Source: an uncultured delta proteobacterium
Lineage (GTDB): Bacteria; Desulfobacterota; Binatia; UTPRO1
Assembly (NCBI GenBank): GCA_963761995.1
Contig: CAVXIU010000014.1
Location: 13,622-77,621 of the forward strand
Direction of reading: 5' to 3'
DNA: 64,000 nucleotides
Shown: piece by piece, positions 1 to 64,000 of the stretch
Layout of the letters: each line of letters opens with the position of its first letter
Position numbering within the stretch: the stretch's first letter is position 1
Position numbers and translations under genes: made by a program
The notes under the pieces: model-generated
The model's input: only the letters and a program-made list of their open reading frames with translations
Told to the model about the DNA's origin: nothing
The model's database searches: none

Positions 1-321
1 ACCACTGGCGCTGTCGGCCGCAGTGGGGTGGGTGCGTCGTCCACGGTGCGATGCGGTTGCATTGCGGTGACCTCCCGACCCTCGTGAGGGTGTCGCGCGA
101 GAGGAAGAGGGAACGAGACCCGACGCGTGAACGAATCGGCTCGGCCCCGCGGGTCTCGATCATGGCCTCGAGCTCCGCTCCTCGGCGCGGTCGCGCTTCG
201 GCGGCTCTCGGCTCCGAGGCTGAAGTCCTGCCCGCAGGGTCAGCCAACACCCACACTACTCCCTTCCGGGCCGATAACAAGGAAGCGCCTGCGGCCGCCT
301 GGATAAGAATGCAACAGCGGC
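1..321. repeat. Copy 1 of a ~320-bp direct duplication (other copy 36094-36416), truncated by the window edge
   Basis: Direct reading: ACCACTGGCGCTGTCGGCC...GGATAAGAA(T)GCAACAGCGGC matches 36094-36416 with about a dozen substitutions and 1-bp indels. Confidence 0.95.
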
Positions 322-323
322 TG

Positions 324-353
324 CGGCTAGCGCTCTCGCGCAAAGCAGCACTC
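324..353 (+). repeat. 30-bp palindromic cassette-boundary site #1
   Basis: TCGCGCAAAGCAGCACTC at 336-353, intergenic. Confidence 0.9.
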
Positions 354-377
354 ACGCGCGGATAGCCGATGAGCGGC

Positions 378-1393
378 TCAGCGGCCGCCGAACTGCGCGA
401 TCCAGGACGTGAGCAGGTGCCCCTCGTGCTCGGTGGGGCGGCTCAGGTAGTCCTTCTGGTCATCCGACGTGCCGGGCGCGTGCGCGATCAGCAGCCGCTG
501 GCCGGCGTAGTAGCTGTTGACGCGCGCCAGTTGCTCGGCGTTGAGCTTCGGCGCGCCCTTGGTCTTGGCCTCGCGCACGAGGTCGACCGGCATCTCGAGC
601 TCGGTCGCGATGTCTTCGAGCTTGTTGCTCGCGTCGGCCGCCAGCACGCGCGCGCGCAGGCAGGCCTGCTCTGCGTGGCGCATCTCGTGGTAGATCGTGC
701 CGATGATCTTGCCCATGCTGTCGGCGCCGAGCGTGGCGGGGCGGTCTGGGCAGCCAAGCTTCCACTTCTCGGAGTCGAACTCCGCGCTGGCCGCGCCGAG
801 ATACGTGTCGCGGAACTGCGGGAGGCCGACCCTGGCGAGGTGCTTGTTGCAGAGCTTCATCAACAGCGTCGCGCGCGCCGTCCCGCCGCTGGCCGCGAGG
901 AACTCGTCTTTGAGCGCGTTGCCGTCGGCGACGAACGCCTTGACGCTGGACGGCAGCATCAACCCGGTGAAGCCGAGCTTGGCGAACATCGCGTCGATCT
1001 GGCTCTCGCTGCGCCCGGCCGCGTCAGCCGCCGTCACGAGCGCGTGGGCGACGCGGTAGCCGCGCCGGCTCGAATAGATGGTGTCCGCCAGCCCCCCTCG
1101 CGCCCGACATCGCCTTCGGCCTGCTTGACGAGGTCGGCGCCGCCTGTCGTCTCGATCTTCTTCACGGGCGCCTCGTCGGCTTCCCACGCGGCTGTCTCGC
1201 GTGCCTTCTTGGCCGCCTCGTCCTCGTAGCGCGCGAGCACTTGCCCTAACGCGCGGTTACCGATCTGGCGCTGCCGCGCGACGACCGCGAAGGGCCCGAC
1301 CAGCGACGCCGCTTGCGCTGGAGGGACGCTCACCGCCTCCGCGGCCGGCGTCGAGTCCGCCACCTGCTCGCGAGCGGCAGCCATGGCGGCCAC
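378..1393 (-). CDS. Frameshifted HExxH zinc-metallopeptidase-like protein with an N-terminal QRxxGNxA low-complexity leader
   Basis: ORF 1034..1393 (QRQIGNRALGQVLAR) joins ORF 378..1187 (IYHEMRHAEQ) if one C is added to the C6 run at 1092-1097 (reads EGGLADTIY). Confidence 0.6.
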
Positions 1394-1507
1394 GCTAGCC
1401 GCAGGCGCCGCGCACGTCCAACCTCGCTCAGCTACATGCCGATCCAGATAGGTCCCGGAAGCGCTGCTTCACCGAGGTAGGCAGGCACTCACCCGTCTGC
1501 GGGAGCT

Positions 1508-1537
1508 GAGCGTTGCTCGTCGCGCAAAGGGGCACTT
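1508..1537 (+). repeat. Palindromic site #2
   Basis: TCGCGCAAAGGGGCACTT at 1520-1537. Confidence 0.85.
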
Positions 1538-1583
1538 TTGGTGGGGGTGTTCGCGGCGTCGCGCCCCGTTAGGTTTTTCGGCC

Positions 1584-2375
1584 GTGGACGTCGTTCAGGT
1601 GAGCGGGCTCAGGATCGTGTACGAGCGCGTGGGCGCGGGGCCGCCGCTCGTGCTGGTGCACGGCGCCGGTGACGATGGCCGGGTATGGCAGCCGCAGCTC
1701 GCGGCGCTGGCGGATGAGTTCACGGTGGTCGCTTGGGATGAGCCAGGCGCCGGGCGCTCGGACGATCTGCCTGAGGGCTTCGTCCTGGCGGATTACGCGG
1801 ACTGCCTAGCAGCGGTGATCGACGCGCTCGCGCTTGGCCCGGCGCACGTCGCGGGTCTGTCCTGGGGCGGGACCGTGGTTCTTGAGCTCTACCGGCGCTA
1901 TCCCGAGCAGGTGAGGACGCTGATCCTTGCGGACACCTACGCCGGTTGGAAGGGGTCGCTGCCGGCTGAAGAAGTGTGCGTCCGCGTCGAGGGTCTGCGC
2001 GCGATCTCGGCAGCCGGCGAGCGCTTTGACCCGCCGGGACTGTTCGCCGGCGAGCCTCCGGCTGAGTTCGCTTCGCTGCTTGTGGAGATGGCCGGGACGA
2101 GCCGGCCCGAGAGCTTGGCAGTGCAGGTGGCCGTGATGGCCGAGACGGACCAGCGGGCGCTGCTGCCTGCGATTGCCGTGCCGACCTTGCTGATCTGGGG
2201 CGAAGCCGACACCCGCTCGCCCCTCGGCGTCGCACGCCAATTCGCCGACGCGATCCCCGGCGCCGAGCTCGTCGTCCTCGCGGGAGCCGGGCACCTCAGC
2301 AACCTCGAGCGGCCGCGAGCATTCGCCGGTGCACTCCGGAGCTTCTGTCGCGATCACTCACCGCGTGAAGGCTGA
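1584..2375 (+). CDS. Alpha/beta fold hydrolase
   Basis: GPPLVLVHG, GLSWGG nucleophile elbow, C-terminal GAGHLSNLE. Confidence 0.92.
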   Translation: MDVVQVSGLRIVYERVGAGPPLVLVHGAGDDGRVWQPQLAALADEFTVVAWDEPGAGRSDDLPEGFVLADYADCLAAVIDALALGPAHVAGLSWGGTVVLELYRRYPEQVRTLILADTYAGWKGSLPAEEVCVRVEGLRAISAAGERFDPPGLFAGEPPAEFASLLVEMAGTSRPESLAVQVAVMAETDQRALLPAIAVPTLLIWGEADTRSPLGVARQFADAIPGAELVVLAGAGHLSNLERPRAFAGALRSFCRDHSPREG

Positions 2376-2390
2376 CCGCGCGGGATCGCC

Positions 2391-2420
2391 CAGTGGCGCG
2401 TCTCGCGCAAAGCAGCACTC
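2391..2420 (+). repeat. Palindromic site #3
   Basis: TCGCGCAAAGCAGCACTC at 2403-2420, 28 bp after the hydrolase stop. Confidence 0.9.
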
Positions 2421-2675
2421 GCCTGGCTCGGCTCTGCTCGGCTCTTCGTCCTCGTGCAAGCGGGCGTCTCAGGCACCCGGGCGGAGAGGCTTGTTGTCGA
2501 TCCGAGCGAGCGTCTGTGGCGGGCGACGCGAGACGCTCGCATGCACCGCGTCGCGGCAGCGGCGCCCCCGCCTCCGCTGACGTCGCTTCCGGTCGTCTCT
2601 GGCGACTTCGCTTAGACGCCGGCTCTCACACCGAGACGTGGCTTACGCCGGGCTTGGCTCAGCGGGTCTTTGCGG

Positions 2676-3476
2676 TCACGGGCTGACGCGCCGAAGGAAC
2701 GGCATGACCGTCTGCGCGAGCTCCTGGGGGTGGTCGAGATAGGGAAAGTGCGTTCCGGGCGTCCGTGCGACCTCGACGCCGAGCAGCGCGGCGAGCCGAG
2801 CTGCGGCTTCAGAGAAGAACGCGTGGCTCTGCTCGCTCACGAGAACCTGGATCGGGATGGTGATCGAGGCAAGCGTCTCCTCGTCGGGAAGGTAGGAATC
2901 GAACGCGCCGCTCTCGACGCCGAAGTAGGTATCCGCGCTCGCCAGCATCTCCTTCTGGACGCCCGATTCCAGGCGCTCCCAGTTTGCGTCTCCTGCGCCG
3001 AAGCGAAGGAAGCGCTCGAAGCCCCCCGCTGGCCCTCCTGCCTCCGTGCCCTGCTTCACCAGCTGAGTCAACCGAGTGCGCACGGCTTTCGGGTCATCGA
3101 AGAGTGCGAACAGCCCTGGCTCATGGAGCACTGCGCCGCGCACGGACTCCGGGTGGCGGATCAGCGCCGCAAGCGCGAAGATCCCCGCGCTACTGGTGCC
3201 GAAGATCGCCGCCGGGGCCAGACCGAGGCCCGCGAGCAGCGCGGCCGCGTCATCGGCCTGCTCCTCCGGCGAGGTGGCATTCCAGCCCGCGGGCCTGGGA
3301 CTCTGCCCGTTGCCGCGGCGGTCGTAGGTGACGACCGTGAACTCGTCGGCCAGGAACTCCGCGAACCGCCCAAAAACGCCCCCATACCCGCTGGCACCCA
3401 TCATCAGCAAGAGCGGAGGCCCATCGCCCCTGACCTCGTAGTAGAGCTCTGCCTCATTCGCCCTCTGGAGCGGCAT
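2676..3476 (-). CDS. Alpha/beta fold hydrolase
   Basis: Start taken at MPLQRANEAELYYEVRGDGPPLLL; GTSSAG elbow; GTHFPYLDHP. Confidence 0.9.
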   Translation of the reverse strand: MPLQRANEAELYYEVRGDGPPLLLMMGASGYGGVFGRFAEFLADEFTVVTYDRRGNGQSPRPAGWNATSPEEQADDAAALLAGLGLAPAAIFGTSSAGIFALAALIRHPESVRGAVLHEPGLFALFDDPKAVRTRLTQLVKQGTEAGGPAGGFERFLRFGAGDANWERLESGVQKEMLASADTYFGVESGAFDSYLPDEETLASITIPIQVLVSEQSHAFFSEAAARLAALLGVEVARTPGTHFPYLDHPQELAQTVMPFLRRVSP

Positions 3477-3581
3477 CAATCCCCCGTCCGCAGACTGCGT
3501 TTGCGCCGAACGAGCGTATCCGTTCAGCGCAGCAGCACGCTCGCGCCGGACGACAAGCAGGCGTATCGCATGCGCCGTTCT

Positions 3582-3611
3582 CACTTCCGCTTGTCGCGAA
3601 AAGCAGCACTC
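3582..3611 (+). repeat. Palindromic site #4
   Basis: CCGCTTG-TCGCGAA-AAGCAGCACTC, core at 3594-3611. Confidence 0.9.
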
Positions 3612-3910
3612 GTGCGCGCCGCAGTCGCTGGGCTGGCCGGCTATCGGCGGAACCCCCGCAGGATGTCGCCAAAGGAAGCCAGGAGCTCGGTCGCCCCGAG
3701 GGAAATGATCATCCGCTCCGCCCTTCAGCTGGCACGCCACCGCCGCGTCCGCGTGACCCAATCCCGGGTGCCCGTGTGGCTCTTGACTTCCGCGATTGGA
3801 CGGAGTCGAATGGCATCAAGACGCTGATCGTCCTGCGCCGTTCGGGGGCGAGGAGGTGATGCAGCCCGCCGGTGCAGCCGGAACTCATTCTTGCGAGCAA
3901 GGAGGGGCTG

Positions 3911-4324
3911 ATGATCCCCGAAAGCCGTGCGGACGTAGATCGCGACATGGAGGCGACGCTTGGGCTGGTGCCCGAGTTCTTCAGGCAGGTTCCCGACTAC
4001 CTGATCCCCACCGAGTGGGCGAGCTTCAAGAGCCTCGAGCTCTCCGACCAGACCGCGATCCCGAACAAGTACAAGGAGCTGATCGGGCTCGCCGTATCCG
4101 GCGCGACGCGGTGCCGCTACTGCTGCTACTTCCACACCGAGGCGGCGCGGCTCTTCGGTGCCAGCGAGGACGAGATCACCGAGACGGCGCTGATCGCGAA
4201 GAACACGATGGGCTGGAGCACGTATCTCAACACGCTCCAGTTCGACTACGACCAGTTCGTCGAGGAGTTCGACCAGGTCACGACGCACGTGCGTGACCAG
4301 ATGGCCGCGGGCGCGCCCGCCTGA
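3911..4324 (+). CDS. Carboxymuconolactone decarboxylase / AhpD-like family protein
   Basis: KYKELIGLAVS...CRYCCYFH (CxxC) motif; GGAGG RBS at 3901. Confidence 0.88.
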   Translation: MIPESRADVDRDMEATLGLVPEFFRQVPDYLIPTEWASFKSLELSDQTAIPNKYKELIGLAVSGATRCRYCCYFHTEAARLFGASEDEITETALIAKNTMGWSTYLNTLQFDYDQFVEEFDQVTTHVRDQMAAGAPA

Positions 4325-4355
4325 TTCGCCCCGGCGGCCGGCCTGCTGCGTCGAC

Positions 4356-4700
4356 TCAGCGCCGGTCGCCGTTCGGCGGCGATGCGGACAGTCGCTGACG
4401 GGCCCGATCGAAGTCGGCCAGGACCTGCTCCAGCAGCTCGATGGCGCTCGCAGGAGCGTCGGGAGAGGCGCGCATCGCATCGAGCGCCAGTCGCGCGCCG
4501 GCGACCAGGGCGGAGAGCTCTTGCCCCGTTGCCGTGACCGTGAAGACGTTCTCACGAGCCCGATCCACTCGCACAACGCGATTCTGCCGAATCCGCGCTA
4601 CCGGCGCCGGGCGCTCAGTGCCGCTTCCAGCACTGGCCGGGGGCCGGCGTCGAGCCCGCCGCCGCTGACTCTCCTCCCCGATCGCTCGATCGAACGCCAA
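4356..4700 (-). CDS. Small hypothetical protein (start uncertain, probably shorter)
   Basis: C-terminal part (RVDRARENVFTVTATGQELSALVAG...) reads like a natural protein; no family recognised. Confidence 0.4.
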   Translation of the reverse strand: MAFDRAIGEESQRRRARRRPPASAGSGTERPAPVARIRQNRVVRVDRARENVFTVTATGQELSALVAGARLALDAMRASPDAPASAIELLEQVLADFDRARQRLSASPPNGDRR

Positions 4701-4720
4701 CGGTGTAGCGTTCGCCGGGC

Positions 4721-5734
4721 GTGCCAGATGTCGAGGTGAGCACTCGGATCAGGGCCCGCCTGAGGGAGCTGTTCGAGCGTCATCGTGTCGTCGACCGGGC
4801 TCGCCTGGATCGCTTCTATGACTCCGAGCGCGGCTACTACCCGCCTGAGGAGGCGGGCGATGAGCGCGACCACTTCGCGATCTGCCTGGCATCGGTCGAC
4901 GGCGAGCTGTACTGCGAAGGCGACCACGAGCGGCCGTTCGCGCTCCAGTCGATCTCCAAGGTGTTCGCCTACGCTCTCGCGCTGGCCGACAACCGCCGGG
5001 AGGACGTCCTCGCCCGCGTCGGCGTCGAGCCCAGCGGCGACGCGTTCAACTCGATCGTGTTCGACGAGCGATACCACCGTCCGTACAACCCGATGGTCAA
5101 CGCAGGCGCGCTGGTGACCACCGACCTTGTGCACGGCGCGAGCGGCGAGCGCAAGATCGAGCGACTGCTCGGCGTCATGCAGGCATGCGCGGGCGACACC
5201 GGCCTGGAGGTCAACGAGCGGACGCTCGCGCGCGAGCTGCGCCACGCCGATCGCAATCGCGCCACGGCGTACCTGATGCGCGCTGAGGGGATGCTCGACG
5301 GGGACGTCGAGGAGCTGCTGGCGCTGTACCTGCACCAGTGCTCGGTCGAGGTGACCTGCGCGCAGCTGGCGGTCATGGCAGCCACGCTCGCCAACGGAGC
5401 GGTCAACCCCTTCACCGGCGAGCGCGCGCTCCCACGCGACAGGGTCCGCGACCTTCTGAGCGTCATGTACACGTGCGGTATGTACGACGCCGCCGGGCAG
5501 TGGGCGTACGAGGTCGGCGTGCCGGCCAAGAGCGGCGTCAGCGGAGGCATCCTCGCCGTCGTCCCAGGCAAGATGGGCATCGGCGTCTTCTCGCCAGGTC
5601 TGGACGTCTACGGCAACAGCGTGCGCGGCACAGGCGTCTGTTACGAGATCGCCACCCAGCTCGGCGTCCACGTCTTCGCCGCGGAGGACGAGGACGCCCT
5701 CCTCGGCCCCGGGACGCCGGCGAGCGAGCGCTGA
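4721..5734 (+). CDS. glsA: Glutaminase A
   Basis: FALQSISKVF (SxxK), EPSGDAFNS, NPMVNAGAL, MYTCGMYD, PAKSGVSGG motifs. Confidence 0.95.
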   Translation: MPDVEVSTRIRARLRELFERHRVVDRARLDRFYDSERGYYPPEEAGDERDHFAICLASVDGELYCEGDHERPFALQSISKVFAYALALADNRREDVLARVGVEPSGDAFNSIVFDERYHRPYNPMVNAGALVTTDLVHGASGERKIERLLGVMQACAGDTGLEVNERTLARELRHADRNRATAYLMRAEGMLDGDVEELLALYLHQCSVEVTCAQLAVMAATLANGAVNPFTGERALPRDRVRDLLSVMYTCGMYDAAGQWAYEVGVPAKSGVSGGILAVVPGKMGIGVFSPGLDVYGNSVRGTGVCYEIATQLGVHVFAAEDEDALLGPGTPASER

Positions 5735-5832
5735 GCCACCAACGTGATCAGGGTGGACGACTGTCGCGTCTCGGGGTATTCAGGCGTGGATCCGAGCGGC
5801 GACGCGTTCTCAGCTCGGGTCGCGCGTTCATG

Positions 5833-6657
5833 TCACGCCGCGCGAGGTTCCGCTGGCGCGCGGCCTTCGAGCGTGCCCCAGCTCTGGATCAGGGTGAAGG
5901 TCGTGCCCCATCTACCCGGCTCGGCCAGCTCGGCCTCGGCCTCTTGGCGGAGCAAAGCAAGCTCGTCCGCCGGGAGGACCTCTAGCAGGCGCGATTCGAG
6001 CGCGACGCTGAACTGAAGCAGCATGCGCAGGTAGGGATGCCCCGGCTTGAGCGCGATCACGTGTGCGTCGACCTCCGGCTCCTCGATACCGATCTCGCGG
6101 AGCAATTGGGGAAGTTCGCGACCGGCTTGACCGCCCAAGCCGGCAAAGATGTTGGAGATCAGACGGATCAGACGCTCGGCCGCGGTGGCAGGTGGATTGA
6201 AGTGCCACGAGGCGACATCCCACTCCTCGAGGATCAGTGAGCCACCGGGCTTGACCAGGCGTCGGTGCGCGGCCACCTGTTCACGTCCGCGCCCGAGCGG
6301 AGCGATCTCGTAGCGAGCATGAACGAGATCGAACGATTCCGGCTCCAGGCTGCTGTCGAAGAGATCATCGAGGACCAGTTCGACGTTGGTGATTTCTTCG
6401 TTCTCCAGGAACGACCGAGCGACGTTGAGCATGCTCTCGTCGATGTCGGTGCCCACCACCTGACCGGACGGACCGACCCAGTCGCTGAGGATTCGAAGCC
6501 AGCCCAGGGCTCCGCAACCGACGTCCTGAGCGCGTCGGCCGGATCCGCTCCCAAGCTTCGATAGAAGCTGCCGACCGCTTGGCTCCCACACCAGCGACTG
6601 CAGCCGTAGGCGATCCAGTTCCGACGACTGGTCAGCAAGCAGGTAGTTCTCCATCAC
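5833..6657 (-). CDS. Class I SAM-dependent methyltransferase
   Basis: DVGCGALG motif I, VVGTDID, FDLVHAR, LVKPGG. Confidence 0.9.
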   Translation of the reverse strand: MMENYLLADQSSELDRLRLQSLVWEPSGRQLLSKLGSGSGRRAQDVGCGALGWLRILSDWVGPSGQVVGTDIDESMLNVARSFLENEEITNVELVLDDLFDSSLEPESFDLVHARYEIAPLGRGREQVAAHRRLVKPGGSLILEEWDVASWHFNPPATAAERLIRLISNIFAGLGGQAGRELPQLLREIGIEEPEVDAHVIALKPGHPYLRMLLQFSVALESRLLEVLPADELALLRQEAEAELAEPGRWGTTFTLIQSWGTLEGRAPAEPRAA

Positions 6658-6996
6658 AACACCTTCGTGTTGGGGGGCAGAAATGGTTCAGCGAGCGACG
6701 GGACGCTCCGGGCGAGTCTGGGAGATCCAGCGCATCGAGCACTCGGCGCGGTAAGTCGTGTCGAGGAAGCTGGCGGCGATGGCCACGCAACTCTGCCGCG
6801 TCCCGGCGCGGAGATCATCAGAGGTACCACTGAAATCCGCGACCGACTCCACCGAGCACCGACGGCCACCTCACCGAGCGAACCCGTGGTGTTTGGATGA
6901 CGACGGTCCCCGCCTCGGCCGGCTCGGACGCCTCGTCGAGGCGGGCCGAGCCGGCTGGCCGGGAGCACCGTGAGCGCGCGCATCGCTCCTGTCTGC

Positions 6997-9561
6997 CTAC
7001 TCCTTCAGCCCGATCGCGTCCACAGGCCGAGTTCGGAGCGCGAGCCGGGTCGGGAGCAGGCTTGCCACGAGGCCGAGCAGCGCGGTCCCGCCGAGGAGGC
7101 CCGCCAGCAGCAGCGGCTCGACGTCGGGGAGCGGCGTGCCCGTCAGCGCCTTGCTGAATGGCAGCAGTGAGGCCGCGGCGATCGCCGCGCCGAGCCCGAT
7201 CCCGACGATCACCACGAGCCCGGCCTCCCAGCGCGCCATCCGCGCGAGCTGCCGGGGCGTGGCGCCGACCAGGCGCAGGAGGGCGAGCTCGCGCCCGCGG
7301 GAGAGGGCGATCATCGCCAGCGTGTTCACCGCGGCGATCGCGGTGAAGACGAAGATCAGCCCGGCCAGCACCCGGTTGAGCCACACCACCATCCGCTGCT
7401 TGGCGCCATCGGCGCTGCGCAGCGCGGCCCCGCCGGCCACCCGGACGCCCGGGTGGGCGGCGGCCACCTGCCGCAGCCCGGCCTCGGCGCGGGCGAGCGC
7501 GCCCGGCTCGGTCCGCACGAGCACGGCCGCGGCGAGCGGGTCGGTCGCGTGCGGCGCGGCGAGCGCCCGCGGGAGCAGGAACTCGCCGAACCCGAGCGAG
7601 CGCTCGTAGGTCGCGACGACCCGCAGGCGGGCCCGCGTGCCGTCGCCGAGCGCGACGGCGACCCGGTCGCCGACCGCGACGTGCGCGAGCTCCGCGCGCC
7701 GCGCGCCGAGCGCAATCGCGTTGCCGTGCAGGTCGGCGAGCGAGCCCGAGCGGACGTCGAGGTCGAGCGTCCGCGTCAGCCCGGTCGCGTCGGCCATCTG
7801 CGCGGCCTCCGACACGTATCCCGAGCCGAGGCTCTCGTTGCCGAGCGGCAGGATGCCGGTCGAGCTGATCCCGGTCGCAGCCGCGACGCCCGGCAGCGCC
7901 CGGGCCTGCTGCACCGCGCTCTCGGGCACACCGCCCGGAGCGCTGAGCACGAGCTGGGCGAGCTGCCGGTCGTCCGTCTGGCGCGCTGTCTCGTGGCTCT
8001 GGGTCGTGCCGGAGAACAGCAGCGTGCCGCCCATCGCGACCGCGAGCACGAGCGGCGTCATGGCGGAGGCGACCCGCCGCGGAGCCGTGCGCGTCGCGGC
8101 GGTGGCGAGGAAGCCGCCCACGGGCGAGACGCGTGCGACGAGGCGCCCGGGCACCACCGAGGCGGCGCGCGCCACCAGCGGACCGAGCAGCGACACGGCG
8201 ATCACGAGCACGAGTGCCACGGCGCCGGCGGCGGCGATCGCGGTGTCCGGGTCCCGCGACGCCAGCGCCACGTTGAGCGCGATCGCACCGCCGGCGGCCG
8301 CGGCGAGGCCGGCCACGAGCCGCCGCCGCCCGATCATGCGCGGCTCGACCGCGGCCTCCTGCAGCGCGCGGGTGGGCGCGACCCTCGCGGCTCGGCGCGA
8401 CCCGGCCCAGGCGGCGACCAGCGCGGCGAGCGCGGTCGAGACGACGGTGACGAGCGCCGGCAGCACGCCCGCGGAGACCGCCATCCCCTCGGGCGCGAGC
8501 CCACGCTGCGAGAACGCGTCGATGAGGGCATGGGCGAGCGCGACGCCCGGGAGGTAGCCCGCCGCCGACGCGGCGAGTGCGAGCACGATCGCCTCCCAGC
8601 GCAGCATCCGGCGAACCTGTCGCGGCGTGGCGGCGATCGCCCGCAACAGCGCGATCTCGCGCTCGCGGAGCTGGATGGCCAGGCCGAGCGTGCCGGCGAT
8701 CACGAACAGCGCGATGACCAGCGCGAGCACGCCGAACATGCCGGTGACCGCCATCAGGCCCTCGCGGGCGTCGGCGAACTCGAGGAACTCCGGGCCGCCG
8801 CGACGATCCCCGGTGAGGACCGAGACACCCGGCCCGGCGACGCGGCGCGCGCCCGCGGCGACCGCCGCGGTGTCGGCGCCGCGCTCGGTGAGGAGCGCGA
8901 TCGCGTCGGCGCGGCCGGGGTGGCCGGCGAGGCGCGCGGCCTCGGCGTCGGACACGAAGACCGCCGCCTGGCGCTCGAGCGCCGACGCCGACCCGGCGAT
9001 GCCGACGATCGTGTACGCCCGCGCGGGGGCGAGCGACGCGAGCCGCACATGCGCGCCGACCCGCAGGCCGCCGCGCCGGGCGAGCCCCGCGTCGACCACG
9101 AGCTCCCCGGGCCGCGAGGGTGCGCGGCCCGAGCGCAGCGCGAGCGGGGTCAGCTCGGCGCTCGACCAGCCGTGGGCGAAGGTGTCGTGCCCATCCGGGC
9201 CCGGCACCGCCCCGTCGGCCCCGAGGACCTGCGTGCGGACGGAGACGTCCTGCACGACGCGGCGGACGCCCGGCACCGCGGCGAGCCGTCCGGCGAGCGC
9301 GGAGGAGATGCGGACGCGCTCGGACAGCAGCACGTCCTCCGAGTCGATCTCGTTGACCCGATGATGGAGCGTCTGCTTGCCCGCCACGACGACGGGGGCG
9401 CCCGCGTACCGCTCGGGCGTCGGCGCGCTGCGCACGCCGGAGGCGAGCAGGACGCCGGACGCGGTGACGAGCACCGCGGCGAAGAAGAGGGCGGCGGCAG
9501 CGCCGGCGAAGGCGCTGCGGTGACCGCGGATTCCGAGGAGCGCGAGGCGGAGCATGCTCAC
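6997..9561 (-). CDS. FtsX/MacB-family ABC transporter permease (two FtsX domains)
   Basis: Multiple TM segments; REIALLRAIAATPRQV and RELALLRLVGATPRQL motifs. Confidence 0.92.
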   Translation of the reverse strand: MSMLRLALLGIRGHRSAFAGAAAALFFAAVLVTASGVLLASGVRSAPTPERYAGAPVVVAGKQTLHHRVNEIDSEDVLLSERVRISSALAGRLAAVPGVRRVVQDVSVRTQVLGADGAVPGPDGHDTFAHGWSSAELTPLALRSGRAPSRPGELVVDAGLARRGGLRVGAHVRLASLAPARAYTIVGIAGSASALERQAAVFVSDAEAARLAGHPGRADAIALLTERGADTAAVAAGARRVAGPGVSVLTGDRRGGPEFLEFADAREGLMAVTGMFGVLALVIALFVIAGTLGLAIQLREREIALLRAIAATPRQVRRMLRWEAIVLALAASAAGYLPGVALAHALIDAFSQRGLAPEGMAVSAGVLPALVTVVSTALAALVAAWAGSRRAARVAPTRALQEAAVEPRMIGRRRLVAGLAAAAGGAIALNVALASRDPDTAIAAAGAVALVLVIAVSLLGPLVARAASVVPGRLVARVSPVGGFLATAATRTAPRRVASAMTPLVLAVAMGGTLLFSGTTQSHETARQTDDRQLAQLVLSAPGGVPESAVQQARALPGVAAATGISSTGILPLGNESLGSGYVSEAAQMADATGLTRTLDLDVRSGSLADLHGNAIALGARRAELAHVAVGDRVAVALGDGTRARLRVVATYERSLGFGEFLLPRALAAPHATDPLAAAVLVRTEPGALARAEAGLRQVAAAHPGVRVAGGAALRSADGAKQRMVVWLNRVLAGLIFVFTAIAAVNTLAMIALSRGRELALLRLVGATPRQLARMARWEAGLVVIVGIGLGAAIAAASLLPFSKALTGTPLPDVEPLLLAGLLGGTALLGLVASLLPTRLALRTRPVDAIGLKE

Positions 9562-10298
9562 GCCCCCAGGTGCGTCATGCGCTCGGCGACAACGTCCGCG
9601 GTGGGCGCGTCGTCAGCGGCCACGATCGCGCCGTCGGCGAGGTAGAGGACCCGGTCCGCATAGGCCGCGGCCCGTGGGTCGTGCGTGACCATGACGACGG
9701 TCTGGCCGACGGCGTCGACGACGTGGCGCAGGAGGTCGAGGATGTCGCCGCCCGTGCGCGTGTCGAGCGCGCCGGTCGGCTCGTCGGCGAACACGACATC
9801 CGGCCGCGTGAGCAGGGCGCGGGCGATCGCGACGCGCTGCTGCTGGCCGCCCGAGAGCTGCCCGGGGCGGTGCTTGAGGCGCTTCTCGAGCCCGACCCGC
9901 TCGACGATCTCGCGCTTCCAGGCACGGTCGGGGCGTTGGCCGGCGAGCCGCAGCGGAAGCCCCATGTTCTGCTCGACCGTCAGCGACGGCATGAGGTTGA
10001 ACGCCTGGAAGATGAAGCCGACGCGCTCGCGCCGCAGGGCGGTGCGCTTGGCCTCGCTGAGGCCGCCGACGTCGACGCCTCCGAGCCGCACGTTGCCGGA
10101 GGTGGGTGTATCGAGCCCGGCCGCGAGGTGGAGGAACGTGCTCTTGCCGGAGCCGGAGGGGCCCATGACGGCGGTGAAGCTGCCGCTGCGGAGCCCGAGG
10201 GACACGTCGTCGAGTGCGACGACGGCGCCTTCGCCGCGGCCGTAGACCTTGCTGACGTGGTCGAGCCGGACGGCGTCGTTGATTGCGGTGATGGTCAT
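9558..10298 (-). CDS. ABC transporter ATP-binding protein (LolD/MacB type)
   Basis: GPSGSGKST Walker A, LSGGQQQRV signature, VFADEPTG Walker B; start MTITAINDAV. Confidence 0.95.
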   Translation of the reverse strand: MTITAINDAVRLDHVSKVYGRGEGAVVALDDVSLGLRSGSFTAVMGPSGSGKSTFLHLAAGLDTPTSGNVRLGGVDVGGLSEAKRTALRRERVGFIFQAFNLMPSLTVEQNMGLPLRLAGQRPDRAWKREIVERVGLEKRLKHRPGQLSGGQQQRVAIARALLTRPDVVFADEPTGALDTRTGGDILDLLRHVVDAVGQTVVMVTHDPRAAAYADRVLYLADGAIVAADDAPTADVVAERMTHLGA

Positions 10299-10409
10299 GC
10301 CGACAGCGTCATCCGTCGGCGGCTCGCGCGGTATGGCCCTGCCCGGTGTCCGGCGCTCCCCGCTCCATGGGCGATTGCAGGTGCGGGCAGCCGCACTTAG
10401 GCTCGCCCC

Positions 10410-12140
10410 ATGCGCGCCGCATCGCGGCATCCGCCGGGGGTCTGGATCCTCCTCTGGGGGGTGACGATCGCGGCCGAGCTGGGAGCGCTGCTGCCCGCCT
10501 TCGCCGGCTCCGGCCCCGCGCTCCCCGCGTGGGACATCGCGTTCCGCCTCGTCGGCGGATCGTTCGCGGCCTGCGGGCTCATCGCCTGGCGGCGGCGACC
10601 GCAGAACCGGACCGGGCCGCTGATGGTCGCGACGGGGCTGAGCTTCCTCGCCAGGCCGCTGTTCGACCAGTTCGACGCCCCCGTCATGCAGACGCTCGCG
10701 CTGCTGCTGGGGGACATCTGGATCGTGCTGCTGGTCGTGCTGCTGCTGTCGTTCCCCAGCGGCCGCCGGCTGCGGTCCGCGACCGACCGCGCACTCGTGG
10801 GCGCCTTCGCCGTCGCCTACGTCGTCCTGGGCGTCGTCTGGCTGCTGTTCCTCGACGTGCCCGGCAACCTGCTGTCGGCGTTCCCCGATGCCGACGTCGC
10901 CGACGCGATCGACACCGTGCAGCGCGCGCTCGGGTTCTGCGCCTCTGTGGCGACGTTCGCGGTGCTCACGCACCGGTGGCTGGTCGCGACGACGCCACAG
11001 CGGCGCGCGCTGCTGCCGAGCTTCGCCGGCGGGGTGAGCCTGCTGCTGTTCGCTGCACTGCTGGCGAGCGACATCGTGACCGGCGAGCCTCACCCGCTGC
11101 GCGGGCTCACGTGGGCGTGCATCATCGGGTTCCTGCTCACGCCTGCGGCGTTCCTCGCCGGCCTGCTGCAGACCCGGCTCGCCCGCGGCGGCTTCGCGGA
11201 GCTGGTCGTCGAGCTCAGAGGGCTCCGTGGCGGGGCGCTGCAGGCCGCCCTGGCGCGGACGCTGCGCGACCCGACGCTGGTCCTCGCCGGCTGGCTGCCG
11301 GAGTACCAGGCCTACGTCGACGCCGAGGGCCGGGTGGTGTTGCCGCCGGCCCCGGACGGCGACCGCCGCTCCACGCCGATCGAGCGCGACGGCCGCCCGG
11401 TCGCCATGCTCGTCCACGACCGCTCGCTCGACGACGACCCCGAGGCGCTCGAGGCGGTCTGCGCCGCCGCCGCGCTCGCGCTCGAGAACGAGGCGCTGCA
11501 GACCGAGTCGCGCGCACGGCTCAGCGAGCTGCAGGCCTCGCGCGCGCGGATCGTCGAGGCCGGCGACGCTGAGCGGCGGCGGCTCGAGCGCAACCTCCAC
11601 GACGGCGCGCAGCAGCGGCTGGTCGCCGTCGCGATGCAGCTGCGGTTGATCCGCGCGCGCGCAGCCGAGCCGGCCGAGGTCGAGGCGCTCGCAATCAAGG
11701 CGGGCGATGAGCTCGCCTCCTCGCTCGACGAGCTGCGCGAGCTGGCCCGCGGCATCCATCCCGCCGTCCTGGACCACGGGCTCGGCGCGGCGCTCGAGTC
11801 GCTCGCGGCACGCTCGCCGGTGCTCACCTCGCTGACCGTCGACGTGGCTCGTCCGCTGCCCAAGCCGATCGAGCTCGCGACGTACTTCGTGGCGTCGGAG
11901 GCACTCGCCAACGTCGCCAAGTACGCGCAGGCCACCGCGGTCACGCTGCGCGTGGCCCGTAACGGCGCGTCGGTCAGCGTCGAGATCGCCGACAACGGCG
12001 TCGGCGGTGCCGACCCGACACGCGGCTCGGGGCTGCGCGGCCTGGAGGACCGCGTGGCGGCGCTCGACGGGGCGTTGCGCGTGAGCAGCCCGGCCGGCGG
12101 CGGCACGACGGTGACCGCGGAGCTGCCGTGCGCGTCGTGA
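10410..12140 (+). CDS. Membrane sensor histidine kinase (HisKA_3 / NarX type)
   Basis: N-terminal TMs; ERRRLERNLHDGAQQRL H-box; DNGVGG...GSGLRGL...GGGT HATPase. Confidence 0.93.
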   Translation: MRAASRHPPGVWILLWGVTIAAELGALLPAFAGSGPALPAWDIAFRLVGGSFAACGLIAWRRRPQNRTGPLMVATGLSFLARPLFDQFDAPVMQTLALLLGDIWIVLLVVLLLSFPSGRRLRSATDRALVGAFAVAYVVLGVVWLLFLDVPGNLLSAFPDADVADAIDTVQRALGFCASVATFAVLTHRWLVATTPQRRALLPSFAGGVSLLLFAALLASDIVTGEPHPLRGLTWACIIGFLLTPAAFLAGLLQTRLARGGFAELVVELRGLRGGALQAALARTLRDPTLVLAGWLPEYQAYVDAEGRVVLPPAPDGDRRSTPIERDGRPVAMLVHDRSLDDDPEALEAVCAAAALALENEALQTESRARLSELQASRARIVEAGDAERRRLERNLHDGAQQRLVAVAMQLRLIRARAAEPAEVEALAIKAGDELASSLDELRELARGIHPAVLDHGLGAALESLAARSPVLTSLTVDVARPLPKPIELATYFVASEALANVAKYAQATAVTLRVARNGASVSVEIADNGVGGADPTRGSGLRGLEDRVAALDGALRVSSPAGGGTTVTAELPCAS

Positions 12141-12778
12141 TCGCCGACGACAACCTGATCGTCCGCGACGGGCTCGCCGCGCTGCTGCGCGAGGCCAACG
12201 TCGAGGTCACCGCGCAGGTCGGCGCGGTCGACGACCTGCTGCGCGAGGTCGACCGCCACGCGCCGGACGTCGCCATTGTCGACGTCCGCATGCCGCCCAC
12301 GCATACCGACGAAGGCCTCCAGGCGGCGCTCGCGATCCGGGCCCGGCACCCGCGGGTGGGCATCCTGATCCTCTCGCAGTACGTCGAGGTGGGCACCGTC
12401 AACCGCCTGATCGAGCAGGGCGCCGAGGGCCTCGGCTATCTGCTCAAGGACCGTCTCACCGAGCTCGAGGACTTCGTGGCCACGTTGCATCGCGTCGCCG
12501 AGGGCGGCTCGGCGCTCGACCCGAAGGTGCTCGCGACCCTGCTCGAGCGCGTACCCGCGGCGGATCCGCTATCTGCACTCACCCAGCGCGAGCGCGAGGT
12601 GCTGGCGCTGGTCGCCGAGGGCCGGACGAACCGCGGCATCGCCGAGCGGCTGGTGATCAGCGAGGGATCGGTGCAGAAGTACGTGACGGCGATCTTCGCG
12701 AAGCTCGGCCTGCCCGCGGGCGAGGCCGACCACCGCCGCGTCCTCTCGGTGCTCGCCTACCTGCGCGCCGGGCCCTAG
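12128..12778 (+). CDS. NarL/LuxR-family response regulator
   Basis: VVIADD, DVAIVDVRMPP, LTQREREVLALVAEGRTNRGIA. Confidence 0.95.
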   Translation: MRVVIADDNLIVRDGLAALLREANVEVTAQVGAVDDLLREVDRHAPDVAIVDVRMPPTHTDEGLQAALAIRARHPRVGILILSQYVEVGTVNRLIEQGAEGLGYLLKDRLTELEDFVATLHRVAEGGSALDPKVLATLLERVPAADPLSALTQREREVLALVAEGRTNRGIAERLVISEGSVQKYVTAIFAKLGLPAGEADHRRVLSVLAYLRAGP

Positions 12779-12810
12779 TCGGGGAGCGAGCCGCCGCCAG
12801 ACCGGTCCCT

Positions 12811-12840
12811 GGCTGCGGCTCCTCGCACAAAGGGGCACTC
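12811..12840 (+). repeat. Palindromic site #5
   Basis: TCGCACAAAGGGGCACTC at 12823-12840. Confidence 0.85.
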
Positions 12841-12876
12841 GCGCGCGGTCAGCGCCGGAGTGTCGGTGGCAGACGA

Positions 12877-13953
12877 ATGGAGTTACGGTTTGCCGGCATG
12901 CTGCTCAGCTTCCAGATGCTGCCCGAGCAGCCGGCGTCCGAGCTCCTGGATGCGGTTGCGCGCGCGGACGGGCTGGGTTACTACGGGTGCTACAGCGCCG
13001 ACGAGATCTACCACAAGGACGCTTGGCTGCTGTTCGCCGCCGCCGCGCAGCGCACGGAACGGATCAGGCTCGGGCCGTGCGCGGCTCCGGTCTACATGCG
13101 AGAGCCCACCTATGTCGCGCAACTCGCAGCGACGCTCGACGAGTTGAGCGGCGGACGTGCCGAGGTTGTATTCGGGATCGGAAACATTGCGATGCTCGAG
13201 CAATACGGCGTTGAGTGGCGTGGAACCCGGCCGATAGCTCGGTTGCGCGAGGCTCACGAGGTGATGCGGGCGCTTCTCGACGAGGGCTCGATCGACTTCA
13301 AGGGCGACTTCTACAGCTACACCGGCGTGACCACGGCAGCTCGCCCGGTACAGGAACACCTGCCGCTGAAGGTCGGCGCGATGGGCGGTCCCAAGTCGAT
13401 GCAACTGGCGGGCGAGATCGCCGACGGCTTACACACCGCGTGCGCCTATTCGCCCGAGGCGCTGCGCTACGCGGTCGAGCACTTTTCGGCCGGCGCCGAA
13501 CGCGCCGGCCGCAGCATCAACGGCCTCGATCTCGGCGACTCCCTGCTCGGCGCGATCGCGCCGGATGGCGAGGCGGCCCGTCGCGCTGGGCGAACGCTGA
13601 CGGCGTTCTACATCCCGTCTATGCCGCCGGCGCTGCTCGAACGGCACGGAATCGAGCCCGAACGGGTGGCGCCGGTCTCCGAGGCATTCGCCGCCGGGGA
13701 CATCCCGCGCGCGCTCAAGGCCACGCCTCAAGACATCGTCGACCGGATCATGGTCGCCGGCACGCCAGAGGAGTGGGTGAGATGGCTTACGGAGACCTAC
13801 GCCCCCGCGGGCCTCAACCACGCACTGGTCTCGTTTGCGGATCCCTTCACGTTGCGAGCCTGGGCCGGGATTGAAGTGGAAGGCCTGCCCGATCTCGGAG
13901 AACAGGTTCGAATCGTGGGAGAGCAGGTTCTCCCGGAGCTCAGCTCCGTCTAA
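12877..13953 (+). CDS. LLM-class flavin/F420-dependent oxidoreductase
   Basis: Luciferase-like fold motifs: TERIRLG, LAATLDELSGGRAEVVFGIG, LAGEIADG. Confidence 0.9.
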   Translation: MELRFAGMLLSFQMLPEQPASELLDAVARADGLGYYGCYSADEIYHKDAWLLFAAAAQRTERIRLGPCAAPVYMREPTYVAQLAATLDELSGGRAEVVFGIGNIAMLEQYGVEWRGTRPIARLREAHEVMRALLDEGSIDFKGDFYSYTGVTTAARPVQEHLPLKVGAMGGPKSMQLAGEIADGLHTACAYSPEALRYAVEHFSAGAERAGRSINGLDLGDSLLGAIAPDGEAARRAGRTLTAFYIPSMPPALLERHGIEPERVAPVSEAFAAGDIPRALKATPQDIVDRIMVAGTPEEWVRWLTETYAPAGLNHALVSFADPFTLRAWAGIEVEGLPDLGEQVRIVGEQVLPELSSV

Positions 13954-14180
13954 ACCGGAAGCGGGTCCGAAGCAGCACAGCCGCCGGTTCGAATCCACCA
14001 CCCGCAGCGCGCCGACTAGCGCTTGGACGCGTCCCTCATGGCCTACGCGAACAGCGGCTCCAGCTTCACTGCTCCTGATAGCAGAGCGGCCGCCAGGACA
14101 CTTCGGCCACAGCTCCGCGCGACGCGGCTCCCGGTGACGCAGTGGTGCGTTGCCGCCGAGGACGAACGAAAGAGGCGGTC

Positions 14181-14609
14181 ATGGGGTCCACGCAGGCTTC
14201 GAGGAGGGCGATGGTGGTCATCGCCGCAGTGACGAAGTCACCCAAGATGCTCGCGGCCACGGCGGTCGCCGTCATGCTCGCCCTGGCGCTCGGCGCCGCC
14301 CCCTCGCTCGCGCACGGCAAGGACCGCCACATGCCGGACTACGTCTTCGCCGCCACGATCGACTGCGGCCGCGGCCCCGTGGCTGTCGTTTCCGAGCAAG
14401 ACCTCTGGGCGCCGCTGGTGGACCTCGAGCGCCACCGGCAGTACCTGCCGATCGCCTGGGACGTTGCGGTCGATGGCCAACTCGTCTTTCAGGAGGAGAA
14501 GCCCGGCGTGCCGCGCGGCCTCAAGCGTCTGGCGAAGGACTGCACCTACACCGACGGCGTCGCCACCGGCACCGTCACGGTGCTTGGCCCACTCCCCACG
14601 CGACGCTGA
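14181..14609 (+). CDS. Secreted hypothetical protein
   Basis: Hydrophobic signal-like segment ending in SLA-H; two Cys residues; GAGG upstream. Confidence 0.65.
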   Translation: MGSTQASRRAMVVIAAVTKSPKMLAATAVAVMLALALGAAPSLAHGKDRHMPDYVFAATIDCGRGPVAVVSEQDLWAPLVDLERHRQYLPIAWDVAVDGQLVFQEEKPGVPRGLKRLAKDCTYTDGVATGTVTVLGPLPTRR

Positions 14610-14645
14610 AGCCCCCCGCCCAACCCCACCACGCGCAGCCCCGGC

Positions 14646-14675
14646 GCGTCCTGCTTCTCGCGCAAAGCGGCACTC
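14646..14675 (+). repeat. Palindromic site #6
   Basis: GCGTCCTGCTT-CTCGCGCA-AAGCGGCACTC. Confidence 0.9.
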
Positions 14676-14720
14676 TCCTTGGCTCCACGGAGCGGCCTTC
14701 GTCTCGGGGTTGTTCGACTG

Positions 14721-15287
14721 CTAGCTCACCGGTGGGACTGCGCCGGCAGCGTGCCGGCGCCCATAGCCGAGGGCGCGGGCGAGTGGCGCCAGCATGCGGA
14801 CCATCGCTTTCTGCAGGCGCACCGGAGGTTTCTCGAGGTAGAGGAAGCCGGGATTGTCGGCTTGCAGGACCGCGAAGCGGAGCGGCGTCGGCACTCCCGC
14901 GCGGTTGGTTTTCCCGGCCTCGGCGAGCGTGAAGAAGTCCTCGAAGAAGCGCTCGGCGTTGAGTGCTGGCTCGATCGTCACGGTGAGGTGCAGTTCGTCG
15001 TCGCCGATCGCCGTCCACGTGTGGGGAGCGCCGGGTGGGATGACGACGGTCTCGCGGGCGCCATGGTCGCGCTCCTCGTCGCCGAGGCGCACGCGGACGC
15101 GGCCGGAGTGGATGGTGAAGCGCTCGACCTGGTCCGGGTGGATGTGCGCGGCGGCCGGCTTCGTCTTGGGCTCGGCCCACAGCTCCAGCTCGCAGAAGCG
15201 TCCACCCGTCTCGGCTGCGGTGTTGCCGAACGTGACCCGCTCGCCCGTCTTGGGATGGCTCATGGTCTGGCCCGGGTGCGCCATCAT
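14721..15287 (-). CDS. Cupin domain protein
   Basis: AHIHPDQVERFTIHSGRV...VIPPGAPH cupin motifs. Confidence 0.88.
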   Translation of the reverse strand: MMAHPGQTMSHPKTGERVTFGNTAAETGGRFCELELWAEPKTKPAAAHIHPDQVERFTIHSGRVRVRLGDEERDHGARETVVIPPGAPHTWTAIGDDELHLTVTIEPALNAERFFEDFFTLAEAGKTNRAGVPTPLRFAVLQADNPGFLYLEKPPVRLQKAMVRMLAPLARALGYGRRHAAGAVPPVS

Positions 15288-15310
15288 GACCTCCGTTTTC
15301 GATTCGATGG

Positions 15311-15328
15311 TCGAACTATTTGGTTCGA
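15311..15328. promoter_or_regulatory. Candidate MarR operator (TCGAAC-N6-GTTCGA)
   Basis: Perfect 6-bp inverted repeat in the AT-richer gap between the divergent cupin and MarR genes. Confidence 0.55.
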
Positions 15329-15356
15329 TGATCTCACCATCGCTAGCCTGTGTCCA

Positions 15357-15815
15357 GTGCCGGATCGTCGACTCCGACCGGTGGGGACGCCCAACCTGGG
15401 GAACCTTCTGCGTGATCCGGCGTTCTTCATGAACGAGCGGCTGCTCGAGCGCGTCGCCGCCGCCGGCTTCGCAGACATCCGCATCGCCCACACGGCGGTG
15501 TTCCAGCACGTGCTTGACGCGGGCTCGCGAATCACCGAGTTGGCCGAACGCGCGCAGTTGACCAAGCCGACGGTGGTCTACCTCGTCAACGATCTGGAGG
15601 CGATGGGCTATGTCGAGCGGATCCCCGATCCAGACGACGGACGCGCAAAGCTGGTGCGGCTCACCGAGCGCGGCCGGGCGGCGCGCCACGCCGGCCGCGC
15701 GGCGCTCGTCGAGATCGAGACCGAGTGGTCCACAGCGCTCGGCGGGGAGCGGCTCGCGCAGTTGCGCGAGCTGCTACTCGAACTGCGCCTGTTCCTCTGG
15801 CCGCCGGAGTCCTAA
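15357..15815 (+). CDS. MarR-family transcriptional regulator
   Basis: RITELAERAQLTKPTVVYLVNDLEAMGYVERIPDPDDGRAKLVRLTERG. Confidence 0.92.
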   Translation: MPDRRLRPVGTPNLGNLLRDPAFFMNERLLERVAAAGFADIRIAHTAVFQHVLDAGSRITELAERAQLTKPTVVYLVNDLEAMGYVERIPDPDDGRAKLVRLTERGRAARHAGRAALVEIETEWSTALGGERLAQLRELLLELRLFLWPPES

Positions 15816-15856
15816 CGCAGGCAGTTAGCGACCTGCGCCGCGAGCCCGGCCGCGAC

Positions 15857-15886
15857 GACTGTGGCCTGTCGCGCAAAGGAGCACTT
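15857..15886 (+). repeat. Palindromic site #7
   Basis: TCGCGCAAAGGAGCACTT at 15869-15886. Confidence 0.85.
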
Positions 15887-15985
15887 GGTGCGCGCCGCGC
15901 CCGGTGGTAGTGCCGCGGCCCGCGTGTTCGCGCCACGCTGCCGGTGCCCGGCGTGCTCGCAGGCACCGGCGCGTGACATCGAGAA

Positions 15986-16462
15986 CTAGCGGCGGACGCG
16001 CACCCACGTGGGCAGGTACGTAGTGAGCGACTGCGCCTCGGGGAGCTTTGAGTCGGTCACGCAGAACTGCAACCAGGCCACGCCTCGACGCAGGTGTCCG
16101 TACTTGCCCGGTTCGAGCTGATCGACGTAGAACTGCGCCGTGCGCTTGCGGCCGTCGCACACCGCCAGCTCGCGGTGCGAATCCAGCCAGGTGGCGCTGA
16201 CGTGGCCCGCGCCGCTGCCTTCCTTCTTGATGGCGCGATCGCGGCGACCGCTGCGCGACTGCTTCAGCGACACCCACAGGTGATCGCCCGACGAGCACGA
16301 GTAGCGGACGGTCAGGACGGCCTGGTGGCCGCCCTTGCTCATATGAGCCGGGCCGATGGTGCGAGCGAAGCCGATGCCGCCGTCCGGGAGCCCCTGCGCC
16401 GACGCGGCGGAAGGGGCGGCCAGCGCTGCGGCTGCGACAGCCGCGAGAACCCATTTCCTCAC
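15986..16462 (-). CDS. Secreted hypothetical protein
   Basis: GTG start with AAGGAG RBS; signal peptide ending ASA-Q; Cys residues. Confidence 0.7.
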   Translation of the reverse strand: MRKWVLAAVAAAALAAPSAASAQGLPDGGIGFARTIGPAHMSKGGHQAVLTVRYSCSSGDHLWVSLKQSRSGRRDRAIKKEGSGAGHVSATWLDSHRELAVCDGRKRTAQFYVDQLEPGKYGHLRRGVAWLQFCVTDSKLPEAQSLTTYLPTWVRVRR

Positions 16463-16697
16463 GAGAACTCCTTTGTGTCGAGGGGATCCGATACTCCCAT
16501 GCTGCGGGCGAGCGCAAAGGCTCAAGGTCTCAGAGGTGACGCTCTACGAGCGGCTGACGCGCGGCCCGCGACGCGCTGCTCGAGGCGTACCGGTCGTTCG
16601 CGCGCGTGCGTCAATGCGGTTTCGGTCCGTCACGCCGACTCACGATCTAGCCGACGCTGCATCAAGGCACGAAGAGCAGTGAGCGAGAGCTAGCGTC

Positions 16698-16727
16698 GGC
16701 TGCTGCTCCTCGCGCAAAGCAGCACTC
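16698..16727 (+). repeat. Palindromic site #8
   Basis: TGCTGCT-CC-TCGCGCAA-AGCAGCA-CTC; an inverted TTGCGCGAGAGC follows ~25 bp later. Confidence 0.9.
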
Positions 16728-16851
16728 CGGCGCCGACAAAGCCCGACCGTAGGTTGCGCGAGAGCTCCACTGTCGGATTTGATACCCGACGTAGGCGGGA
16801 CCGGCTCGCGGTGTGGGAGTGTCGCGGCACTGAAAACCGAGGAGGTTCGCC

Positions 16852-17457
16852 GTGTCGCGTCTTCGTCCTGTGCTGCTCCTAGCGGCGGTCGCGTTCTGCT
16901 TGATCGCACCTTCAGCTAACGCCGCCCCGACCGGCCTGCTCCTGGGAGATTTGTGGACGACGGTGCTCGAGACGCCGGGCGCCGAGAACCCATTTGTCAC
17001 CGGTGAGGCCGCGTGTGTTGACCTCCGCGGCAACACCGTGGCGCCGTTCACGCCGGACGGGTTCCCTCAGGATTCCACGTGCACCGTGAGGCGCGGCACC
17101 AAGATCTTTGTCGTGGGGAGCACGTACGAGTGCAGCTCGTTCCTTCCTGGGGATCACCTTGGCTTCGGGACCACAGAAGCCGAGTTGCGGGAGTGTGCCC
17201 GCCAGACCGACGCGCAAGTCGCCCCCCAGGTCACCGTTGATGGCCGGTGCGTGACGAGCACTGCGGTCGAGACGCGGCTCCTGAGGATCTACCTGCCCGA
17301 GGACAACGTCTTCGAGGTGACGGGCGCAGATCGCAGAGGGCGATCCGTCGCTCATGCCTGGGTCGTGCTCCTGAAGCGACTGGCGCGCGGTACGCACACG
17401 ATCACGATCGAGATCGACGCGGAAACGACCATCACGACGACGATCATCGTGAAGTAG
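16852..17457 (+). CDS. Secreted hypothetical protein
   Basis: Signal peptide ending ANA-A; GAGGAGG RBS; Cys-containing beta-rich body. Confidence 0.75.
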   Translation: MSRLRPVLLLAAVAFCLIAPSANAAPTGLLLGDLWTTVLETPGAENPFVTGEAACVDLRGNTVAPFTPDGFPQDSTCTVRRGTKIFVVGSTYECSSFLPGDHLGFGTTEAELRECARQTDAQVAPQVTVDGRCVTSTAVETRLLRIYLPEDNVFEVTGADRRGRSVAHAWVVLLKRLARGTHTITIEIDAETTITTTIIVK

Positions 17458-17489
17458 ACAGCTCACCGCGGGTGCTGGTGCGGCGCAGT

Positions 17490-17660
17490 GCGTGCGCTAC
17501 CGGGTCGGATCAGCGATCAAGGCGTCGCCGGCATCGAGCGGGACAAGCTCGAGTTGCACGCTGGAGCCGACGCACTCCTCGTGGTCGGCGACGACAAGCT
17601 CAGCGACACCCGGTGCGCGTCGTGCGGCTCGCTGCTGTTCTCCTTCGTGCGACCTGCCGC
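17490..17660 (+). pseudogene. GFA (glutathione-dependent formaldehyde-activating / CENP-V) family remnant
   Basis: RATGSA(I)K then a frameshift to AGIERDKLEL...DTRCASCGSLLFS; N- and C-termini missing. Confidence 0.6.
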
Positions 17661-17679
17661 AGTCCGACGAGTACGGGGA

Positions 17680-18684
17680 CTAGCTCGCCAAGAGCTCATC
17701 GAGTCGCCGGACGATCGGCCATGCGCCATCGGTTGTGTTGGACAGCACGGTGTAGGTGAGCGACCCATCCGTGTGGTGCAGCGTCCGAAACGACACGCCC
17801 GCGTCATAGCCCTCCAGCATCGCGGCATTGCCGCTCGCGTGGAGCCACATTCCCAGCCCGTAGCCCATCGACTCCGTTGACACCTCGCTTCGGGGCCGCA
17901 CCATCTCGTCGACGTGATCCGACCCGACGATGCGCCCGGAGAACAGCGCCAGCCAGAACGCGCGCATGTCAGCCGCCGTCGAATGAAGACCGCCGTCTCC
18001 GCTGCCCAGCACCGGAAGGTGCAGCACATTCGTCCTGAGGCCATCGGCAGCGAGGTAACCGAGAGCCGCATTCCCGGCCGGCTCGTCCGAGCGCAGAAAC
18101 GTGGTGTCGCGCATGCCGGCCGGCTCGCAGACGCGCTCTCGAACCAGGAGCTCGAAGGGGATGCCGCTTGCTCGCTCGGCGACCAGCGCCAGCACGACGA
18201 AGCCGCTGTTGTTGTACGCAAAGCGCTCGCCTGGCGCGAACACCTGCTCATATCCGCCCAGCACCCGCAGATAGTCCTCGCTGCTCGCCAGCAGGTGGAC
18301 AGGAACCGGCATCACATACTCGGACGGATCCTGGATCACCTCCTCGTCGAAGTAGTCGCCGATGCCGGACCGGTGACTCAGCAGATGCTCGACGGTCACA
18401 CGCTCATCGATCAGCGGCAGGTCGTCTCTCAACAGCGAGCGAGCCGAGGTCGCAAGCTCGAGTTCCCCTGTTTCCACGAGCGTCATCACCGTCGCGGCGG
18501 TGATCCCCTTGGTGCCGCTGGCGATGCCGAACCGCGTGTCGACGCTGTTAGGGACGCCGAGGCCGCGATGCGCCAGGCCATACGCGCCGGCGAACACCGT
18601 CTCGTCAGCTCGGTCAACGCGCGCCACCCCGGAGAAGCCGGTCGACGCGGCGAGCTCGTCGATCGACTCCCCCAAGCCGGACAC
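17680..18684 (-). CDS. Serine hydrolase, beta-lactamase family
   Basis: FGIASGTK (SxxK), LLSHRSG, FAYNNSGF, GDGGLHST. Confidence 0.92.
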   Translation of the reverse strand: MSGLGESIDELAASTGFSGVARVDRADETVFAGAYGLAHRGLGVPNSVDTRFGIASGTKGITAATVMTLVETGELELATSARSLLRDDLPLIDERVTVEHLLSHRSGIGDYFDEEVIQDPSEYVMPVPVHLLASSEDYLRVLGGYEQVFAPGERFAYNNSGFVVLALVAERASGIPFELLVRERVCEPAGMRDTTFLRSDEPAGNAALGYLAADGLRTNVLHLPVLGSGDGGLHSTAADMRAFWLALFSGRIVGSDHVDEMVRPRSEVSTESMGYGLGMWLHASGNAAMLEGYDAGVSFRTLHHTDGSLTYTVLSNTTDGAWPIVRRLDELLAS

Positions 18685-18901
18685 AAGCTGAGTCTACGTT
18701 CGCCACGTCAGCCGTCATATGAGTCGTGGCGCGAGGTCGGAACTCTCCGAACCCGCTCGCGGCCTTCGGCGTGGACCTCTCCGACGGGTAGTACAAGGTC
18801 CAGCCGGCCGTGGCGCCCTTCGGCTAGCTCGTGTGGCGCTGGCGCGAGCGAGAAGCCAGACGGGCGCTCAGCCCGTCAGCTTCCTGCGCCCGCGGAGCGC
18901 G

Positions 18902-19375
18902 TTACCGCGTCGTCGCGAGCGCGACGGCCATGATCGCCGCCGGATTGCCCGGCGGCTGGCCCGGAAGAGGATCGATCACGTCGAATTGCACAAACCCGCG
19001 AGCCAGCCAGAAGGCGCGCGTCGCCTCGTAAGGCGGATAGTCAGCGGACGCGTCGAGCGTCTTGGTTTCGACGATCTGCACACCGTCAGCGCTCAATTCG
19101 TCCAACACGTGGTCGACAAGCCGGGTGCCGAGACCGGCTCCTCGGCGGTCGGGGGCGATTGCAGCCCACAAGATCTCCGCCGCACGCGCGCCGCGGCGCT
19201 CCGCAACGATGAAGCCGACGACGACACCTGCGTCATCGATGACCCAGCCATCGTGCTCGCGCAGCTCACGCCGCACCCTGTCAGGCACGTCCTCGGTAAA
19301 GAAGTCGGGCAGGCCGAGGACGATCGCCACGCACGCGTCGGCATCTTGCGCGGTCGCGGCCCGTACCGAGGCCAT
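18902..19375 (-). CDS. GNAT N-acetyltransferase
   Basis: [10 protein letters not shown] motif A; FWLARGF. Confidence 0.88.
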
Positions 19376-19514
19376 CGCGTCTCAGCGACTCCGATTGGCC
19401 GTCTGCGCCATGCGCGAAGCAAACCACACGTCGCTTGTCGATTCTCGTGGCTGCGAGCTCGTGGGTGCGTTCGCCGCGGCTAGGGAGCAGCACCTCGCCA
19501 CCGCGTCCTCGCGA

Positions 19515-19544
19515 CTGCCGCGCGTCTCGCCCAACGCGACACTC
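19515..19544 (+). repeat. Palindromic site #9 (compensatory variant)
   Basis: CGCGT-CTCGCCCA-ACGCG-ACACTC; the arms covary relative to the consensus GCTT/AAGC. Confidence 0.7.
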
Positions 19545-19592
19545 GTCGCCGGCAAAAGGGAACGCCCAAGCGGGTCATGTAAGGATTTGGCG

Positions 19593-20525
19593 ATGGGCGA
19601 GTCCACTTCGTTTCGAGCGGCCGTCGTTCAGGCCGCCAGCGTTGGCTTTGACCAGGACAAGACGCTGGCCAAGGCAGAAGCGCTCACTCGTGAGGCTGCC
19701 GGCCAGGGCGCCCAGCTGGTGGTGTTCCCCGAGGCCTTCGTGGGCGGCTACCCGCGTGGGTCAGGCTTCGGTGCCGTCATCGGCGATCGCAGTGAGGAGG
19801 GACGCGAGGAATACCGGCGCTACTGGGACGGCGCGGTCGACGTTCCGGGTCCCGTAGTGGAGGAACTGAGTCGTGTCGCGGCGGAGAGCGGGGTGTTCAT
19901 CGTCATGGGCGTCGTCGAGCGCGCCGGCGGCACCCTGTACTGCACCGTCCTCTTCTTCGACGACGGCGGGGCGTATCTGGGCAAGCATCGCAAGCTGATG
20001 CCGACCGCCTCCGAGCGGCTGGTGTGGGGATTCGGGGACGGCTCGACCATGCCGGTGTTCGACACGTCGCTCGGCCAGTTGGGCGCGGTCATCTGCTGGG
20101 AGAACTACATGCCGCTGCTGCGCATGGCGATGTACGCGAAGGGCATCGAGATCTATTGCGCTCCGACCGCGGACGCGCGCGAGGCGTGGCAGGCGACGGT
20201 CCGGCATATCGCGCTAGAGGGGCGGTGCTTCGTACTGTCCGCCAACCAGTTCGCGCGCCGCAGCGACTACCCGGCGGATCACCCGCTGCCGGACGACGAT
20301 CCGGACGCCGTGATCTGCAGTGGCGGCAGCGTCATCCTCGGTCCGCTCGGCGACGTGCTGGCGGGCCCGCTGACCGAGGGAGAGGGGATCCTGGTGGCGG
20401 ACCTCGACCGAGATCAGATCGTGCGTGGCAAGTTCGACTTCGACGTCGTCGGGCACTACGCCCGACCCGACGTCTTCTCGCTCACGGTCGACGAGTCGCC
20501 GCGCGCACCGGTGCAGCCCAGATAG
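19593..20525 (+). CDS. Nitrilase (carbon-nitrogen hydrolase family)
   Basis: Catalytic triad motifs [23 protein letters not shown]. Confidence 0.95.
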
Positions 20526-20563
20526 AGCCCGCCCAAGTCCACCTTCGTCGGCGAGCTACACAC

Positions 20564-20593
20564 CGGTGCTGCTCTTCGCGCAAAGGGGCACTC
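20564..20593 (+). repeat. Palindromic site #10
   Basis: CGGTGCTGCTC-TTCGCGCA-AAGGGGCACTC. Confidence 0.9.
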
Positions 20594-20691
20594 AGCCGTG
20601 CGGCTCGGTCGCGCTCTTCGTTCGCGTTCTTAGCGGTAGGTGCCGCGCCCGGTGCGCTTCGTCGCTTGCGCTCGCCGCGATCGAGCGTGGT

Positions 20692-21231
20692 ATGGATGGC
20701 ACTGTGGCTGACTCGATTGCCACGCCTCGCCTCAGACTCCTCCCGCTAACGCCGTCGTTGCTGCGCGCCGTGGCCGGCGGCGATCTGGCTGAGGTCGAGC
20801 GGCAACTCGGCGCTCGTGTGGGGAAGGGGTGGGAGGAGGGCGTGCCGGCAAAGCTACGACTCGAACAGCTCGCAGCCGACCCCTCGGAGCAGCCATGGCT
20901 GGTTCGCGCCATGGTCGCCTCGACGCCTCGACGGGTGATCGGATGCGTCGGCTTCCACGCGCCGCCAGATGACGACGGCCGCGTGGAGATCGGCTACGAC
21001 ATCGTGGCGGCCGAGCGCCGAAAAGGGTATGCGCGCGAGGGGATCCGGGCGCTGCTCGACTGGGCGTGGGCGACCGGACGCGTGCGGACGTGCGTCGCTT
21101 CCGTGAGTCCGCACAATGCGCCCTCCCTCTCCCTCATCCGCTCGTTCGGATTCCGGCATGTCGGCGACCAGATCGACGAGATCGACGGACTGGAACTGGT
21201 CTTCGAGCGGCGCCTGCCACTCGCGCCCTGA
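20692..21231 (+). CDS. RimJ/RimL-type GNAT N-acetyltransferase
   Basis: TPRLRLLP, VEIGYDI, RRKGYAREG, NAPSLSLIRSFGF. Confidence 0.9.
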   Translation: MDGTVADSIATPRLRLLPLTPSLLRAVAGGDLAEVERQLGARVGKGWEEGVPAKLRLEQLAADPSEQPWLVRAMVASTPRRVIGCVGFHAPPDDDGRVEIGYDIVAAERRKGYAREGIRALLDWAWATGRVRTCVASVSPHNAPSLSLIRSFGFRHVGDQIDEIDGLELVFERRLPLAP

Positions 21232-21238
21232 ACGGCGC

Positions 21239-21268
21239 CGCAGATCCTCATCGCGCAAAGCAGCACTC
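21239..21268 (+). repeat. Palindromic site #11
   Basis: TCGCGCAAAGCAGCACTC at 21251-21268, 20 bp after the GNAT stop. Confidence 0.9.
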
Positions 21269-21484
21269 GTGCGAGCCCTCTCGAGTAGCTGGTGCCGACT
21301 GCGCATGGACGGCGAGTGTTCGCCGTCGTCGCTCGCCCATACCGGGTTATCCGCGAAACCGAACGCTGCGCTGCGAGGCACGACGGGCACTCCGGACGGC
21401 GGACTACTTCGAGCTCACAGTCGACCAGACCGGCGAGAGCCGGCCGAGGACGGCCGAGGACGGACACGCCGGGGAGGCGCCGGC

Positions 21485-23176
21485 TTACCGCACGCGCCGC
21501 TCGCATCCCCGCACGCGATCGCGGCGGTCGGCGCGCACGCGGTCTTTTCGACCGGGACCGCAGTCGAGCAGGTCGCGGCCGGGGCCGCCGATGAGGAGGT
21601 CGCTGCCGGGGCCGCCGACGACGCAGTCGTTGCCGCGGCCGGCGCGGATGACGTCGTTACCGCGGCCGCCGAAGATGACGTCTGAGCGGGCGGTGCCGCG
21701 GAGGCGGTCGGCGCGCCGCGTCCCGCGCCAGATGCGCGCGGTCGACGGGGCGCGGCAGCCGCGAGGAAGCCGGACGCCGGCTGCCGACGCGGCGACCGCC
21801 CCGGCCGGCGTCGCCCCAGCGAGGAGGATCGTGTTCGCCGGCGTCATGGGCGATGAGGGCGCGGACGGTGCCGGAGCCGCCGGAGCCTCGGCCGGCACCT
21901 CGATCGCCGGCCGCGGCGCCGGCACGAGCCAGTCCGGCAGCGCGACGTCGTCGCCCGCGCGGAACTTGAAGGTGCCGCGCGCCGCGAGTCGCTTGTCGTC
22001 GTAGCACCGCCGCTCGAAGCTCGTGTCGAACGACCGGAGCGTGCCATCCGGCATGTACGACATCGAGTTCACCGTGAACGCGCTCGCGGTCTGGTTGCAC
22101 CAGGCGGGGCCGCCGTCGACGCGGACGCCCGGTCCCGGCCCGTCGGCGTTGCCCTGCGCGCCGGAGAACGTCATCCCGGGCTTGAGCTTCTGACCGTTGC
22201 CGGCGTAAAGGTCGAGGTTCCACCACTCGTGCGAGTCGTCGTGGTTGTCCACGTGCAGCCGGACGATCGGGTTCGGCGAGAATTCCCAGCCGGTGAAGCT
22301 GCTGTCAGCCGGCCGATAGGAGTGCATGCCGCGGTCATCGGCCGGGGCGGCGACGTCGCCGTCCAGGACCTCGATGTCGGCACTGGTCGTCCCACCGTGG
22401 AGGAAGCCCTCTAGCGTCGTCGCGTGAGTTGCACCGGCGCTGTCGGCGATCTCCAGGCGAGCCGTGTGCGAGCCCGGAGCGACCGGGTTGAACCCGACCC
22501 GCACCATGCACGGCGGGGCGTGGCCCGTGCACGCGTCGTCGACGACCTTGAACGAGTCGTCCCCGGCGACCGCCACATGAACGGCCGCGGCGGTGCCGTG
22601 GTAGACGACGGTCGCCGGCGCCGCCGGCCACCAGCCGTCCGTCACCGGCCAGCGCAGGATCCCGGGCGTCACGTCGGCGGCGGAGTCCGGCACCCACGCT
22701 CGCCAGCGCACCTCACCGAACGCCGACGACCGGGAGCCCTCGCAGTGGTGGTCGAAGATCGCCCACAGGCGCGTCGGCGCCCCGGCCGTGTCGAACGCCA
22801 CGTCCAGCACCTCCATGCGGCCGGCGACGACGTTGCAGCCGCGGTTGCCGACGCTGAGCGCAAGCCCGGGCCGCGGCGCCTCCTCAAATGGGTAGCGCTC
22901 CACCTGCGTCCAGTTGAACGGGCGCAACTTCTCGCCCGGCGGCGGCGCGACCTCGAGGCTCATCCCCTCCCCGGCGGCCACCGCGCCGACCGCAGCGCCG
23001 CCGTGTCCATAGTCGTCGGATGTCGAGGTGACTCCGGCGCCGTACGCATTCCGCGGGATCCCTTTGCCGAGGAAGTTGTCAGCGTCGCTGTTGACGCTCA
23101 GAGACGTGACCGTCGCGCCATGCGCCGCGGCTGGTACGAAGGCCAACCAGAGCACCGCCGCGACCATCCGACGCAT
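21485..23176 (-). CDS. Secreted protein with C-terminal hemolysin-type Ca-binding (RTX-like) repeats
   Basis: Signal peptide ending AHG-A; two similar HCE/RCY-containing domains; GGRGNDVIRAGRGNDCVVGGPGSDLLIGGPGRD repeats; GGAGGA RBS. Confidence 0.85.
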   Translation of the reverse strand: MRRMVAAVLWLAFVPAAAHGATVTSLSVNSDADNFLGKGIPRNAYGAGVTSTSDDYGHGGAAVGAVAAGEGMSLEVAPPPGEKLRPFNWTQVERYPFEEAPRPGLALSVGNRGCNVVAGRMEVLDVAFDTAGAPTRLWAIFDHHCEGSRSSAFGEVRWRAWVPDSAADVTPGILRWPVTDGWWPAAPATVVYHGTAAAVHVAVAGDDSFKVVDDACTGHAPPCMVRVGFNPVAPGSHTARLEIADSAGATHATTLEGFLHGGTTSADIEVLDGDVAAPADDRGMHSYRPADSSFTGWEFSPNPIVRLHVDNHDDSHEWWNLDLYAGNGQKLKPGMTFSGAQGNADGPGPGVRVDGGPAWCNQTASAFTVNSMSYMPDGTLRSFDTSFERRCYDDKRLAARGTFKFRAGDDVALPDWLVPAPRPAIEVPAEAPAAPAPSAPSSPMTPANTILLAGATPAGAVAASAAGVRLPRGCRAPSTARIWRGTRRADRLRGTARSDVIFGGRGNDVIRAGRGNDCVVGGPGSDLLIGGPGRDLLDCGPGRKDRVRADRRDRVRGCERRVR

Positions 23177-23358
23177 GTGACTCCTCCTACCCACGCGAGG
23201 CCGCTCACGATCGCGCCGCGCGGATCCGGCTCAACCGCTCGGCGTGGGTTCGACCGAGGGCCGCGTTGGCTCCAAGAGCAGCGCGCGGAGATAGAGCGCG
23301 TAGCGCCCGATGGGCTGGCTAAGCGATGGCTTGTACGCGAAACGAAGTCGCAGTCGTG

Positions 23359-23388
23359 GAGTGCTCAGATTCGCGCAAAGCAGCACTC
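23359..23388 (+). repeat. Palindromic site #12
   Basis: GAGTGCTCAGA-TTCGCGCA-AAGCAGCACTC; the outer 7 bp pair perfectly. Confidence 0.92.
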
Positions 23389-23677
23389 GATCACCGAACG
23401 GCGCACCGCCGGAGTGCGGCGAAGTAAGCAGGGGCCGGTCGGAGCGGATATCGATGTCGATGCCTGACCGGCCGATACGCGCAAGCGCAGGCGCGCCGCG
23501 GATGTACGCCCGGCCGACACCGCTTGGCTGTTGACGGTCACCAACTTGACGCCGCGGCTGTCCACCGCGGAGAGGAGCGTAGGGTCGGTCGGTGACCCAG
23601 TCCTACCGTCCGTGCGCGCGCTCGCCCCCGGTCGGCTCCCGGCTCCAATCATCTGATCGAACCGAAGGAGCTTTGCC

Positions 23678-24187
23678 ATGCGTCGGACACTCGTGCTGAG
23701 CGCGGTGCTCACAGTTGTGGTGGCAGTCACGGGGATTGGGGTGGCCGCGTCGTCACCAGGCTCCGGCGGGCACCGTGGCGACCACGGCCATGGTGCACGC
23801 TTCCATGTCCTACGGGTGGAGCGGAACGCGGGGACGGACAAGGTCCTCGATCTCGACCATTCCGGGTCAACAAGTGCCCTGACGATCGGCGATGAGACGG
23901 TGGGCACCGCTGAATTCTTCATCGGCGACCGCGAGGTCGGTAAGGACGGCGTGGTCTGCACCAAGGTCCGTGCCCCCGAGTGGTTTCAGTGCGTCGCAAC
24001 GAACTCGTTTGAGAAGGGAGACCTGACGGTCCAGTTCCTCGGTGATTTTACGTCACCCGACCCGGGTCATTTTGCGATCACCGGCGGTACGCGCGCCTAT
24101 TTCGGTGCCACCGGCGAGGTCACCTTCGTCGACAAACCGGCGCCTGCCCGTGACGAGGTCACGTTCCGCTTCGTCACTCCGCGTTGA
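23678..24187 (+). CDS. Secreted allene-oxide-cyclase / dirigent-like beta-barrel protein
   Basis: Signal peptide; AITGGTRAYFGATGEV motif. Confidence 0.7.
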   Translation: MRRTLVLSAVLTVVVAVTGIGVAASSPGSGGHRGDHGHGARFHVLRVERNAGTDKVLDLDHSGSTSALTIGDETVGTAEFFIGDREVGKDGVVCTKVRAPEWFQCVATNSFEKGDLTVQFLGDFTSPDPGHFAITGGTRAYFGATGEVTFVDKPAPARDEVTFRFVTPR

Positions 24188-24352
24188 GTTCACCGTCGAC
24201 ACGGGTCGGCGCTGTCGGTCGACGCCGGCCCGTCGGTCGGATTCTGCTCGCGCGCCACTGGCTTTGTGGCGCTGAACCAGCGCCGCCTCGGAACCGCGCG
24301 GACTCGCGCTCTAGCACCGAGGCACAAGGGGCAGTTGATCGGGATGCGCCCC

Positions 24353-24382
24353 CGCTGTCGCTTCTCGCGCAAAGCAGCACTC
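24353..24382 (+). repeat. Palindromic site #13
   Basis: GCTGTCGCTT-CTCGCGCA-AAGCAGCACTC. Confidence 0.9.
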
Positions 24383-24540
24383 GCAGGGTCCGCCCCCCGA
24401 CGCGCCGGCAGGCAAACGCGGTCTGATGGGTCCTGCGCGGGGTGGATGAGCCCAACCATGTCGACGGCTCCGGCAGAAATAGCAAGCCGCCCGCGTTGCT
24501 AGGCCATGAAGGTCCCGACAAATGCGCCGACACGAACACA

Positions 24541-24939
24541 ATGAAGCTGAAGATCGTGATCCTCATCTCCGTCGCGGCAGTCGTTTTTACGGTGACGCCC
24601 GCCGCCCACGCCAAGACCTACATCGGATGTGCGACGGACGCGCACGACGTTAAGCCGCGCGCGGCGCCCAAGACGTGCAACACCTGGTACCCGTGGCTTT
24701 CGCACGCGGAGTCGGCCGGGAGGTTGACGCAACTGCGCTGGCGCCATTGGGGTTCGCGGCGGGCGACCGCTACGGCGATCGTGCTCTATCGCACCTCGCG
24801 CGTTCGGACCAAAGTTGTGGCGTACCGGCCGCGGAGCGTCTACGGCATGCGCGCCTATTCGAAGCTCCACACCAAGACCAAGTACGGCGGTGGGACGATG
24901 AATCTGCCGTGGGGATACGACCTCTGGCCCCTGTTGTAG
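24541..24939 (+). CDS. Secreted hypothetical protein
   Basis: MKLKIVILISVAAVVFTVTPAAHA signal peptide; LRWRHWGSRRATATA motif. Confidence 0.7.
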   Translation: MKLKIVILISVAAVVFTVTPAAHAKTYIGCATDAHDVKPRAAPKTCNTWYPWLSHAESAGRLTQLRWRHWGSRRATATAIVLYRTSRVRTKVVAYRPRSVYGMRAYSKLHTKTKYGGGTMNLPWGYDLWPLL

Positions 24940-25028
24940 CGCTGGTCACCCGACCAAACGGCGTTTTCGGATCCGTGGCACTCAGTGACGGTTCCAGGCA
25001 CGAGAGGCATTAGAGCCGTGTTGTCGCC

Positions 25029-25058
25029 GCCTACTGCTTGTCGCGCAACGCAGCGCTC
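25029..25058 (+). repeat. Palindromic site #14
   Basis: CTGCTT-GTCGCGCA-ACGCAGCGCTC. Confidence 0.8.
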
Positions 25059-25191
25059 AAGGCGGCGGCGCCGCGGAGTCCCCTGGTCGGCGATAGCAGA
25101 AGCGCTCGTAGGGTTCGGGCATGGCGACTGACGAGACCGTGAGCGCGCAAGCGGCAGGGCATAGCCCGCCGATGTTCCCCGAGGAGCTTCA

Positions 25192-25724
25192 GTGAGGCTG
25201 GTGGGGAAGCGCGTGGTGCTGCGACCCGCGCGCCGTGAGGACGCCGACGTGCTTGCTCAAGGCTTTCAGGAGGACCCGACCATGGGTGCGATGCTCGGCA
25301 TGGAGCCCGAGCAGGAGAACGCCGAGTGGCTGCGCGGGACCGTGCGTCGGCGGAGCACCACGACGCCGAGGAACCCACCTCGTACTGGTTCGCGATCGAC
25401 GATCCCGCGAGCGGGGAGCTGGTCGGCGAGATCGGGCTCGTCGGTATCTCGCGACCGAACCGACGCGCGGGGCTCAGCGTGCTCGTGCTGCCCGGATTCC
25501 GACGTGCCGGGGTCGGGCGCGAGGCGATCGAGCTGTTGGTGGGCTGGGCGCAGGACGAGCTCGATCTGCACCGGGTGCACCTGCACACCTACCCAGAGAA
25601 CGTCGCCATGCAGCGGCTCGCTGAGGCGGCCGGCTTCCGCCGCGAAGGCGTCCTGCGGGACTACGCGTTCGAGCGCGGGCGCTTCGTCGACAATGTCGTC
25701 TACGCTCGGCTGCGGTCGCCCTAA
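25192..25724 (+). CDS. RimJ/RimL-type GNAT, frameshifted near 25340
   Basis: MRLVGKRVVLRP (ORF 25192) continues as LVGEIGL...RRAGVGRE...NVAMQRLAEAAGFRREG (ORF 25326). Confidence 0.8.
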
Positions 25725-25807
25725 CGCTCACCCGAGAGAGCCATCATTGTGGCGCTAGTCGCCGGACGCGCCGGATGCCGCTTGGAGCCATAAAGCAACC
25801 CAGCCGG

Positions 25808-25837
25808 CGCTTTCGCGTTTCGCGCGAAGAGGCACTC
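25808..25837 (+). repeat. Palindromic site #15
   Basis: TCGCGCGAAGAGGCACTC at 25820-25837. Confidence 0.75.
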
Positions 25838-25945
25838 GCAAGGCTTGCTCGACTCGACGGCTGCTGGGTGTGGCCGGACGCGCTCCGACTTGGCATCCGA
25901 CGTTGGTCGTAGCGTCGCGCAGATGGATCCCTCGGGAGAGCGTTC

Positions 25946-26773
25946 GTGAGCGCGTCGCGCTGGGACCGGGTGCGCCGCATCGCGGGCTGGAGCGGCGCAA
26001 CAGTGACGTTCGTGCTGTCAGTCGTGGGCGCGTACACCGGCACAAAGGCGTGGCAGGAAGCGCGGCGTGTGGACATTCGACTCGTCGCCGAGCCGCACGA
26101 GGTCAACTTTTTCGAGGACTCGAGCGTGCTGCATGTCGGAATCGTGAATTCGTCACAGCGCGGCGTGGTGCTAGATCGTGGGCGCGTGCTCGCATTTGGC
26201 CGCAAGATCGGCACCGTGAGCCGGCTCCTTCCAGACGAGGCGTCGGGTGCGGCGTCGCCGCGCGACCTCCCGTACACGTTGCCGGGGCAGTCAAGCCTCA
26301 CCGCGAACGTGGAACTCGTGCTCGACGTTGGTGAAGTAAGAGACGGGTTGGTCCGGCGCCTTGAGCGGCGCATCAAACAGGCCTCGCGGACGTCGCTGAC
26401 GCTCGAGTTGTCGTTCAGGCCAGGAGGCATCGAGCGGATCGACGTCCCCCTGAGGAGCGAGGAGAGCGGGCTGTTGGGGCTCTCGACACTGGAGCAACCC
26501 CCATGGCGAGTGTTGGTGCTCGCGACCAACGGACAGAGTCAGAGCCTGATTCTGCGGAACGGCGCAGGCGGCCCACGGACGCCCGAGGTCGCGCGACTGC
26601 AGTTGTGGGGCTCGCAGGGTCGCCGCGGCCGACCGATCGCGACGATCACGCGACCTGTGCAGGCGCCGCTCCCGTTGCCCAAAGGGGCCTCGCGACGCGG
26701 CTACGAATACGCCCTCAGCGTCGGTGGGGAAGTGGTGTCGACCGGCGGACTCGTGGGGCCGATGCGGCGATGA
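25946..26773 (+). CDS. Hypothetical protein with N-terminal TM anchor
   Basis: 275-aa ORF with one N-terminal hydrophobic helix; it fills the interval between two palindromic sites. Confidence 0.6.
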   Translation: MSASRWDRVRRIAGWSGATVTFVLSVVGAYTGTKAWQEARRVDIRLVAEPHEVNFFEDSSVLHVGIVNSSQRGVVLDRGRVLAFGRKIGTVSRLLPDEASGAASPRDLPYTLPGQSSLTANVELVLDVGEVRDGLVRRLERRIKQASRTSLTLELSFRPGGIERIDVPLRSEESGLLGLSTLEQPPWRVLVLATNGQSQSLILRNGAGGPRTPEVARLQLWGSQGRRGRPIATITRPVQAPLPLPKGASRRGYEYALSVGGEVVSTGGLVGPMRR

Positions 26774-26852
26774 GCATGGCGGAGCCGTGATCGTGTCGAT
26801 CCAGAAGGTGCGACTACGGCGGTTGAGGAGCAGCAGGTCGTCGCGTCCTCAT

Positions 26853-26894
26853 GGCTGCCGCGTTTCGCGCACAGCGGCACGCACAGCGGCACTC
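26853..26894 (+). repeat. Palindromic site #16 with tandem-duplicated right arm
   Basis: GCCGCGTT-TCGCGC-ACAGCGGCAC-GCACAGCGGCACTC; the 11-mer GCACAGCGGCA occurs twice. Confidence 0.75.
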
Positions 26895-27055
26895 ACAAGG
26901 CGCGGCCGCTCGGTACTGGTTCTTGTCGAAGCAGGGCGTTTCGGGCGCCAGAGCGGAGACACTCGCTTCTCGTCCTGAGCGAGCGCCTGCCCAAGCTCGT
27001 CTGATCTGAGACGCTCGCTCCTCAGCCTCGGTGACCTTGCGTGGTGCGGGAGCGC

Positions 27056-29091
27056 TTAGGTCGCCGGTACCTCCACGACGACGCGGCGTCCGCCGATCTG
27101 GCCGTCGATTCGGAGCTTGGTCGCGCCTGGGCCAAACCAGACGCCGCTGACCTGGACCTGGCCGAAGGAGCCGGGGACGACGAGGGCAACGTTGGCATCG
27201 ATCGTGCTGGTCTCGAAGTCGTAGCGGCCGTGGCCGGTCACGCCGACGTCTTCGACGAAGCGGGCGTGCGCGAGATCGACGGACACGCCGGTGTCCGTCG
27301 TCGGCGGAGTTGACCACGCCGCCACGCAGGCCGACGCCGTGATCGGTCGGTCCGGCGATGAAGACGCGCCGGAACGCGTCGACGACCGTGGCGGCTGCCG
27401 CGGCGGCGAGCCGGCGGTCGGCGCGCGTCGACTGGTCCTCGTCGGAAGCGGGCAGCGCCGGTCGGAGGCGCGTCGCTCGTGCGTGCGAACCGACCGACGC
27501 CGGGGAATCTCGAAGGGCGCGCCGGGGAGCGCAGCTCGCGTCGCCCGCGGCCCCGGTCAGGAAGAACCGCTGGACAAGGCCGACGGCGCATTCGGAGTTG
27601 ACGCCGAAGATGGTGACATGCCCGGAGGAGCCGATGTCGATGAGCCGGTTGCTCGGGAAGACCTTGCGGACGGCTCCGGCGATCTCGCCGGTGCAGGAAG
27701 ATGTCGTACTCGGCGGTGAGCACGAGCGCGGGGACGCCGCGGGCGGTCGCGCCGTCCGGAACCGGTCGCTCGCGCTCGTGCGAGGGCGACGGCCAACCGA
27801 TGCACGGGTCAGGCAGCCAAGCGCCGAGCGGCGCCGGCGATACCCAGCCGTCGAGGAGAACGGTGCGAACTGCCGCCGACCGAGGCTCCTACGGGCGGCC
27901 TCGAACTGCCTCTGGCGCTCCTCGAGGGACGCCCGCGGGTCCCACTGGAAGGGCTGGTCGCTGCAGAAGCGGGCGGCGTTGAGGCCGGCCGAGAAGATCT
28001 CCGGCGGATCGGGCGGGAAGGTGACGAGCGGCTCGGCGGCGAGCCGCAACAGCGGCGCGGGATCGCCGCGGCGCAACGCTCGCGCGGCGGCCGCCACCTC
28101 GCTCTGCGCCGTGAAGCCTCCCGAGTCGCCCAAGAGCCGCTGGATCAGCGTCGCTTCGTCGACGTGGACCGTGTGCGGGTTCCCGAGCGAGTCAAACGCG
28201 GACCCGTCGACCGGCGCGGCGCGCAGGCGCTTCGCCAGCCACGCCAGCTCGGCGGCCGGGTGACGATGATCGCGGCGGCAGTGCTCGGATCGCCGGCAGA
28301 TGCGTGTCACCAGCCGCGGGAGGTTCCGGGCGACCTGTGTCGCCCACGGGTCGAAGTCGACGAGCGGGAACGGGGAGTCGAGCACCACCGAGCCCATACG
28401 CCTCGGATACCGGACCGCGTAGGCCTGGGCGTCGGCGGCGGCGTAGGAGAAGCCGTAGAAGTCAAAGCGCTTGACGTCCAGGGCGGCGCGGACGGCCTCG
28501 ATGTCCTGCGCGACGTCCGCGCTGCCGTAAAGGTCCGACCGGGTCCCGAGCTGGGCGCCGCACGCGCGGACCGCCTCGTAGCGGCTCGCCGCCGGGCTGC
28601 TGTACCGACGGGCAGTCGATGGCCTGCGACAGGCCGGTGCCGCGATAGTCGATCAGGACGACGTCGCGGCGGTCCCGAAGCGGCCCGAAGAGGTAGGACA
28701 CGAACCCCTCGCCGCCGGCCTGCGTGGCCGAGACCCCCGGGCCTCCGAACGTGACGAAGATCGGCCGTCCCGGCACGGCCGCGGCGTCCGTGTGCGGAAA
28801 CACCGCGAAGAAGATCCCGATGCTCTCGCCGTCCGGTCGATCGCGATCGAGCGGCACGGAGACGCGGCCGCACAGCGCGCCCGGCACCTCGTCACACGGA
28901 CGGAGGTCCGTGCCCGACAGGGCGGGCGGAGACGCGGGCACGCCGTCCGCCGCGGCGGAGCGGATCAGCGACGCGGCGTTCCACGGACGCGGCGCGGTCA
29001 CATCCGGCGGCCGTGCGGAGGGCCACGCCGCCGCCTCGACAGCGGAGAAAAGGAGGACAAACGCGACCAGCGGAGACAAGGTCCAGCGCAT
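27056..29091 (-). pseudogene. Secreted alpha/beta hydrolase (tripeptidyl-aminopeptidase / TAP-like), multiply frameshifted
   Basis: CGRVSVPLDR, FGGPG, DYRGTGLS (ORF 28462); YGFSYA elbow and MGSVVLDSP; VLTAEYD; SSGH; C-terminal domain in ORF 27056. About five frame changes. Confidence 0.75.
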
Positions 29092-29119
29092 TACAGTCCT
29101 TTCGCGCGAAGGCAAACTC
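29090..29119 (+). repeat. Palindromic site #17 (divergent)
   Basis: AGTCCTT-TCGCGCG-AAGGCAAACTC; the CCTT/AAGG pairing is compensatory. Confidence 0.6.
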
Positions 29120-29466
29120 GACGCTACGCCCGGGCGCCACGCGAGTCAAGACACGACGAGCGCGCCCCCTACCCTCGCCGTCTGCGCCGGCGCCGCGAGC
29201 CCGCGTTCGCGCTCAAGCAACCATGCGCTCCCTGCGACGCTCACGTCAGCGGAGGTCGATCCATGACACTTCGTGCTCGTCCCTTGCAGGCGTCTGGTTT
29301 GGGCTGGGCGTGACACTCGCTTGCAGCTGCGAAGTGGAACCGTGATCCGCTCGTTGATCGTCCCGGCCGTCATGCAGCCGCTCGGCGAAGCGCCCCTGGA
29401 ATTTGGGGGGACACAGGGGCCCGCTTGCGCGGGCCGCTGTGATCGAGCGTGGGTGCTCCTCGGGCG

Positions 29467-29892
29467 TCAGTGCGAGCGCCCGACGACGCCGCGCTGCAGG
29501 GAGCGCGTGCGGATCAGCGCGAAGCCCGCGCCGCCCAGCGCGACGAGCAGCGCGAAGCCGGCCAGGATGGTCGGCAGCGCGTCATCGACGTCGCGCACGA
29601 TCGTGCGCTCGGGCCGGTTGACGGTGATCGTGGTGGGCGGGTCGTACTCGGGCGCGCGGCTCGCGCCCGGGTGGTCGATCGGGGTGTCGCCGGCCTTCGG
29701 GGCCGGGGCGACGGGCTGGGCGAAGTCGGCGGGGGTGTCGCCGATCCTCGGCGTCGGCGCGGACTTCGGGTAGTCGGCCTTGGTGTCGCCCGGCGTCTGG
29801 GCGAGTGCGCCGGCGGACGCTGACAGGGGCACGCAGAGCGCGAGGACGGCCGCGGTGCGGATGCGGCGGAGGGAACGGCGATGGGAAGTCAT
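29467..29892 (-). CDS. Small exported, membrane-anchored protein with three GDT(K/P)(A/I)D repeats
   Basis: Signal peptide; PGDTKADYP / IGDTPADFA / AGDTPIDHP; C-terminal TM. Confidence 0.7.
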   Translation of the reverse strand: MTSHRRSLRRIRTAAVLALCVPLSASAGALAQTPGDTKADYPKSAPTPRIGDTPADFAQPVAPAPKAGDTPIDHPGASRAPEYDPPTTITVNRPERTIVRDVDDALPTILAGFALLVALGGAGFALIRTRSLQRGVVGRSH

Positions 29893-30232
29893 GAGGGGGC
29901 TCTCCTCGGGTGGTTGGTGGGTGAAGCGACGCGGGAGGCGCTGCTGGGACGGCCGACCAGGCCGCCGAAGGTGTCGTGCGAGACGGGCTCGAGGCGGAGT
30001 GACAGCTCACGCACGCGCGGCAGTCCGTAGGCGTGGTGGGGGTTGTACGGCGGGACGAGCTGGGACGTGGTGGGCATGGCGGCCTCCTGAGCGGTGCTGA
30101 GTGGACGCTGGGGAGGCTTGCGCCCGCCGGTAGGGCCGCCGGTGGGAAGCCCGGTAAACGCTGGTAGTCGCTCCTTGCGGTCACCGCTCGCGCGCGGGTA
30201 GGGTCGACCTAGGCAAGCGCTGCCGGGGTGGC

Positions 30233-33200
30233 ATGGACCTTCGTGTTCTGGGACCCGTTGAGGCCAGCGTCGATGAGCGGGAGGTCGCTATCGGTGCGGG
30301 CAAGCCGCGCGCGCTTCTGGCGATGCTCGCGTTGAACGAGGGTTCGCCGGTCTCGGCAGAGCGCCTGATTGACGGGTTGTGGGGCGAGAAGCCGCCGGCG
30401 ACCGCGCCCAAGATGGTGCAGGTCTACGTGTCGCAGCTGCGCAAGGCGCTGGCGGGCAGCGGGAACGGCGCGGAGATCGTCACCCGCGGGCGCGGCTACG
30501 AGCTGCGGCTCGGCGGCGGCGATCTCGACGTCCGGCGCTTCGAGCGTTTGGTGGCGGAGGGGGCGCCGCGCGCCGCGCTGGCGTTGTGGCGTGGGCCGCC
30601 GCTCGACGATGTCGCCAGCGGAGCCGTTCGCCCCGCTGGAGATCCGCCGGCTCGAGGAGCTGCGGGTCGCAGCGATCGAGCTTGCGATCGAGCACGACCT
30701 AGCCGCGGGCCGGCACCACGAGGTGATCGGCGAGCTCGAGGTGCTGGTGGCCGAGGAGCCGCTGCGTGAGCGGCTCCATGCCCAGCGGATGCTGGCGCTG
30801 TATCGCTGCGGCCGCCAGGCCGACGCGCTGGACGCCTACCGCCAGGCGCGAACCGCGCTCGTGGACGCGATCGGCGTCGAGCCCGGGCCGGAGCTACGGC
30901 GACTGCACGAGGCGATCCTGCGCCAGGACCGAGCGCTCGACCTCCCCGCGGAGGAGGCGATCGAGCTGCCGCTCGAGCTCGACGCCGCGACACCGCTGGT
31001 CGGGCGCGACGACGAGCTGACGTCACTGCGCGAGCACCGGCGCCACGCCCACGGTGGCGCCGGCCGGATCGTCCTGATCGCGGGCGGGCGCGGGATGGGC
31101 AAGACGCGGCTTGTGGCCCAGCTGGCCGACGATGTCCATCGCGACCGCGGCGTCGTGCGCTACGCGTCCGGTGCCGGCTTGCCGGACGCCGCGCGCGCCG
31201 CGCTCCAAGCCACCGCGGCGGCACGGCGCCCGACGCTGCTCGTGCTCGACGACGTCGACCAGGTCCCTGAGGAGGTGCGGGCGTTGCTCGACGAGCTCGC
31301 CCGCGGCCTGGCCTCGCTGCCCGTGCTCGTGCTCGCCACTGCTGAGGACCCGGGTGCGCTGGCCGACCTGCATGCGGACGCGGTGGTGGTCAGGCTCGGG
31401 CCGCTGGACCTCTCTGGCGTGGCCACGGTCGCCCGTCTGTATGCGCGCGACGACGCCGAGGTGCCTGTCGAGCAGCTCGCCGAGGCCAGCGGCGGTGTCC
31501 CCCAGCGGGTGCACCGCGCCGCAGCCCAGTGGGCCCGCGCGGAGGCAGCACGGCGCCTGAGCGTGACCGCAGCTCGCGCGGCGAGCGAGCGCTCGGGTTT
31601 GCGCGCGACCGAGGATGACCTCGCGGGCGACATGGTCGAGCTGCAGGCGGTCCGAGAGCGCAGCGAGGCGCAGGACCGCGACGCTGGCGTCGTGGCGTGT
31701 CCCTTCAAGGGTCTCGCCTCGTTTGATGTCGAGGACGCCGATATGTTCTTCGGGCGCGAGCGGCTGGTGGCCAGGATGGTGGCGCGCCTGGCGGGCGCAC
31801 CGCTCATGGCGGTCGTCGGCCCGTCGGGGAGCGGCAAGTCCTCGGCACTGCGCGCCGGCCTGCTCGCGGCGCTGCGCGCGGGCGTGCTCCCCGGCAGCGA
31901 GGGGTGGCCGCTGGCCCTCATGCGCCCGGGGGAGCATCCGCTGCGCACGCTCGAGCAGGCGACGGTCGGTATCTCCCCGGAGAGCCGGATGATCCTCGCG
32001 GTCGATCAGTTCGAGGAGGTCTTCACCGCCTGTCGCGACGAGCGCGAACGCAGCGCGTTCGTCGAAGCGTTAGTCACCCGCGCGCGCGGTCCTCGCCGCC
32101 GCTCACTCGTGCTCGTTGCCATCCGCGCCGACTTCTACGGCCGCTGTGCGGCCTACGCCGAGCTGTCGACGTTGCTCGACGCCAACCACTTGCTCGTCGG
32201 CCCGATGCGCCGCGACGAGTTGCGCCGCGCGATCGAGCTCCCGGCGCAGCGCGCGGCCCTCCACGTCGAGCCCGACCTCGTCGACGCCCTGATCGCCGAC
32301 GTCAGGGACGAACCCGGAGCGCTGCCGCTGCTGTCGACGACGCTGCTGGAGCTGTGGGAGCAGCGTGACGGCCGGCGCATTCGTATGCACGCCTACGAGC
32401 AGGCAGGCGGCGTGCGCGGCGCGGTCGCACGCCTGGCCGAGCGTGCCTACGAGCGACTGGATCCCGACCGCCGCGACGTCGCGCGCCGCATTCTCCTGCG
32501 CTTGGCGGGAGGCGGCGAGGGCGACGCCGTCGTGCGGCGGCGCGTGCCCCTCGACGAGCTGCAGGGAGAGGGTGTGGCGGAGGTCCTCGACGTGCTCGCC
32601 GACGACCGGCTGGTGACGATCGGCGAGGGCGCGGTGGAGGTCGCCCACGAGGCGCTGCTGCGCGAGTGGCCGCGCCTGCGTGCGTGGCTCGAGGAGGACG
32701 TCCAGGGCCGGCGCCTGCACCAGCAGCTCAGCAACGCCGCACGCGAGTGGGACGCCGGGGGGCGCGACCCCGGCGAGCTCTACCGAGGCGCGCGACTGGC
32801 CTCGACGCTGGAGTGGGCGGCCGATCACGACGTCGAGCTCAACGCCGGCGAGCGCGGCTTCCTGGGGGAGAGCCGCGCGGCGAGCGAACGCTCGGAGCGC
32901 CGCGTGCGAGGCGTGCTGGCGGGCGTCGCGGCGCTGCTGGTGCTCGCGGTGATCGCCGGCGTCGTCGCGCTTGACCAGCGCGGCAGCGCGCGCGACGAGG
33001 CGACGCGCGGCCGATGCCCAGCGGCTGGGCTCGCGCGCCCTCGTCGAGGAGGACTTCGATCGCGCGTTGCTGCTCGCGCGCCAGGGCGCGGCGCTCGACG
33101 ACACGGTGCGGACGCGCGGCAACCTGCTCGCCGCGCTGCTCAAGGGCCCCGCCGCCATCGGCGTGATGCGCGTCGCCGGCGATCCGCTCACGACGGAGCT

Positions 33201-35145
33201 CAGCCCGGACGGCGGCACGCTCGCGGTCGGGACCAACTCCGGCGAGGTGCGGTTCTTCGACACGCGCGCGCGGCGCCGCTCGGCCACGCTGCGGACCACC
33301 CCGGCGCGCGCCCCCGTCTTCGGGCTGGCCTACAGCCCCGATGGTCGTCGCCTGGCGGTCGCGCACAGCGACATCCCGGGCGAGACCCTGCACTACGCGG
33401 GGCCTTTCGGGTTCGTAGTCGTGGTGGTCGATGTCCGCACTCGCCGGACCTTGCTCCGCGTGACGCTTCCCCGCGAGCGGCCGTTCAACGGGGTCCGCTT
33501 TTCACCGGACGGACGGACGATCGACGTCACGCTGTTCACGCAGGGCTTCCCCGTGCCCGAGGCTGCGACGTTCACCCGCTTCGACGCAGGGACCGGCCGT
33601 CGGGTGCTCGGCCCGGTGCGCGTGAACCACAGCGGACGGTTCTCGCCGGCCGTCCAGACGCGGCCCGACTCGCCCGTGCTGATCACGAGCGACGGGCGCC
33701 GGATGGTGGTCGCCGAGGACCGCAAGATCTCGGTCAGGGATGCGGCAACCGGCGCGGTCCGGGACCGCTTCGACACGGGCGCCTACGACAGCTTCTCGAC
33801 GGCCTACGCACTGAGTCGCGACGATCGCACGCTGGCGATCGGCGGCGAGGACGGCTCCGTGCGGTTTCTCGACCTGCGCAGCGGGCGATCGCTCCCGGCC
33901 TCCGGCCGTCATGCCGCCGCGGTGACCGGCGCGCGCTTCACGACCGACGGTCGCTGGCTCCTCACGACGGCGGACGACGGAACCACGATCCTTTGGGACG
34001 TCCGCAAAGCGGCGGCCGGCGAGACGCTGTCGGGCCAGTCCGGGAGCATCTTCTCGCCGCGGCTGACGCGCGACGGGCGAACCCTCTACACGACGTCCCT
34101 GAACGGCACCGTCTTCGTGTGGGACCTCCTTGGCTCACGGCGGCTCGGCCGGCCGTTCAAGATCGGCGCTGCCGGGCAGCCAGGAAGCGTCGTTAGCGGG
34201 GACGGCCGGCTGATCGCGGCGGGACAGGACGACGGCGCGATCAGCATCGTCGACGCACGCACGCTGAGACCGCGCGGGACCTTCCGAATCGTTCGCGACG
34301 GCTCGATCTCGAGGATCGCCTTCGTCCCCGGCAGCCACCTGCTGATCGTGGGCAGCGATAGCGACTTTGTCGCGCTCGTCGACGCCGACCGAGGGCGTGT
34401 CGTGCGGCGCCTGCCCGGTCACCGCGGGTTCATCCTCACCCCAGGCATCAGCGCCGACGGGCGCCTGCTCGTCGCCACCGGCACCGACGACAACAGCGTG
34501 CGCCTGTGGTCGCTGCCGGACGGGCGCCAGTTGGGAGCTCCGCTGCGCTTCCCCCGGATGGTGTACAGCGCGCAGCTAAGCCCGGACGGTCGCTGGCTCT
34601 CGATCGTTCTCATCGCCCAGACCGACGTGCCCGAGACGCTCGAGATATGGGACGTCCGGCGCCGCCGCCGCGTGATCCGGGAGCGACCCGGTGCCGGCAC
34701 CGCTCATGCGCAGTTCAGCCCCGACGGCCGGCTGCTGATCGTGCTCAACAACCGCGGCACGGCGCAGTTGCGGTCAACCAGCACGTGGAAGCCGGTGGGC
34801 CATCCGTTCGTCGGCCACGCCGGCGCGCTCTCCAGCGCGGCGTTCAGTCGCGACGGCCGGACGCTCGCCACGGGCAGTGTGGACGGCACCGTGCGACTGT
34901 GGGACATCCCGACCCAGCAAGCCATCGGCGCCCCGCTGCCGGGCCTGCCCAATCAGCAGGTGTCACCGACGTTCATGCCCGACGGCACGCGGCTACTCGC
35001 CAGATACGGCACCGGCCGCGCCTACCTCTGGGACATCGGGCCAGAGTCGCTCACCCGCCACGCCTGCCAGATCGCCGGGCGACGGCTCACGCGCGCCGAG
35101 TGGCGCGAGTTCCTGCCCAGGCGCGACTACGACCCCGCCTGCTGA
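30233..35145 (+). CDS. AfsR/SARP (OmpR-HTH + BTAD) - degenerate AAA - nSTAND1-type NTPase - TM - WD40 repeat protein, with two frameshifts (~30620, ~33008)
   Basis: MDLRVLGPVE; PLRERLHAQRMLALYRCGRQADAL; CPFKGLASF, GPSGSGKSS, VDQFEEVF, HEALLREWPRL; many WD repeats (GHAGALSSAAFSRDGRTLATGSVDGTVRLWD). Confidence 0.88.
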
Positions 35146-35447
35146 GCCAGCCCCGCGACCCAGTACGCGCCGACGCCCACCGCCCCGTGAGAGCGCACGT
35201 GACGAGCCCCCGCCACCCGTCTCGCTTCCGAACCACGACCGCCCGTCCGTCCGGGGTAGCGCGCGAGAGCGACGCTAGCTCCTGGATTTCGACGAAGGAA
35301 ACCCTCTTCAGCTCCCCGCTCGACGCACTGGGCGTTGTCGCGCTGACAATCCGCGGTAGTCCACGCCGACGCGTGCCCCGCAGCCGCTTCGGCTCGTAGC
35401 AGCCGCTCGTCCTGTTGGAACCCAAGCGCGCTGTCGCAATGCGCGAC

Positions 35448-35507
35448 GAGCGGGCGTCTCAGACGACACTCGGGAGACGCCCGCTCTGGACGACAAGCAG
35501 GCGTGTC
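35448..35507. repeat. Second-family palindrome: perfect 13-bp inverted repeat GAGCGGGCGTCTC / GAGACGCCCGCTC plus GGACGACAAGCAGGCGT
   Basis: Read directly; related units at 2452-2540, 3548-3567, ~26930-27020 and 42489-42526. Confidence 0.7.
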
Positions 35508-35521
35508 GCGCGGTGCGCCCT

Positions 35522-35551
35522 CGCTCCTGCAATTCGCGCAAAGCAGCACTC
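35522..35551 (+). repeat. Palindromic site #18
   Basis: TCGCGCAAAGCAGCACTC at 35534-35551. Confidence 0.9.
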
Positions 35552-35604
35552 ACCAGCGCGGCCCCCGGATCTACGTTCGCGTCTGCTGCGAGAGCGTGCG
35601 CGTA

Positions 35605-35862
35605 CTACACGCGGTAGAGGAACGTGTAGGCCGCGGACGGACCGCTCTGGGCCCACTCCGCGAGGCAGTAGCGGCAGGTGCTGCTGTCGTCGGAAGGCAC
35701 ATCGACCGTGCTCGGCGGGCGACCCTCGACGACCTCGGCGTCGATGCGAATGCCGTGCAGGGGGCCGTCGACCAACACGGCCGTGATGGTCGGCCCGCGC
35801 ACTTGGTCGGAGCCGCGCGGCCCGAACGTCAAGTGCTTGCGGAGCATCTGCGCACTCGTCAT
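35605..35862 (-). CDS. Small hypothetical protein
   Basis: 85-aa ORF (AVLVDGPLHG...PPSTVDV...CRYCLAEW) with natural composition. Confidence 0.65.
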   Translation of the reverse strand: MTSAQMLRKHLTFGPRGSDQVRGPTITAVLVDGPLHGIRIDAEVVEGRPPSTVDVPSDDSSTCRYCLAEWAQSGPSAAYTFLYRV

Positions 35863-35876
35863 CTCGTCGTGCGCTC

Positions 35877-36155
35877 CTATGCGGTCTCGCCGGCGTCAGC
35901 GATGTGCGACCGCGCCGCGGCGACTTTGCCCCGGTCGGCGTTCAGCCCCTTGGCGAGGTCGCCGGTCGTGCAAAGCGGGTGCTCGTTCAGGTATTTGCTG
36001 ACGCGCTCCTCTATGTCGTCCTTATGCAGTCGCGCGGTAGCTCGACGACTGTGGGCGCGACGCGCGGTCGCTCGACGCGCGGAACGTCGCGGTACCACTG
36101 GCGCTGTCGGCCGCAGTGGGGTGGGTGCGTCGTCCACGGTGCGATGCGGTTGCAT
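35877..36155 (-). CDS. Small protein with a C-terminal winged-HTH-like segment
   Basis: IEERVSKYLNEHPLCTTGDLAKGLNADRGKV; GGAGG RBS; a paralogous 5' end starts at position 58 on the minus strand. Confidence 0.55.
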   Translation of the reverse strand: MQPHRTVDDAPTPLRPTAPVVPRRSARRATARRAHSRRATARLHKDDIEERVSKYLNEHPLCTTGDLAKGLNADRGKVAAARSHIADAGETA

Positions 36156-36416
36156 TGCGGTGACCTCCCGACCCTCGTGGAGGGTGTCGCGCGAGAGGAA
36201 GAGGGAACGAGACCCAGACGCGTGAATCGACTCGGCTCGGCCCCGCGGGTCTCGATCATGGCCTCGAGCTCCGCTCCTCGGCGCGGTCGCGCTTCGGTGG
36301 CTTTCGGCTCCGAGGCTGAAGTCCTGCCCGCAGGGTCAGCCACCACCCACAGTACTCCCTTCCGGGCCGATAACAAGCAAGCGCCTGCGGCCGCCTGGAT
36401 AAGAAGCAACAGCGGC
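36094..36416. repeat. Copy 2 of the ~320-bp duplication
   Basis: Matches 1-321. Confidence 0.95.
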
Positions 36417-36449
36417 CGAGATGGTCGTAGTCGAAGCGCTGCGCGCGGC

Positions 36450-36479
36450 GAGTGCTCCTATCGCGTGGAGGGGGCACTC
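36450..36479 (+). repeat. Palindromic site #19 (last in the array)
   Basis: GAGTGCTCCT-ATCGCGTGGA-GGGGGCACTC; near-perfect arms. Confidence 0.8.
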
Positions 36480-36582
36480 GGCCGGGTGCCGCGCTTACAA
36501 GCGAGCGGGTCGAGCAAGGACGCGTGGAGCGAAGCCTCCTCGCGGTCGGTTCGCGGCGCCACGCAAGCGCTTCGTTCCCCGG

Positions 36583-36815
36583 CCACGGGGTCCAATCCGG
36601 GGTCCAAACTGAGGGCAACCGAGCCCAACTCAGGACAACTCGAACCCGCTCTAGACGGCTGAATCCGCTTCCACACAACCAGAACCTTCCGGCTGGGGGC
36701 CGGGCGGTCGCAGGTTCAAATCCTGTCTCCCCGACTCAAAGCTCCTGCAACTAGCATTGTTCGCACAAACGGTGTAGCGACGATACGGGGTCCAAATTGG
36801 ACATCCGGGGTCCAG
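36583..36815 (+). repeat. att-like junction 1: arm repeats plus the 3' 46 nt of tRNA-Pro(GGG) (36689-36734)
   Basis: CCGG-CTGGGGG-CCGGG anticodon arm, GCAGG-TTCAAAT-CCTGT T-arm, CTCCCCGA acceptor strand; no 5' half. CGGGGTCCAA at 36586, 36598, 36786, and CGGGGTCCAG at 36806. Confidence 0.88.
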
Positions 36816-37110
36816 TTTCTGCAATCGGGCGAGAAACGGTGCTTGGCGCGGTGGTGCCGATTCCGGGCGATTGTGCGCACCCGGTTCCGATCGCACAGAA
36901 TCGACCATGTTCGAACGTCTATCGAGAGCGCGCGAGACTCAAGCTCTCGGTCACGATGCGCGGGGGGTGCGCGTGCAGGAGCCCGAACGCGTGCCGACGC
37001 GATGTTCGATGTCGGCCAGCGCCAAAGCCCACAGGTGCGGCGGGAGAGAGCGAGTCTGCGGCTGATCTCGTCACGCGCGATGAGGGGCTGATGGCGTGGG
37101 CGGTCCTGTG

Positions 37111-37644
37111 TCATCTCGCGCGGACGACGGTCACGCTGAAGGCGTCGCGTTGGCGCTTGAGCGCGTTCATGTCGCCGTCGAACTCGCCGATGCGCACGAT
37201 GCCGGCGAAGTACGGCGCGTCGCTGTCGTAGTAGAGGACGAAGTCGCCACCGGGTGCCCAGTAACCGATGTCTCCGGCGGCGGGATCGTGCCCGTCGGGC
37301 GCACCGTCGAGCGACAGCTTCCGGGGGAGGGGCGCGGTCTTCTCCACGTTGTTGTGGTCGCGAAACGTGAGCGTCAGGGGCAGTTGAGCGGCGAGATCGC
37401 GGGCCGTGGCGTTTTCGTGCAGCCGCGCCGTGAGCTGCGTGTCACCGAACGTGATCCGGATCGGCGTGCCATCCGGGGCGCCGGGCTCTTCCTGGGCGGA
37501 GGTCGGGCCCGGGGCGGGCGTGCTCCGCTCGGGTGTGTCGGCGGCCTGGTCGTCGTCTGCGCCTCCGCAGGCCGGGAGTGTCATGGCTGCGAAGAGCGCG
37601 ATCGCGAGTGTGTGGCGACGGAGCGTGCGGTTCGTCGTCGGCAT
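37111..37644 (-). CDS. Cyclophilin-like fold lipoprotein
   Basis: Lipobox LPAC; ENATARDLAAQLPLTLTF...NVEK...GDIGYWAPGG...YY. Confidence 0.85.
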   Translation of the reverse strand: MPTTNRTLRRHTLAIALFAAMTLPACGGADDDQAADTPERSTPAPGPTSAQEEPGAPDGTPIRITFGDTQLTARLHENATARDLAAQLPLTLTFRDHNNVEKTAPLPRKLSLDGAPDGHDPAAGDIGYWAPGGDFVLYYDSDAPYFAGIVRIGEFDGDMNALKRQRDAFSVTVVRAR

Positions 37645-37661
37645 GATCCGCGCATTGCGCT

Positions 37662-38429
37662 TCACTGCGCCGTATAGCCCCCGTCTACGGGCAGCGCGAC
37701 CCCGTGCACGAAGCTCGCGCCCGGGCTGCAGAGCCACAGGACGGCGGCGGCGATCTCGTCCCCGCGGCCGAGGCGGCCGATGGGCTGGTTTGCCTCGGCT
37801 TCGGCGAGGTCGAGCTCGCCCTTGGCGATCATGTCGGTGACCATCGGTGTGTCGATCGTGCCGGGACAGACGGCGTTGATCTGGACGCCGCGTGGCGCGT
37901 ACTCCAGCGCGGCGCTCTTGGTGAGGCCGAGAACGCCGTGCTTCGTGGCGTGGTAGGAGGCGCGGCCGGGGAGGCCGACGAGGCCGCCGAGCGACGAGCA
38001 ATTGACGATCGCGCCGCTGCCCTGATCGCGCATCTGGCGGAGCTCGTGCTTCATGCAGTTCCAGACGCCGCGGAGGTTGATCGCCGTGACCCGCTCGAAG
38101 CGCTCGGCCGATTCGTCGGCGGCGTCGGAGGGCGGGATCATGATCCCCGCGTTATTGAAGGCCATGTCAAGACGGCCGAAGCTCTCGACGGTGCGCGTGA
38201 CGAGCGCCGCGACCTGCGCCTCGTCGGCCACGTCGCAGGCAACGCCGAGCGCCTGATGGCCCGCCGCGGTCAGCTTGTCGGTGGCCGCGCGCAGCGCGTC
38301 CTCGTTGAAGTCGGCGAGGACCACGGCGGCGCCCGACTGGGCGAAGGCGAGAGCCGTGTCGAGCCCCATGCCGCCGGCGGCGCCGGTGACGACGGCGACT
38401 TGACCGGTGAAGTCGTATGTCGGGTTCAC
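37662..38429 (-). CDS. SDR-family oxidoreductase
   Basis: TGAAGGMG, NNAG, YHATK, NAVCPG. Confidence 0.95.
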   Translation of the reverse strand: MNPTYDFTGQVAVVTGAAGGMGLDTALAFAQSGAAVVLADFNEDALRAATDKLTAAGHQALGVACDVADEAQVAALVTRTVESFGRLDMAFNNAGIMIPPSDAADESAERFERVTAINLRGVWNCMKHELRQMRDQGSGAIVNCSSLGGLVGLPGRASYHATKHGVLGLTKSAALEYAPRGVQINAVCPGTIDTPMVTDMIAKGELDLAEAEANQPIGRLGRGDEIAAAVLWLCSPGASFVHGVALPVDGGYTAQ

Positions 38430-38833
38430 GCGGACCGACCGCCGCTGTACTGCTCGTCGGTGACGTGCTCGCCCCAGGTGACGGGGCTGCCGTTCTCGTC
38501 GTTCTGCTGCATGGCGATGTGCACCATGAAGCGGTTGGGCGCGGCGCCGTGCCAGTGGTTCTCGCCGGGCTCGAAGAAGACGCGGTCGCCGGGACGGATC
38601 TCCTCGATCGGGCCGCCTTCGCGCTGGCACAGGCCAACGCCTTCGGTGACGAAGATCGTCTGGCCGTGCGGATGTGTGTGCCACGCGGTACGCGCGCCGG
38701 GCGTGAAATGCACGCTCGCGGCGGCAAAGGTGGAGGTCGCCTCGGGGGTCGCGACGGCGTCGACGTAGACGTCGCCGGTGAACCAGTCGGCGGGCCCTTT
38801 CTGGGTGTCGATGCTGCTGTGGGTGATCTGCAT
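38426..38833 (-). CDS. Cupin domain protein
   Basis: FTPGARTAWHTHPHGQ...ENHWHGA. Confidence 0.92.
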   Translation of the reverse strand: MQITHSSIDTQKGPADWFTGDVYVDAVATPEATSTFAAASVHFTPGARTAWHTHPHGQTIFVTEGVGLCQREGGPIEEIRPGDRVFFEPGENHWHGAAPNRFMVHIAMQQNDENGSPVTWGEHVTDEQYSGGRSA

Positions 38834-38875
38834 CTCGCTGTTCCGTGTGGGTTTGTTGAGGGTGTCTGCGCGGGC

Positions 38876-39256
38876 CTAGGGGCGGGGCACGAGCCGAAGC
38901 GTGGTGGCGCGCGCTTCAGCGGTGACCATCGGCTGGACGTAGCTGGGGTAGCGCGCGTACTTGTTCAAGTAGCCGGCGTCGACGGCATCGTTGGCGGCGT
39001 CGTCGGCTTCGGCGAACTCGACGTCGCGCTCGACGCCGCCGGCGCTGATGTGTCCCTGGCGCCGCGCCTTCGCGGCGCGGTACCAGGCGCCGGCGTCGCC
39101 GCGCCAGGAACGCACGTACAGCTCGTCGCCGGCGCGGACGACCCAGATGAGCACCGCCCGGCCGGCGCGACCGTCGGCGCGCAGCGGCTGGACGGTCAGC
39201 TCCTCCGCCTCGCCGACGCGCGCGAGTTCGTCGCTGGTCCAGGCGGTCGCGGTCAT
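38876..39256 (-). CDS. DUF2255-family protein
   Basis: WTSDELARVGEAEEL, IWVVRAGDELYVRS, DAVDAGYLNKY. Confidence 0.8.
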   Translation of the reverse strand: MTATAWTSDELARVGEAEELTVQPLRADGRAGRAVLIWVVRAGDELYVRSWRGDAGAWYRAAKARRQGHISAGGVERDVEFAEADDAANDAVDAGYLNKYARYPSYVQPMVTAEARATTLRLVPRP

Positions 39257-40287
39257 GGCCGCACCAGCACCTTGATCGACTCGCGGTCGGCCATCGCGCG
39301 GTAGCCGTCCGGCACGCCATCGAGGTCGACGGTGCGATCGAAGACGCGGCCCGGCTCGATGGTGCCCTCCAGGATGTCGGGCAGCAGGTCGCCGATGTAG
39401 GCGCGCACCGGCGCGGGCCCGCCGCCGACTTTGACGTTCTTGAAGAACATCGGCTGCGCCAGCGGGATGGTCTCGTAGTGCGGGACGCCGACGCGCCCGA
39501 CCCCGCCGCCCGGCCGCGCGATCGCCACCGATGTCTCTGTGGCGTGGTCGGTGCCGACGCACTCCAGCACGCCATGCACGCCAGCGCCGCCCGTGAGCTC
39601 CATGACCCGCTGAACGGCCTCCTCGCCGCGTTCCGCGACGACGTCGGTGGCGCCGAGCTCGCGCGCCAGCCTGGTGCGGTCCTCGTGACGACCCATGATG
39701 ATGATCTGCTCGGCGCCGAGGCGCTTGGCGGCGATCACGCCGCACAGCCCGACCGCGCCGTCGCCGACGACCGCCACGGCATCCCCGGCCTTGACGCCGG
39801 CGACCACCGCGGCGTGATGGCCGGTCCCGAGCACGTCGGAGAGCGTGAGCAGCGACGGCATCAGCGCGTCTTCCTCGCCGACCGGCAGCGGGTACAGCGT
39901 CCCGTCGGCCAGGGGGACTCGCAGGGCCTCGGCCTGGGCTGCGCCCGTGCTGAGGCCGTCGAAGAAGCCGCCGTGCGCGCACGCCGTATGGAGCCCCTCA
40001 TGACAGAAGGCGCACGTTCCGTCGGAGAAGGCGAATGGCATCACGACCAGATCGCCGCGTTTGATCGTGCGGACGTCCGCGCCGACGTCCTCGACGAGGC
40101 CGATCGCCTCGTGGCCCATCGGTCGGCCGGTCTCGGTCGGCTCCAGGTCGGCGTAGGGCCACAGGTCGCTGCCGCAGACGCAGGCGCTCGTGACGCGGAT
40201 GATCGCGTCGGTCGGCTCGACGATGGAAGGATCCGGGACGTCCTCGATGCGGACGTCGCCGGCGGCATACATCAGGGTGGCTCGCAT
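39253..40287 (-). CDS. Zinc-dependent alcohol dehydrogenase family (MDR)
   Basis: CVCGSD, GHE, CAFCHEGLHTAC, VGDGAVG. Confidence 0.95.
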   Translation of the reverse strand: MRATLMYAAGDVRIEDVPDPSIVEPTDAIIRVTSACVCGSDLWPYADLEPTETGRPMGHEAIGLVEDVGADVRTIKRGDLVVMPFAFSDGTCAFCHEGLHTACAHGGFFDGLSTGAAQAEALRVPLADGTLYPLPVGEEDALMPSLLTLSDVLGTGHHAAVVAGVKAGDAVAVVGDGAVGLCGVIAAKRLGAEQIIIMGRHEDRTRLARELGATDVVAERGEEAVQRVMELTGGAGVHGVLECVGTDHATETSVAIARPGGGVGRVGVPHYETIPLAQPMFFKNVKVGGGPAPVRAYIGDLLPDILEGTIEPGRVFDRTVDLDGVPDGYRAMADRESIKVLVRP

Positions 40288-40335
40288 GGCTCTAGCTCCT
40301 GTTCTCGAAGTCGTTCATTCGCGCCAGACGACGCA

Positions 40336-41193
40336 TCAGGCGACCGCCTTCGCGTCCTCGTGGGCCAGGCTGGTCGACAGCTCGCGGTGCGCGTCGACCT
40401 GCGCGAGCAGCAGTAGCGCCTTGTCCTCGACGCCCTCGACGACGTCCTCGCCGGCGGCCCAGCGCAGCGGCGGCTCGGCGGACTCGGCCAGCTGCACGAG
40501 CGCCTGGGCGAGCTTGGCCGGATCACCCGCCTGTGTGCCATTCATCGAGGCCCAGAACGCGTTGATCTGCGCGCGGGTGTCGTCGTAGTCGTCGATCGAC
40601 AGTTCGCCGAAGGTGGTCGACTCGGGCGTCAGCAGCTCGGTGCGGAAGAAGCCGGGCTCCACGATCATCGTCCGGATCCCGAACGGCTGCACCTCGCCGG
40701 TCAGGGATTCCATCCAGCCCTCCAGCGCGAACTTCGACGCCGCGTAGGCCGAGCCGGACGGGCTGCCGATCACACCGGCGCCCGAGGAGATCGATACGAC
40801 CAGGCCGGAGCGCTGCCGGCGCATCACGGGCAGCACTGCACGGGTGACCGTCATCGGGCCGAACAGGTTCACCTCGAGCTGCGCGCGCACCTGCTCGGTC
40901 GTGAGCTCCTCGAAGAAGCCGGCCAGGAAGCTCCCGGCGTTGTTGAGCAGCACGTCGATACGGCCGAAGCGCTCGACGGCAGCCGCCGCGGCGTCCTCCG
41001 CGCTGTGCGGGTCGGTCACGTCGAGCGCGGTCACGAGCAGCTTCTCGTGCTCGCCGACGGCTGAGCGGACGGTGTCGGGGTCGCGGCCGGTGGCCACGAC
41101 GTTGTGACCGGCGGACAGGGCCGCGCGGGCGAACTCCACGCCCATGCCGCGACCGGCGCCGGTGATGAGCCAGGTCTTCGTCATGGGCGTCAA
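40336..41193 (-). CDS. SDR-family oxidoreductase
   Basis: TWLITGAGRGMG, NNAG, YAASK, VEPG. Confidence 0.95.
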   Translation of the reverse strand: MTPMTKTWLITGAGRGMGVEFARAALSAGHNVVATGRDPDTVRSAVGEHEKLLVTALDVTDPHSAEDAAAAAVERFGRIDVLLNNAGSFLAGFFEELTTEQVRAQLEVNLFGPMTVTRAVLPVMRRQRSGLVVSISSGAGVIGSPSGSAYAASKFALEGWMESLTGEVQPFGIRTMIVEPGFFRTELLTPESTTFGELSIDDYDDTRAQINAFWASMNGTQAGDPAKLAQALVQLAESAEPPLRWAAGEDVVEGVEDKALLLLAQVDAHRELSTSLAHEDAKAVA

Positions 41194-41255
41194 AGTAGAT
41201 CGGCCCTTGGCTCGGAAAGAGGGGCTGCCAGCACCCCTCAGCTAGCCTCGGGCGC

Positions 41256-42098
41256 GTGGATCGCCGGCGCGAGATCCGTGAGTTCCTGATGTCGCGCCGG
41301 GCGCGGCTGACGCCCGAGCAGGCCGGGCTCTACGTGCCGGAGGGCGACGTTCGACGGGTGCCGGGGCTGCGCCGCGAGGAGGTGGCCACCCTCGCCGGCG
41401 TGAGCGCGGACTACTACACCCAGCTCGAGCGGGGCGACGTCGACGGAGCGTCCGACGGCGTCCTCAACGCCGTCGCGCGCGCCCTGCGGCTCGACGACGC
41501 CGAACGGCTGCACCTCTTCGACCTCGCCCGCCCGGAGGCGACGACACGCCTGGCGTCGTCCGGCGGCGCGATCCGCCCGAGCGTGCAGCGGGCACTCGAC
41601 GCGTTCACCGGGGGCTTGGCGCTCGTGCGCAACCGACGCTACGACTACCTTGCCGCCAACGACCTGGCCCGCGCAGTGTATGCGGAGGTTTTCGACGGCC
41701 GGATCGGCCCGCCGAACCACGTGCGCTACGTGTTCCTCGACGACCGCGCCCGGGACTTCTTCGACGACTGGCCGGCCGTGGCGCATGACACGGCGCGCAT
41801 CCTGCGCTCCGAAGCGGGACGAGACCCGCACGACCCAGGACCCGCTGAGCTCATCCAGGAGCTTTCGCAGACCAGCGCCGAGTTCCAGGCGCTCTGGTCA
41901 CAGCACGACGTGCGTCTCCCCGCAGCCGGCCTGCACCGTTTCCGCCACCCGCTCGTGGGCGACCTCGATCTCGTCTTCGAGGCCGCGGCGCTGCGGGCAG
42001 ACCCCGGCCTGACTCTTCTCCTGGCCACCGCGGAACAGGGCTCGCCGACCGAAGCGGCACTGCGACGGCTCGCAGCGAAGACCGCGCGCGTCGAGTGA
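41256..42098 (+). CDS. XRE-family HTH regulator with MmyB-like ligand-binding domain
   Basis: RRVPGLRREEVATLAGVSADYYTQLERG; FQALWSQHDV...HPLVGDL. Confidence 0.92.
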   Translation: MDRRREIREFLMSRRARLTPEQAGLYVPEGDVRRVPGLRREEVATLAGVSADYYTQLERGDVDGASDGVLNAVARALRLDDAERLHLFDLARPEATTRLASSGGAIRPSVQRALDAFTGGLALVRNRRYDYLAANDLARAVYAEVFDGRIGPPNHVRYVFLDDRARDFFDDWPAVAHDTARILRSEAGRDPHDPGPAELIQELSQTSAEFQALWSQHDVRLPAAGLHRFRHPLVGDLDLVFEAAALRADPGLTLLLATAEQGSPTEAALRRLAAKTARVE

Positions 42099-42416
42099 CC
42101 ACGGGGTCCAATACGGGGTCCAAACTGAGGGCCACCGAGCCCAACTCAGGACAACTCGAACCCGCTCTAGACGGCTGGTTCCGCTTCCACACAACCAGAA
42201 CCTTCCGGCTGGGGGCCGGGCGGTCGCAGGTTCAAATCCTGTCTCCCCGATCAACTCCCTGCAAAGATCGCTTAACTCGACTGCGGTGTATCGCGGGTAC
42301 GTTGCGGGGTGCAAATCGGACTGGATGGCGCGAAAGGGGTCGATTGCGGGGCGGCACCGTTTCAGCGGACCTGCGACCACCCGGTCACTTGCACCCCGTC
42401 GACCAATTGCACCCCG
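42099..42416 (+). repeat. att-like junction 2 (tRNA-Pro 3' fragment 42205-42250)
   Basis: 42099-42250 matches 36583-36734 with four substitutions in 152 nt; CGGGGTGCAA at 42305, with inverted copies at 42389 and 42407. Confidence 0.9.
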
Positions 42417-42603
42417 CCGGTCGCCGTGTTACTGGCCGCGCGTTTCGGTTTCGCTTTCGCGCATTGCGATGCGAGCGCGTCCGTCGGCGGGACGCCCGCT
42501 CGCTCGTCGCCTCAAGCGGGCGTCTCGATGTACCTGCGCGAAGCGACGCCGGCCCGTAAGGCGATCCTTCAGCGACGCGGCGGCTTGGCCGGCGGGCCAG
42601 GAT

Positions 42604-45519
42604 TCACTCGGCGCCCGGGTCCGGTGCGGCCGTAGATCTCGGGCGTTCGAAGGGGTCGCGGTCGTGTTGGCTGAGGCGCGTGATGAATTCGACGCGGGAG
42701 CTGACGCCGAGCTTGGCGTAGATGTTGCGGGTGTGGGTTTCGATGGTCTTCAGGCTGAGGTAGAGCTCTCGGGCGATCTCGGCGTTGCGTTTGCCGGCGC
42801 GCACGAGCGCGGCGACCTCGCGCTCGCGCGGCGAGAGCGATGCGATGCCTTCGGCGTGTCGAGGGGCGGTGGGGCCACGACGCCAGGTGCGGACGCCGAG
42901 GCGGCGCAGCTCGCGGGTGGCGTCGTCGCGCAGTCGTTGTGCGCCGAAGCGATCGAAGTCGCTGGCGGCCTGCTTGAGCGCGGCCGCGCCGCGGCTGCGG
43001 TCGCCGGTCCGCGCGAGCGCGACACCCTCGATCGTGCGCGAGCGGGTGGCTTCGAGTGGTGCCTCGCTGATTGCCGCGCCGCGCGCCGCCGTCTGGGCAG
43101 CTTGTTGTGGTCGTTCTGCTGCGAGGAGCGTCGCGGCGCGGGTGCGCTCGGCGAGCGCGTGCGCGAGGGGGATGCCAGTCGCGTCGGCGGCGGCGTCGAG
43201 GCGGGCGGCGGTTCCTTCGGCGGCCGCCAGGTCCGTGGCTTGCAGCGCGGCGTCGGCGAGGGCGGCCCAGACGAGTGGGCGCTCGGCGGGCACGACGTCG
43301 GGAAGCTCGGGGCCGCCGGCGGCCTCAAGGATGGTGGCGATGCCCGTCTCGGGCCGGGTGTCGGCCTGGATGAGGCCGAGCGTCCAGCCGGCCCGTGCGC
43401 GCCAGAGTCGTTGCGCGGCGCCGAGCCGCACGGCCTCGCGCGCGTCGCGTTCCGCGCCCGCGCGGTCGCCGCTCAAGTGGCGGGCCAGCGCCAGTTGATC
43501 ATGAGTGCCGAGCAGCAGTCCGGGGTTGCCGGACGCTCGGGCGGCCTCGACGGCCTCCTCCCCGATCGCGATCGCCTCGGGAATGCGGCCGAGCTGGATC
43601 AGTGGATGCAGCTGCGTTCCGAGCAGGACGGGGATGAAGTACCCATGACCGCTCTGATGCCCGATCGTGACTCCGCGGCGCAGCAGGCGGAGCGCTTCCT
43701 CGTAGCGGCCGGCGTAGCCCAGGGCCAAGCCGAGGTCGCCGAAGCCCAGGTAGTACTGGCCGACCTCGGCGTCGTCCGCCTCGGCGAGGAAGGCGAGGAC
43801 GCGGTCCACGGGCGCGCGTGTGTGTTCGGCGTTGCCCTCGGCGGCAAGCGCGAGCGCGAGCACCCCGAACCCGCCGTGCTCGAGCAGGCGATCCTCGAGA
43901 CCGCGGGCAACGGCCACGGCTTCAGTGGCGAGGGCCGCGACGCGTTCCAGTCGCAGCTCGCAGAACTCCAGTCCCGCCAGCGACATCCGCAGCTTGAAGC
44001 CGACACGAGACGGGCCATCGGGTTCCTCGGCGAATGCCGCCTGCATGCGACGGCGCGGCTCTGAGAGCGGTTGCCCCGACCACACCTCGATCGCCGCACG
44101 ACTGCAGATCAACGACCCGCGCTGCTCCCGCGCGTCGACCGGAAGCAGCTCCAGCGTCTCGGCGAGCACGGCGTCAGCCGCCTTGAGCTGGCCGGCGCCG
44201 AACAGCGCGTAAGCCCGCTGCTCGAGCAGCTCGATCCGTTCCGTCGGGTCGGCGTCGTGCGGCAGCAGCCGCAGAGCGCTCTGGAGGTAGCGCGCCGCCG
44301 TGGCGGGTGCTTGCTCGAACACTCGGTTGGCGGCGTCGGCCAGCAGGTCGATCGCCGCGCGATCGCCGCGCTGGGCCGCGTGCTCGACGTGATGTGCGCG
44401 CTCGACCGGCCCGGCGCCATGGCGGGCGAGCGCGTCCGCGGCGCGGGCGTGCGCGCGCAGCCGCCACGCGCCGGGAGCGGCGGCGTAGACGGCGTGGCGA
44501 AGCAACGGGTGGCGGAAGACGAACCCGCGGGGCGTCGCGGCGGGGCGGATCAGCGCGGGCTCGAGCAGTGCGTCGAGGGCCGCAAGCGTGGCGTCCTCAT
44601 CCAGCTCGCCGACGTCGGCGACCAGCTCGGGCTCGAACGGCTCGCCGACAACCGCCGCGGCCTCCACCGCGCGCCGGGCTTCGCCGGGCAGCGCGTCGAG
44701 CTCGCCCGCCAGGGCTGCCGCCACGGCGGCTGGGATCCCCGCGCCACCCGGCCCGACCGTCGCGCCCGACCCTCCGTCAGGCCGCGCTCGCGCGAGCTGC
44801 TCAAGATAAAACGGGTTGCCGCCGCTCAGCTCGTAGAGCGCTGAAACGCGATCGTCACCGCAGAGGGCGGCCGCGTCGGCCCGGCTGAGCGGTCCCGGCG
44901 CGAGCCGCTGGGCACGGTCGGCGCGGACCGCCTCGCCGAGCGCGGCGACCAGCGCATCCGAAACCTGGCCCTCGCGGTAGGCGAGCGCGAGCAGCACGCG
45001 GCCCTCGGGTGGGCGACGGGCCAGCGCCGCCACCAGGTCGAGCGAGGCCGGATCGGCCCAGTGCACGTCATCGAGGCACAGCACCAGCGGACGCGCGAAT
45101 GCGACTCGCGTGAGCAGGCCGCGCAGCGCGCGCTGCACGACATAGCGCTCGGCCGGCGCGGCAGGCGCCCCGAGCACATCAGCGAACGCCGGCAACGCCA
45201 CCGCGAGCGCCGTGAGCTCATCGCCCGCCAGCCGCCGCAGCCGCGCCACCTCCAGCGCCTCCAGGTGCCGGCCGAGCGCATCGACCCACAGCCCATAGGG
45301 CGCGTCGCGCTCGAACTCGGTGGCACGCCCACCGAGCACCAGGCAGCCGCGCCGCTCGGCCTCCCGGGACAGCTCGCCGAGCAGCCGCGTCTTGCCGATC
45401 CCCGCCTCGCCTGCCAGCTCCACCAGCGCACTCCGCCCGCCCTCCACGAGCGCCAGCGCCCGCGCTAACGCCCGGAGCTCGGGCTCCCGCCCCACCAATC
45501 GCCACGCGTGCTCCGACAC
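42604..45519 (-). CDS. Large ATP-binding LuxR-family regulator (AAA_16 + TPR-like + LuxR HTH)
   Basis: GEAGIGKT Walker A, LDDVHWAD, GGNPFY, LSPREREVAALV...LYLSLKTIETH. Confidence 0.93.
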   Translation of the reverse strand: MSEHAWRLVGREPELRALARALALVEGGRSALVELAGEAGIGKTRLLGELSREAERRGCLVLGGRATEFERDAPYGLWVDALGRHLEALEVARLRRLAGDELTALAVALPAFADVLGAPAAPAERYVVQRALRGLLTRVAFARPLVLCLDDVHWADPASLDLVAALARRPPEGRVLLALAYREGQVSDALVAALGEAVRADRAQRLAPGPLSRADAAALCGDDRVSALYELSGGNPFYLEQLARARPDGGSGATVGPGGAGIPAAVAAALAGELDALPGEARRAVEAAAVVGEPFEPELVADVGELDEDATLAALDALLEPALIRPAATPRGFVFRHPLLRHAVYAAAPGAWRLRAHARAADALARHGAGPVERAHHVEHAAQRGDRAAIDLLADAANRVFEQAPATAARYLQSALRLLPHDADPTERIELLEQRAYALFGAGQLKAADAVLAETLELLPVDAREQRGSLICSRAAIEVWSGQPLSEPRRRMQAAFAEEPDGPSRVGFKLRMSLAGLEFCELRLERVAALATEAVAVARGLEDRLLEHGGFGVLALALAAEGNAEHTRAPVDRVLAFLAEADDAEVGQYYLGFGDLGLALGYAGRYEEALRLLRRGVTIGHQSGHGYFIPVLLGTQLHPLIQLGRIPEAIAIGEEAVEAARASGNPGLLLGTHDQLALARHLSGDRAGAERDAREAVRLGAAQRLWRARAGWTLGLIQADTRPETGIATILEAAGGPELPDVVPAERPLVWAALADAALQATDLAAAEGTAARLDAAADATGIPLAHALAERTRAATLLAAERPQQAAQTAARGAAISEAPLEATRSRTIEGVALARTGDRSRGAAALKQAASDFDRFGAQRLRDDATRELRRLGVRTWRRGPTAPRHAEGIASLSPREREVAALVRAGKRNAEIARELYLSLKTIETHTRNIYAKLGVSSRVEFITRLSQHDRDPFERPRSTAAPDPGAE

Positions 45520-45545
45520 CGTGGCATGAGCCTACGCCTGGACCA

Positions 45546-45576
45546 GATCGGGGGTGGGATCAGGGGTGCCCCTGAT
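45546..45576. promoter_or_regulatory. Candidate operator: GATC(G/A)GGGGT direct repeats plus an ATCAGGGG-TG-CCCCTGAT palindrome
   Basis: Located in the gap between the divergent LuxR and DUF427 genes. Confidence 0.45.
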
Positions 45577-45817
45577 GATCGCCTCGTTGCGACCCGAGAC
45601 AGTGACTCTGCATCGTCACCTTCGCCCCAGAGGACCTCACCGCCATGTCGATTGATCCCCAACGCCATCCCGCCTCGCAGTCCACCCCCCCGACACCTGA
45701 CGACGAACACCGCGGCGCGCTCACCTCGGTCCTGGAAGCACTGGCCACCGCGCCGACGCTCCAGGCCTGCTGGTGGTTCGGCGTGCCGTGGTGGCGCTCC
45801 GGCCGCCGAGGGACGCG

Positions 45818-46642
45818 ATGAGCGCCCCGGTACTCGAGACGCTGCTGTCGCAGCTGCGCCACCAGCCCGCCCGCAAACGCGTCCGTGCGACTTTCGCTGA
45901 CGAGGTTGTCGTCGACAGCGGCCGGGCGCTCCTGGTCTGGGAGCCGCAGCGCGTGTTGCCCGCCTACGCCGTGCCGCGCGGGGATATCCGCGGAAAGCTG
46001 CTGCCCGCGCCCGACACCAGCGGGCCCCCCGGCCCGCACGGCTTCCAGCTGCCCAACGGGCAGACGATCCTGGATCCGTCGGTTCCGTTCGCTGTCCACA
46101 CCGCCGACGGCGACCCGCTCAGCCTCCGCGCCGCCGGCCAGACCCGCGAGAACGTCGCCTTCGCTCCCATCGATCCCGACCTCCACGACCACGTGATCCT
46201 CGACTTCGCCGGCTTCGACGCCTGGTACGAGGAGGACCACCCGGTGGTCGGCCATCCACACGACGTCCTCGGCCGGCTCGAGATCCTTCCTAGCTCACGC
46301 ACGGTACGCATCGAGCTCGATGGGGTCGTGCTCGCCGAGAGCACCCGCGCGCAGCTGCTGTTCGAGCACCCGATCCTCCCCGTCCGCTCCTATCTGCCGG
46401 CCGAGGACGTCATCGTGCCGCTGTGGCCGAGCGCGACGCGCACACGCTGCCCGTCCAAGGGCGAGGCGTCCTACTGGTCGGCCGAGCTCAACGGCCGCAC
46501 ACTCGACGATCTCGCCTGGAGCTACGTGGAGCCGCTGCCCGCCGCCGCGGCGGTCGCCGGCCTCGTCTGCTTCTTCAACGAACGCGTCGACGTGACCCTT
46601 GGCGGCCAGCCGCAGCCACAACTGCCCACCGCCTGGTCGTAG
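45818..46642 (+). CDS. DUF427 (double-domain) protein
   Basis: DSGRALLVWE...YAVP, FDAWYEED, LLFEH...RSYLP, CPSKGEASYWS, VCFFNERVD. Confidence 0.88.
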   Translation: MSAPVLETLLSQLRHQPARKRVRATFADEVVVDSGRALLVWEPQRVLPAYAVPRGDIRGKLLPAPDTSGPPGPHGFQLPNGQTILDPSVPFAVHTADGDPLSLRAAGQTRENVAFAPIDPDLHDHVILDFAGFDAWYEEDHPVVGHPHDVLGRLEILPSSRTVRIELDGVVLAESTRAQLLFEHPILPVRSYLPAEDVIVPLWPSATRTRCPSKGEASYWSAELNGRTLDDLAWSYVEPLPAAAAVAGLVCFFNERVDVTLGGQPQPQLPTAWS

Positions 46643-46724
46643 CCCCGCCCAGACGCCGCACATGGGCGCCAGCCGCCACCCGTCGTCACCCATCCATCCC
46701 GCTCGACCCCTCCAAGGAGCCAGC

Positions 46725-47273
46725 ATGCCCAACGCACTCCGGCGACGCTCGCCGTTCCTGCTCGCCGCGGCAATCGCCGCCCTCTGCATCTTCGCGCTCC
46801 CCGCAGCGTCCGCCGGCGCCCGGACCACGGCAGGCGACATCACCTCCAGGCACGGACACGACTTCGAGCGGTTCCTCAAGCGCTACGAGACCGCCAACAC
46901 GGCCTTCGTCAACGGCGATCCGTCACGCTGGCTACCGATCACCGCCGAACAGGATCCGGTGTCGATCTTCGGCGGCTTCGGCGGCCTCGGCGAGGCGGGC
47001 ATCGCCACAGTGCAGCAGCGCTACGTGCTCGCAGCGACCGCGTTCCGCCCGAGCGGCACCGACGTCGACTTCCAGTACCTGGTCAAAGACGTGCGCGGCC
47101 GGTTGGCATACACGGTCGCGATCGAGCGCTCCAACGTCTTGTACGCCGGGCAGACCGAGCGCGTGCCGCAGATCCTGCGCGTGACGATGCTCTTCCGCCG
47201 CGAGCACGGTGACTGGAAGATCGTCCACCGCCACGCCGACACGATGATCGATCTGCAGCTCCCAACCGCCTAG
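46725..47273 (+). CDS. Secreted NTF2/SnoaL-like (DUF4440-type) protein
   Basis: Signal peptide; LRVTMLFRREHGDWKIVHRHAD; AAGGAG RBS. Confidence 0.82.
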   Translation: MPNALRRRSPFLLAAAIAALCIFALPAASAGARTTAGDITSRHGHDFERFLKRYETANTAFVNGDPSRWLPITAEQDPVSIFGGFGGLGEAGIATVQQRYVLAATAFRPSGTDVDFQYLVKDVRGRLAYTVAIERSNVLYAGQTERVPQILRVTMLFRREHGDWKIVHRHADTMIDLQLPTA

Positions 47274-47296
47274 GAACCGAACCACAAGGAGTTGCC

Positions 47297-47491
47297 ATGA
47301 GCTGGACAGTTGCCTGTTTCTGCGGAACCGTCTTCGAAAGCCCTACCGACCGCTGCCCCACCTGCCACACGCCGGTGCCCGAGGTCACAACCACCGCGGA
47401 TGCCGCGAAGTCGGTGCACCTGCCCGACGGCGTGGTGGAGCACCTGGCGAACGTCGACCAGACCGTCGGAACGACCCCGACTCGGCAGTAG
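47297..47491 (+). CDS. Small Cys-rich (zinc-ribbon-like) protein
   Basis: CFCG...CPTC; AAGGAG RBS. Confidence 0.6.
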   Translation: MSWTVACFCGTVFESPTDRCPTCHTPVPEVTTTADAAKSVHLPDGVVEHLANVDQTVGTTPTRQ

Positions 47492-47926
47492 ACCGAGCGC
47501 TCGCGGAAGCTATTGCCGCGTCGTCGCTGCCCCTCGCAGATGCGTCGCGCCCGCCTCTCGTCCGCAGCGAGCGCATCTGGCTCGGCCGAGGACACGCTCG
47601 CATCCAGCCGAGAGCGCACGCGGGTAGGGCTCTGTGCGGTCGATTGCCGTCGACAACCCGCAGAGGGCCGCAATGGGATCGCCGTCGGACGCGCCGAACG
47701 ACGCGCAACAAAGTGCAACGGCATCGAATCGATCTCGATTGGGGACCGAGGTCGACCTGCGCGCACCGCCTCCCTCAGACATTCCAAGATCTCACGAACC
47801 AAGATCGAGAAGCCGGCGTCAATCGCGAGATGGGGAGTCTCAGCGTCGCCTCCCGAGGAGGTAAACACGCGTGCGGCGCCCCCGCGGCGCTGCGACGGAA
47901 AGCGCTGATCGCGCTCCTGTTCCCGA

Positions 47927-48062
47927 CGGGGTGCAATGCGGGGTGCAAAGTGAGCGCAACCGTGGGCAACTACGACCAACTCGAAGCTGCTCTACGCCGC
48001 CGGATCGGCCCCGCCCACCGAATCGTTCCGGCTGGGAACCGGGTCAAATCCTGTCTCCTCGA
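47927..48062 (+). repeat. att-like junction 3 (degenerate core with an 11-nt deletion)
   Basis: CGGGGTGCAA twice (47927, 47939), phased CAAC repeats, core CCGGCTGGGAACCGGG-TCAAATCCTGTCTCCTCGA at 48028-48062. Confidence 0.8.
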
Positions 48063-48478
48063 CTGAAACCCGGAGGCAGCCCGATGCCTCCGACATCCTC
48101 CGAAGGCGGCAGAACGCGCCTCAACGGGCGGCGATCATGCTTCGAGAACCGCGGCCCGCCGGGATGGTGGCTCGGGCCCAGTTCGGGTCTGACCGCCCAC
48201 GCGAGCCCATGGCGACCGCATACGAGGCGAGAGGCTGCTCGACGTCGCACGGCGCCCGATGCAGATGTCCCGGGGTCACGGCTCGTGCCGGGGTCGGAGT
48301 CTCGACGACTGCGAAGCTGGGCAACGCCAATCGGGCGCTTCGCGGTTGGGCGCAGGTGAGGTGGGTCCTTGGCAGCTCGAGCCACCCGCGCGTGGGACGT
48401 TGAAGCGCCGTCGCGACACGACCGCGACCTCATTGTGTAGTTGTCGACACGCTCGATCCGATCGGCGATCATTACTGG

Positions 48479-49396
48479 ATGCGGCGGCTTGCGGCGGTGC
48501 TCGTATCTGCCGTGATGGTGGGGTGCGGGGGAGGCCATGACGGCGGAGATGGCGCCCCGGCGGCGAAGGACCGCGGGCGTGCCGTGGTGGCCGAAAAGCG
48601 CGTCGGTCCGCGCCTGCTTGACATCACCGTACGCTCGCCTGCGCTGGGCCGCACTGCCAAGGTGCGGCTGCTGCTGCCGGACCGCGGCGCAGAGCCGTGG
48701 CCGGTCCTGTATCTGCTGCACGGCTGCTGCGACAGCTACGTGAGCTGGACGCGCTCGACCGACGTCGAGCAGCTCCCGACGCTACGCGGCGTGCTGGTGG
48801 TGATGCCGGAGGGCGGCGACGTCGGCTTCTACTCGGACTGGAAGGACGGGCCGCGCTGGGAGACGTTTCACACGCGCGAGCTACCGGCTGTGCTGGAGCG
48901 CTACGGCGCCGGTGAGCGGCAGTCGATCGCAGGACTCTCGATGGGCGGGCTCGGCGCGCTCGGCTACGCCGCGCGCCACCGCGACCGCTTCCGAGCGGCG
49001 GCCTCCTTCTCCGGCCTGCTGCATCCGCTCGGAGCGCCGGACGCGATTCTGGGGCTCGTGGAGGGTTACGACGCCAACGCAGAGGGGCTATGGGGCGATC
49101 CGCGCAGCGACCGCGACATATGGGCCGAGCACGACCCGACCGGTCTCGTCACCCGCCTACGAGGCCTTCCCATGTTCGTGTCGTCGGGCGATGGGCGCCC
49201 CGGTCCGCTGGACCTCGAGGGAACCTTTCCCGACCGGACCGAGGCGTACGTGCTCCGTCAGACCAAGGCGTTCCTGCGCCGAGCACGGCGCTCTGGTGTG
49301 CGGGTTCGCGCCGATCTCTACGGACGCGGTCGCCACGATTGGCCCTACTGGGAGCGCGAGCTGCACCGTGCGCTCCCGATGTTGCTCGGCGAATAG
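48479..49396 (+). CDS. Lipoprotein esterase (antigen 85 / putative esterase family)
   Basis: Lipobox VGC; PVLYLLHG, GFYSDW, AGLSMGG, HDWPYW. Confidence 0.9.
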   Translation: MRRLAAVLVSAVMVGCGGGHDGGDGAPAAKDRGRAVVAEKRVGPRLLDITVRSPALGRTAKVRLLLPDRGAEPWPVLYLLHGCCDSYVSWTRSTDVEQLPTLRGVLVVMPEGGDVGFYSDWKDGPRWETFHTRELPAVLERYGAGERQSIAGLSMGGLGALGYAARHRDRFRAAASFSGLLHPLGAPDAILGLVEGYDANAEGLWGDPRSDRDIWAEHDPTGLVTRLRGLPMFVSSGDGRPGPLDLEGTFPDRTEAYVLRQTKAFLRRARRSGVRVRADLYGRGRHDWPYWERELHRALPMLLGE

Positions 49397-49474
49397 GGGG
49401 CGGCGCCGGCCCGTGAGCAGTCACGGCTCCGTCGCGTCTCGTCATCCTCGTCCTCGTCTCGCTCGACAACCCGA

Positions 49475-50473
49475 TCACCAGCCGGCCATGTGCGAGTCCG
49501 TAGACGATCGCTCCAGAAACGACTCGCCGAGAGGTGTGCGCAGGTAGAGCACGGCCCGTCCGACGCGGTGGGCGTTGACAAGGCCCGCATCGCGGAGCAC
49601 CGTCAGGTGTTGCGAGACGCCGCCCGGAGAGGCTCCAAGACCACGCGCGAGATCGGTCGTCGATGTGGGTTGCTCCAACATGGCCAGCAGCGCGGCCCGT
49701 CGGCGGCCTATCAGCTTGCCGAGCGCTTCAGGTCCGTGTCGCTCGCCCGGGTCCCAGAGGCCGCTGATGCCGCGAGCGGGGTACAGAACGGCGGGCTGCC
49801 AAGTGGGATCGAGGAGCACGACGACGCGTGGCCAAACGAACGCGCTCGGAATGAGCAGCAATCCGCGATCGTCGAGGTCGAGCGTCTGCTCCCACACCTT
49901 GTGCAGCCGCAGCGCTCCACCCGTCCATTCGATGCACGGGTCGATGTCGGCAAACAGCGCGCAAGCGCCGCCGTCAGCGAGCGTGCGCGCTCGGTACATG
50001 ATGTCGCCCACGAGCAACGATCGCAGCCGTGGCCAGTGTGGCGCGAGCGTCCGGTCCCAATAGGAGCGAATGAGCTCGACCAGCTCGCGGACCGCCTGCC
50101 TGGGTCGCTGCATGAGCGGGAGGACTGCTTCGGGCAGCGGCCGGGCGCCGAAGGCTGTGCGCAGCTCTTCGCGTACGCGGCTCGGAGTGACGATAAGCAC
50201 CGACTCCAGCTCTTCTTCTATGTCGACAAGCGGACCGGTCGGGGGCGGAGCGAAGAAATCGGGCGTGTAGGTGTCGTGCGGCCGGAGCAGCGCGACGAGA
50301 GGGGCGAGGTCGAGATCAGCCACGGCGCGACGCGCCTCCACTGCCCAAGGCAGATGGACGGCTTGGCTGCCCGAGTCGGCCAGCGCGCGCAGACTGCGGA
50401 GCGTCTCGGCCAGCGGCGAGATCGCGAAGCGTAGATGCGACAGGCTTTCCGAACCGAAACGCAGCTCGATCAT
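49475..50473 (-). CDS. ArsR-family regulator with DUF5937-type N-terminal domain
   Basis: LRFAISPL, YTPDFFAP, LLLIPSAFVWP, STTDLARGLGASPGGVSQHLTVLRDAGLV. Confidence 0.88.
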   Translation of the reverse strand: MIELRFGSESLSHLRFAISPLAETLRSLRALADSGSQAVHLPWAVEARRAVADLDLAPLVALLRPHDTYTPDFFAPPPTGPLVDIEEELESVLIVTPSRVREELRTAFGARPLPEAVLPLMQRPRQAVRELVELIRSYWDRTLAPHWPRLRSLLVGDIMYRARTLADGGACALFADIDPCIEWTGGALRLHKVWEQTLDLDDRGLLLIPSAFVWPRVVVLLDPTWQPAVLYPARGISGLWDPGERHGPEALGKLIGRRRAALLAMLEQPTSTTDLARGLGASPGGVSQHLTVLRDAGLVNAHRVGRAVLYLRTPLGESFLERSSTDSHMAGW

Positions 50474-50529
50474 TCGGTCCAGACTAAATCGTTGGCGCCG
50501 GCCCGTGGTCAACGACAACCTCCATCCGG

Positions 50530-51243
50530 ATGTCACCGCCCCACATCGCAGCCCCCGTCGCTCTCATCACGGGCGGTTCGAGCGGCATCGGCGCCGCTAC
50601 CGCTCGTCAACTGCTCGATCACGGCTGGCGAGTCGCCGTGACCGGGCGCCACCGTGACCGGCTCGACCGGTTCGCCGACGGTCTCGGTCGGCCAGGCGAG
50701 GTGTCGACAATCGCTGCGGACGCCGCCGATGCCGACGCGATGGCGGCCGCCGTCGAGCACACGGTGGAAGCCTTCGGACGCCTGGACGCCGCCGTCGCCA
50801 ACGCCGGGCTCGCTAGCCACGACGGCCTCGCAGACGGTGACCCGGTCGTCTGGCGGGAGATGGTGCTCACCAACGTGCTTGGCCCCGGCCTGCTGGTCCG
50901 CTTCGCGTTGGCGCACCTCAGGAAAACTCGCGGCCGGATCGTCTTCGTCGGCAGCGTCGCTGGTCACCTCGGCATCGCCGCGAACATCTATGGCGCCACC
51001 AAGTGGGCAGTCACGGGGCTTGCGGAAAATACGCGCATGATGTGCGCGCCGGACGGAATCGGCGTCACGCTCGTCTCACCGGGCCGCGTCGCTTCCGAGT
51101 TCTGGGTGCCCGTAGGCGGCCCGCCCGAGGGCGAGATCCTCAGTTGCGACCAGCTCGCTGCGTCGATCGTGTGGGCGGTTCGCCAGCCCGCCGGCGTTGA
51201 CGTCAACACAGTCGTCGTTCGCCCAACGGGCGCGGCCATCTGA
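50530..51243 (+). CDS. SDR-family oxidoreductase
   Basis: TGGSSGIG, ANAG, YGATK, VSPG. Confidence 0.93.
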   Translation: MSPPHIAAPVALITGGSSGIGAATARQLLDHGWRVAVTGRHRDRLDRFADGLGRPGEVSTIAADAADADAMAAAVEHTVEAFGRLDAAVANAGLASHDGLADGDPVVWREMVLTNVLGPGLLVRFALAHLRKTRGRIVFVGSVAGHLGIAANIYGATKWAVTGLAENTRMMCAPDGIGVTLVSPGRVASEFWVPVGGPPEGEILSCDQLAASIVWAVRQPAGVDVNTVVVRPTGAAI

Positions 51244-51281
51244 CGGGGTTCCCGGAACACAAACGAAAGACGCGTGAACTC

Positions 51282-51851
51282 ATGAGTCAAGTGATCTACT
51301 CAATGGGCGTGTCCGCGGACGGGTTCATCGCCGACCGCGAGGGCACGTTCTTGTGGGCGGCTCCGGACGAGGAGCTGCTTCGCTTCCACATCGAGCAGAC
51401 GCGTGAGCTCGGTTGCCATGTGTGCGGCCGCAAGCTCTACGAGACGATGCTGCCCTGGGAGACGGATCCATCGATGCGCGACAACAAGCTCGGAGCCGAG
51501 TTCGCCGAGCTGTGGTCGGCGATCCCGAAGGTCGTGTTCAGCCGCACGCTTGACCGCGTCCAGGGCAACGCCCGCCTCGCACGCCGGCCGCTGACCGATG
51601 AAGTCACCTCAGCAGTCGCGTCGACCGACAAGCTCGTCTCGATCGGCGGGGCCGGTCTCGCCATGGCAGCGATCGAGCTCGACCTCGTCGACGAACTGCG
51701 AATGTTCCGCAACCCCGTCATCGTCGGCGGCGGAACGCCGTTTCTGCCGCCGGTCCAGGATGCAGTCGAGCTGGATCTGCTCGAGACGCGCACCTTCGGC
51801 TCACGCGTCGTCTACGAACGTTACGGGCGAGCCCGCCGTGACTCGGACTGA
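51282..51851 (+). CDS. Dihydrofolate reductase-like (RibD C-terminal) protein
   Basis: SADGFIA, GRKLYE, PKVVFSRTL, LVDELRMF.PVIVGGG. Confidence 0.9.
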   Translation: MSQVIYSMGVSADGFIADREGTFLWAAPDEELLRFHIEQTRELGCHVCGRKLYETMLPWETDPSMRDNKLGAEFAELWSAIPKVVFSRTLDRVQGNARLARRPLTDEVTSAVASTDKLVSIGGAGLAMAAIELDLVDELRMFRNPVIVGGGTPFLPPVQDAVELDLLETRTFGSRVVYERYGRARRDSD

Positions 51852-52299
51852 CACCGCCTGCCGGGTAATTGGCACCTCTCCGGACCGGGTGTACGCCGCA
51901 CTGATCGACCCTGAAGCCCTCGCCGTGTGGCTGCCGCCGGACGGCATGATCGGTCATTTCGAGCACTTCGACCTTCGTCCCGGCGGCTCCTATCGACTCA
52001 TCTTGACCTACGTGGACGCGTCCAGCGCACGCGGAAAGACCGCGGCCGACTCCGACACGGTCGACGCGCGGTTCTTGGAGATCATTCCGGGCGTGCGGGT
52101 TGTGCAGGTCGTCGAGTTCGTGTCCGAGAACCCCGCCTTCGACGGCACCATGACCATGACTTGGGCGATCACACCCCTCGACATCGGATCGCGGGTCGAG
52201 ATCAAGGCCGATGACGTGCCCGACGGCATCACAGCGGCAGACCACGCGGCAGGTCTGTCGTCCTCGTTGGAAAAGCTCGCCGCATACCTCGAACGCTAA
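51838..52299 (+). CDS. SRPBCC / AHSA1 family protein
   Basis: SPDRVYAALIDPEALAVWLPP, DLRPGGSYR, GLSSSLEKLAAYL. Confidence 0.88.
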   Translation: MTRTDTACRVIGTSPDRVYAALIDPEALAVWLPPDGMIGHFEHFDLRPGGSYRLILTYVDASSARGKTAADSDTVDARFLEIIPGVRVVQVVEFVSENPAFDGTMTMTWAITPLDIGSRVEIKADDVPDGITAADHAAGLSSSLEKLAAYLER

Positions 52300-52345
52300 G
52301 CAACACAGGCGCCCGCGGCGACGAGGCCGAGTCGCTCCGGTGCTA

Positions 52346-52855
52346 TTACGGCGCGCCCATCTGCCGTCTGAGTCCGAGGTCGTCCCGGATCGCGCTGTGC
52401 TCGACGGCGCGCCCATCGGCATCGAACCTCAAGACGTGACACATACGCCACTTGACGCGGTTTCCAGACGCCGGAACCCCCAGCAACTCGCCCTCGTGCC
52501 GGCCCGACATTGTCCCGATGCAGATGACAACGTCGCCGTCGACGGCGAGGTGGGCGATCTCGAAGCGCGCGTCGTGTAGCGCTGCCCAGAGACGCTCGAA
52601 CACGGCGGCCTGTCCCGCGGGTCCTCGCGGGGTTTCGGGCAACCCGGCCTCGTTGACGTACTCCTCCGCGATGAGCTCGTCGAGAACCGACAGCCGCCGT
52701 CGGTTGAACGCCTCTTCCCAGTAGCGGCGGGTCTGCCTGATCACGTCGCGCGAGATGTGACCAACGCTAATGCACGATTCGTGGTCAATATGCCGTCGCT
52801 CTACCGCGCGACCTCGTAATGAAGGCGGCGGTGCGCCCGCATCGCGACAGACCAC
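52346..52855 (-). CDS. SnoaL-like ester cyclase (true start probably near 52744-52770)
   Basis: YWEEAFNRR...LDELIAEEYV, GRHEGELLGVPASGNRV. Confidence 0.85.
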   Translation of the reverse strand: MVCRDAGAPPPSLRGRAVERRHIDHESCISVGHISRDVIRQTRRYWEEAFNRRRLSVLDELIAEEYVNEAGLPETPRGPAGQAAVFERLWAALHDARFEIAHLAVDGDVVICIGTMSGRHEGELLGVPASGNRVKWRMCHVLRFDADGRAVEHSAIRDDLGLRRQMGAP

Positions 52856-52895
52856 ACGCTCCCGGACGGCAACAAGCGGAATGCGCTCCTCTCGA

Positions 52896-53075
52896 ATGCT
52901 CGACTCCTACGTGAACGCGGCCGCGCCGCAGACGGAGCGCGCGGCCACCGACACCGGGTTCCCGCTCGATCTCGTCGTGCTCAGCGTCGCCGTGCCGCTC
53001 GGCCTCGCCTTTCTGGTCGGTAGACCAATCCTGGGCTATGCCCGGCACCGGCACCACCCGACGAGCGTCGCCTGA
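52896..53075 (+). CDS. Small hypothetical membrane peptide or gene fragment
   Basis: One TM helix; no clear RBS. Confidence 0.3.
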   Translation: MLDSYVNAAAPQTERAATDTGFPLDLVVLSVAVPLGLAFLVGRPILGYARHRHHPTSVA

Positions 53076-53154
53076 CAAGGCACCCCCAACCGGCCCCGGC
53101 GGTCTCCAGAGCCGCCGACCAACTCTCGTTCCGCGCGACTCGACGGCCGGTCGA

Positions 53155-53363
53155 CGCGGTTCAATCCGGGGAACAAATTGAGCGCAACTGCCGCCAACCT
53201 AGAACAACTCAAACCCGCTCTAGACCCCGAAACCCCGTGGGTACAACCAGATCCCTCCGGCTGGGCGCCGGGCGGTCGCAGGTTCAAATCCTGTCTCCCC
53301 GACTGAAAGCTCCTGCTCATCGCATTGTTCTGGCTCGCAGTGTAATGGCTTCCCGGGGTCCAA
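53155..53363 (+). repeat. att-like junction 4 (tRNA-Pro 3' fragment 53257-53302; loop variant CTGGGCG)
   Basis: Arm CGGGGAACAA at 53167, phased CAAC repeats, downstream CGGGGTCCAA at 53354. Confidence 0.88.
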
Positions 53364-53789
53364 TTCGCCCGCGGGTCCGGTTCTACAATCGAGCGGGGAA
53401 CCGGTGTATGGCGCCACGACGTCGCTCGCGGGCGCTTGTTCGCACCCGGTTTCGATCGCACAGGGTCGACCACGTTCGAACTGAACGTCTGTCGCCGGTT
53501 CGCGGCGTCGGTGTTGGAGCGCTCATGTCGGGTGGGCGCTCCTGTCCTGAAGACCGAGTCCAATGCGGGGCCCTGGAGGCTGAGTGGTGTCGAAGCCCAC
53601 AGTCACGGACGAGACCGGATGAAGGTCACGTTGAGCGAACGCCGCCGAGCCCACGCGCCGAACAGTCGCGGCGGGCGACGGGCAGGCGACTGCATCGGTG
53701 CGGCGTGCTTGCCCGTTTCCGTGAGCGCCTTTCCGGCGCAGGTAGAGGTCGGGCCGCACACGTTCGTGGTCGCACGCACAGCGCCGGCT

Positions 53790-54110
53790 GGCGCGGCGAG
53801 ACCGGACTGGACCTCGTCGGCGACGAGAAGGACGCCGGCCTCGTCGCAGATCGACCGCGCGGCGGCGAGTTTGCCGTCGGGCGGGATGACGACTCCGGCC
53901 TCCCCTTGGATCGGCTCGACGAGGAAGGCGACGGTGTTCTCGCCGACGCCCGAGCGCAGCGCGTCTTAGTAGCGGCGGTCCTCGACGTCGCGCACCCAGA
54001 CGCCCTCGCCACGGCAGAGCACGACGGGGAGAGGATCGTAGTTGTGGGCGCCGTGACGGTCCTCGGCTTGCACCGCTTCCTCGGCGTCGGTGCGCGAAGT
54101 CGTCGTGGGC
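53790..54110 (-). pseudogene. rocD: Ornithine aminotransferase remnant with a large internal deletion
   Basis: HGAHNYDPLPVVLCRGEGVWVRDVEDRRY, then a stop, directly joined to DALR...TVAFLVEPIQGEAGVVIPP...LLVADEVQSGL; the C-terminus is absent. Confidence 0.8.
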
Positions 54111-54187
54111 GCTGGCGTACTTGCGCCTAGGCGTTCACGAGGGCTGACGCGGTCTAGACTTGGCCGAGCGCTGGACGAGGAGCACCG

Positions 54188-55075
54188 ATGGCCAAAGCCA
54201 AGCCCAAGGGCAACGACGCGACGCGAGGCAAGCGCAGGACGGTGGCGACGAACGCGGTGCCGTCGCAGGACGGGGCGGCCCGCGCCGGTAGGCCCAAGGG
54301 CGGGGATCTGACCCGCAAGCAGTTCGACACGGAGCTGCTCAAGCTCCAGCGCGAGCTCGTGATCATGCAGGAGTACGTCAGGGCGAAGGGCCTGCGGATC
54401 GTGGTGATCTTCGAGGGGCGCGACGCGGCCGGTAAGGGCGGGGTGATCAAGCGCATCGCCGAGCGGACGAATCCCCGTGTCTGCCGCGTCGTCGCGCTCC
54501 CGGCGCCGACCGAGCGCGAGAAGACGCAATGGTATTTCCAGCGCTATGTCCCGCACCTTCCCGCCGCCGGGGAGATCGTCCTGTTCGATCGCTCGTGGTA
54601 CAACCGCGCCGGCGTCGAGCGCGTGATGGGGTTCTGCACCGAGCGCGAGTACGAGGAGTTCATGCGCTCCTGCCCGGAGTTCGAGCGCATGCTGCTGCGC
54701 TCGGGGATCCAGTTGATCAAGTACTGGTTCTCGGTCTCCGACGAGGAGCAGGAGCGTCGCTTCCAGGCGCGCGTGCGGGATCCGATGCGCCGCTGGAAGC
54801 TGAGCCCCATGGACCTCGAGTCGCGCGCCCGCTGGGTCGCCTACTCGCGGGCCAAGGATGAGATGTTCCGCTACACCGACATCAAGGTCGCGCCGTGGCA
54901 CGTAGTGGAAGCCGACGACAAGCGCCGCGCGCGGCTGAACTGCATCGCGCACCTGCTGTCGCTGATCGAGTACGAAGATCTCACCCCGCCCCCGCTCGAG
55001 CTGCCGCCGCGCGCCGAGGACGCCTACGTCCGGCCTCCGCTGGAGGAGCAGACGTTCGTGCCCCAAATCTACTGA
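54188..55075 (+). CDS. ppk2: Polyphosphate kinase 2 (class I)
   Basis: FEGRDAAGKGG Walker A, LFDRSWYNRAGVERVMGFC, WKLSPMDL. Confidence 0.96.
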   Translation: MAKAKPKGNDATRGKRRTVATNAVPSQDGAARAGRPKGGDLTRKQFDTELLKLQRELVIMQEYVRAKGLRIVVIFEGRDAAGKGGVIKRIAERTNPRVCRVVALPAPTEREKTQWYFQRYVPHLPAAGEIVLFDRSWYNRAGVERVMGFCTEREYEEFMRSCPEFERMLLRSGIQLIKYWFSVSDEEQERRFQARVRDPMRRWKLSPMDLESRARWVAYSRAKDEMFRYTDIKVAPWHVVEADDKRRARLNCIAHLLSLIEYEDLTPPPLELPPRAEDAYVRPPLEEQTFVPQIY

Positions 55076-55115
55076 ACGTCACGACCGCCGGCGAACGGCA
55101 TCCTGTCGCGCCGGC

Positions 55116-56888
55116 TTAGGGCACGACCGGCAGGCCGTCGGGCGCCCGGCCCTTCTTGGCGGCGCGCACGCTGTCATAGAAGTGCGGCGCGCCGATGAGG
55201 TCGACGAGCCCGCTCTCGAGCAGCGCGTCGTGGACCGGACCCTTGACCCGGCACATCCGCACCTCGATGCCGGCGCGCTGAACCTGCTCGGTCAGGTCGC
55301 GCACCGCATCCAGCCCGGTGAGGTCGATGTCGGAAACGGCGTCGCAGACGAGGACGAGCGCGTGGAGCGACGGCACGTGTTCGTCGACGAGGACAAGGAC
55401 AGACTGATGGAAGTAGTGCGCGTTGCCGAAGAAGATCGGTGCCTCGAAGCGCACGATCAACACGCCCTCGCGCGTCTTGGCCTCGGGATGGCGGTGGACG
55501 TCGCGATGACGCTTGCCTCCGGCGACCTTCCCCAGTACCGAGACGCGCGGGCGCGAGAGGCGGTGCAGGACGGCCAGCAGCGTGACGAGCACGCCGACCA
55601 GGATCCCGTTGAGGATCCCGAACAGGAGTGTGCCGGCGAACGCCGCGAACGCCGACCAGAACTCGGGCTGGCGCGGCACGATCCCCGCCGGACGGCCTTT
55701 CGAGTGCTGCGCGGCGCGCTGAAAGCGCAGGAGCCGGCGAAACTCCGGCAGGTCGATGAACGAGAGCACCGCCGCGATCACCACGCCGGCCAGCACCGGG
55801 TACGGGAGGTTGGCGAACAGCGGCGTGAGCACGAGCAGCGTCGCGAGGATGGCCATCTTCGTCGTCACCCCCGCGATCACCGTTCGCCCGCCGGCACCGT
55901 CCGCCAGGGCGGTCTGCGCGAAGCTCGCGTTGGAGGCATAGCCCTGGAACGCGCCGGAGGCCAGGTTCGCGACGCCAAGGGCCAGGAACTCGTCGCGCGG
56001 CTCGATCTCGTAGCGGTGCTGCCTCCCGAACGTGCGCCCGATCGCGACCGTCTCCACGAACGCGATCAGCGCGATGCCCGCCGCGGCGGGGATGAGCCGC
56101 TCGATGTCCTCATAGGCGATGGACGGAATTGCCGGTGCCGGCAGTCCGCTCGGCACCTCCCCGACCACGCGCACTGCGTCCTGGAGCCCGAGGACGGCAA
56201 CCAGCAGCGTCGCCGCGGCGACCACGAGCAGCTCCCGCGGCCAGCGTGGGCGCCATCGGCGTATGGCGAGCAGCGCGATCAGCGCACCGACGCCGATCGC
56301 CATCGACGCGGCGTCGATCTGGCCCGCGTGCTTTCCCAGACCACCGACTGTCCTCTGGAACGTCCTGGTGCTGATGCCGCTGACGCCGACGAGGTTCGGA
56401 AGCTGCGCCGCGATGATGACGAGCGACATCGCTGCGGTGAATCCAACGAGCACCGGTCGCGAGAGCAGGTCCGCGAGGAACCCGAGGTGGAGAACCCAAG
56501 CGAGGAGCATGACCGCCGCGACCTCGAGTGCGAGAACGGATGCAAGCCCCGTCGCGCGGGCGATGTCCCCGTGCGCCATGGGCGCGATCGCGGCCGCCGT
56601 GAGGATCGAGCTCGTCGATGTCGGTCCTACCTGGGCTTGGCGGATCGAGCCCGCCAACCCGTAGGCGAGCCCGGCGACCGCCGACGCGTAGAGGCCGACA
56701 ATCGGCGGCAGCCCCGCCAGGCCGGCATACGCGAGACCGCCGGGCACCGCTGCCGCCCACACCGCCAAGCCGGCGCCCGCGTCCCGGCGGAAGTCGCGAC
56801 TGCGGTACCCGTGCAGTGTGCTGAGCGGCGGCAGGAGCCGCTCCAACTTCCGCGCCCGCGGCGCGCCCGACTCCGGCGCGGTCGCCAC
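55116..56888 (-). CDS. sulP: SulP-family anion permease with STAS domain
   Basis: DAGAGL...VPGGLAYAGLAGLPPIVGLY, VGPTS, RFEAPIFFGNA, DIDLTG. Confidence 0.93.
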   Translation of the reverse strand: MATAPESGAPRARKLERLLPPLSTLHGYRSRDFRRDAGAGLAVWAAAVPGGLAYAGLAGLPPIVGLYASAVAGLAYGLAGSIRQAQVGPTSTSSILTAAAIAPMAHGDIARATGLASVLALEVAAVMLLAWVLHLGFLADLLSRPVLVGFTAAMSLVIIAAQLPNLVGVSGISTRTFQRTVGGLGKHAGQIDAASMAIGVGALIALLAIRRWRPRWPRELLVVAAATLLVAVLGLQDAVRVVGEVPSGLPAPAIPSIAYEDIERLIPAAAGIALIAFVETVAIGRTFGRQHRYEIEPRDEFLALGVANLASGAFQGYASNASFAQTALADGAGGRTVIAGVTTKMAILATLLVLTPLFANLPYPVLAGVVIAAVLSFIDLPEFRRLLRFQRAAQHSKGRPAGIVPRQPEFWSAFAAFAGTLLFGILNGILVGVLVTLLAVLHRLSRPRVSVLGKVAGGKRHRDVHRHPEAKTREGVLIVRFEAPIFFGNAHYFHQSVLVLVDEHVPSLHALVLVCDAVSDIDLTGLDAVRDLTEQVQRAGIEVRMCRVKGPVHDALLESGLVDLIGAPHFYDSVRAAKKGRAPDGLPVVP

Positions 56889-57580
56889 CGCCCGACTCTA
56901 CTTAGCCTGCGGCCGGCGCGCGGCCGATGCCCTCACGGGGAGTTCGTCGAAGTCGAAGTCCGCCGGGGCCGGGGCCGGCGGCGGCGCCTCGAGCCGGACC
57001 TCGGGCAGTCACCGGAGCCACCGCGGGAGGTACAGCACCGCCTGGGCTCGCCCCGAGCGTGTCCGGGATGATCTAGTCCCGGAGCATGCAGAGCGCCCGG
57101 TTGGAGGTGGTGTTCGTACCGGTGCCCTCCAGCGGGATGGACACGATCGCGAGCCCGCGGCCGGGGTTGACCATGACCGGCGTGCGATCGCTCATGAGAC
57201 CGGTGTCGACGGCGTCGATGCGCAGGCGCTCGATCACGCCGTCGACCGACCCCGCGGGGACGTCGCGCGCCTGCACGGTCCCGAACGCCGGCAGCGTCCG
57301 GCGAGAAGGCCGCCTGGATGGCTCGGGGTTGTCCAGAACTACGGGCCGAAAGCCGTGGTTCCTACGCTTGCGGCCGGCGACGCGGTGGCCGAATATGCAA
57401 CGCAACGGCTCGCCTCATAAGGAGTGGCCACCTCGGAAGAGGGGCCCCCAGCCGGAGAGGAACGGGCCGCAGATCCACCGCAGAGCCCGCTCGATCGAGC
57501 GGGCTCTCGGCGTTTGCGGGGGATGCGGGCAATGGCGCCGGTGGCCACGCGCGCGGCCAACGGTCGCGTTCCGTGGCTGA

Positions 57581-58069
57581 TCAGCGCGTCGGCGCCGTCA
57601 TCGCCCCGGGCTTGACTGGATGCGGGTAGGCGTCGGCGCGGGACTGGAAGGAGGATTCTCGATCACGCCGCGGCGGAGCTCGATGGCGCGCCGGATCGTC
57701 GGATCGCGATCCCACCCGGCCTCCCCGGCCATCACCGCCGGGATGAAGGGGATCAGCGCCTCGCTGATCTCCCAACTTGCCGAGCTCCACAGGTAGGACG
57801 GGGTGTGGTCGACGGCCTCATCGCAGGAGACGTTGACGAAGAGGCTGGCGGGCGCGAACCGATTGAGCTCGTCCCGGTGGACGAACGTGAGCGGGTGATC
57901 GGTGTCCTGCAGGATGCAGTTGACGAAATGTCCTGCGCGGCGAGGAACTCGGCGACCGTGGGGGGCGCGTCGCCGCCGAGCGCGACGAGCCGCCCGGGCG
58001 GCTCCGGAGCGTCTTGCGTGAGGTCCCGACCAATCCGAGCGTCAACGCCGCCGTGTCGCCCTGCGTCAT
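57581..58069 (-). pseudogene. ceo: N5-(carboxyethyl)ornithine synthase-like remnant with internal deletions
   Basis: LTLGLVGTSRK N-terminus joined to VNCILQDTDHPL...VNVSCDE|AVDHTPSYLWSSASWEISEAL...IRRAIE...SFQSR. Confidence 0.7.
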
Positions 58070-58267
58070 GCGCCGAGGTTCACAGCCGGCAGGTGTCGTC
58101 GCATCGGGGTGATGGCCGACGAGCGGCGGGGTGAGCTACTCAAATCGTGAGGACGTGGCCGGTGTCGACGCGGGTGAGTGGCGGACTACTGATCAGACAT
58201 GGGAACCCTCGCCGATGGCGGGAGGCATGGCGCACACGTAGCGTGCATCGGGAAAGGAGGTGCCGAC

Positions 58268-58699
58268 ATGACCACCACGAACGCCACTCTGCTCGACCTC
58301 AGTCAGCGCCGTGTCAACGAGGTGATGCATCAGGGAATCGTCGGCTGTGCGCCGGACACACCACTGTCGGAGGTGGCTCGGCTGATGAGCGAGCACTGCA
58401 TCCACTGCGTCGTCGTCGGCCGCCTCGCCGTCGACGGCCACGGCACACGCTTCCTGTGGGGTGTCGTGTCCGACCTCGACCTCGTCCGCACCGCCGCCGG
58501 CGGTGAGGAGACGACCGCGGGACAGATCGCAGCCACCGAGTTCGTCAGCGCCCGGCCGTCCGACTCGCTGGCGGACGTCGCGCGCATCATGGGCGAGCAC
58601 GACATCGCGCACCTGGTCGTGGTCGACGAGCGCGACCGGGAGCCGATCGGGATCATCTCCACGCTCGACCTGGCAGCCGCGGTCGCCGATACCGCCTAG
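58268..58699 (+). CDS. CBS domain-containing protein
   Basis: Paired CBS motifs (GVVSDLDL, GIISTLDL); AAGGAGG RBS. Confidence 0.9.
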   Translation: MTTTNATLLDLSQRRVNEVMHQGIVGCAPDTPLSEVARLMSEHCIHCVVVGRLAVDGHGTRFLWGVVSDLDLVRTAAGGEETTAGQIAATEFVSARPSDSLADVARIMGEHDIAHLVVVDERDREPIGIISTLDLAAAVADTA

Positions 58700-58822
58700 C
58701 GCGCCCGGTTCCACGGCCCGGTGCCAGGCACACCCGTACTCCGTACCGACGCCCCGGGTATTCCATACCGATGTTCGGGGTCGGGCCCGGCCGTACGGTC
58801 GAAGGCGACCAAGGAGGCGTTC

Positions 58823-59806
58823 ATGCCACAGACCACGGACCGGCACGCGCAGCGCCGCGCGCTTCCGGTGCTCGTGCGCGGCCGCCGCGGCGGCGGGATT
58901 GGCCGCATGCTCGGCGCGGTCTCCGCGGATGCCCGGATGCTCCGCGCGATATCGGCAGACGTTGCCCACGCCGCCGACCCGCGACGTGTCGCGCACAGGC
59001 CCCCGGCCGGCGACGCCTTCGAGCTGCGCGACCCCGAGTACATCGCGCGCACGCTGCCCGCGCTGCGAGTCATGGCGGACGTCTGGTTCCGCGCCGAGGT
59101 GCGCGGGCTGGAGAACATCCCGTCGCGCGGACCGGTGTTGCTCGTCGGCAACCACTCGGGCGGCACGTTGATCGCCGACACGTTCATCTTCTCGCAGGCG
59201 TTCTACGACCACTTCGGTCCCGAGCGTGAGTTCTTCCAGCTCGCGCATGACCTCGTGTTCAAGGCGCCGGGCATCCGGGCCATGCTCACGCCGTACGGAA
59301 CGGTGCCGGCGTCACCGGAGAACATGCGGCGCGCGCTCGCACGCGGCGCCGCGTTGCTCGTCTATCCCGGCGGCGACCACGAGACCTACCGGGCCAGCTG
59401 GCGCTCTGCCGAGATCGATTTCGCCCGCCGGACCGGCTTCGTCCGGCTCGCGTTGAAGCACGGCGTACGAATCGTCCCCGTCGTTTCGATCGGCGGCCAG
59501 GAGACGGCGCTGTTCCTCGGTCAGGGCGAGCACATCGCGCGGCTGCTGCACCTCCACCGGCTGCTGCGGATCGACGTCGCGCCGGTTCAGATCGCGCCGC
59601 CGTGGGGCGTCACGGTGCTCGACCTCCCGGGCCGCGTGCCGCTGCCGGCGAAGATCTCCATTGAGGTGCTCCCGCCCATCGACCTCTATGAGGAGCTCGG
59701 GGGCGTCGGCGGCGATCCCGACGAGGGCTACGAGCTCGTCACAGGGCGGATGCAACACGCGCTGCGTGAGCTCGACGAGGCGCGCGCGCTGCCGCTGATC
59801 GGCTGA
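58823..59806 (+). CDS. Lysophospholipid / DAG acyltransferase family protein
   Basis: LLVGNHSGG (HxxxxD region), VYPGGDHE, RTGFVRLA; AAGGAGG RBS. Confidence 0.9.
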   Translation: MPQTTDRHAQRRALPVLVRGRRGGGIGRMLGAVSADARMLRAISADVAHAADPRRVAHRPPAGDAFELRDPEYIARTLPALRVMADVWFRAEVRGLENIPSRGPVLLVGNHSGGTLIADTFIFSQAFYDHFGPEREFFQLAHDLVFKAPGIRAMLTPYGTVPASPENMRRALARGAALLVYPGGDHETYRASWRSAEIDFARRTGFVRLALKHGVRIVPVVSIGGQETALFLGQGEHIARLLHLHRLLRIDVAPVQIAPPWGVTVLDLPGRVPLPAKISIEVLPPIDLYEELGGVGGDPDEGYELVTGRMQHALRELDEARALPLIG

Positions 59807-60053
59807 GCGGGCGCGCCTCGCGGCCCGGGCGCGATCGCGAGCACGCCGTGAACACGCACTCCACGGCGACGGCGAGCACGACAGGGCGGTCGGCCGGTTT
59901 GAGGGGTTCCAGCCGTGGACGGAAGATCGGCCTCGGCGGTTCGAGGACCGGTGCGGAAAGTCCGGTCGAGCCGCGTCGAGCGAGAGGTTCCCTCTCAGCC
60001 GTGGCCGCACCGCTCGCTCGGGGACGCGACAACCGCTGTAGGTTTCACCCGAC

Positions 60054-60812
60054 GTGGCGACGGAGACCGCGAGGCGGGCTTTCGAGACGGCGCGGCACGA
60101 CCGCTGGTGGTTGCCGCCCCTCGCGAGCGGGCTGGGGCTGGCGGCCTTCGGCGTCTACGCGCTCGTGGCCGCCGCGCTGGGCGACGACTATCGCTACATC
60201 GAGGGCGGCGCCGACTACCTGTCGCCCTTCTACTCGCCTGATCTGGCGGGCTGGGGGATCGACGTCCCGTTCTCCTCGGCCTTCCTCGTGATCTGGGTCC
60301 CGCTCGCGTTCCGGGCCACGTGTTACTACTACCGGAAGGCGTACTACCGGGCGTACTTCATGGCTCCGCCGGCCTGCGCCGTGCGGTCGCCGCGCCAGGG
60401 GCGCTATCGCGGCGAGGCGGGATTCCCGTACATCCTCATGAACGCCCACCGCTACTTCCTGTTCCTCGCCACGATCGTGCTGGGGTTTCTCTGGTACGAC
60501 GCCGTGCGCGCGTTCTTCTTCGACGGCTCGTTCGGGGTGGGAGTCGGCTCGCTGGTGCTACTCGCCAACGCTGTTCTCCTGTCGCTGTTCACATTCGGCT
60601 GCAACTCGGTCCGCCACCTGGTCGGCGGCCGGCTGGACTGCTTCACCTGCTCCGTGCGCGCACGGGCGCGCCACACGCTGTGGCGCGGGGTCGGCGTGCT
60701 CAATGGCCGGCACATGGAGTGGGCGTGGATCAGCCTCGTCTGGGTCGCGCTCGCCGACCTGTACGTGCGCCTGGCGGCGGCTGGGGTCTTCGACGACCCG
60801 AGGATCGTCTGA
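60054..60812 (+). CDS. Succinate dehydrogenase membrane subunit (actinobacterial Sdh1 type)
   Basis: LSPFYSP, FRATCYYYRKAYYR, PPACAV, NAHRYF, GCNSVRH; lies upstream of sdhA. Confidence 0.85.
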   Translation: MATETARRAFETARHDRWWLPPLASGLGLAAFGVYALVAAALGDDYRYIEGGADYLSPFYSPDLAGWGIDVPFSSAFLVIWVPLAFRATCYYYRKAYYRAYFMAPPACAVRSPRQGRYRGEAGFPYILMNAHRYFLFLATIVLGFLWYDAVRAFFFDGSFGVGVGSLVLLANAVLLSLFTFGCNSVRHLVGGRLDCFTCSVRARARHTLWRGVGVLNGRHMEWAWISLVWVALADLYVRLAAAGVFDDPRIV

Positions 60813-62534
60813 GTGGAGCGGCACGACTACGACGTGGTCGTGATCGGCGCCGGTGGCGCCGGGCTGCGCGCGGCGATCGCGGCCTCGGAAGCCGGCGCGC
60901 GCACCGCGCTCGTGTGCAAGTCGCTGCTCGGCAAGGCCCACACGGTCATGGCGGAGGGCGGCGTCGCGGCCTCGTTCGGCAACGTCTCACCCGAGGACGG
61001 CTGGCAGGTGCACTTCCAGGACACGATGTTCGGAGGCAAGTACCTCAACAACTGGCACATGGCTGAGCTTCACGCGCGCGAGGCGCCGGAGCGCGTGCGC
61101 GAGCTCGAGCAGTGGGGCGGTGTCTTCGACCGCACGCCCGATCGCAAGATGTCGCAGCGCGCGTTCGGCGGACACACGTACAAGCGCCTCGTGCACATCG
61201 GCGACCGCACCGGCCTCGAGCTCATCCGCACGCTGCAGGACAAGGCCGTGCACTCGGGCATCGACGTCTACATGGAGTGCACGATCACGCGGCTGCTCAA
61301 GGACGGGGAGCGCGTGTGCGGCGCCGTCGCCTACTGGCGCGCCACGGGCGAGTTCGTCCGCTTCGCGGCGCGCGCGCTCGTGCTCGCCACCGGCGGCGCG
61401 GGGCGCTGCTGGCGGATCACCTCGAACTCCTGGGAGTGCACCGGCGACGGCCACGCGCTGGCCTACGAGGCCGGTGCCGAGCTGATCGACATGGAGTTCG
61501 TCCAGTTCCATCCCACCGGGATGGTGTGGCCCCCCGGTGTCGTCGGCCTGCTCGTCACGGAGGCCGTGCGCGGCGAGGGAGGCATCCTGCGCAACGCGAC
61601 CGGCGAGCGCTTCATGGAGCGCTACGACCCCAAGCGGCTGGAGCTCTCGACGCGCGACGTCGTGTCGCGCGCGATATTCACCGAAGTCAAGGAGCGCCGC
61701 GGCACCCCGCACGGGGGCGTCTTCCTCGACGTCTCCCACCTCGGCGACGAGACGGTGCGCACCAAGCTGCCGAGCATGTACGACCAGTTCATCGAGCTCG
61801 CCGGCGTCGACATCACTCGCGAGGCGATGGAGGTCGGCCCCACCTGCCACTACGTCATGGGCGGGATCCGAGTCGACTCGGAGACCGGTCAGAGCAGCGT
61901 CGAAGGCCTGTTCGCGGCGGGCGAGTGCTCGGGAGGGATGAACGGCGCCAACCGGCTCGGTGGGAACTCGCTCTCGGACCTTCTCGTGTTCGGCAAACGC
62001 ACCGGTGAGAGCGCGGCGAAGTACGGCGCCGGCGCGCAGGAGCCGCGGATCGACGAGGCGCAGGTGGCCGACGGCGTGGCCGAGATGAGTCGCCACCTCA
62101 CCGGCCCGGGCGACGAGGATCCGTACCGGTTGCACGACGAGCTGAAGGCCGTGATGCAGGAGGACGCGGGCATCTACCGCGACGCGGGCCTCCTCGACTC
62201 GGCCCTCGGCCGCATCACGGAGCTGGAACGACGCGCCCGCTCGGCGCGCGCGCCCTCCGGGTCGGCGGCTTACAACCCCGGCTGGAACCTCTGCCGCGAC
62301 CTGCGCAACATGCTGATCGTGTCAGAGGCCGTGGCGCGCGCCGCGCTGTTGCGCAAGGAGAGTCGCGGCGCGCACAGCCGGCTCGACTTCCCCGACTACG
62401 ACGACTACTGGGCGGAGCACAACATCGTGGTGCGCAGGACGCCGGACGGCATGGCGGTCGAGCCGCGTCCCGTCGTCAAGACCTCGACGCTCGCCACGCT
62501 GGTCGAGGCGCGCAAGGAGGCGGAGCGGGCATGA
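60813..62534 (+). CDS. sdhA: Succinate dehydrogenase / fumarate reductase flavoprotein subunit
   Basis: VIGAGGAG, KAHTVMAEGG (FAD-His), QFHPTG, TEAVRGEGG, GANRLGGNSL, ESRGAH. Confidence 0.96.
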   Translation: MERHDYDVVVIGAGGAGLRAAIAASEAGARTALVCKSLLGKAHTVMAEGGVAASFGNVSPEDGWQVHFQDTMFGGKYLNNWHMAELHAREAPERVRELEQWGGVFDRTPDRKMSQRAFGGHTYKRLVHIGDRTGLELIRTLQDKAVHSGIDVYMECTITRLLKDGERVCGAVAYWRATGEFVRFAARALVLATGGAGRCWRITSNSWECTGDGHALAYEAGAELIDMEFVQFHPTGMVWPPGVVGLLVTEAVRGEGGILRNATGERFMERYDPKRLELSTRDVVSRAIFTEVKERRGTPHGGVFLDVSHLGDETVRTKLPSMYDQFIELAGVDITREAMEVGPTCHYVMGGIRVDSETGQSSVEGLFAAGECSGGMNGANRLGGNSLSDLLVFGKRTGESAAKYGAGAQEPRIDEAQVADGVAEMSRHLTGPGDEDPYRLHDELKAVMQEDAGIYRDAGLLDSALGRITELERRARSARAPSGSAAYNPGWNLCRDLRNMLIVSEAVARAALLRKESRGAHSRLDFPDYDDYWAEHNIVVRRTPDGMAVEPRPVVKTSTLATLVEARKEAERA

Positions 62535-63265
62535 CCGCACGTGCGCTGCGCCTGTGGCGCGGCGACGCCTCCGGCGGCGAGCTCGTCGACTACGAGGTCG
62601 AGGACGTCTCGGGCATGGTCGTGCTCGACGCGGTGCTCGAGGTCCAGCGCACCCAGGCGCCGGATCTCGCCGTGCGCTGGAACTGCAAGGCCGCGAAATG
62701 CGGCTCCTGCAGCGCCGAGGTCAACGGCCGCCCGCGCCTGATGTGCAAGACGCGGCTCGACCACCTGCCCGCGGAGGAGCCGGTCCGCGTCGAGCCGCTG
62801 CACGCGTTCCCGGTCATCCGCGACCTGGTGACCGACGTGAGCTGGAACTACGAGGTCAACAAGCGGATCCCGCCCTTCACGCCAGCGCCCGACGCCGAGT
62901 GGTCGATCGGCCAGGAGGACGTCGATCGCATGAGCGAGTTCCGGAAGTGCATCGAGTGCTTCCTGTGCCAGGACGTCTGCCACATCCTGCGCGACCACGG
63001 CATGCATTCCCGCTACTTCGGCCCGCGGTTCCTGGTGCGCATCGCAAGCCTGGAGATGCATCCGCTCGACACGCTCGACCGGCTCGACACGGTCGTGGAC
63101 GAAGGCGGCCTCGGCCTGTGCAACATCACGAAGTGCTGCAGCGAGGTGTGCCCGGAGGGCATCCACATCACCGACAACGCGATCATCCCGCTCAAGGAGC
63201 GCGTGGTCGACCAGCGCTACGACCCGCTGCTGCGTTTGCTCCGCAGGCTCCGGTCCCGCCGATAA
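62531..63265 (+). CDS. sdhB: Succinate dehydrogenase / fumarate reductase iron-sulfur subunit
   Basis: CKAAKCGSC...C, CIECFLCQDVC, CNITKCCSEVCP. Confidence 0.96.
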   Translation: MTARALRLWRGDASGGELVDYEVEDVSGMVVLDAVLEVQRTQAPDLAVRWNCKAAKCGSCSAEVNGRPRLMCKTRLDHLPAEEPVRVEPLHAFPVIRDLVTDVSWNYEVNKRIPPFTPAPDAEWSIGQEDVDRMSEFRKCIECFLCQDVCHILRDHGMHSRYFGPRFLVRIASLEMHPLDTLDRLDTVVDEGGLGLCNITKCCSEVCPEGIHITDNAIIPLKERVVDQRYDPLLRLLRRLRSRR

Positions 63266-63337
63266 GTACATCGCCGCAGCCGGTGCTCTGCCTTTCACCG
63301 ATGCGAGCGGGCCGGGACCCTGGCAGCGTGCCTGATC

Positions 63338-63586
63338 ATGAACAGGACAGAACTGGCCCGTGCGCTGGTGAACGAGGGAGCAGTCGAGACGCAGCAGGAC
63401 GCGGAGACGGCCCTCGACGTCCTGGCGTCGGCGATCTGGCACTCGCTCGAGCAGCACGAGGAGCTCGATTGGCCCGGGGTGGGGCACTTCGGCGTGGCAC
63501 CGGCCCCGCGACGGCGGCGGACCGTCACGTTCCGCCCGGCGAGCGAGCTCGAGGTCGCCGTCAACCGGCATCGCGTCGAGACCTGA
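63338..63586 (+). CDS. HU/IHF-family DNA-binding protein (short, divergent)
   Basis: MNRTELARAL...LDWPGVGHFGV...VTFRPASEL. Confidence 0.8.
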   Translation: MNRTELARALVNEGAVETQQDAETALDVLASAIWHSLEQHEELDWPGVGHFGVAPAPRRRRTVTFRPASELEVAVNRHRVET

Positions 63587-63592
63587 GCTCGA

Positions 63593-63820
63593 CGGGGTCC
63601 AAATTGAGCGCAACCGAGAGCAACTCAGCGCAACTCAGTCCGCTCTAGGCGGCTGAATCCACTCCGATACGCCTGGATCGTTCCGGCTGGGGGCCGGGCG
63701 GTCGCAGGTTCAAATCCTGTCTCCCCGATCACAGAAGGGCCCGCAAACGCGGGCCTTTCTTCGTTCCGTCGCTCGCCAAGATCGCCCGACGGGGTTTCAA
63801 CTGTGCACCGGGGGTGTCAA
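63593..63820 (+). repeat. att-like junction 5 (tRNA-Pro 3' fragment 63683-63728)
   Basis: CGGGGTCCAA at 63593, phased CAAC(T) repeats, intact 46-nt core, downstream CGGGGTTTCAA and GGGGTGTCAA. Confidence 0.9.
63733..63763 (+). terminator. Intrinsic terminator directly after the tRNA 3' fragment
   Basis: AGAAGGGCCCGC-AAAC-GCGGGCCTTTCT hairpin followed by a T-rich tail. Confidence 0.75.
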
Positions 63821-63913
63821 TTCCTCGCGACGGGCGCTATCGGGTACTGACCCGACCTCGCGGCTCCGGTCAGCTCTACCTCAAGCGGGCTCCCACCACG
63901 GATCATGTCTCGC

Positions 63914-64000
63914 ATGCACAGACTCCTCGTTCTTTATCCGGCTCCCGCTGACCCGGACCACTTTCGAAGCTATTACGAGAACACACACCTCAAACTGGCG
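63914..64000 (+). CDS. EthD-family reductase, 5' partial
   Basis: MHRLLVLYPAPADPDHFRSYYENTHLKLA. Confidence 0.7.
   Translation, partial: MHRLLVLYPAPADPDHFRSYYENTHLKLA

Follow-up and report, generated by a model that had tools for sequence, protein, structure and literature searches.

Why does an almost identical stretch of DNA occur twice, some 36 kb apart, in an array of short palindromic sites, and what does this duplication say about the array? The window analysed here is a stretch of 64,000 nucleotides, C14:13622-77621 of an 18-contig assembly (G000). The sequence to the left of the window is readable on the same contig, and positions there are given as negative window positions. We consider it likely that the repeat represents two copies of one mobile gene cassette, and that the array is integron-like, built on double-stranded core sites and not on attC hairpins.

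Extent and boundaries of the repeated unit

The initial annotation reported that positions 1-321 recur at 36094-36416 with about a dozen differences. The repeat is real, and in our alignment the differences number 10, namely six substitutions and four one-base indels. A continuation of the homology for about 550 bp to the left, up to a site equivalent to site #18, was also predicted, and this is what the contig contains. A BLAST search of the whole contig gives a single 885-nt alignment (96.5% identity, E=0) between C14 13061-13942 (window -560 to 321) and C14 49155-50037 (window 35534-36416), and local alignment agrees. The homology thus continues for 560 bp and ends inside such a site; it neither extends past a site boundary nor ends far from a site. 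In both copies it begins at TCGCGCAA, within a copy of the palindromic site, so that the left end falls in the spacer. Upstream of TCGCGCAA the two copies are unrelated except for features common to all sites.

Each site spans 30 bp, in which two arms of 11 bp, the first variable and the second conserved (AAGCAGCACTC), enclose an 8-bp spacer (CTCGCGCA). A weight matrix derived from 32-33 sites gives the consensus ...GCTGCTTCTCGCGCAAAGCAGCACTC, with low information in the left arm and high information in the right arm. On the plus strand, the conserved arm opens a cassette and the cassette's own variable arm closes it. The boundary of the unit is located inside the site (spacer plus conserved arm) and not beside it, and the variable arm on the promoter side is owned by each cassette. 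The coordinates of all features are collected in Table 1.

Table 1. Features of the two cassette copies and of the sites that bound them (window positions; negative positions lie to the left of the window).
Feature	Positions	Strand	Description
Cassette copy 1, promoter-proximal 321 bp	1-321	-	Remainder reaches window -560 (C14 13061); 885-nt alignment
Cassette copy 2	35534-36440	-	High identity to copy 1 up to 36416; diverged variable-arm region up to 36440
ORF-A 5' end, copy 1	1-62	-	Start codon 60-62; full ORF 98 aa, to window -234
ORF-A, copy 2	35877-36155	-	92 aa, 6 codons short by TCG>TAG; invariant Arg-rich motif, then C-terminal winged helix
ORF-B	35605-35862	-	85 aa, GC3 0.92, predicted all-beta (low confidence)
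Leader, copy 1	60-278	-	-10 TAGTGT 253-258; SD GGGAGG 71-76; anti-SD tract 94-111; three private 1-nt deletions
Leader, copy 2	36156-36374	-	-10 TACTGT 36349-36354; anti-SD tract 36188-36205; SD 36164-36169
Site #1	324-353	+	Own variable arm 324-334 (CGGCTAGCGCT); spacer 335-342 (CTCGCGCA); conserved arm 343-353 (AAGCAGCACTC), property of the next cassette
Site #18	35522-35551	+	Variable arm 35522-35532, owned by left neighbour; spacer 35533-35540; conserved arm 35541-35551; copy homology from 35534
Irregular right junction, copy 2	36430-36449	+	Diverged cassette arm GTCGAAGCGCT (36430-36440), then GCGCGCGGC replacing spacer and conserved arm
Palindrome #19	36450-36479	+	GAGTGCTCCTA TCGCGTGG AGGGGGCACTC (11+8+11); last site of the array

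Sites of this kind are much more frequent than chance would give. The core motif has 13 matches in the window, all on the plus strand, against 0.12 expected from shuffled sequence. Genome-wide, strong matches to the matrix are confined to C14 (1-49 kb, plus strand), C9 (18-79 kb, minus strand), and the end of C2. Co-oriented arrays are present also in three other genomes, G020 (12 matches), G021 (33 matches in four or five clusters), and G022, and a reversed control pattern gave almost no matches in scans of the same three. The sites occur in co-oriented clusters only, and arrays of 15-20 sites are found on large contigs.

Several further features of the sites were seen. The 74 nt ending in site #18 (window 35478-35551) are 93% identical to a site region on C9, with different flanking cassettes (C9:73155-73227, C9:18263-18327). 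At many sites an additional AAGCAG-like repeat precedes the spacer by about 35-50 nt, and accessory arms may thus extend the functional site to about 75 nt. There is also a second type of palindrome with the same arms and a GCATGG centre, GCTGCTGCTTT GCATGG AAAGCAGCAG, which is nearly perfect (G000 C3:44606-44641, C3:54405-54440, C9:34854-34889).

The right ends of the two copies are not alike. Copy 1 runs straight into site #1, as had been claimed. In three-way alignments of copy 1, copy 2, and a third copy from G020 (described below), the homology starts in the spacer at the left end, and at the right end G020 and copy 1 remain alike across the cassette's own arm GCGGCTAGCGCT as far as the spacer. 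A 12-nt deletion just inside this arm in copy 1 is the reason why identity between copies 1 and 2 seems to end at 321. Copy 2 does lie between sites #18 (spacer 35533-35540) and #19, as the annotation had it. At its right end, high identity stops 33 nt short of #19, and the diverged arm, which reads AGCGCTTCGAC on the minus strand, ends 9 nt before it, leaving an irregular junction. The private changes of copy 1 are the 12-nt deletion and three 1-nt deletions in the leader, and those of copy 2 are a premature stop codon and the irregular junction. Both copies may be drifting, or some of the indels may be sequencing errors. Copy 1 is now interior to the array (C14 13.1-13.9 kb), and copy 2 is the last cassette, adjoining the terminal site #19.

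A site of the #19 type, with 19 of 21 bases identical, is located in the same orientation at the corresponding end of an array in G021 (G021:C4:407498-407518, in L108), where it is preceded by extra GGAGCAC/GTGCTCC repeats. The correspondence of sequence and position suggests that #19 is a special terminal site, possibly attI-like. Searches beside #19 and beside its G021 counterpart found no recombinase gene. About 100 bp to the right of #19, tRNA-Pro-type junction repeats begin.

Two small genes behind a conserved leader

What the cassette carries is a self-contained operon: a promoter of its own, a conserved 5' leader, ORF-A, and ORF-B, all on the minus strand. The annotation placed a gene start at position 58 on this strand; the strand is right, and the position shifts slightly to the start codon of ORF-A given in Table 1. 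In copy 1 and in relatives, ORF-A and ORF-B overlap by ATGA, and ORF-A contains a winged helix, a two-gene architecture as in toxin-antitoxin cassettes. The premature stop of ORF-A in copy 2 abolishes the overlap. Neither protein matches a family, including toxin, antitoxin, and defence families, in Pfam, PHROGs, NCBIfam, or PADLOC.

ORF-A contains an invariant Arg-rich stretch, RSARRATARRAxxRRATAR. Residues 21-42 as a whole (VVPxRSARRATARRAxxRRATAR) are invariant across 12 homologues and precede the winged helix. By sequence the stretch resembles an arginine-rich RNA-binding motif. The AlphaFold model of ORF-B has a pLDDT of 65.6, and a search of the PDB with this fold gave no match. ORF-B homologues are widespread, with 1,560 clusters in soil metagenomes and 65 loci in Thermoleophilia MAGs. 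Between copies 1 and 2, ORF-B has four non-synonymous and no synonymous changes. Two diverged ORF-B paralogues (70% and 51% identity) are found in G000 at C14:103486-103677 (+) and C2:16565-16777 (+), without canonical flanking sites. One of these adjoins an att repeat derived from tRNA-Pro and has a weak, partial element resembling the leader behind it, at C14:103741-103884.

The leader is the most conserved part of the operon. The DNA identity of its 219 nt is 84-99%, versus 73-94% for ORF-A and 82-93% for ORF-B. A coding explanation of this conservation is ruled out because close homologues differ by single-base indels. In an alignment of 28 sequences, the only invariant bases at the 5' end are those of TANNNT (T27, A28, T32), a match to the actinobacterial -10 pattern. 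At the 3' end, the Shine-Dalgarno sequence GGGAGG can pair with an upstream CCUCUCG tract, and one pair of this helix changes from C-G to U-A in four sequences. Covariation in the leader is weak overall, with an RNAalifold covariation term of -0.53. In a four-helix model picked by hand from the same alignment, three pairs show changes on both sides. Neither the leader nor the sites have an Rfam match at the gathering threshold, and matches at E up to 10 are at chance level only. The leader probably controls translation, and we regard it as a candidate new cis-regulatory RNA, nothing firmer.

The fetched loci contain 43 instances of the leader (among them L025:4661-4878, L026:4578-4789, and L038:4914-5135), some of them before other genes. 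Together with the first codons MQxQRT, the leader is also found in front of a gene for a 110-aa coiled-coil protein, and in two loci it leads straight into ORF-B. Since different genes behind the leader share their first codons, the conserved element reaches into the translation start. The start MQ(T/P)(Q/H)RT is common to ORF-A, the 110-aa coiled-coil protein, and the directly fused ORF-B (L025:4876-5208, L038:5136-5468, L048:3920-4225, L055:4010-4273).

Recurrence of the unit across genomes and a proposed exchange between sites

If the unit is a cassette, it should be found elsewhere with the same ends and other neighbours. A third copy, 89-90% identical to both G000 copies, is located at G020:C8:688801-689709 (L037). 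Two members of a co-oriented series of 15 sites flank it there, and nothing beside either G000 copy matches its neighbours. Three contigs from soil metagenomes (L105, L106, L110) have a common 5' junction, which in ORF orientation consists of a GAGTGCTGCTT-like arm (the conserved one), then the spacer TGCGCGAG, then A(A)GCGCTAGCCGCA, with unrelated flanks beyond. Contig L107 shares the other end of the unit, its 3' junction, beyond which the arm is that of a different cassette. An exact 21-mer scan for the junction in JGI metagenomes added one further contig only. Altogether the unit is present in at least five or six contexts, and the homology always ends within the spacer plus conserved arm. 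The cassettes that neighbour the unit in G020 have their G000 counterparts dispersed over C9 (at ~38 kb, in a stretch that also lies between two sites, and at ~11 kb), C1, and C3; therefore the order of cassettes is shuffled between genomes. The proposal that a site-bounded unit behaves as a mobile cassette and lends support to the array model gains from the same unit occurring with the same sites and different neighbours in G020, L105, L106, L107, and L110. Insertion on two occasions, as the proposal has it, cannot be told apart from movement or copying within the array or from acquisition on two occasions.

Other loci related to the array show a variety of arrangements. The cassette at window 1576-2356, which encodes an alpha/beta hydrolase of 263 aa, has two paralogues of 78% identity at C9:27837-28617 and C9:20886-21666, at least one of them between sites. 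At G022:C4:63736-65132 (L077:3067-4446), the operon is between two nearly symmetric sites and in the opposite orientation relative to site polarity, which counts against the cassette model. Loci of the L025 type lack canonical sites near the operon and show no more than half-site-like relics behind the stop codon. In five array-less loci (L025, L026, L029, L030, L038), a #19-like GAGTG...CACTC palindrome is located about 60 nt upstream of the promoter, and a half-site-like GG(A/G)(G/C)TGTCGCTC about 15 nt past the ORF-B stop. These palindrome and half-site elements could represent either remnants of sites or an operator. In L110 the 5' junction is canonical and the 3' end half-site-like.

The geometry of the site matches that of a tyrosine-recombinase core site in its inverted arms, its spacer in the 6-8-bp class, and exchange within the site at 19-nt resolution. 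Breakpoints can be placed only within 19 nt (spacer plus right arm) because all sites share those 19 nt. Their placement fits tyrosine-recombinase cleavage at the spacer edges without proving such cleavage, and it stays compatible with RecA-type exchange at the 19-nt repeat. Taken as a pattern of sequence, constant junctions with an own variable arm for each unit appear to be the signature of excision and insertion at a core site of this class. In the mechanism that we propose, a tyrosine recombinase dimer would bind both arms, pair two sites, and swap strands at the spacer. Recombination of the two sites that flank a cassette would yield a circle with one rebuilt site composed of the cassette's own variable arm, the spacer, and the conserved arm. 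The predicted circle junction in ORF orientation would read ...GATCCGGGGGCCGCGCTGGT GAGTGCTGCTT TGCGCGAG AGCGCTAGCCGCA..., and recombination of the circle with any array site would insert the cassette. The 885-bp cassette could have been copied or moved by such recombination. The boundaries, the variety of contexts, and the shuffled order are observed; the circle, the enzyme, and the direction of the event are inferred from them. Simple excision and insertion leave the right junction of copy 2 unaccounted for, unless a rearrangement followed or the terminal site is a special one.

The most likely enzyme would be a short Xer-like protein of ~230 aa consisting of the catalytic domain only, a candidate assigned by association. 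In the frame at C3:23005-23703 (~230 aa) we recognise by eye, with no alignment, what we take to be the Arg, Lys, His-x-x-Arg, His, and Tyr of the tyrosine-recombinase catalytic signature. The frame matches the catalytic halves of Xer models only, all below model cut-offs. The G020 array itself contains an intact homologue (72% identity, 227 aa) flanked by two sites, with a frameshifted copy of the recombinase two cassettes further on. In G000, no canonical site was found near the recombinase gene on C3, and no recombinase gene was found on C14 next to the array.

This last result also bears on the reading that the sites are short dispersed repeats of a regulatory or REP-like kind, at which the unit was duplicated by RecA-type or replication-slippage exchange between identities of 19-30 bp, with no dedicated recombinase involved. 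The missing neighbour on C14 is in line with such exchange, and so is the mapping of breakpoints to the 19 nt common to all sites and no finer. However, unequal exchange between direct repeats would produce a tandem duplication or deletion of everything between them, not one 885-bp unit 36 kb away, and the unit recurs with the same junctions in at least five contexts across samples. The strict 11+8+11 geometry, the strict co-orientation, the confinement to arrays, and a recombinase gene that is itself a unit inside the G020 array argue in the same direction, and we regard exchange without a dedicated enzyme as very unlikely. An assembly artefact, in which the contig would be a mosaic of strain variants with the cassette at different positions and no single molecule would carry both copies, is highly improbable. 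The source is a MAG, repeat arrays are hard to assemble, and the small contigs differ in tetranucleotide profile from the 7-Mb contig, all of which would favour a mosaic. Yet the 3.5% difference between the copies, with changes private to each, marks them as two separate loci and not one locus read twice. Even a true mosaic, with one cassette at two positions in two strains, would amount to cassette mobility.

It is also conceivable that the unit is a functional fixture of arrays, ORF-A being a site-binding regulator or directionality factor beside an attI-like terminal site, so that the doubling reflects function. Copy 2 adjoins the terminal #19, and the same type of site ends the G021 array; a #19-like GAGTG...CACTC palindrome lies just upstream of the operon promoter in many genomes; ORF-A has a predicted winged helix; and the unit is present in all four array-bearing genomes examined. 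Against a fixed role, the site upstream in copy 1, G020, L105, and L106 is an ordinary one and not a #19-like palindrome, and most operon-bearing loci have no canonical sites at all. Site binding by ORF-A is a conjecture, and the reading is compatible with cassette mobility and does not exclude it. We judge a fixture of this kind unlikely and retain the mobile cassette as the preferred explanation. A more ambitious version of the cassette model can be put forward as a speculation, doubtful in its entirety. According to this version, soil Thermoleophilia would carry a second, independently evolved gene-capture platform, in which a minimal tyrosine recombinase with a catalytic domain only would serve arrays of double-strand 11+8+11 core sites, each closed by an attI-like terminal site of the #19 type. 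The duplication would then reflect excision and re-insertion at the terminal site, much as cassettes are reshuffled in integrons, and the cassette would encode the platform's site-binding factor, ORF-A, under a new structured 5' leader.

The array probably does not belong to the organism of the 7-Mb contig C6, by which the kinship of the assembly is set. Tetranucleotide agreement of the 17 small contigs with C14 is 0.983-0.999 (most at least 0.99), versus 0.971-0.992 with the 7-Mb contig C6, whose chunks agree among themselves at 0.996-0.999. Close matches are all in MAGs labelled Solirubrobacteraceae. On compositional grounds the G000 bin is probably a mixture, with C14 foreign to the organism of C6. 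Relatives in the GTDB family and order of G000 yielded no sites and no ORF-B; this search is discounted as probably directed at the wrong clade, because both the tetranucleotide profiles and the Solirubrobacteraceae matches suggest that C14 lies outside the organism of C6.

Relation to known gene-capture and recombination systems

Integrons are the textbook way in which bacteria stockpile and reshuffle single genes, and to our knowledge they are essentially unknown in Actinomycetota. The duplication described here shows that units of the array move singly, between identical boundaries, within and between genomes, by way of a much simpler site. It makes the array model testable, since the predicted circle junction and the empty site are definable and can be searched for in reads. 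The 30-bp site and the ~230-aa recombinase make a small system to reconstitute, and the cassette brings to light two uncharacterised protein families together with a non-coding leader of high conservation. Compared across genomes, the sequences support a cassette system of what appears to be a new variant type. A full-text literature search found no description of such arrays in these bacteria.

Integrons are defined by the integrase IntI and by attC sites, which are bulged hairpins of 57-141 nt with RYYYAAC/GTTRRRY boxes; clusters of attC without an integrase are called CALINs. The array resembles sedentary chromosomal integrons and CALINs in that a long series of co-oriented sites splits mostly single- or few-gene units of unrelated function, in that these units are individually mobile and shuffled between genomes, and in that the array closes with a site of another type. 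Site-bounded cassettes do occur in different contexts and orders, as in integrons. A terminal site that may be comparable to attI is conserved in G000 and G021 as the #19 type, with no adjoining recombinase gene. Duplicated cassettes are also known from integrons, notably small two-gene cassettes with their own promoter, such as the toxin-antitoxin cassettes of Vibrio superintegrons.

In contrast to integrons, the sites here are 30-bp palindromes of a double-strand type with an 8-bp spacer, genes are present on both strands, the cassette brings its own promoter, and the host is a Thermoleophilia-type actinobacterium. No IntI was found in the assembly: TIGR02249 reaches 77 bits at best, where the cut-off is 265, with no match on C14, and the short recombinase scores 64.6 bits. 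The site consensus, with its 11+8+11 geometry, is devoid of R''/L''-L'/R' boxes, of the GTTRRRY core, and of GTT/AAC boxes. A classical integron is ruled out in that there is neither IntI nor an attC box. The system thus works like an integron and lacks both of the features by which integrons are defined.

In the pdif modules of Acinetobacter plasmids, 28-bp sites (11+6+11) flank a module in inverted orientation and are acted on by the host XerC/XerD. The likeness lies in gene modules that are bounded by short XerC/XerD-like core sites, occur in varied contexts, and are presumably handled by an Xer-type tyrosine recombinase. The sites described here differ in that the spacer is 8 bp (11+8+11) and all sites are co-oriented, that is, in direct orientation, in long arrays on large contigs. 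The associated candidate is a dedicated short recombinase carried inside an array (G020).

Further parallels are the dif/Xer, loxP/Cre, and FRT/Flp systems, which have two inverted arms of ~11 bp around an asymmetric 6-8-bp spacer that sets polarity, and in which direct repeats yield an excised circle with one site. Those systems resolve dimers or use one or two sites, whereas here one arm varies and moves along with the cassette, and the gene-capture array is a stack of dozens of sites.

Follow-up and report, generated by a model that had tools for sequence, protein, structure and literature searches.

Introduction

Integrons are the classic example of a system that stacks and reshuffles single genes. 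Their cassette genes share the direction of the array and are expressed from Pc, beside a divergent intI and attI, and their attC sites follow an R''-L''...L'-R' order with RYYYAAC/GTTRRRY ends and are recognized as folded single strands. In the archaeal XerA/dif system and in XerH/difH, one protein acts on a near-palindromic site; both XerA and XerH possess a core-binding domain, and each has one site at which it resolves chromosome dimers. In the R64 shufflon, Rci acts at sfx sites, and segments of one gene are inverted between inverted sites.

The attC sites of integrons are 57–141 bp long, folded, and marked by GTTRRRY (Cury et al. 2016, PMC4889954), and complete integrons have been reported absent from Actinobacteria (PMC4889954). 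The pdif sites that bound dif modules mimic the host dif in having an 11-6-11 layout whose XerC and XerD arms differ; the host XerCD recombine them, they alternate in orientation (C and D modules), and their recombination depends on matching central regions (PMC13141974, PMC6449649).

Here we analyze a 64-kb stretch of DNA (the window) that a sequence-only reading had interpreted as an integron- or pdif-like cassette-accretion system with its own family of sites. Clustering of the sites, shuffling of the units between them, and a linked recombinase all support that interpretation. We put at roughly 0.6 the probability that the array is a cassette system akin to integrons or dif modules, equipped with a site and a recombinase of its own. 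A literature search returned no description of this cassette system.

Results

The repeat in the window is real. Its core, TCGCGCAAAGCAGCACTC, has 16 matches with at most 3 mismatches across the 64 kb, all on the plus strand and against 0.14 expected, and these coincide with starts listed in the sequence-only reading. Scored with a 30-column weight matrix trained on 166 sites, the 16 strong sites reach 23–46 bits. The layout comprises a left arm (CGCTGCYGCTT), a centre (n-TCGCGCA), and a conserved right arm (AAGCAGCACTC), about 30 bp in total. Strong conservation is confined to the 18-nt core, and the left arm repeats the right arm in inverted but degenerate form: across 197 distinct sites its consensus holds at 50–80% per position, and that consensus mirrors the right arm at only 8 of 11 positions. 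Mean complementarity between the arms of these 197 sites is 5.71 of 11, against 5.76 of 11 in shuffled pairs, and the arms show no covariation. The 30-mer palindrome with 11-bp inverted arms that had been proposed is overstated. A folded, attC-like hairpin, for which single examples seemed compensatory, was rejected on the same comparison with shuffled pairs. No conservation extends beyond 30 bp across the site family, and we found no GTTRRRY, in agreement with the earlier remark that the site lacks the RYYYAAC/GTTRRRY ends of attC.

All 19 sites originally listed lie on the plus strand and, as claimed, between called open reading frames (ORFs); the 16 strong ones stand, one weak site is significant, and two are doubtful. 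Exact cores occur in site 1 (324..353, core start 336; 27.8 bits), site 3 (2391..2420, core 2403; 40.0 bits), site 8 (16698..16727, core 16710; 44.7 bits), site 11 (21239..21268, core 21251; 36.4 bits), site 12 (23359..23388, core 23371; 36.4 bits), site 13 (24353..24382, core 24365; 46.2 bits), and site 18 (35522..35551, core 35534; 42.7 bits), a long form and the last strong site of the array. Site 2 (1508..1537, core 1520; 30.4 bits) is a GGGG variant with 3 mismatches, and site 4 (3582..3611, core 3594; 40.1 bits) is a long form with a GGACGAC...AAGCAGGCG element ~50 nt upstream. The other strong sites are site 5 (12811..12840, core 12823; 27.7 bits), site 6 (14646..14675, core 14658; 39.7 bits), site 7 (15857..15886, core 15869; 32.9 bits), site 10 (20564..20593, core 20576; 39.9 bits), site 14 (25029..25058, core 25041; 28.6 bits), site 15 (25808..25837, core 25820; 27.9 bits), and site 16 (26853..26882, core 26865; 23.5 bits).

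Site 9 (19515..19544, core 19527), just before the start of the nitrilase domain, carries 4 mismatches; we consider it real but degraded, because it scores 11.6 bits, and a 4-Mb portion of the main contig has just 2 matches that reach 10 bits. The candidate at 29090..29119 (core 29102) has 5 mismatches and, at −1 bit, is at chance level. The one at 36449..36479 (core 36461) has no matrix match, differs from the GGGG variant by 3 substitutions and 1 insertion, and is at best a decayed terminal site. It lies 45 nt past the end of a duplicated unit (35534..36416, plus strand) that consists of an 85-aa ORF on the minus strand plus its flanks. The second copy of this unit lies at window positions −560..321, and the two copies, 96.5% identical over 885 bp, both begin exactly at core base 0. 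The array as a whole runs 11 kb further left of the window (contig C14:2360-49155; 20 sites, all plus), and the window holds ~36 kb of its 47 kb.

Family matches confirm the cargo reported earlier, namely GNAT proteins, a nitrilase, and alpha/beta hydrolases. Other array cargo includes a luciferase-like monooxygenase, a cupin, a beta-lactamase-fold protein, and an RTX protein, and many proteins have no family match. The earlier count of single-gene intervals is roughly right, judged by our crude, GC3-based gene calls, and single genes split into 19 co-oriented and 18 anti-oriented with respect to the sites. One interval of 9.2 kb (3612..12810) contains no site and several genes (CMD, glutaminase, methyltransferase, FtsX permease, histidine kinase, and response regulator); compare contig C9 of the same assembly, on which the loss of a site by a deletion that fused two units is documented.

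Sites of at least 18 bits are tightly clustered in the 7.7-Mb assembly: 20 on C14 (plus), 13 on C9 (minus), and one on C2 (plus), with none on the 7.0-Mb main contig, C6. Each array thus has one orientation, and the sites are confined to two or three small contigs, the opposite of the genome-wide scatter in both orientations that the sequence-only reading had named as speaking against a cassette system. Further arrays lie in other genomes. Matches to the core word number 31 in G041, 45 in G042, and 18 in G047, against 0–7 for a control word, and these arrays are locally co-oriented. The site family is also present in a complete chromosome (G045), and co-oriented arrays occur in several metagenome-assembled genomes (MAGs) of Solirubrobacteraceae and Thermoleophilaceae, with up to ~45 sites per genome. 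Arrays that combine the site with a very short Xer-like recombinase, described below, occur in many uncultured soil actinobacteria.

The best matches of C14 are to Thermoleophilia MAGs; its phylum placement rests on them, and mis-binning of the contig is possible. Forty relatives of the bin contain no arrays, a result that carries no information should C14 belong to another genome. A WhiB motif search meant to type the small contigs found none. The 11-mer TCGCGCRAAGC, a word too unspecific for the purpose, was barely above the control word in 81 genomes of the order of G045. Array flanks compared across genomes are rearranged and point to no clear shared locus of insertion.

Gene order between sites is not conserved, a check that the sequence-only reading had suggested: the same units recur in different arrays, orders, and genomes, and homology ends in the core. 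Homology blocks of 300 bp or more with 88% identity or higher number 54. Of 200 block ends, 36 map to the −15..+25 interval around a core start, where 1.6 would be expected (maximum 7), and these gather in one peak at base 0/+1 and a second that spans bases +14 to +23. Since block ends concentrate in the core, we place recombination inside it, although some blocks end away from sites. Shared blocks are 88–99% identical, both within and between genomes, and those with breakpoints in the core begin at its base 0 or stop at its bases 14–23.

The exchange point can be narrowed further. Right-arm variants go with the downstream unit, all three copies of the hydrolase unit carrying AGGAGCAGTG, and long left parts go with the upstream unit; the crossover therefore falls in TCGCGCAAAG. 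The left part of site 18 is 93% identical to that of a C9 site with a different downstream unit. Units A, B, and C are ordered C-A-B on C9 and A-B-C in G042:C19, and G041 contains inverted blocks with inverted unit copies. The units are mobile and site-bounded, as in integrons.

The site is physically linked, in other genomes as well as in metagenomes, to a dedicated family of tyrosine recombinases. These proteins are 233–245 aa long, consist of an Xer-like catalytic domain only, and are not IntI. Their gene lies repeatedly directly upstream of a co-oriented site: the stop codon is followed by 16–53 nt and then by the co-oriented left arm and TCGCGC(A/G)AAG. We found this arrangement in G045 (three copies), G048:C8, L005, L055, L026, L031, L033, and L046. 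Of 31 close relatives encoded on soil metagenome contigs and selected by protein alone, 16 show it too, where chance would give ~0.005 per locus. The recombinase gene is flanked by sites on both sides, all co-oriented. Because a cargo gene of a unit would also precede a site, this link is one of constant association, not of catalysis.

The short recombinase scores 97–104 bits against PF00589, and alignment to XerD (1a0p) shows all six catalytic residues (RKHRHY) intact (GLR..GKG..HxLRH..LGH..Y). A Foldseek search with a predicted model returned XerA, XerH, and XerD as the nearest folds, and all Xer models score the protein below cut-off. Alignments begin at residue ~132 of XerD and ~112 of XerA and leave ~50 N-terminal residues, with residues 1–46 unfolded in the predicted model; the core-binding domain, ~100 residues in canonical Xer proteins, is absent. 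Metagenomic members of the family fall into at least 8,000 clusters when grouped at 90% identity and are annotated only as 'XerD', while tblastn against 72,556 plasmids gave no match at 1e-20.

The assembly studied here departs from this pattern. No tyrosine recombinase was found left of the window, where the sequence-only reading had suggested looking, and the assembly holds no intact array-type recombinase. It has only a 75%-identical paralogue, on C3, besides gene fragments on C16 and C11. No site adjoins the C3 paralogue, and a search for repeats in its surroundings revealed no site family. The genomes with the largest arrays, G041 and G042, likewise carry only the C3-type paralogue. A 'left arm + TCG' sequence that follows C3-type genes was considered as a site and set aside as a terminator-like hairpin.

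Discussion

How could such arrays arise? We propose that a tyrosine recombinase acts on the site in its double-stranded form and would cut either side of the centre. Exchange between two direct sites would release the intervening unit, so that each unit would begin with a right arm and end with a left arm. The resulting one-site circle could enter any other site in one orientation only, because the centre is asymmetric and identical in every site; such one-way entry would explain the uniform direction of the sites regardless of gene direction. The most likely enzyme is the 233–245-aa, catalytic-domain-only Xer-like recombinase, whose gene is itself a unit directly upstream of a site.

Extending this model beyond the present array, we see about an even chance that soil Thermoleophilia, and perhaps other Actinomycetota, harbor a widespread and undescribed form of gene capture. 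In it, a minimal recombinase reduced to its catalytic domain, and itself a mobile unit, would insert and excise one-gene units at a 30-bp, TCGCGCA-centred site, building chromosomal arrays of tens of units without promoter logic.

The explanation that competes best, though we judge it unlikely, is that these are true recombination sites served by another enzyme: host XerC/XerD, which serve dif modules and IMEX elements, or else an integrase not linked to the site, for example the phage-type enzyme at the end of C9. The lack of an intact array-type recombinase in this assembly fits such a scheme, and two Xer-grade PF00589 matches occur in every genome examined. The C9 enzyme (C9:79398-80741; 448 aa) is unrelated to the short recombinase and is the sole tyrosine recombinase beside an array here; together with an excisionase-like HTH gene it is found 600 bp away from the first site on C9, divergently oriented to the array in the manner of an integron. 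However, no homologue of it lies near the arrays of G041, G042, or G045, and we rejected the integrase–excisionase pair as the general array enzyme. Near-identical inverted arms and a GC-rich centre suit a single recombinase, whereas pdif arms differ, and the short recombinase is tied to the site on many independent contigs.

A functional signal is a less probable account. Here the 18-mer would be an operator, a structural element, or an RNA element, and the breakpoints would come from homologous or illegitimate recombination at a short repeat. Strict conservation of an 18-nt core could indeed mean binding by any protein, some blocks do end off-site, and site-like palindromes with other centres upstream of recombinase genes could be operators. 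Nevertheless, site orientation is constant while the genes are split 19 to 18. Searches for a T-run terminator and for an Rfam family found neither, the terminator scan giving chance level, and the arms lack the covariation that a folded RNA would need. Breakpoints are 20-fold enriched at the sites, where 18 nt of identity is too short for efficient RecA recombination, and the recombinase gene constantly adjoins the site.

The remaining alternatives fare worse than either of these. A classical integron, or a CALIN (an attC cluster without an integrase) with an unusual attC, is very improbable. Mostly small units, accessory and unknown genes, and sites homogeneous within each array, as in sedentary chromosomal integrons, do resemble one. 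Yet IntI models give the short recombinase only 59–65 bits (TIGR02249, cut-off 265) and 48–56 bits (NF011946, cut-off 435), aligning just its ~60 C-terminal residues, and give the C9 integrase 42 bits. The site, at 30 bp, has neither the attC ends nor covarying arms, genes show no orientation bias, and the recombinase gene is embedded and co-oriented. A dispersed REP/BIME- or MITE-like repeat, which would likewise be short, partly palindromic, and intergenic, is refuted by the site distribution, with none on the 7-Mb contig, one orientation per array, and no conservation past 30 bp.

If the cassette reading is true, site-specific recombination has given rise to gene stacking on more than one occasion, in this case with an enzyme and a site that are far simpler. 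These arrays would rank among the most abundant cassette systems of soil, standing in the place of integrons in a phylum without them. They would open a large accessory gene pool with many unknown functions, and thousands of 'XerD' annotations would be re-labelled. The 30-bp site and the 240-residue recombinase would also make a compact candidate tool for high-GC bacteria.

Set beside known systems, the array is not a strict integron: it has no IntI, attC, gene co-orientation, or head-of-array integrase. It shares with integrons, sedentary chromosomal integrons, and CALINs small mobile units, most of them with one gene, between directly repeated tyrosine-recombinase sites, and with integrons homogeneous sites within an array, accessory and unknown cargo, and units that are common to several genomes and reordered between them. 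It differs in its recombinase, which lacks both the extra (I2) domain and the core-binding domain, and in its 30-bp inverted-repeat core site, with nothing pointing to single-strand recombination. Genes lie either way (19:18) with no common promoter logic, no attI was recognized, and the recombinase gene is a co-oriented unit inside the array, not divergent from it.

Nor is the array a pdif system, since its sites are direct repeats and do not alternate. Like Acinetobacter plasmid dif modules, it consists of gene modules bounded by short arm-spacer-arm sites and shuffled between replicons. Unlike theirs, its sites all point the same way, with arms that are inverted versions of a single sequence and a centre of 7–8 bp (TCGCGCA); the site sequence is unlike published pdif sites, and the arrays are chromosomal, with a dedicated recombinase gene linked to the site. 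XerA/dif of archaea and XerH/difH provide the closest relatives of the short recombinase in sequence and fold, but here tens of sites bound accessory genes. Like sfx, the site is asymmetric, with the centre and one arm conserved and the other arm not; unlike in the shufflon, the sites are direct and bound whole genes. Finally, the array recalls the tandem accretion of integrative and cis-mobilizable elements, in which direct repeats derive from a regenerated att core and most units lack their own integrase. It differs in having no tRNA or gene target and in using a simple 30-bp site without arm-type sites, and its units are far smaller (median 1.5 kb) and number in the tens per array.

Distribution of the site

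The core TCGCGCAAAGCAGCACTC occurs 16 times in the window at up to three mismatches, always on the + strand, against 0.14 matches expected. Across the source assembly (7.70 Mb, 18 contigs; the window is C14:13622-77621), the same search finds it 20 times on contig C14, all + and within C14:2360-49155, and 12 times on contig C9, all −; the 7.0-Mb main contig, C6, has just 3 chance-grade matches. The sequence-only reading had proposed building a profile from the sites and scanning the genome with it. A 30-column weight matrix derived from 166 good sites returns, at 18 bits or more, 20 + matches on C14, 13 − matches on C9 and one + match at the end of contig C2, with zero in the rest of the assembly. 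The site is restricted to these three contigs, in one orientation on each, and is not scattered genome-wide.

Among the 19 co-oriented sites listed by that reading, 16 starts were recovered, all on the + strand. A further one, 19527, scores 11.6 bits; it is real but degraded, since C6 yields only 2 matches of at least 10 bits per 4 Mb. The remaining two are doubtful: 29102, at −1 bit, does no better than chance, and 36461 has no match to the matrix, requiring 3 substitutions and 1 insertion. From the positions of core and matrix matches, the array begins 11 kb to the left of the window and ends ~35.5 kb inside it.

Some sites are longer. At window 3545-3611 and 35475-35551, both +, GGACGAC followed by a right-arm-like AAGCAGGCG lies ~50 nt upstream of the core, and the same element marks long-form sites on C9 at 18262, 34900, 37141 and 73155. 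It is also found upstream of short recombinase genes (described below) in other genomes, and could be an additional binding site or an outward promoter.

Anatomy of the site

Pooling every sequence at hand gave 197 distinct sites, whose information content is limited to positions −12 to +17. The core (positions 0-17) hardly varies, in part an effect of selecting sites on the core, and the left arm follows CGCTGCYGCTT, with 50-80% agreement at each position. Left and right arms are mirrored at 8 of 11 positions (TGCYGCTT versus AAGCAGCA). We considered a conserved hairpin, for which single sites offer compensatory changes, but arm complementarity averages 5.71/11 in real sites versus 5.76/11 in shuffled left/right pairings, and the pair −6/11 leans, if at all, towards anti-correlation. 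Complementarity no higher than in shuffled pairs marks the site as an inverted-repeat core site, with two arms around a 7-8-bp asymmetric centre, and not as a conserved fold. The inverted arms around an asymmetric spacer recognized from the sequence are retained, but with a degenerate left arm and no covariation. An Rfam search of the site matched no family, and a scan for T-run terminators at the sites gave no signal.

Arrays in other genomes and the origin of the contigs

When one genome per species was scanned for exact copies of the core, it turned up mainly in metagenome-assembled genomes (MAGs) labelled Solirubrobacteraceae, Thermoleophilaceae, Solirubrobacterales or Actinomycetota, some with several matches per contig. 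Whole-genome scans showed arrays that are clustered and locally co-oriented, and a control word gave 0-7 matches per genome. G042 has four arrays and 45 matches, G047:C3 holds one array, and G045, a complete 4.18-Mb chromosome, carries a single array at 3,396,813-3,411,228. In G041:C4:518-72902 the array blocks are ordered −, +, −. All fetched arrays together comprise 102 units, the stretches between consecutive sites, with a median of 1,514 bp (range 232-9,229 bp).

C14 and C9 are 92-97% identical in nucleotides to units of a Solirubrobacteraceae MAG, and their tetranucleotide profiles score 0.998 to Thermoleophilia regions versus 0.988-0.993 to C6, whose 16S gene looks Myxococcota-like. The sdh operon (window 60054-63265) is nevertheless closer to the bin's genus relatives (65% amino-acid and 70-76% nucleotide identity) than to Thermoleophilia MAGs (41%). 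The bin looks mixed, and its small contigs are likely mis-binned, which would explain why the site is absent from the 40 searched relatives of the bin.

Mobility of the units

Units recur, with ends set by the site. C14:49155-50037 repeats C14:13061-13942 at 96.5% identity, and a hydrolase unit has two copies on C9 (95.6%); in both pairs, homology sets in at precisely the first core base, to the right of left arms that differ. The reverse case is site 35534, whose 56-nt left part plus core matches that of a C9 site at 93% identity; the two sites are followed by different units. Different genomes have units in common that are 92-98% identical and end at the core (for example G042:C19 10119-11004 versus C9 28682-27797), and G041 carries inverted unit copies in blocks of opposite orientation. 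C9 and G042:C19 carry their units in different orders, so that gene order between sites is not conserved, as a cassette system had been expected to show.

We compared the ends of 54 homology blocks (≥88% identity, ≥300 bp; 200 ends) with 200 randomisations. Of these ends, 36 fell within −15 to +25 of a core start, against 1.6 expected and a randomisation maximum of 7. Their positions cluster in two peaks, one at base 0/+1 and the other at +14 to +23, the pattern expected if exchange falls inside sequence common to all sites. The right-arm variant tracks the downstream unit (AGGAGCAGTG in 3/3 copies of the hydrolase unit) and the left part tracks the upstream unit, which places the crossover within TCGCGCAAAG. 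The array is a real, non-random, polar set of recombination-type sites bounding mobile gene units.

Units can also fuse. Near position 58,430 of the C9 reverse strand (+ strand ~22,340), a deletion has removed the site expected there along with the first 60 nt of the following unit, joining two units whose junction is intact in G042:C19 and G047:C3. Because deletion can remove a site in this way, multi-gene intervals such as window 3612-12810 would arise by fusion.

Separately, G041:C4:43926-50400 (locus L119) is a block of ~7 opposite-orientation sites within a − array. Within it, a unit from the contig start recurs in inverted form (96.5%), and the sole recombinase paralogue of that genome lies 3 kb beyond. 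The block looks like the product of an inversion between sites.

Candidate recombinases

The sequence-only reading had looked for a tyrosine recombinase beside the array, left of the window. That expectation did not hold: in the source assembly, the only one adjoining an array is a 448-aa phage-type integrase on C9 (79398-80741). Together with a preceding double HTH_17/excisionase gene, it occupies C9:78697-80741 at the contig end, divergent from the array and 600 bp from the first C9 site. The arrays of G041, G042 and G045 have no homologue nearby, and we rejected it as the arrays' general enzyme. A 150-nt piece of its gene (93% nucleotide identity) recurs inside the array region at C9:63767-63915.

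PF00589 mapping in other genomes revealed a short, Xer-like tyrosine recombinase in or beside the arrays of G045 (three copies), G041, G048:C8, G048:C4, G047:C6 and G047:C3. Its gene also lies in nine of the 8-kb loci chosen solely by exact core match. The stop codon stands 25-45 nt ahead of a co-oriented site in loci L005, L055, L026 and L046, and likewise in G045 and G048:C8. Four copies (G045c, G047:C6, L033, L031) retain the left arm and TCGCGCAAAG next to an unrelated right arm, which points to exchange within the centre.

The association also appears when starting from the protein. Eighty soil metagenome contigs were chosen by protein similarity alone; among relatives with ≥78% identity and ≥90 nt of downstream sequence, TCGCGCAAAG (≤1 mismatch) lies 16-53 nt past the stop in 16 of 31, against a chance of ~0.005 per locus, and a few more relatives have two-mismatch variants. 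The right arm varies by lineage (AAGCGACAGCG and similar) and TCGCGC is constant. At L152, L159 and L228, additional co-oriented sites flank the gene on both sides. The link is one of constant association, not of activity; mere cargo would also precede a site.

The source assembly has no intact copy of this array-associated type, only a 75%-identical paralogue at C3:23008-23703 with no site nearby, and fragments on C16 and C11. The C3-type paralogue is the sole family member in G041, inside the array region, and in G042, far from the arrays. In a 1.2-Mb contig (L147, ENA contig_23308), a solo C3-type gene sits in a defence-island-like setting (KwaA, GmrSD, PIN, DUF4365), with no canonical site within 10 kb.

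Site-like palindromes with a normal left arm and a different centre, TCACGGAG (C3 type: CCCGGGTG), occur 20-120 nt before the recombinase start codon at L084/G045, L134/G048:C8, L055, L005 and C3 ~23,800 of the source assembly; they may be operators or decayed sites. Many copies in G045, G047 and G048 (L115, L134-L137) are frameshifted, which in long-read MAGs may reflect assembly error rather than decay.

The protein, 233-245 aa, matches PF00589 at ~100 bits and falls far under the cut-offs of the NCBIfam Xer, IntI and invertase models. Its alignment to XerD and archaeal XerA starts at their residues ~112-132 and retains the residues R, K, H-x-x-R, H and Y. In an AlphaFold model from a 19-row alignment (mean pLDDT 69), the catalytic domain (residues 50-205) is predicted with confidence and a folded N-terminal domain is lacking; residues 1-50, though not folded in the model, are highly conserved and basic. 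The closest structures are XerA, XerH, a staphylococcal integrase, IntI4 and XerD. In metagenomes the family has at least 7,984 members (1e-20, among 8,000 scored candidates), annotated as nothing but "site-specific recombinase XerD"; tblastn at 1e-20 gave no match to it in 72,556 plasmids.

Cargo

The window units encode two alpha/beta hydrolases, a luciferase-like monooxygenase, a cupin, a beta-lactamase-fold protein, a nitrilase-family hydrolase, a GNAT, an RTX-repeat protein, a WD40 protein and many proteins without a Pfam match, which bears out the GNATs, hydrolases, nitrilase and unknowns read from the sequence. By crude gene calls, single-gene units of all arrays have 19 genes co-oriented with the site and 18 opposed, and therefore no integron-like promoter logic. 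ARAGORN found zero tRNA genes in the window. Third-position GC is ~0.75-0.88 in array genes versus 0.92-0.96 in the block at 6997-12778 and in flanking genes (window 1-36500 versus 39000-64000), which fits foreign or weakly expressed cargo.

Comparison with known systems

Complete integrons have been reported absent from Actinobacteria (PMC4889954). Our literature search turned up no account of such a site or system; its coverage was incomplete, and it does not prove novelty. As in integrons and dif modules, a tyrosine recombinase would stack and reshuffle units bounded by its sites. Unlike an integron, the present system has no IntI domain, attC, single-strand fold, gene polarity or integrase at the array head, and unlike dif modules, it shows no alternation of sites and is linked to a candidate recombinase of its own. 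What stands of the proposed integron- or pdif-like system is its reshuffled, site-bounded units and its own site family; the likeness ends at the features that define integrons and dif modules. The most likely reading is a cassette system that pairs a site of its own with a minimal Xer-like recombinase.

Follow-up and report, generated by a model that had tools for sequence, protein, structure and literature searches.

Tandem tRNA-Pro(GGG) junctions bounding integrase-free modules in a soil Solirubrobacteraceae chromosome: a probable accretion array served by family integrases

Tandem accretion of ICE- and IME-type elements, together with the derivatives known as CIMEs, has been described in streptococci (Pavlovic 2004; Bellanger 2011; reviewed in PMC5704250). 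About half (15) of the Dehalococcoides ssrA islands have no integration module, and cis-mobilization was proposed for these; island content varies between strains (PMC3146451). Fragmented integrases and additional partial tRNAs mark older integration events in Prochlorococcus islands (10.1101/2020.12.28.424599), and the Islander survey, which accepted a tandem member only if it carried its own integrase, found arrays of three or more members four times (PMC4383910). Tandem stacking at tRNA genes is known, but since tools such as Islander count only integrase-bearing members, arrays composed almost entirely of recombinase-free modules are systematically missed, and one like that described here would be missed or merged by design. 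In the attP sites of phage lambda, mycobacteriophage L5 and pSAM2, repeated arm-type sites flank a short core at fixed distances, and the corresponding integrases carry an N-terminal extension; both pSAM2 and L5 target tRNA genes.

The window, by which we mean the whole 64-kb stretch of DNA that was analysed, contains five direct repeats (36584-36735, 42100-42251, 47925-48063, 53153-53303 and 63586-63729), each made up of a P arm and a core and each closing with the part of tRNA-Pro(GGG) that runs from the anticodon stem to the discriminator. The array extends past the window: its contig, C14, holds nine full copies, all on the plus strand (E = 1e-22 to 1e-35), plus one arm-only fragment. Every copy couples a left arm of ~105 nt bearing GGGG(TC/TG/AA)CAA sites to the final 46 to 47 nt of the tRNA gene. 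Exact matches to GGGGWSCAA number 12 in the window, all of them inside the five junctions, against a chance expectation of 1, and none of 100 shuffles reached 12. The copies are 62-97% identical to one another, with flanks unique to each; copy 3 has an 11-nt deletion in its core, one 12-nt arm repeat is missing from copy 5 and junction 9 has a degenerate 3' end. A preliminary description of this DNA had reported five direct repeats of the tRNA-Pro 3' part, none of them whole, with an upstream arm repeat at a fixed distance, and it was borne out on both points: ARAGORN found no whole tRNA in the window, and the arm sites lie 88-100 nt upstream of the tRNA part. The downstream arm that it had assigned to four junctions is clear at junctions 1, 2 and 4 (36787, 42306 and 53355), degenerate at junction 5 and absent at junction 3.

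The attP of this family is ~350 bp long and has three parts. Its P arm carries two arm-type sites in direct orientation, spaced by 12 bp, followed by three CAAC boxes at 10-bp phasing and a GCTCTAG box; its core comprises 46 nt that match the tRNA exactly between the anticodon loop and the 3' end; and its P' arm carries one or two direct sites, to which some families add two inverted ones. The block of identity begins at the anticodon loop, and the evidence supports the view that the window repeats are att junctions of units integrated in tandem at tRNA-Pro(GGG), with the GGGGxxCAA repeats as putative integrase-binding sites.

Junction 1 opens with a P arm (36584-36688, plus strand) that forms the right end of a large unit on its left, and shows arm sites GGGGTCCAA at 36587-36595 and 36599-36607, CAAC boxes at 36616, 36626 and 36636 and the GCTCTAG box at 36648-36654. 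The core (36689-36735, plus strand) is, over its final 46 nt (36690-36735), 100% identical to an intact gene on contig C15. The P' arm (36736-36917, plus strand) has a CCTGCAA box and two arm sites (36787-36795 and 36807-36815). It constitutes the left end of module 1, assigned to family LE-1, and is conserved until about +180, beyond which cargo differs. In module 1 this cargo (36918-42098) encodes a cyclophilin-like protein, an SDR, a Zn-ADH, another SDR and an MmyB-type regulator whose stop codon (42096-42098) lies directly against the P arm of junction 2; three other contigs contain this gene cluster, there without att sites. Junction 2 (42100-42251, plus strand; TC-type sites at 42103 and 42115, core at 42205-42251) is 97% identical to junction 1 over 152 nt. 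It continues into the TG-type left end of module 2 (family LE-2; 42252-42459, plus strand), where one site is direct (42306-42314) and two are inverted (42389-42397 and 42407-42415), and the cargo (42460-47924) comprises a 975-aa AAA/LuxR regulator on the minus strand, a DUF427 protein and a SnoaL-like protein. Junction 3 (47925-48063, plus strand; TG-type sites at 47928 and 47940) has a decayed core (48028-48063) with substitutions in addition to its deletion, and no P' arm behind it. Module 3 (48064-53152) encodes an esterase, an ArsR/DUF5937 regulator, an SDR, a RibD_C protein and a SnoaL protein; its GC3 is below that of the neighboring modules. Junction 4 (53153-53303, plus strand; sites GCGGTTCAA and GGGGAACAA) has a core with one mismatch (53257-53303) and leads into the LE-1 left end of module 4 (53304-53482, plus strand; site at 53355-53363), which is 73% identical to that of module 1 and 85% identical to a left end in the relative G411. 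The module 4 cargo (53483-63585) includes an aminotransferase fragment, PPK2, a SulP/STAS permease, a CBS protein, an acyltransferase, an FAD flavoprotein and an HU-like gene (63266-63586) set directly against the following P arm. At junction 5 (63586-63729, plus strand; core at 63683-63729) a sole arm site remains (63594-63602), and module 5 begins with a decayed integrase-type P' arm (63730-63885, plus strand) that ends in the vestige of an integrase start, RPRGSGQLYLK (63847-63885), whose offset equals that of the integrase start on C15.

On C15, an intact tRNA-Pro(GGG) gene (10181-10254), identical to the junction 1 core in its 46-nt 3' part, is followed by TC-type P' sites and a tyrosine integrase gene (about 10374-11570) in the orientation of the array. 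The gene is open, encodes 400 aa with no stops (PF00589, E = 9e-37, positions 2-169 of 172) and starts 138 nt past the T-loop anchor. Such a pair had been predicted upstream on the array contig; tRNA and integrase were both found, oriented as expected, on C15, which is a separate contig not joined to C14. The enzyme is a lambda-type tyrosine integrase with an N-terminal extension, sits inside a module beside its own P' arm, and aligns with IntI4 solely over the C-terminal 60 residues. The integrase in hand is TC-type only, and TG- and AA-type modules are also present in the array. The arrangement of tRNA and adjacent integrase recurs in 11 relatives, Solirubrobacteraceae that include S. soli DSM 22325. 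Other elements show a second layout, in which the integrase gene lies at the extreme right, immediately ahead of the P arm. Integrase N-termini may differ with arm type (RTPDG or RTADG with TC arms, RTPGG with A-type arms), a hint drawn from genes that in most relatives are frameshifted (long-read MAGs). Candidate "integrase-only mini-modules" (L005, L099 and similar) were rejected, there being no tRNA or core upstream of those integrases; these loci are instances of the second layout. Both C14 and C15 belong to a soil actinobacterium of the Solirubrobacteraceae within a chimeric bin, whose 7-Mb main contig, C6, has its own full tRNA set and looks like another organism. Searches with an att model and an att pattern in 400 genomes of the bin's family, order and class gave no match, which is uninformative because that kinship follows C6; relatives were reached through the integrase sequence instead.

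None of the at least eight modules in the array has a recombinase of its own. On the whole of C14, PF00589 gave no match and tblastn with two family integrases gave a best E of 0.03; in modules 1-4, the PF00589 search and a relaxed tblastn, which returned noise apart from the module 5 vestige, found no integrase remnant. Pfam scans place solely metabolic, transport and regulatory genes in the four enclosed window modules, for which the preliminary description had noted no integrase, transposase, relaxase or phage gene, and loss of an own integrase by deletion, which it had named as counting against its reading, has left no trace in modules 1, 2 and 4 and is marked by the vestige in module 5. 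Modules carry 1-15 genes, encoded on both strands, and include regulators of their own. Integration and transfer genes are absent according to Pfam scans of module genes and, for modules 6-8 to the right of the window, according to three whole-genome family searches (PF00589, PF12728 and PF01580). Modules 1, 2, 4, 6 and 7 have a P' arm at the left end and a P arm at the right end with matching arm variants; modules 3 and 8 lack the P' arm. Neither excisionase HTH_17 (PF12728) nor FtsK/TraB-type (PF01580) domains were found on C14 or C15, and no transfer genes or conjugation module were seen. Junction 9 is a candidate for the terminal attR; the flank to its right shows no synteny with relatives.

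Several observations indicate that the modules are discrete units. Arm variants are concordant in 12 of 14 comparisons within a module and in 12 of 34 across a junction (the statistics, binomial p about 0.002 and Fisher p 0.0065, were computed on an interim count of 10/12). The integrase-less left ends fall into at least five families, conserved over 130-250 nt and followed by unrelated cargo in different genomes. Contig L113 is 98.7% identical to module 4 and junction 5 over 2305 nt, diverges right past ...CCCCGAT and continues into a left end different from that of module 5, so that the neighbor is switched exactly at the tRNA core; L101 and G411 show the same pattern at 92.5%. We rejected the reading of the L113 neighbor as module 6, i.e., a clean loss of module 5, since its TG-type left end is only related to that of module 6 (78% over 50 nt). 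At the level of sequence, these comparisons demonstrate modular behavior and the exchange of neighbors precisely at the core. The preliminary description had proposed comparing relatives for variable module number and order, and among close relatives both the number of modules and their content indeed differ completely: in G411 a single contig holds the tRNA and, spread over 87 kb, four junctions, a stretch in which PF00589 gave no match, G409 has four junctions, and close relatives whose flank proteins are 80-94% identical have no cargo in common. At least 120 soil metagenome contigs contain a junction, and among 46 such junctions with at least 700 nt downstream, an integrase follows in 4 cases and a P' motif without an integrase in 18.

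We propose that site-specific integrative units, all from one family, have accreted in tandem at the 3' half of tRNA-Pro(GGG) in a Solirubrobacteraceae chromosome, and that the resulting array consists mostly of non-autonomous, CIME-like modules served by family integrases; we put the probability of this reading at roughly two in three. It builds on the site architecture, on the cognate integrase found beside the same arms and on the modules that contain none. A lambda-type integrase with an N-terminal extension would recombine attP with the tRNA core, and every further integration at a core would create a junction to which the left unit contributes the P arm and the right unit the P' arm, with the core between them. 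Most units lack an integrase but have complete, mutually matched arms, and therefore appear as non-autonomous, CIME-like modules. These would be moved by the integrase of another module, either in trans or in cis along with a neighbor; on this reading they would still be excised and inserted, and would have some route between cells. A bolder version, which we regard as possible though doubtful, is that the integrase-less modules (P', cargo, P) form a self-propagating cassette class in soil Solirubrobacterales, with at least five left-end families and at least three arm classes (TC, TG and A), whose members, assembled around ordinary chromosomal gene clusters, are shuffled among tRNA-Pro arrays by the lambda-type integrases of other modules. 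If true, the system would be functionally analogous to gene capture by integrons, with a tRNA attB and arm-type attP sites as its building blocks.

The array could instead be an inert stack in which every module brought along an integrase that was subsequently deleted, leaving the repeats as scars. Decay is visible: about 11 integrase codons persist in module 5 at the expected offset, truncated integrases occur at three loci of relatives (L011, residues 1-90; L014, residues 21-114; and the fragment G409:C17:105236), junctions 3 and 9 are damaged and modules 3 and 8 have no P' arm; integrase loss by deletion does happen in this family, as module 5 illustrates. However, six of the eight modules keep a P' arm from which, the vestige in module 5 apart, the integrase is gone without trace, although in autonomous units the gene starts about 35 nt past the P' sites. 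The integrase-less left ends are moreover conserved families across genomes with differing cargo, a pattern not expected from independent random deletions. Seven of nine cores are identical to the tRNA or one mismatch from it, whereas arms differ by up to 38%, and a neighbor has been swapped exactly at the core between sequences 98.7% identical. On balance, we hold wholesale fossilization to be unlikely. That the repeats are collapsed or mis-joined by assembly, or form a family of structured tRNA-like RNA genes, is more improbable by far and hardly worth entertaining. The source is a chimeric long-read metagenome bin, and the contigs of one relative break at the tRNA core, but the divergence of the copies and their unique flanks speak against collapse, and the same junctions recur in independent assemblies and in JGI short-read contigs. 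The RNA-gene reading was rejected because an Rfam scan of the window gave no match and covariation is absent outside the tRNA-derived stems (covariation term +0.39).

The preliminary description had also called the locus an integron-like accretion platform. In a dedicated platform of this kind, a fixed integrase at the tRNA would capture promoterless cassettes singly, for expression from a common promoter. The layouts share a superficial likeness (one anchor site, many short recombinase-free units, sites on both sides), but this part of the description is overstated. The integrase is of lambda type and lies within a module, preceded by the P' arm of that module; at the tRNA of the G411 array there is no integrase, and in other elements the gene is at the far right end. 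This is not the integron arrangement of an IntI-type integrase beside attI with a cassette promoter heading the array; the sites combine lambda-type arms with a tRNA core rather than attC hairpins, the consensus fold showing only tRNA stems, without attC palindromes or covariation, and module genes run both ways behind no common promoter. We therefore consider an integron-like platform very improbable.

For the accretion array that we favor, the parts are visible together: a target tRNA, an intact cognate integrase, an attP of ~350 bp with typed arms, non-autonomous left-end families and natural neighbor exchange, in soil actinobacteria that belong to a large group on which hardly any studies exist. 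Integrase action in trans would fit this arrangement, and with a defined enzyme and defined sites the movement in trans of short recombinase-free modules as cassettes becomes a testable question. Orthogonal arm and integrase specificities, if confirmed, could serve as genetic tools.

The concept of stacking is not new, and is covered already by CIMEs and tandem accretion (PMC5704250) and by the Dehalococcoides ssrA islands (PMC3146451). As in CIMEs, att-bounded units without integration or transfer genes (here within the scope of the Pfam scans and the C14 family searches) stand in tandem with integrase-bearing units, and such composites can recombine at any pair of sites (PMC5704250). CIMEs are, however, described as single decayed ICE or IME derivatives beside one ICE, whereas this array strings together at least eight consecutive integrase-less units, with conserved left-end families of distinct arm architecture, no conjugation module seen and a Solirubrobacteraceae host; on an origin by deletion from an ICE or IME, the vestige in module 5 is to be set against the shared left-end families of modules 1, 2 and 4 that hold no integrase trace. 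Like the ssrA islands, whose tandem members are delimited within 100 kb by numerous direct copies of the 3' end of a single small-RNA gene (PMC3146451), the array works by repeats of a single target, but it is not a member of that class: those islands use the serine recombinase DsiB, a 20-bp tmRNA repeat and a 15-bp upstream motif (PMC3146451), whereas here a tyrosine integrase is paired with a 46-nt tRNA-Pro core and with arms of about 300 bp in which arm-type sites are repeated. In Prochlorococcus, too, older elements are pushed inward as new ones integrate at the same tRNA, with partial tRNAs separating neighbors, but tycheposons encode an integrase themselves, often together with other hallmark genes, and their remnants are described as degenerate rather than as intact integrase-less units with matched arms (10.1101/2020.12.28.424599). 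Tandem islands in Islander are likewise marked by tRNA 3' fragments, with attP centered on the anticodon loop in 2083 of 3919 islands (PMC4383910); our family shares with them an intact tRNA with displaced direct 3' fragments (on one contig in G411) and an integrase adjoining an att site, but the members of the array lack the integrase of their own by which Islander recognizes tandem members. The layout of arm-type sites is that of lambda, L5 and pSAM2, with putative arm binding here and at most 28% identity between the family integrase and phage integrases. Measured against these systems, the array is a large, well-preserved case of the known stacking of mobile DNA at one tRNA.

Five co-oriented repeats had been claimed for the window in the preliminary description, and repeat search and alignment recovered all of them at those positions, with tRNA-derived cores starting at 36689, 42205, 48028, 53257 and 63683 (junctions 1 to 5). 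Each of these five copies spans about 150 nt and consists of a P arm (about 105 nt) followed by a core (46-47 nt), which corresponds to the stretch of tRNA-Pro(GGG) between the anticodon stem and the discriminator base, both included. The P arm carries two GGGG(TC/TG/AA)CAA sites with 12 bp spacing, three CAAC boxes with 10-bp spacing and one GCTCTAG box. Exact matches to GGGGWSCAA occur 12 times in the 64 kb, against a chance expectation of 1.0, and all fall within the five junctions. ARAGORN found no whole tRNA in the window, nor did any Rfam family match there. The second arm site contains CGGGG (alignment A2, columns 15-19), a sequence complementary, like the tRNA's own 5' end, to the 3' acceptor strand of the core (columns 147-151); these columns are invariant, so covariation is uninformative either way. 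The bin comprises 18 contigs, with the window at 13622-77621 of contig C14, and the window holds just part of the array, because BLAST and profile searches of the whole bin located nine full copies on the + strand of C14, at 50.2, 55.7, 61.5, 66.8, 77.2, 78.4, 103.1, 117.2 and 122.8 kb. Between them lie eight modules of, in order, 5.5, 5.8, 5.2, 10.4, 1.2, 24.7, 14.1 and 5.6 kb. Some 1.2 kb beyond the right edge of the window, and 235 nt past junction 6, sits a solitary P-arm fragment without a core (C14:78822-78932, profile positions 6-118), suggesting a rearrangement, or homologous exchange from one junction to another.

The intact tRNA-Pro(GGG) and tyrosine integrase that had been predicted to lie upstream both exist, but on a separate contig (C15) instead of C14. 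The tRNA (C15:10181-10254) matches copy 1 at 100% identity across the 46-nt core, and is followed by two GGGGTCCAA sites and then by an open tyrosine integrase of 400 residues, which matches PF00589 (E = 9e-37) as well as central and SAM-like domains. Residues 1-90 matched no Pfam family and the first ~70 were reached by no structure match; solved Xer and Tn1549-type recombinases align over the core-binding and catalytic domains only, and phage integrases share at most 28% identity with the enzyme. The modules of the window had been described as integrase-free, and PF00589 is indeed absent from all of C14, where a deliberately lax tblastn search for integrase remnants with two family integrases as queries gave a best E of 0.03. 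No HTH_17 excisionase or FtsK/TraB-type genes were found on C14 or C15. Within the family, integrases occupy one of two placements, either right after the P' arm (the left end of a module), as on C15, or ending just before the P arm at its right end. The right-end integrases form a second clade, 55-60% identical to the C15 enzyme, seen in six metagenome and MAG loci (L099, L111, L115, L122, L004 and L005); the gap between their end and the P arm is 0-25 nt in some, and others lie up to ~4.5 kb upstream of that arm.

The organism carrying the array appears to differ from the one that dominates the bin. The 7.0-Mb contig C6 has its own full tRNA set, whose tRNA-Pro(GGG) reaches only 81% identity, and contains only paralogues of C15 proteins, at 26-48% identity. 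The left flank of C15 is syntenic with Solirubrobacteraceae loci at 60-94% protein identity, including those of S. soli DSM 22325 and the MAG G411, and some C14 genes match G411 at 90-92% identity. From synteny and identity we conclude that C14 and C15 belong to a single organism of the Solirubrobacteraceae that was binned together with a large, unrelated genome; the bin is chimeric. The junction family had no match among the bin's assigned relatives, a null result explained by the C14/C15 organism differing from that of C6, so that kinship follows the wrong organism.

Arm variants, neighbors and sequence conservation together mark the modules as discrete recombination units. On C14, the left (P') and right (P) ends of a module are TC/TC in modules 1 and 4, TG/TG in modules 2 and 6 and AA/AA in module 7. 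Overall, the variant is the same at both ends in 12 of 14 modules, and across the two arms of one junction in 12/34, about chance; the statistics for arm concordance were computed on an interim count of 10/12 (binomial p about 0.002, Fisher p 0.0065). Left ends without an integrase form at least five families, in all of which similarity ends 130-250 nt past the core and gives way to unrelated cargo. One (LE-1) unites modules 1 and 4 with three G411 modules and two metagenome contigs, and another (LE-2), with one direct and two inverted arm sites, unites module 2 with the metagenome locus L170 (89% identity) and one module of a second relative, G409. Neighbors also change at the core: along 2305 nt, the metagenome locus L113 matches the right end of module 4, its P arm and the junction 5 core at 98.7% identity, and it diverges directly after ...CCCCGAT, where a TG-type integrase-less left end stands in place of module 5. 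The same break separates L101 from G411 (92.5% identity). Finally, cores are better kept than arms, with seven of nine identical to the tRNA or differing by one mismatch while P arms are 62-97% identical. Within junction 5 itself, a 12-nt arm repeat is missing that L113 still has, and between the GCTCTAG box and the core (window 63650-63682) the two differ at 10/36 positions, the L113 version resembling junctions 1 and 2. This block of mismatches has the look of patchy gene conversion among the P arms of separate junctions.

Running a junction sequence model on integrase-bearing relatives located further arrays. A single 1.78-Mb contig of G411 carries a tRNA cluster, tRNA-Pro(GGG) and four full junctions across 87 kb, with no tyrosine recombinase anywhere in that stretch. 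The preliminary description had proposed comparing module number and order among relatives; the cargo of C14 and G411 is wholly unshared, although their flank proteins are 80-94% identical. G409 has four junctions, with an integrase in one module. A pattern scan found the junction on at least 120 metagenome contigs, and among the matches listed, 46 junctions had 700 nt or more of downstream sequence and were followed by an integrase (4), by a P' motif without an integrase (18) or by neither (24). Locus L011, a G411 contig ending inside the tRNA-Pro core, continues with a terminator, TC-type P' sites and an integrase cut after residue 90; 6 kb further on, in inverted orientation, lie genes that share 90-92% identity with those at the right end of C14 module 6.

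Decay is visible in both modules and junctions. At its start, module 5 carries an integrase-type P' arm that has degenerated, along with the peptide RPRGSGQLYLK, at an offset equal to that of the C15 integrase start (KRPYGSGQIYEK), and an EthD gene follows this vestige. G411 and G409 likewise contain truncated integrases. Modules 3 and 8 are without a P' arm, the core of junction 3 has an 11-nt deletion and junction 9 has a degenerate 3' end.

Cargo in the four window modules is of ordinary kinds. Module 1 encodes short-chain and zinc dehydrogenases, a cyclophilin-like protein and an MmyB-type regulator; module 2 an AAA/LuxR regulator, a DUF427 protein and a SnoaL-like protein; module 3 an esterase, an ArsR-type regulator, an SDR, a RibD_C protein and a SnoaL protein; and module 4 PPK2, a SulP permease, a CBS protein, an acyltransferase, an FAD flavoprotein and an HU-like protein. 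Behind the C15 integrase the cargo is metabolic too, with genes for Usp, a sigma factor, patatin and V/A-type ATPase subunits. The module 1 cluster (cyclophilin-like, SDR, ADH, SDR, MmyB regulator; window 37125-42098) recurs at 80-85% nucleotide identity on three long soil contigs (L212, L213 and L214), with different flanks in each and no att site beside it in any; homology stops exactly at the stop codon abutting the P arm. The HU/IHF-like DNA-binding gene (63266-63586; PF00216, E = 1.7e-7), whose end coincides with the start of the junction 5 P arm, could encode an accessory bending factor or be mere cargo. At the left end of module 4, a 120-residue class-III aminotransferase fragment on the minus strand (53606-53965; profile positions 183-263 of 403) is a pseudogene remnant. 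The stretch 324-36479 falls inside a large unit ending at junction 1, and Pfam assigns its genes to ordinary families (glutaminase, FtsX permease, histidine kinase, beta-lactamase-family, CN hydrolase, RTX and STAND/WD40). Within it, at 30369-35145, a 1275-aa BTAD/nSTAND ORF overlaps a 724-aa WD40 ORF in a different frame, probably a single long STAND-WD40 gene with a frameshift through assembly error or pseudogenization.

The best explanation for the array is that lambda-type integrative units of one family, mostly non-autonomous, accreted in tandem at tRNA-Pro(GGG); the arms would be bound by the integrase, and integrase-less modules may still be mobile. The earlier interpretation is partly supported: the tandem accretion of mostly integrase-less units at this tRNA stands, but the integron-like character does not. 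An IntI/attI/Pc head and attC sites are both absent, and the modules contain several genes, which lie on both strands. The concept of such an array is already known and matches CIMEs and accretion as described previously (PMC5704250). What makes this array notable is its size, the completeness of its sites, its typed arm classes and the identification of the enzyme. Islander requires an integrase in each tandem member, and arrays with at least three members number only four there (PMC4383910). Among described cases, the Dehalococcoides ssrA islands come closest, 15 of them being without an integration module (PMC3146451), and the tRNA islands of Prochlorococcus have a way of working like that of the C14 array (10.1101/2020.12.28.424599).
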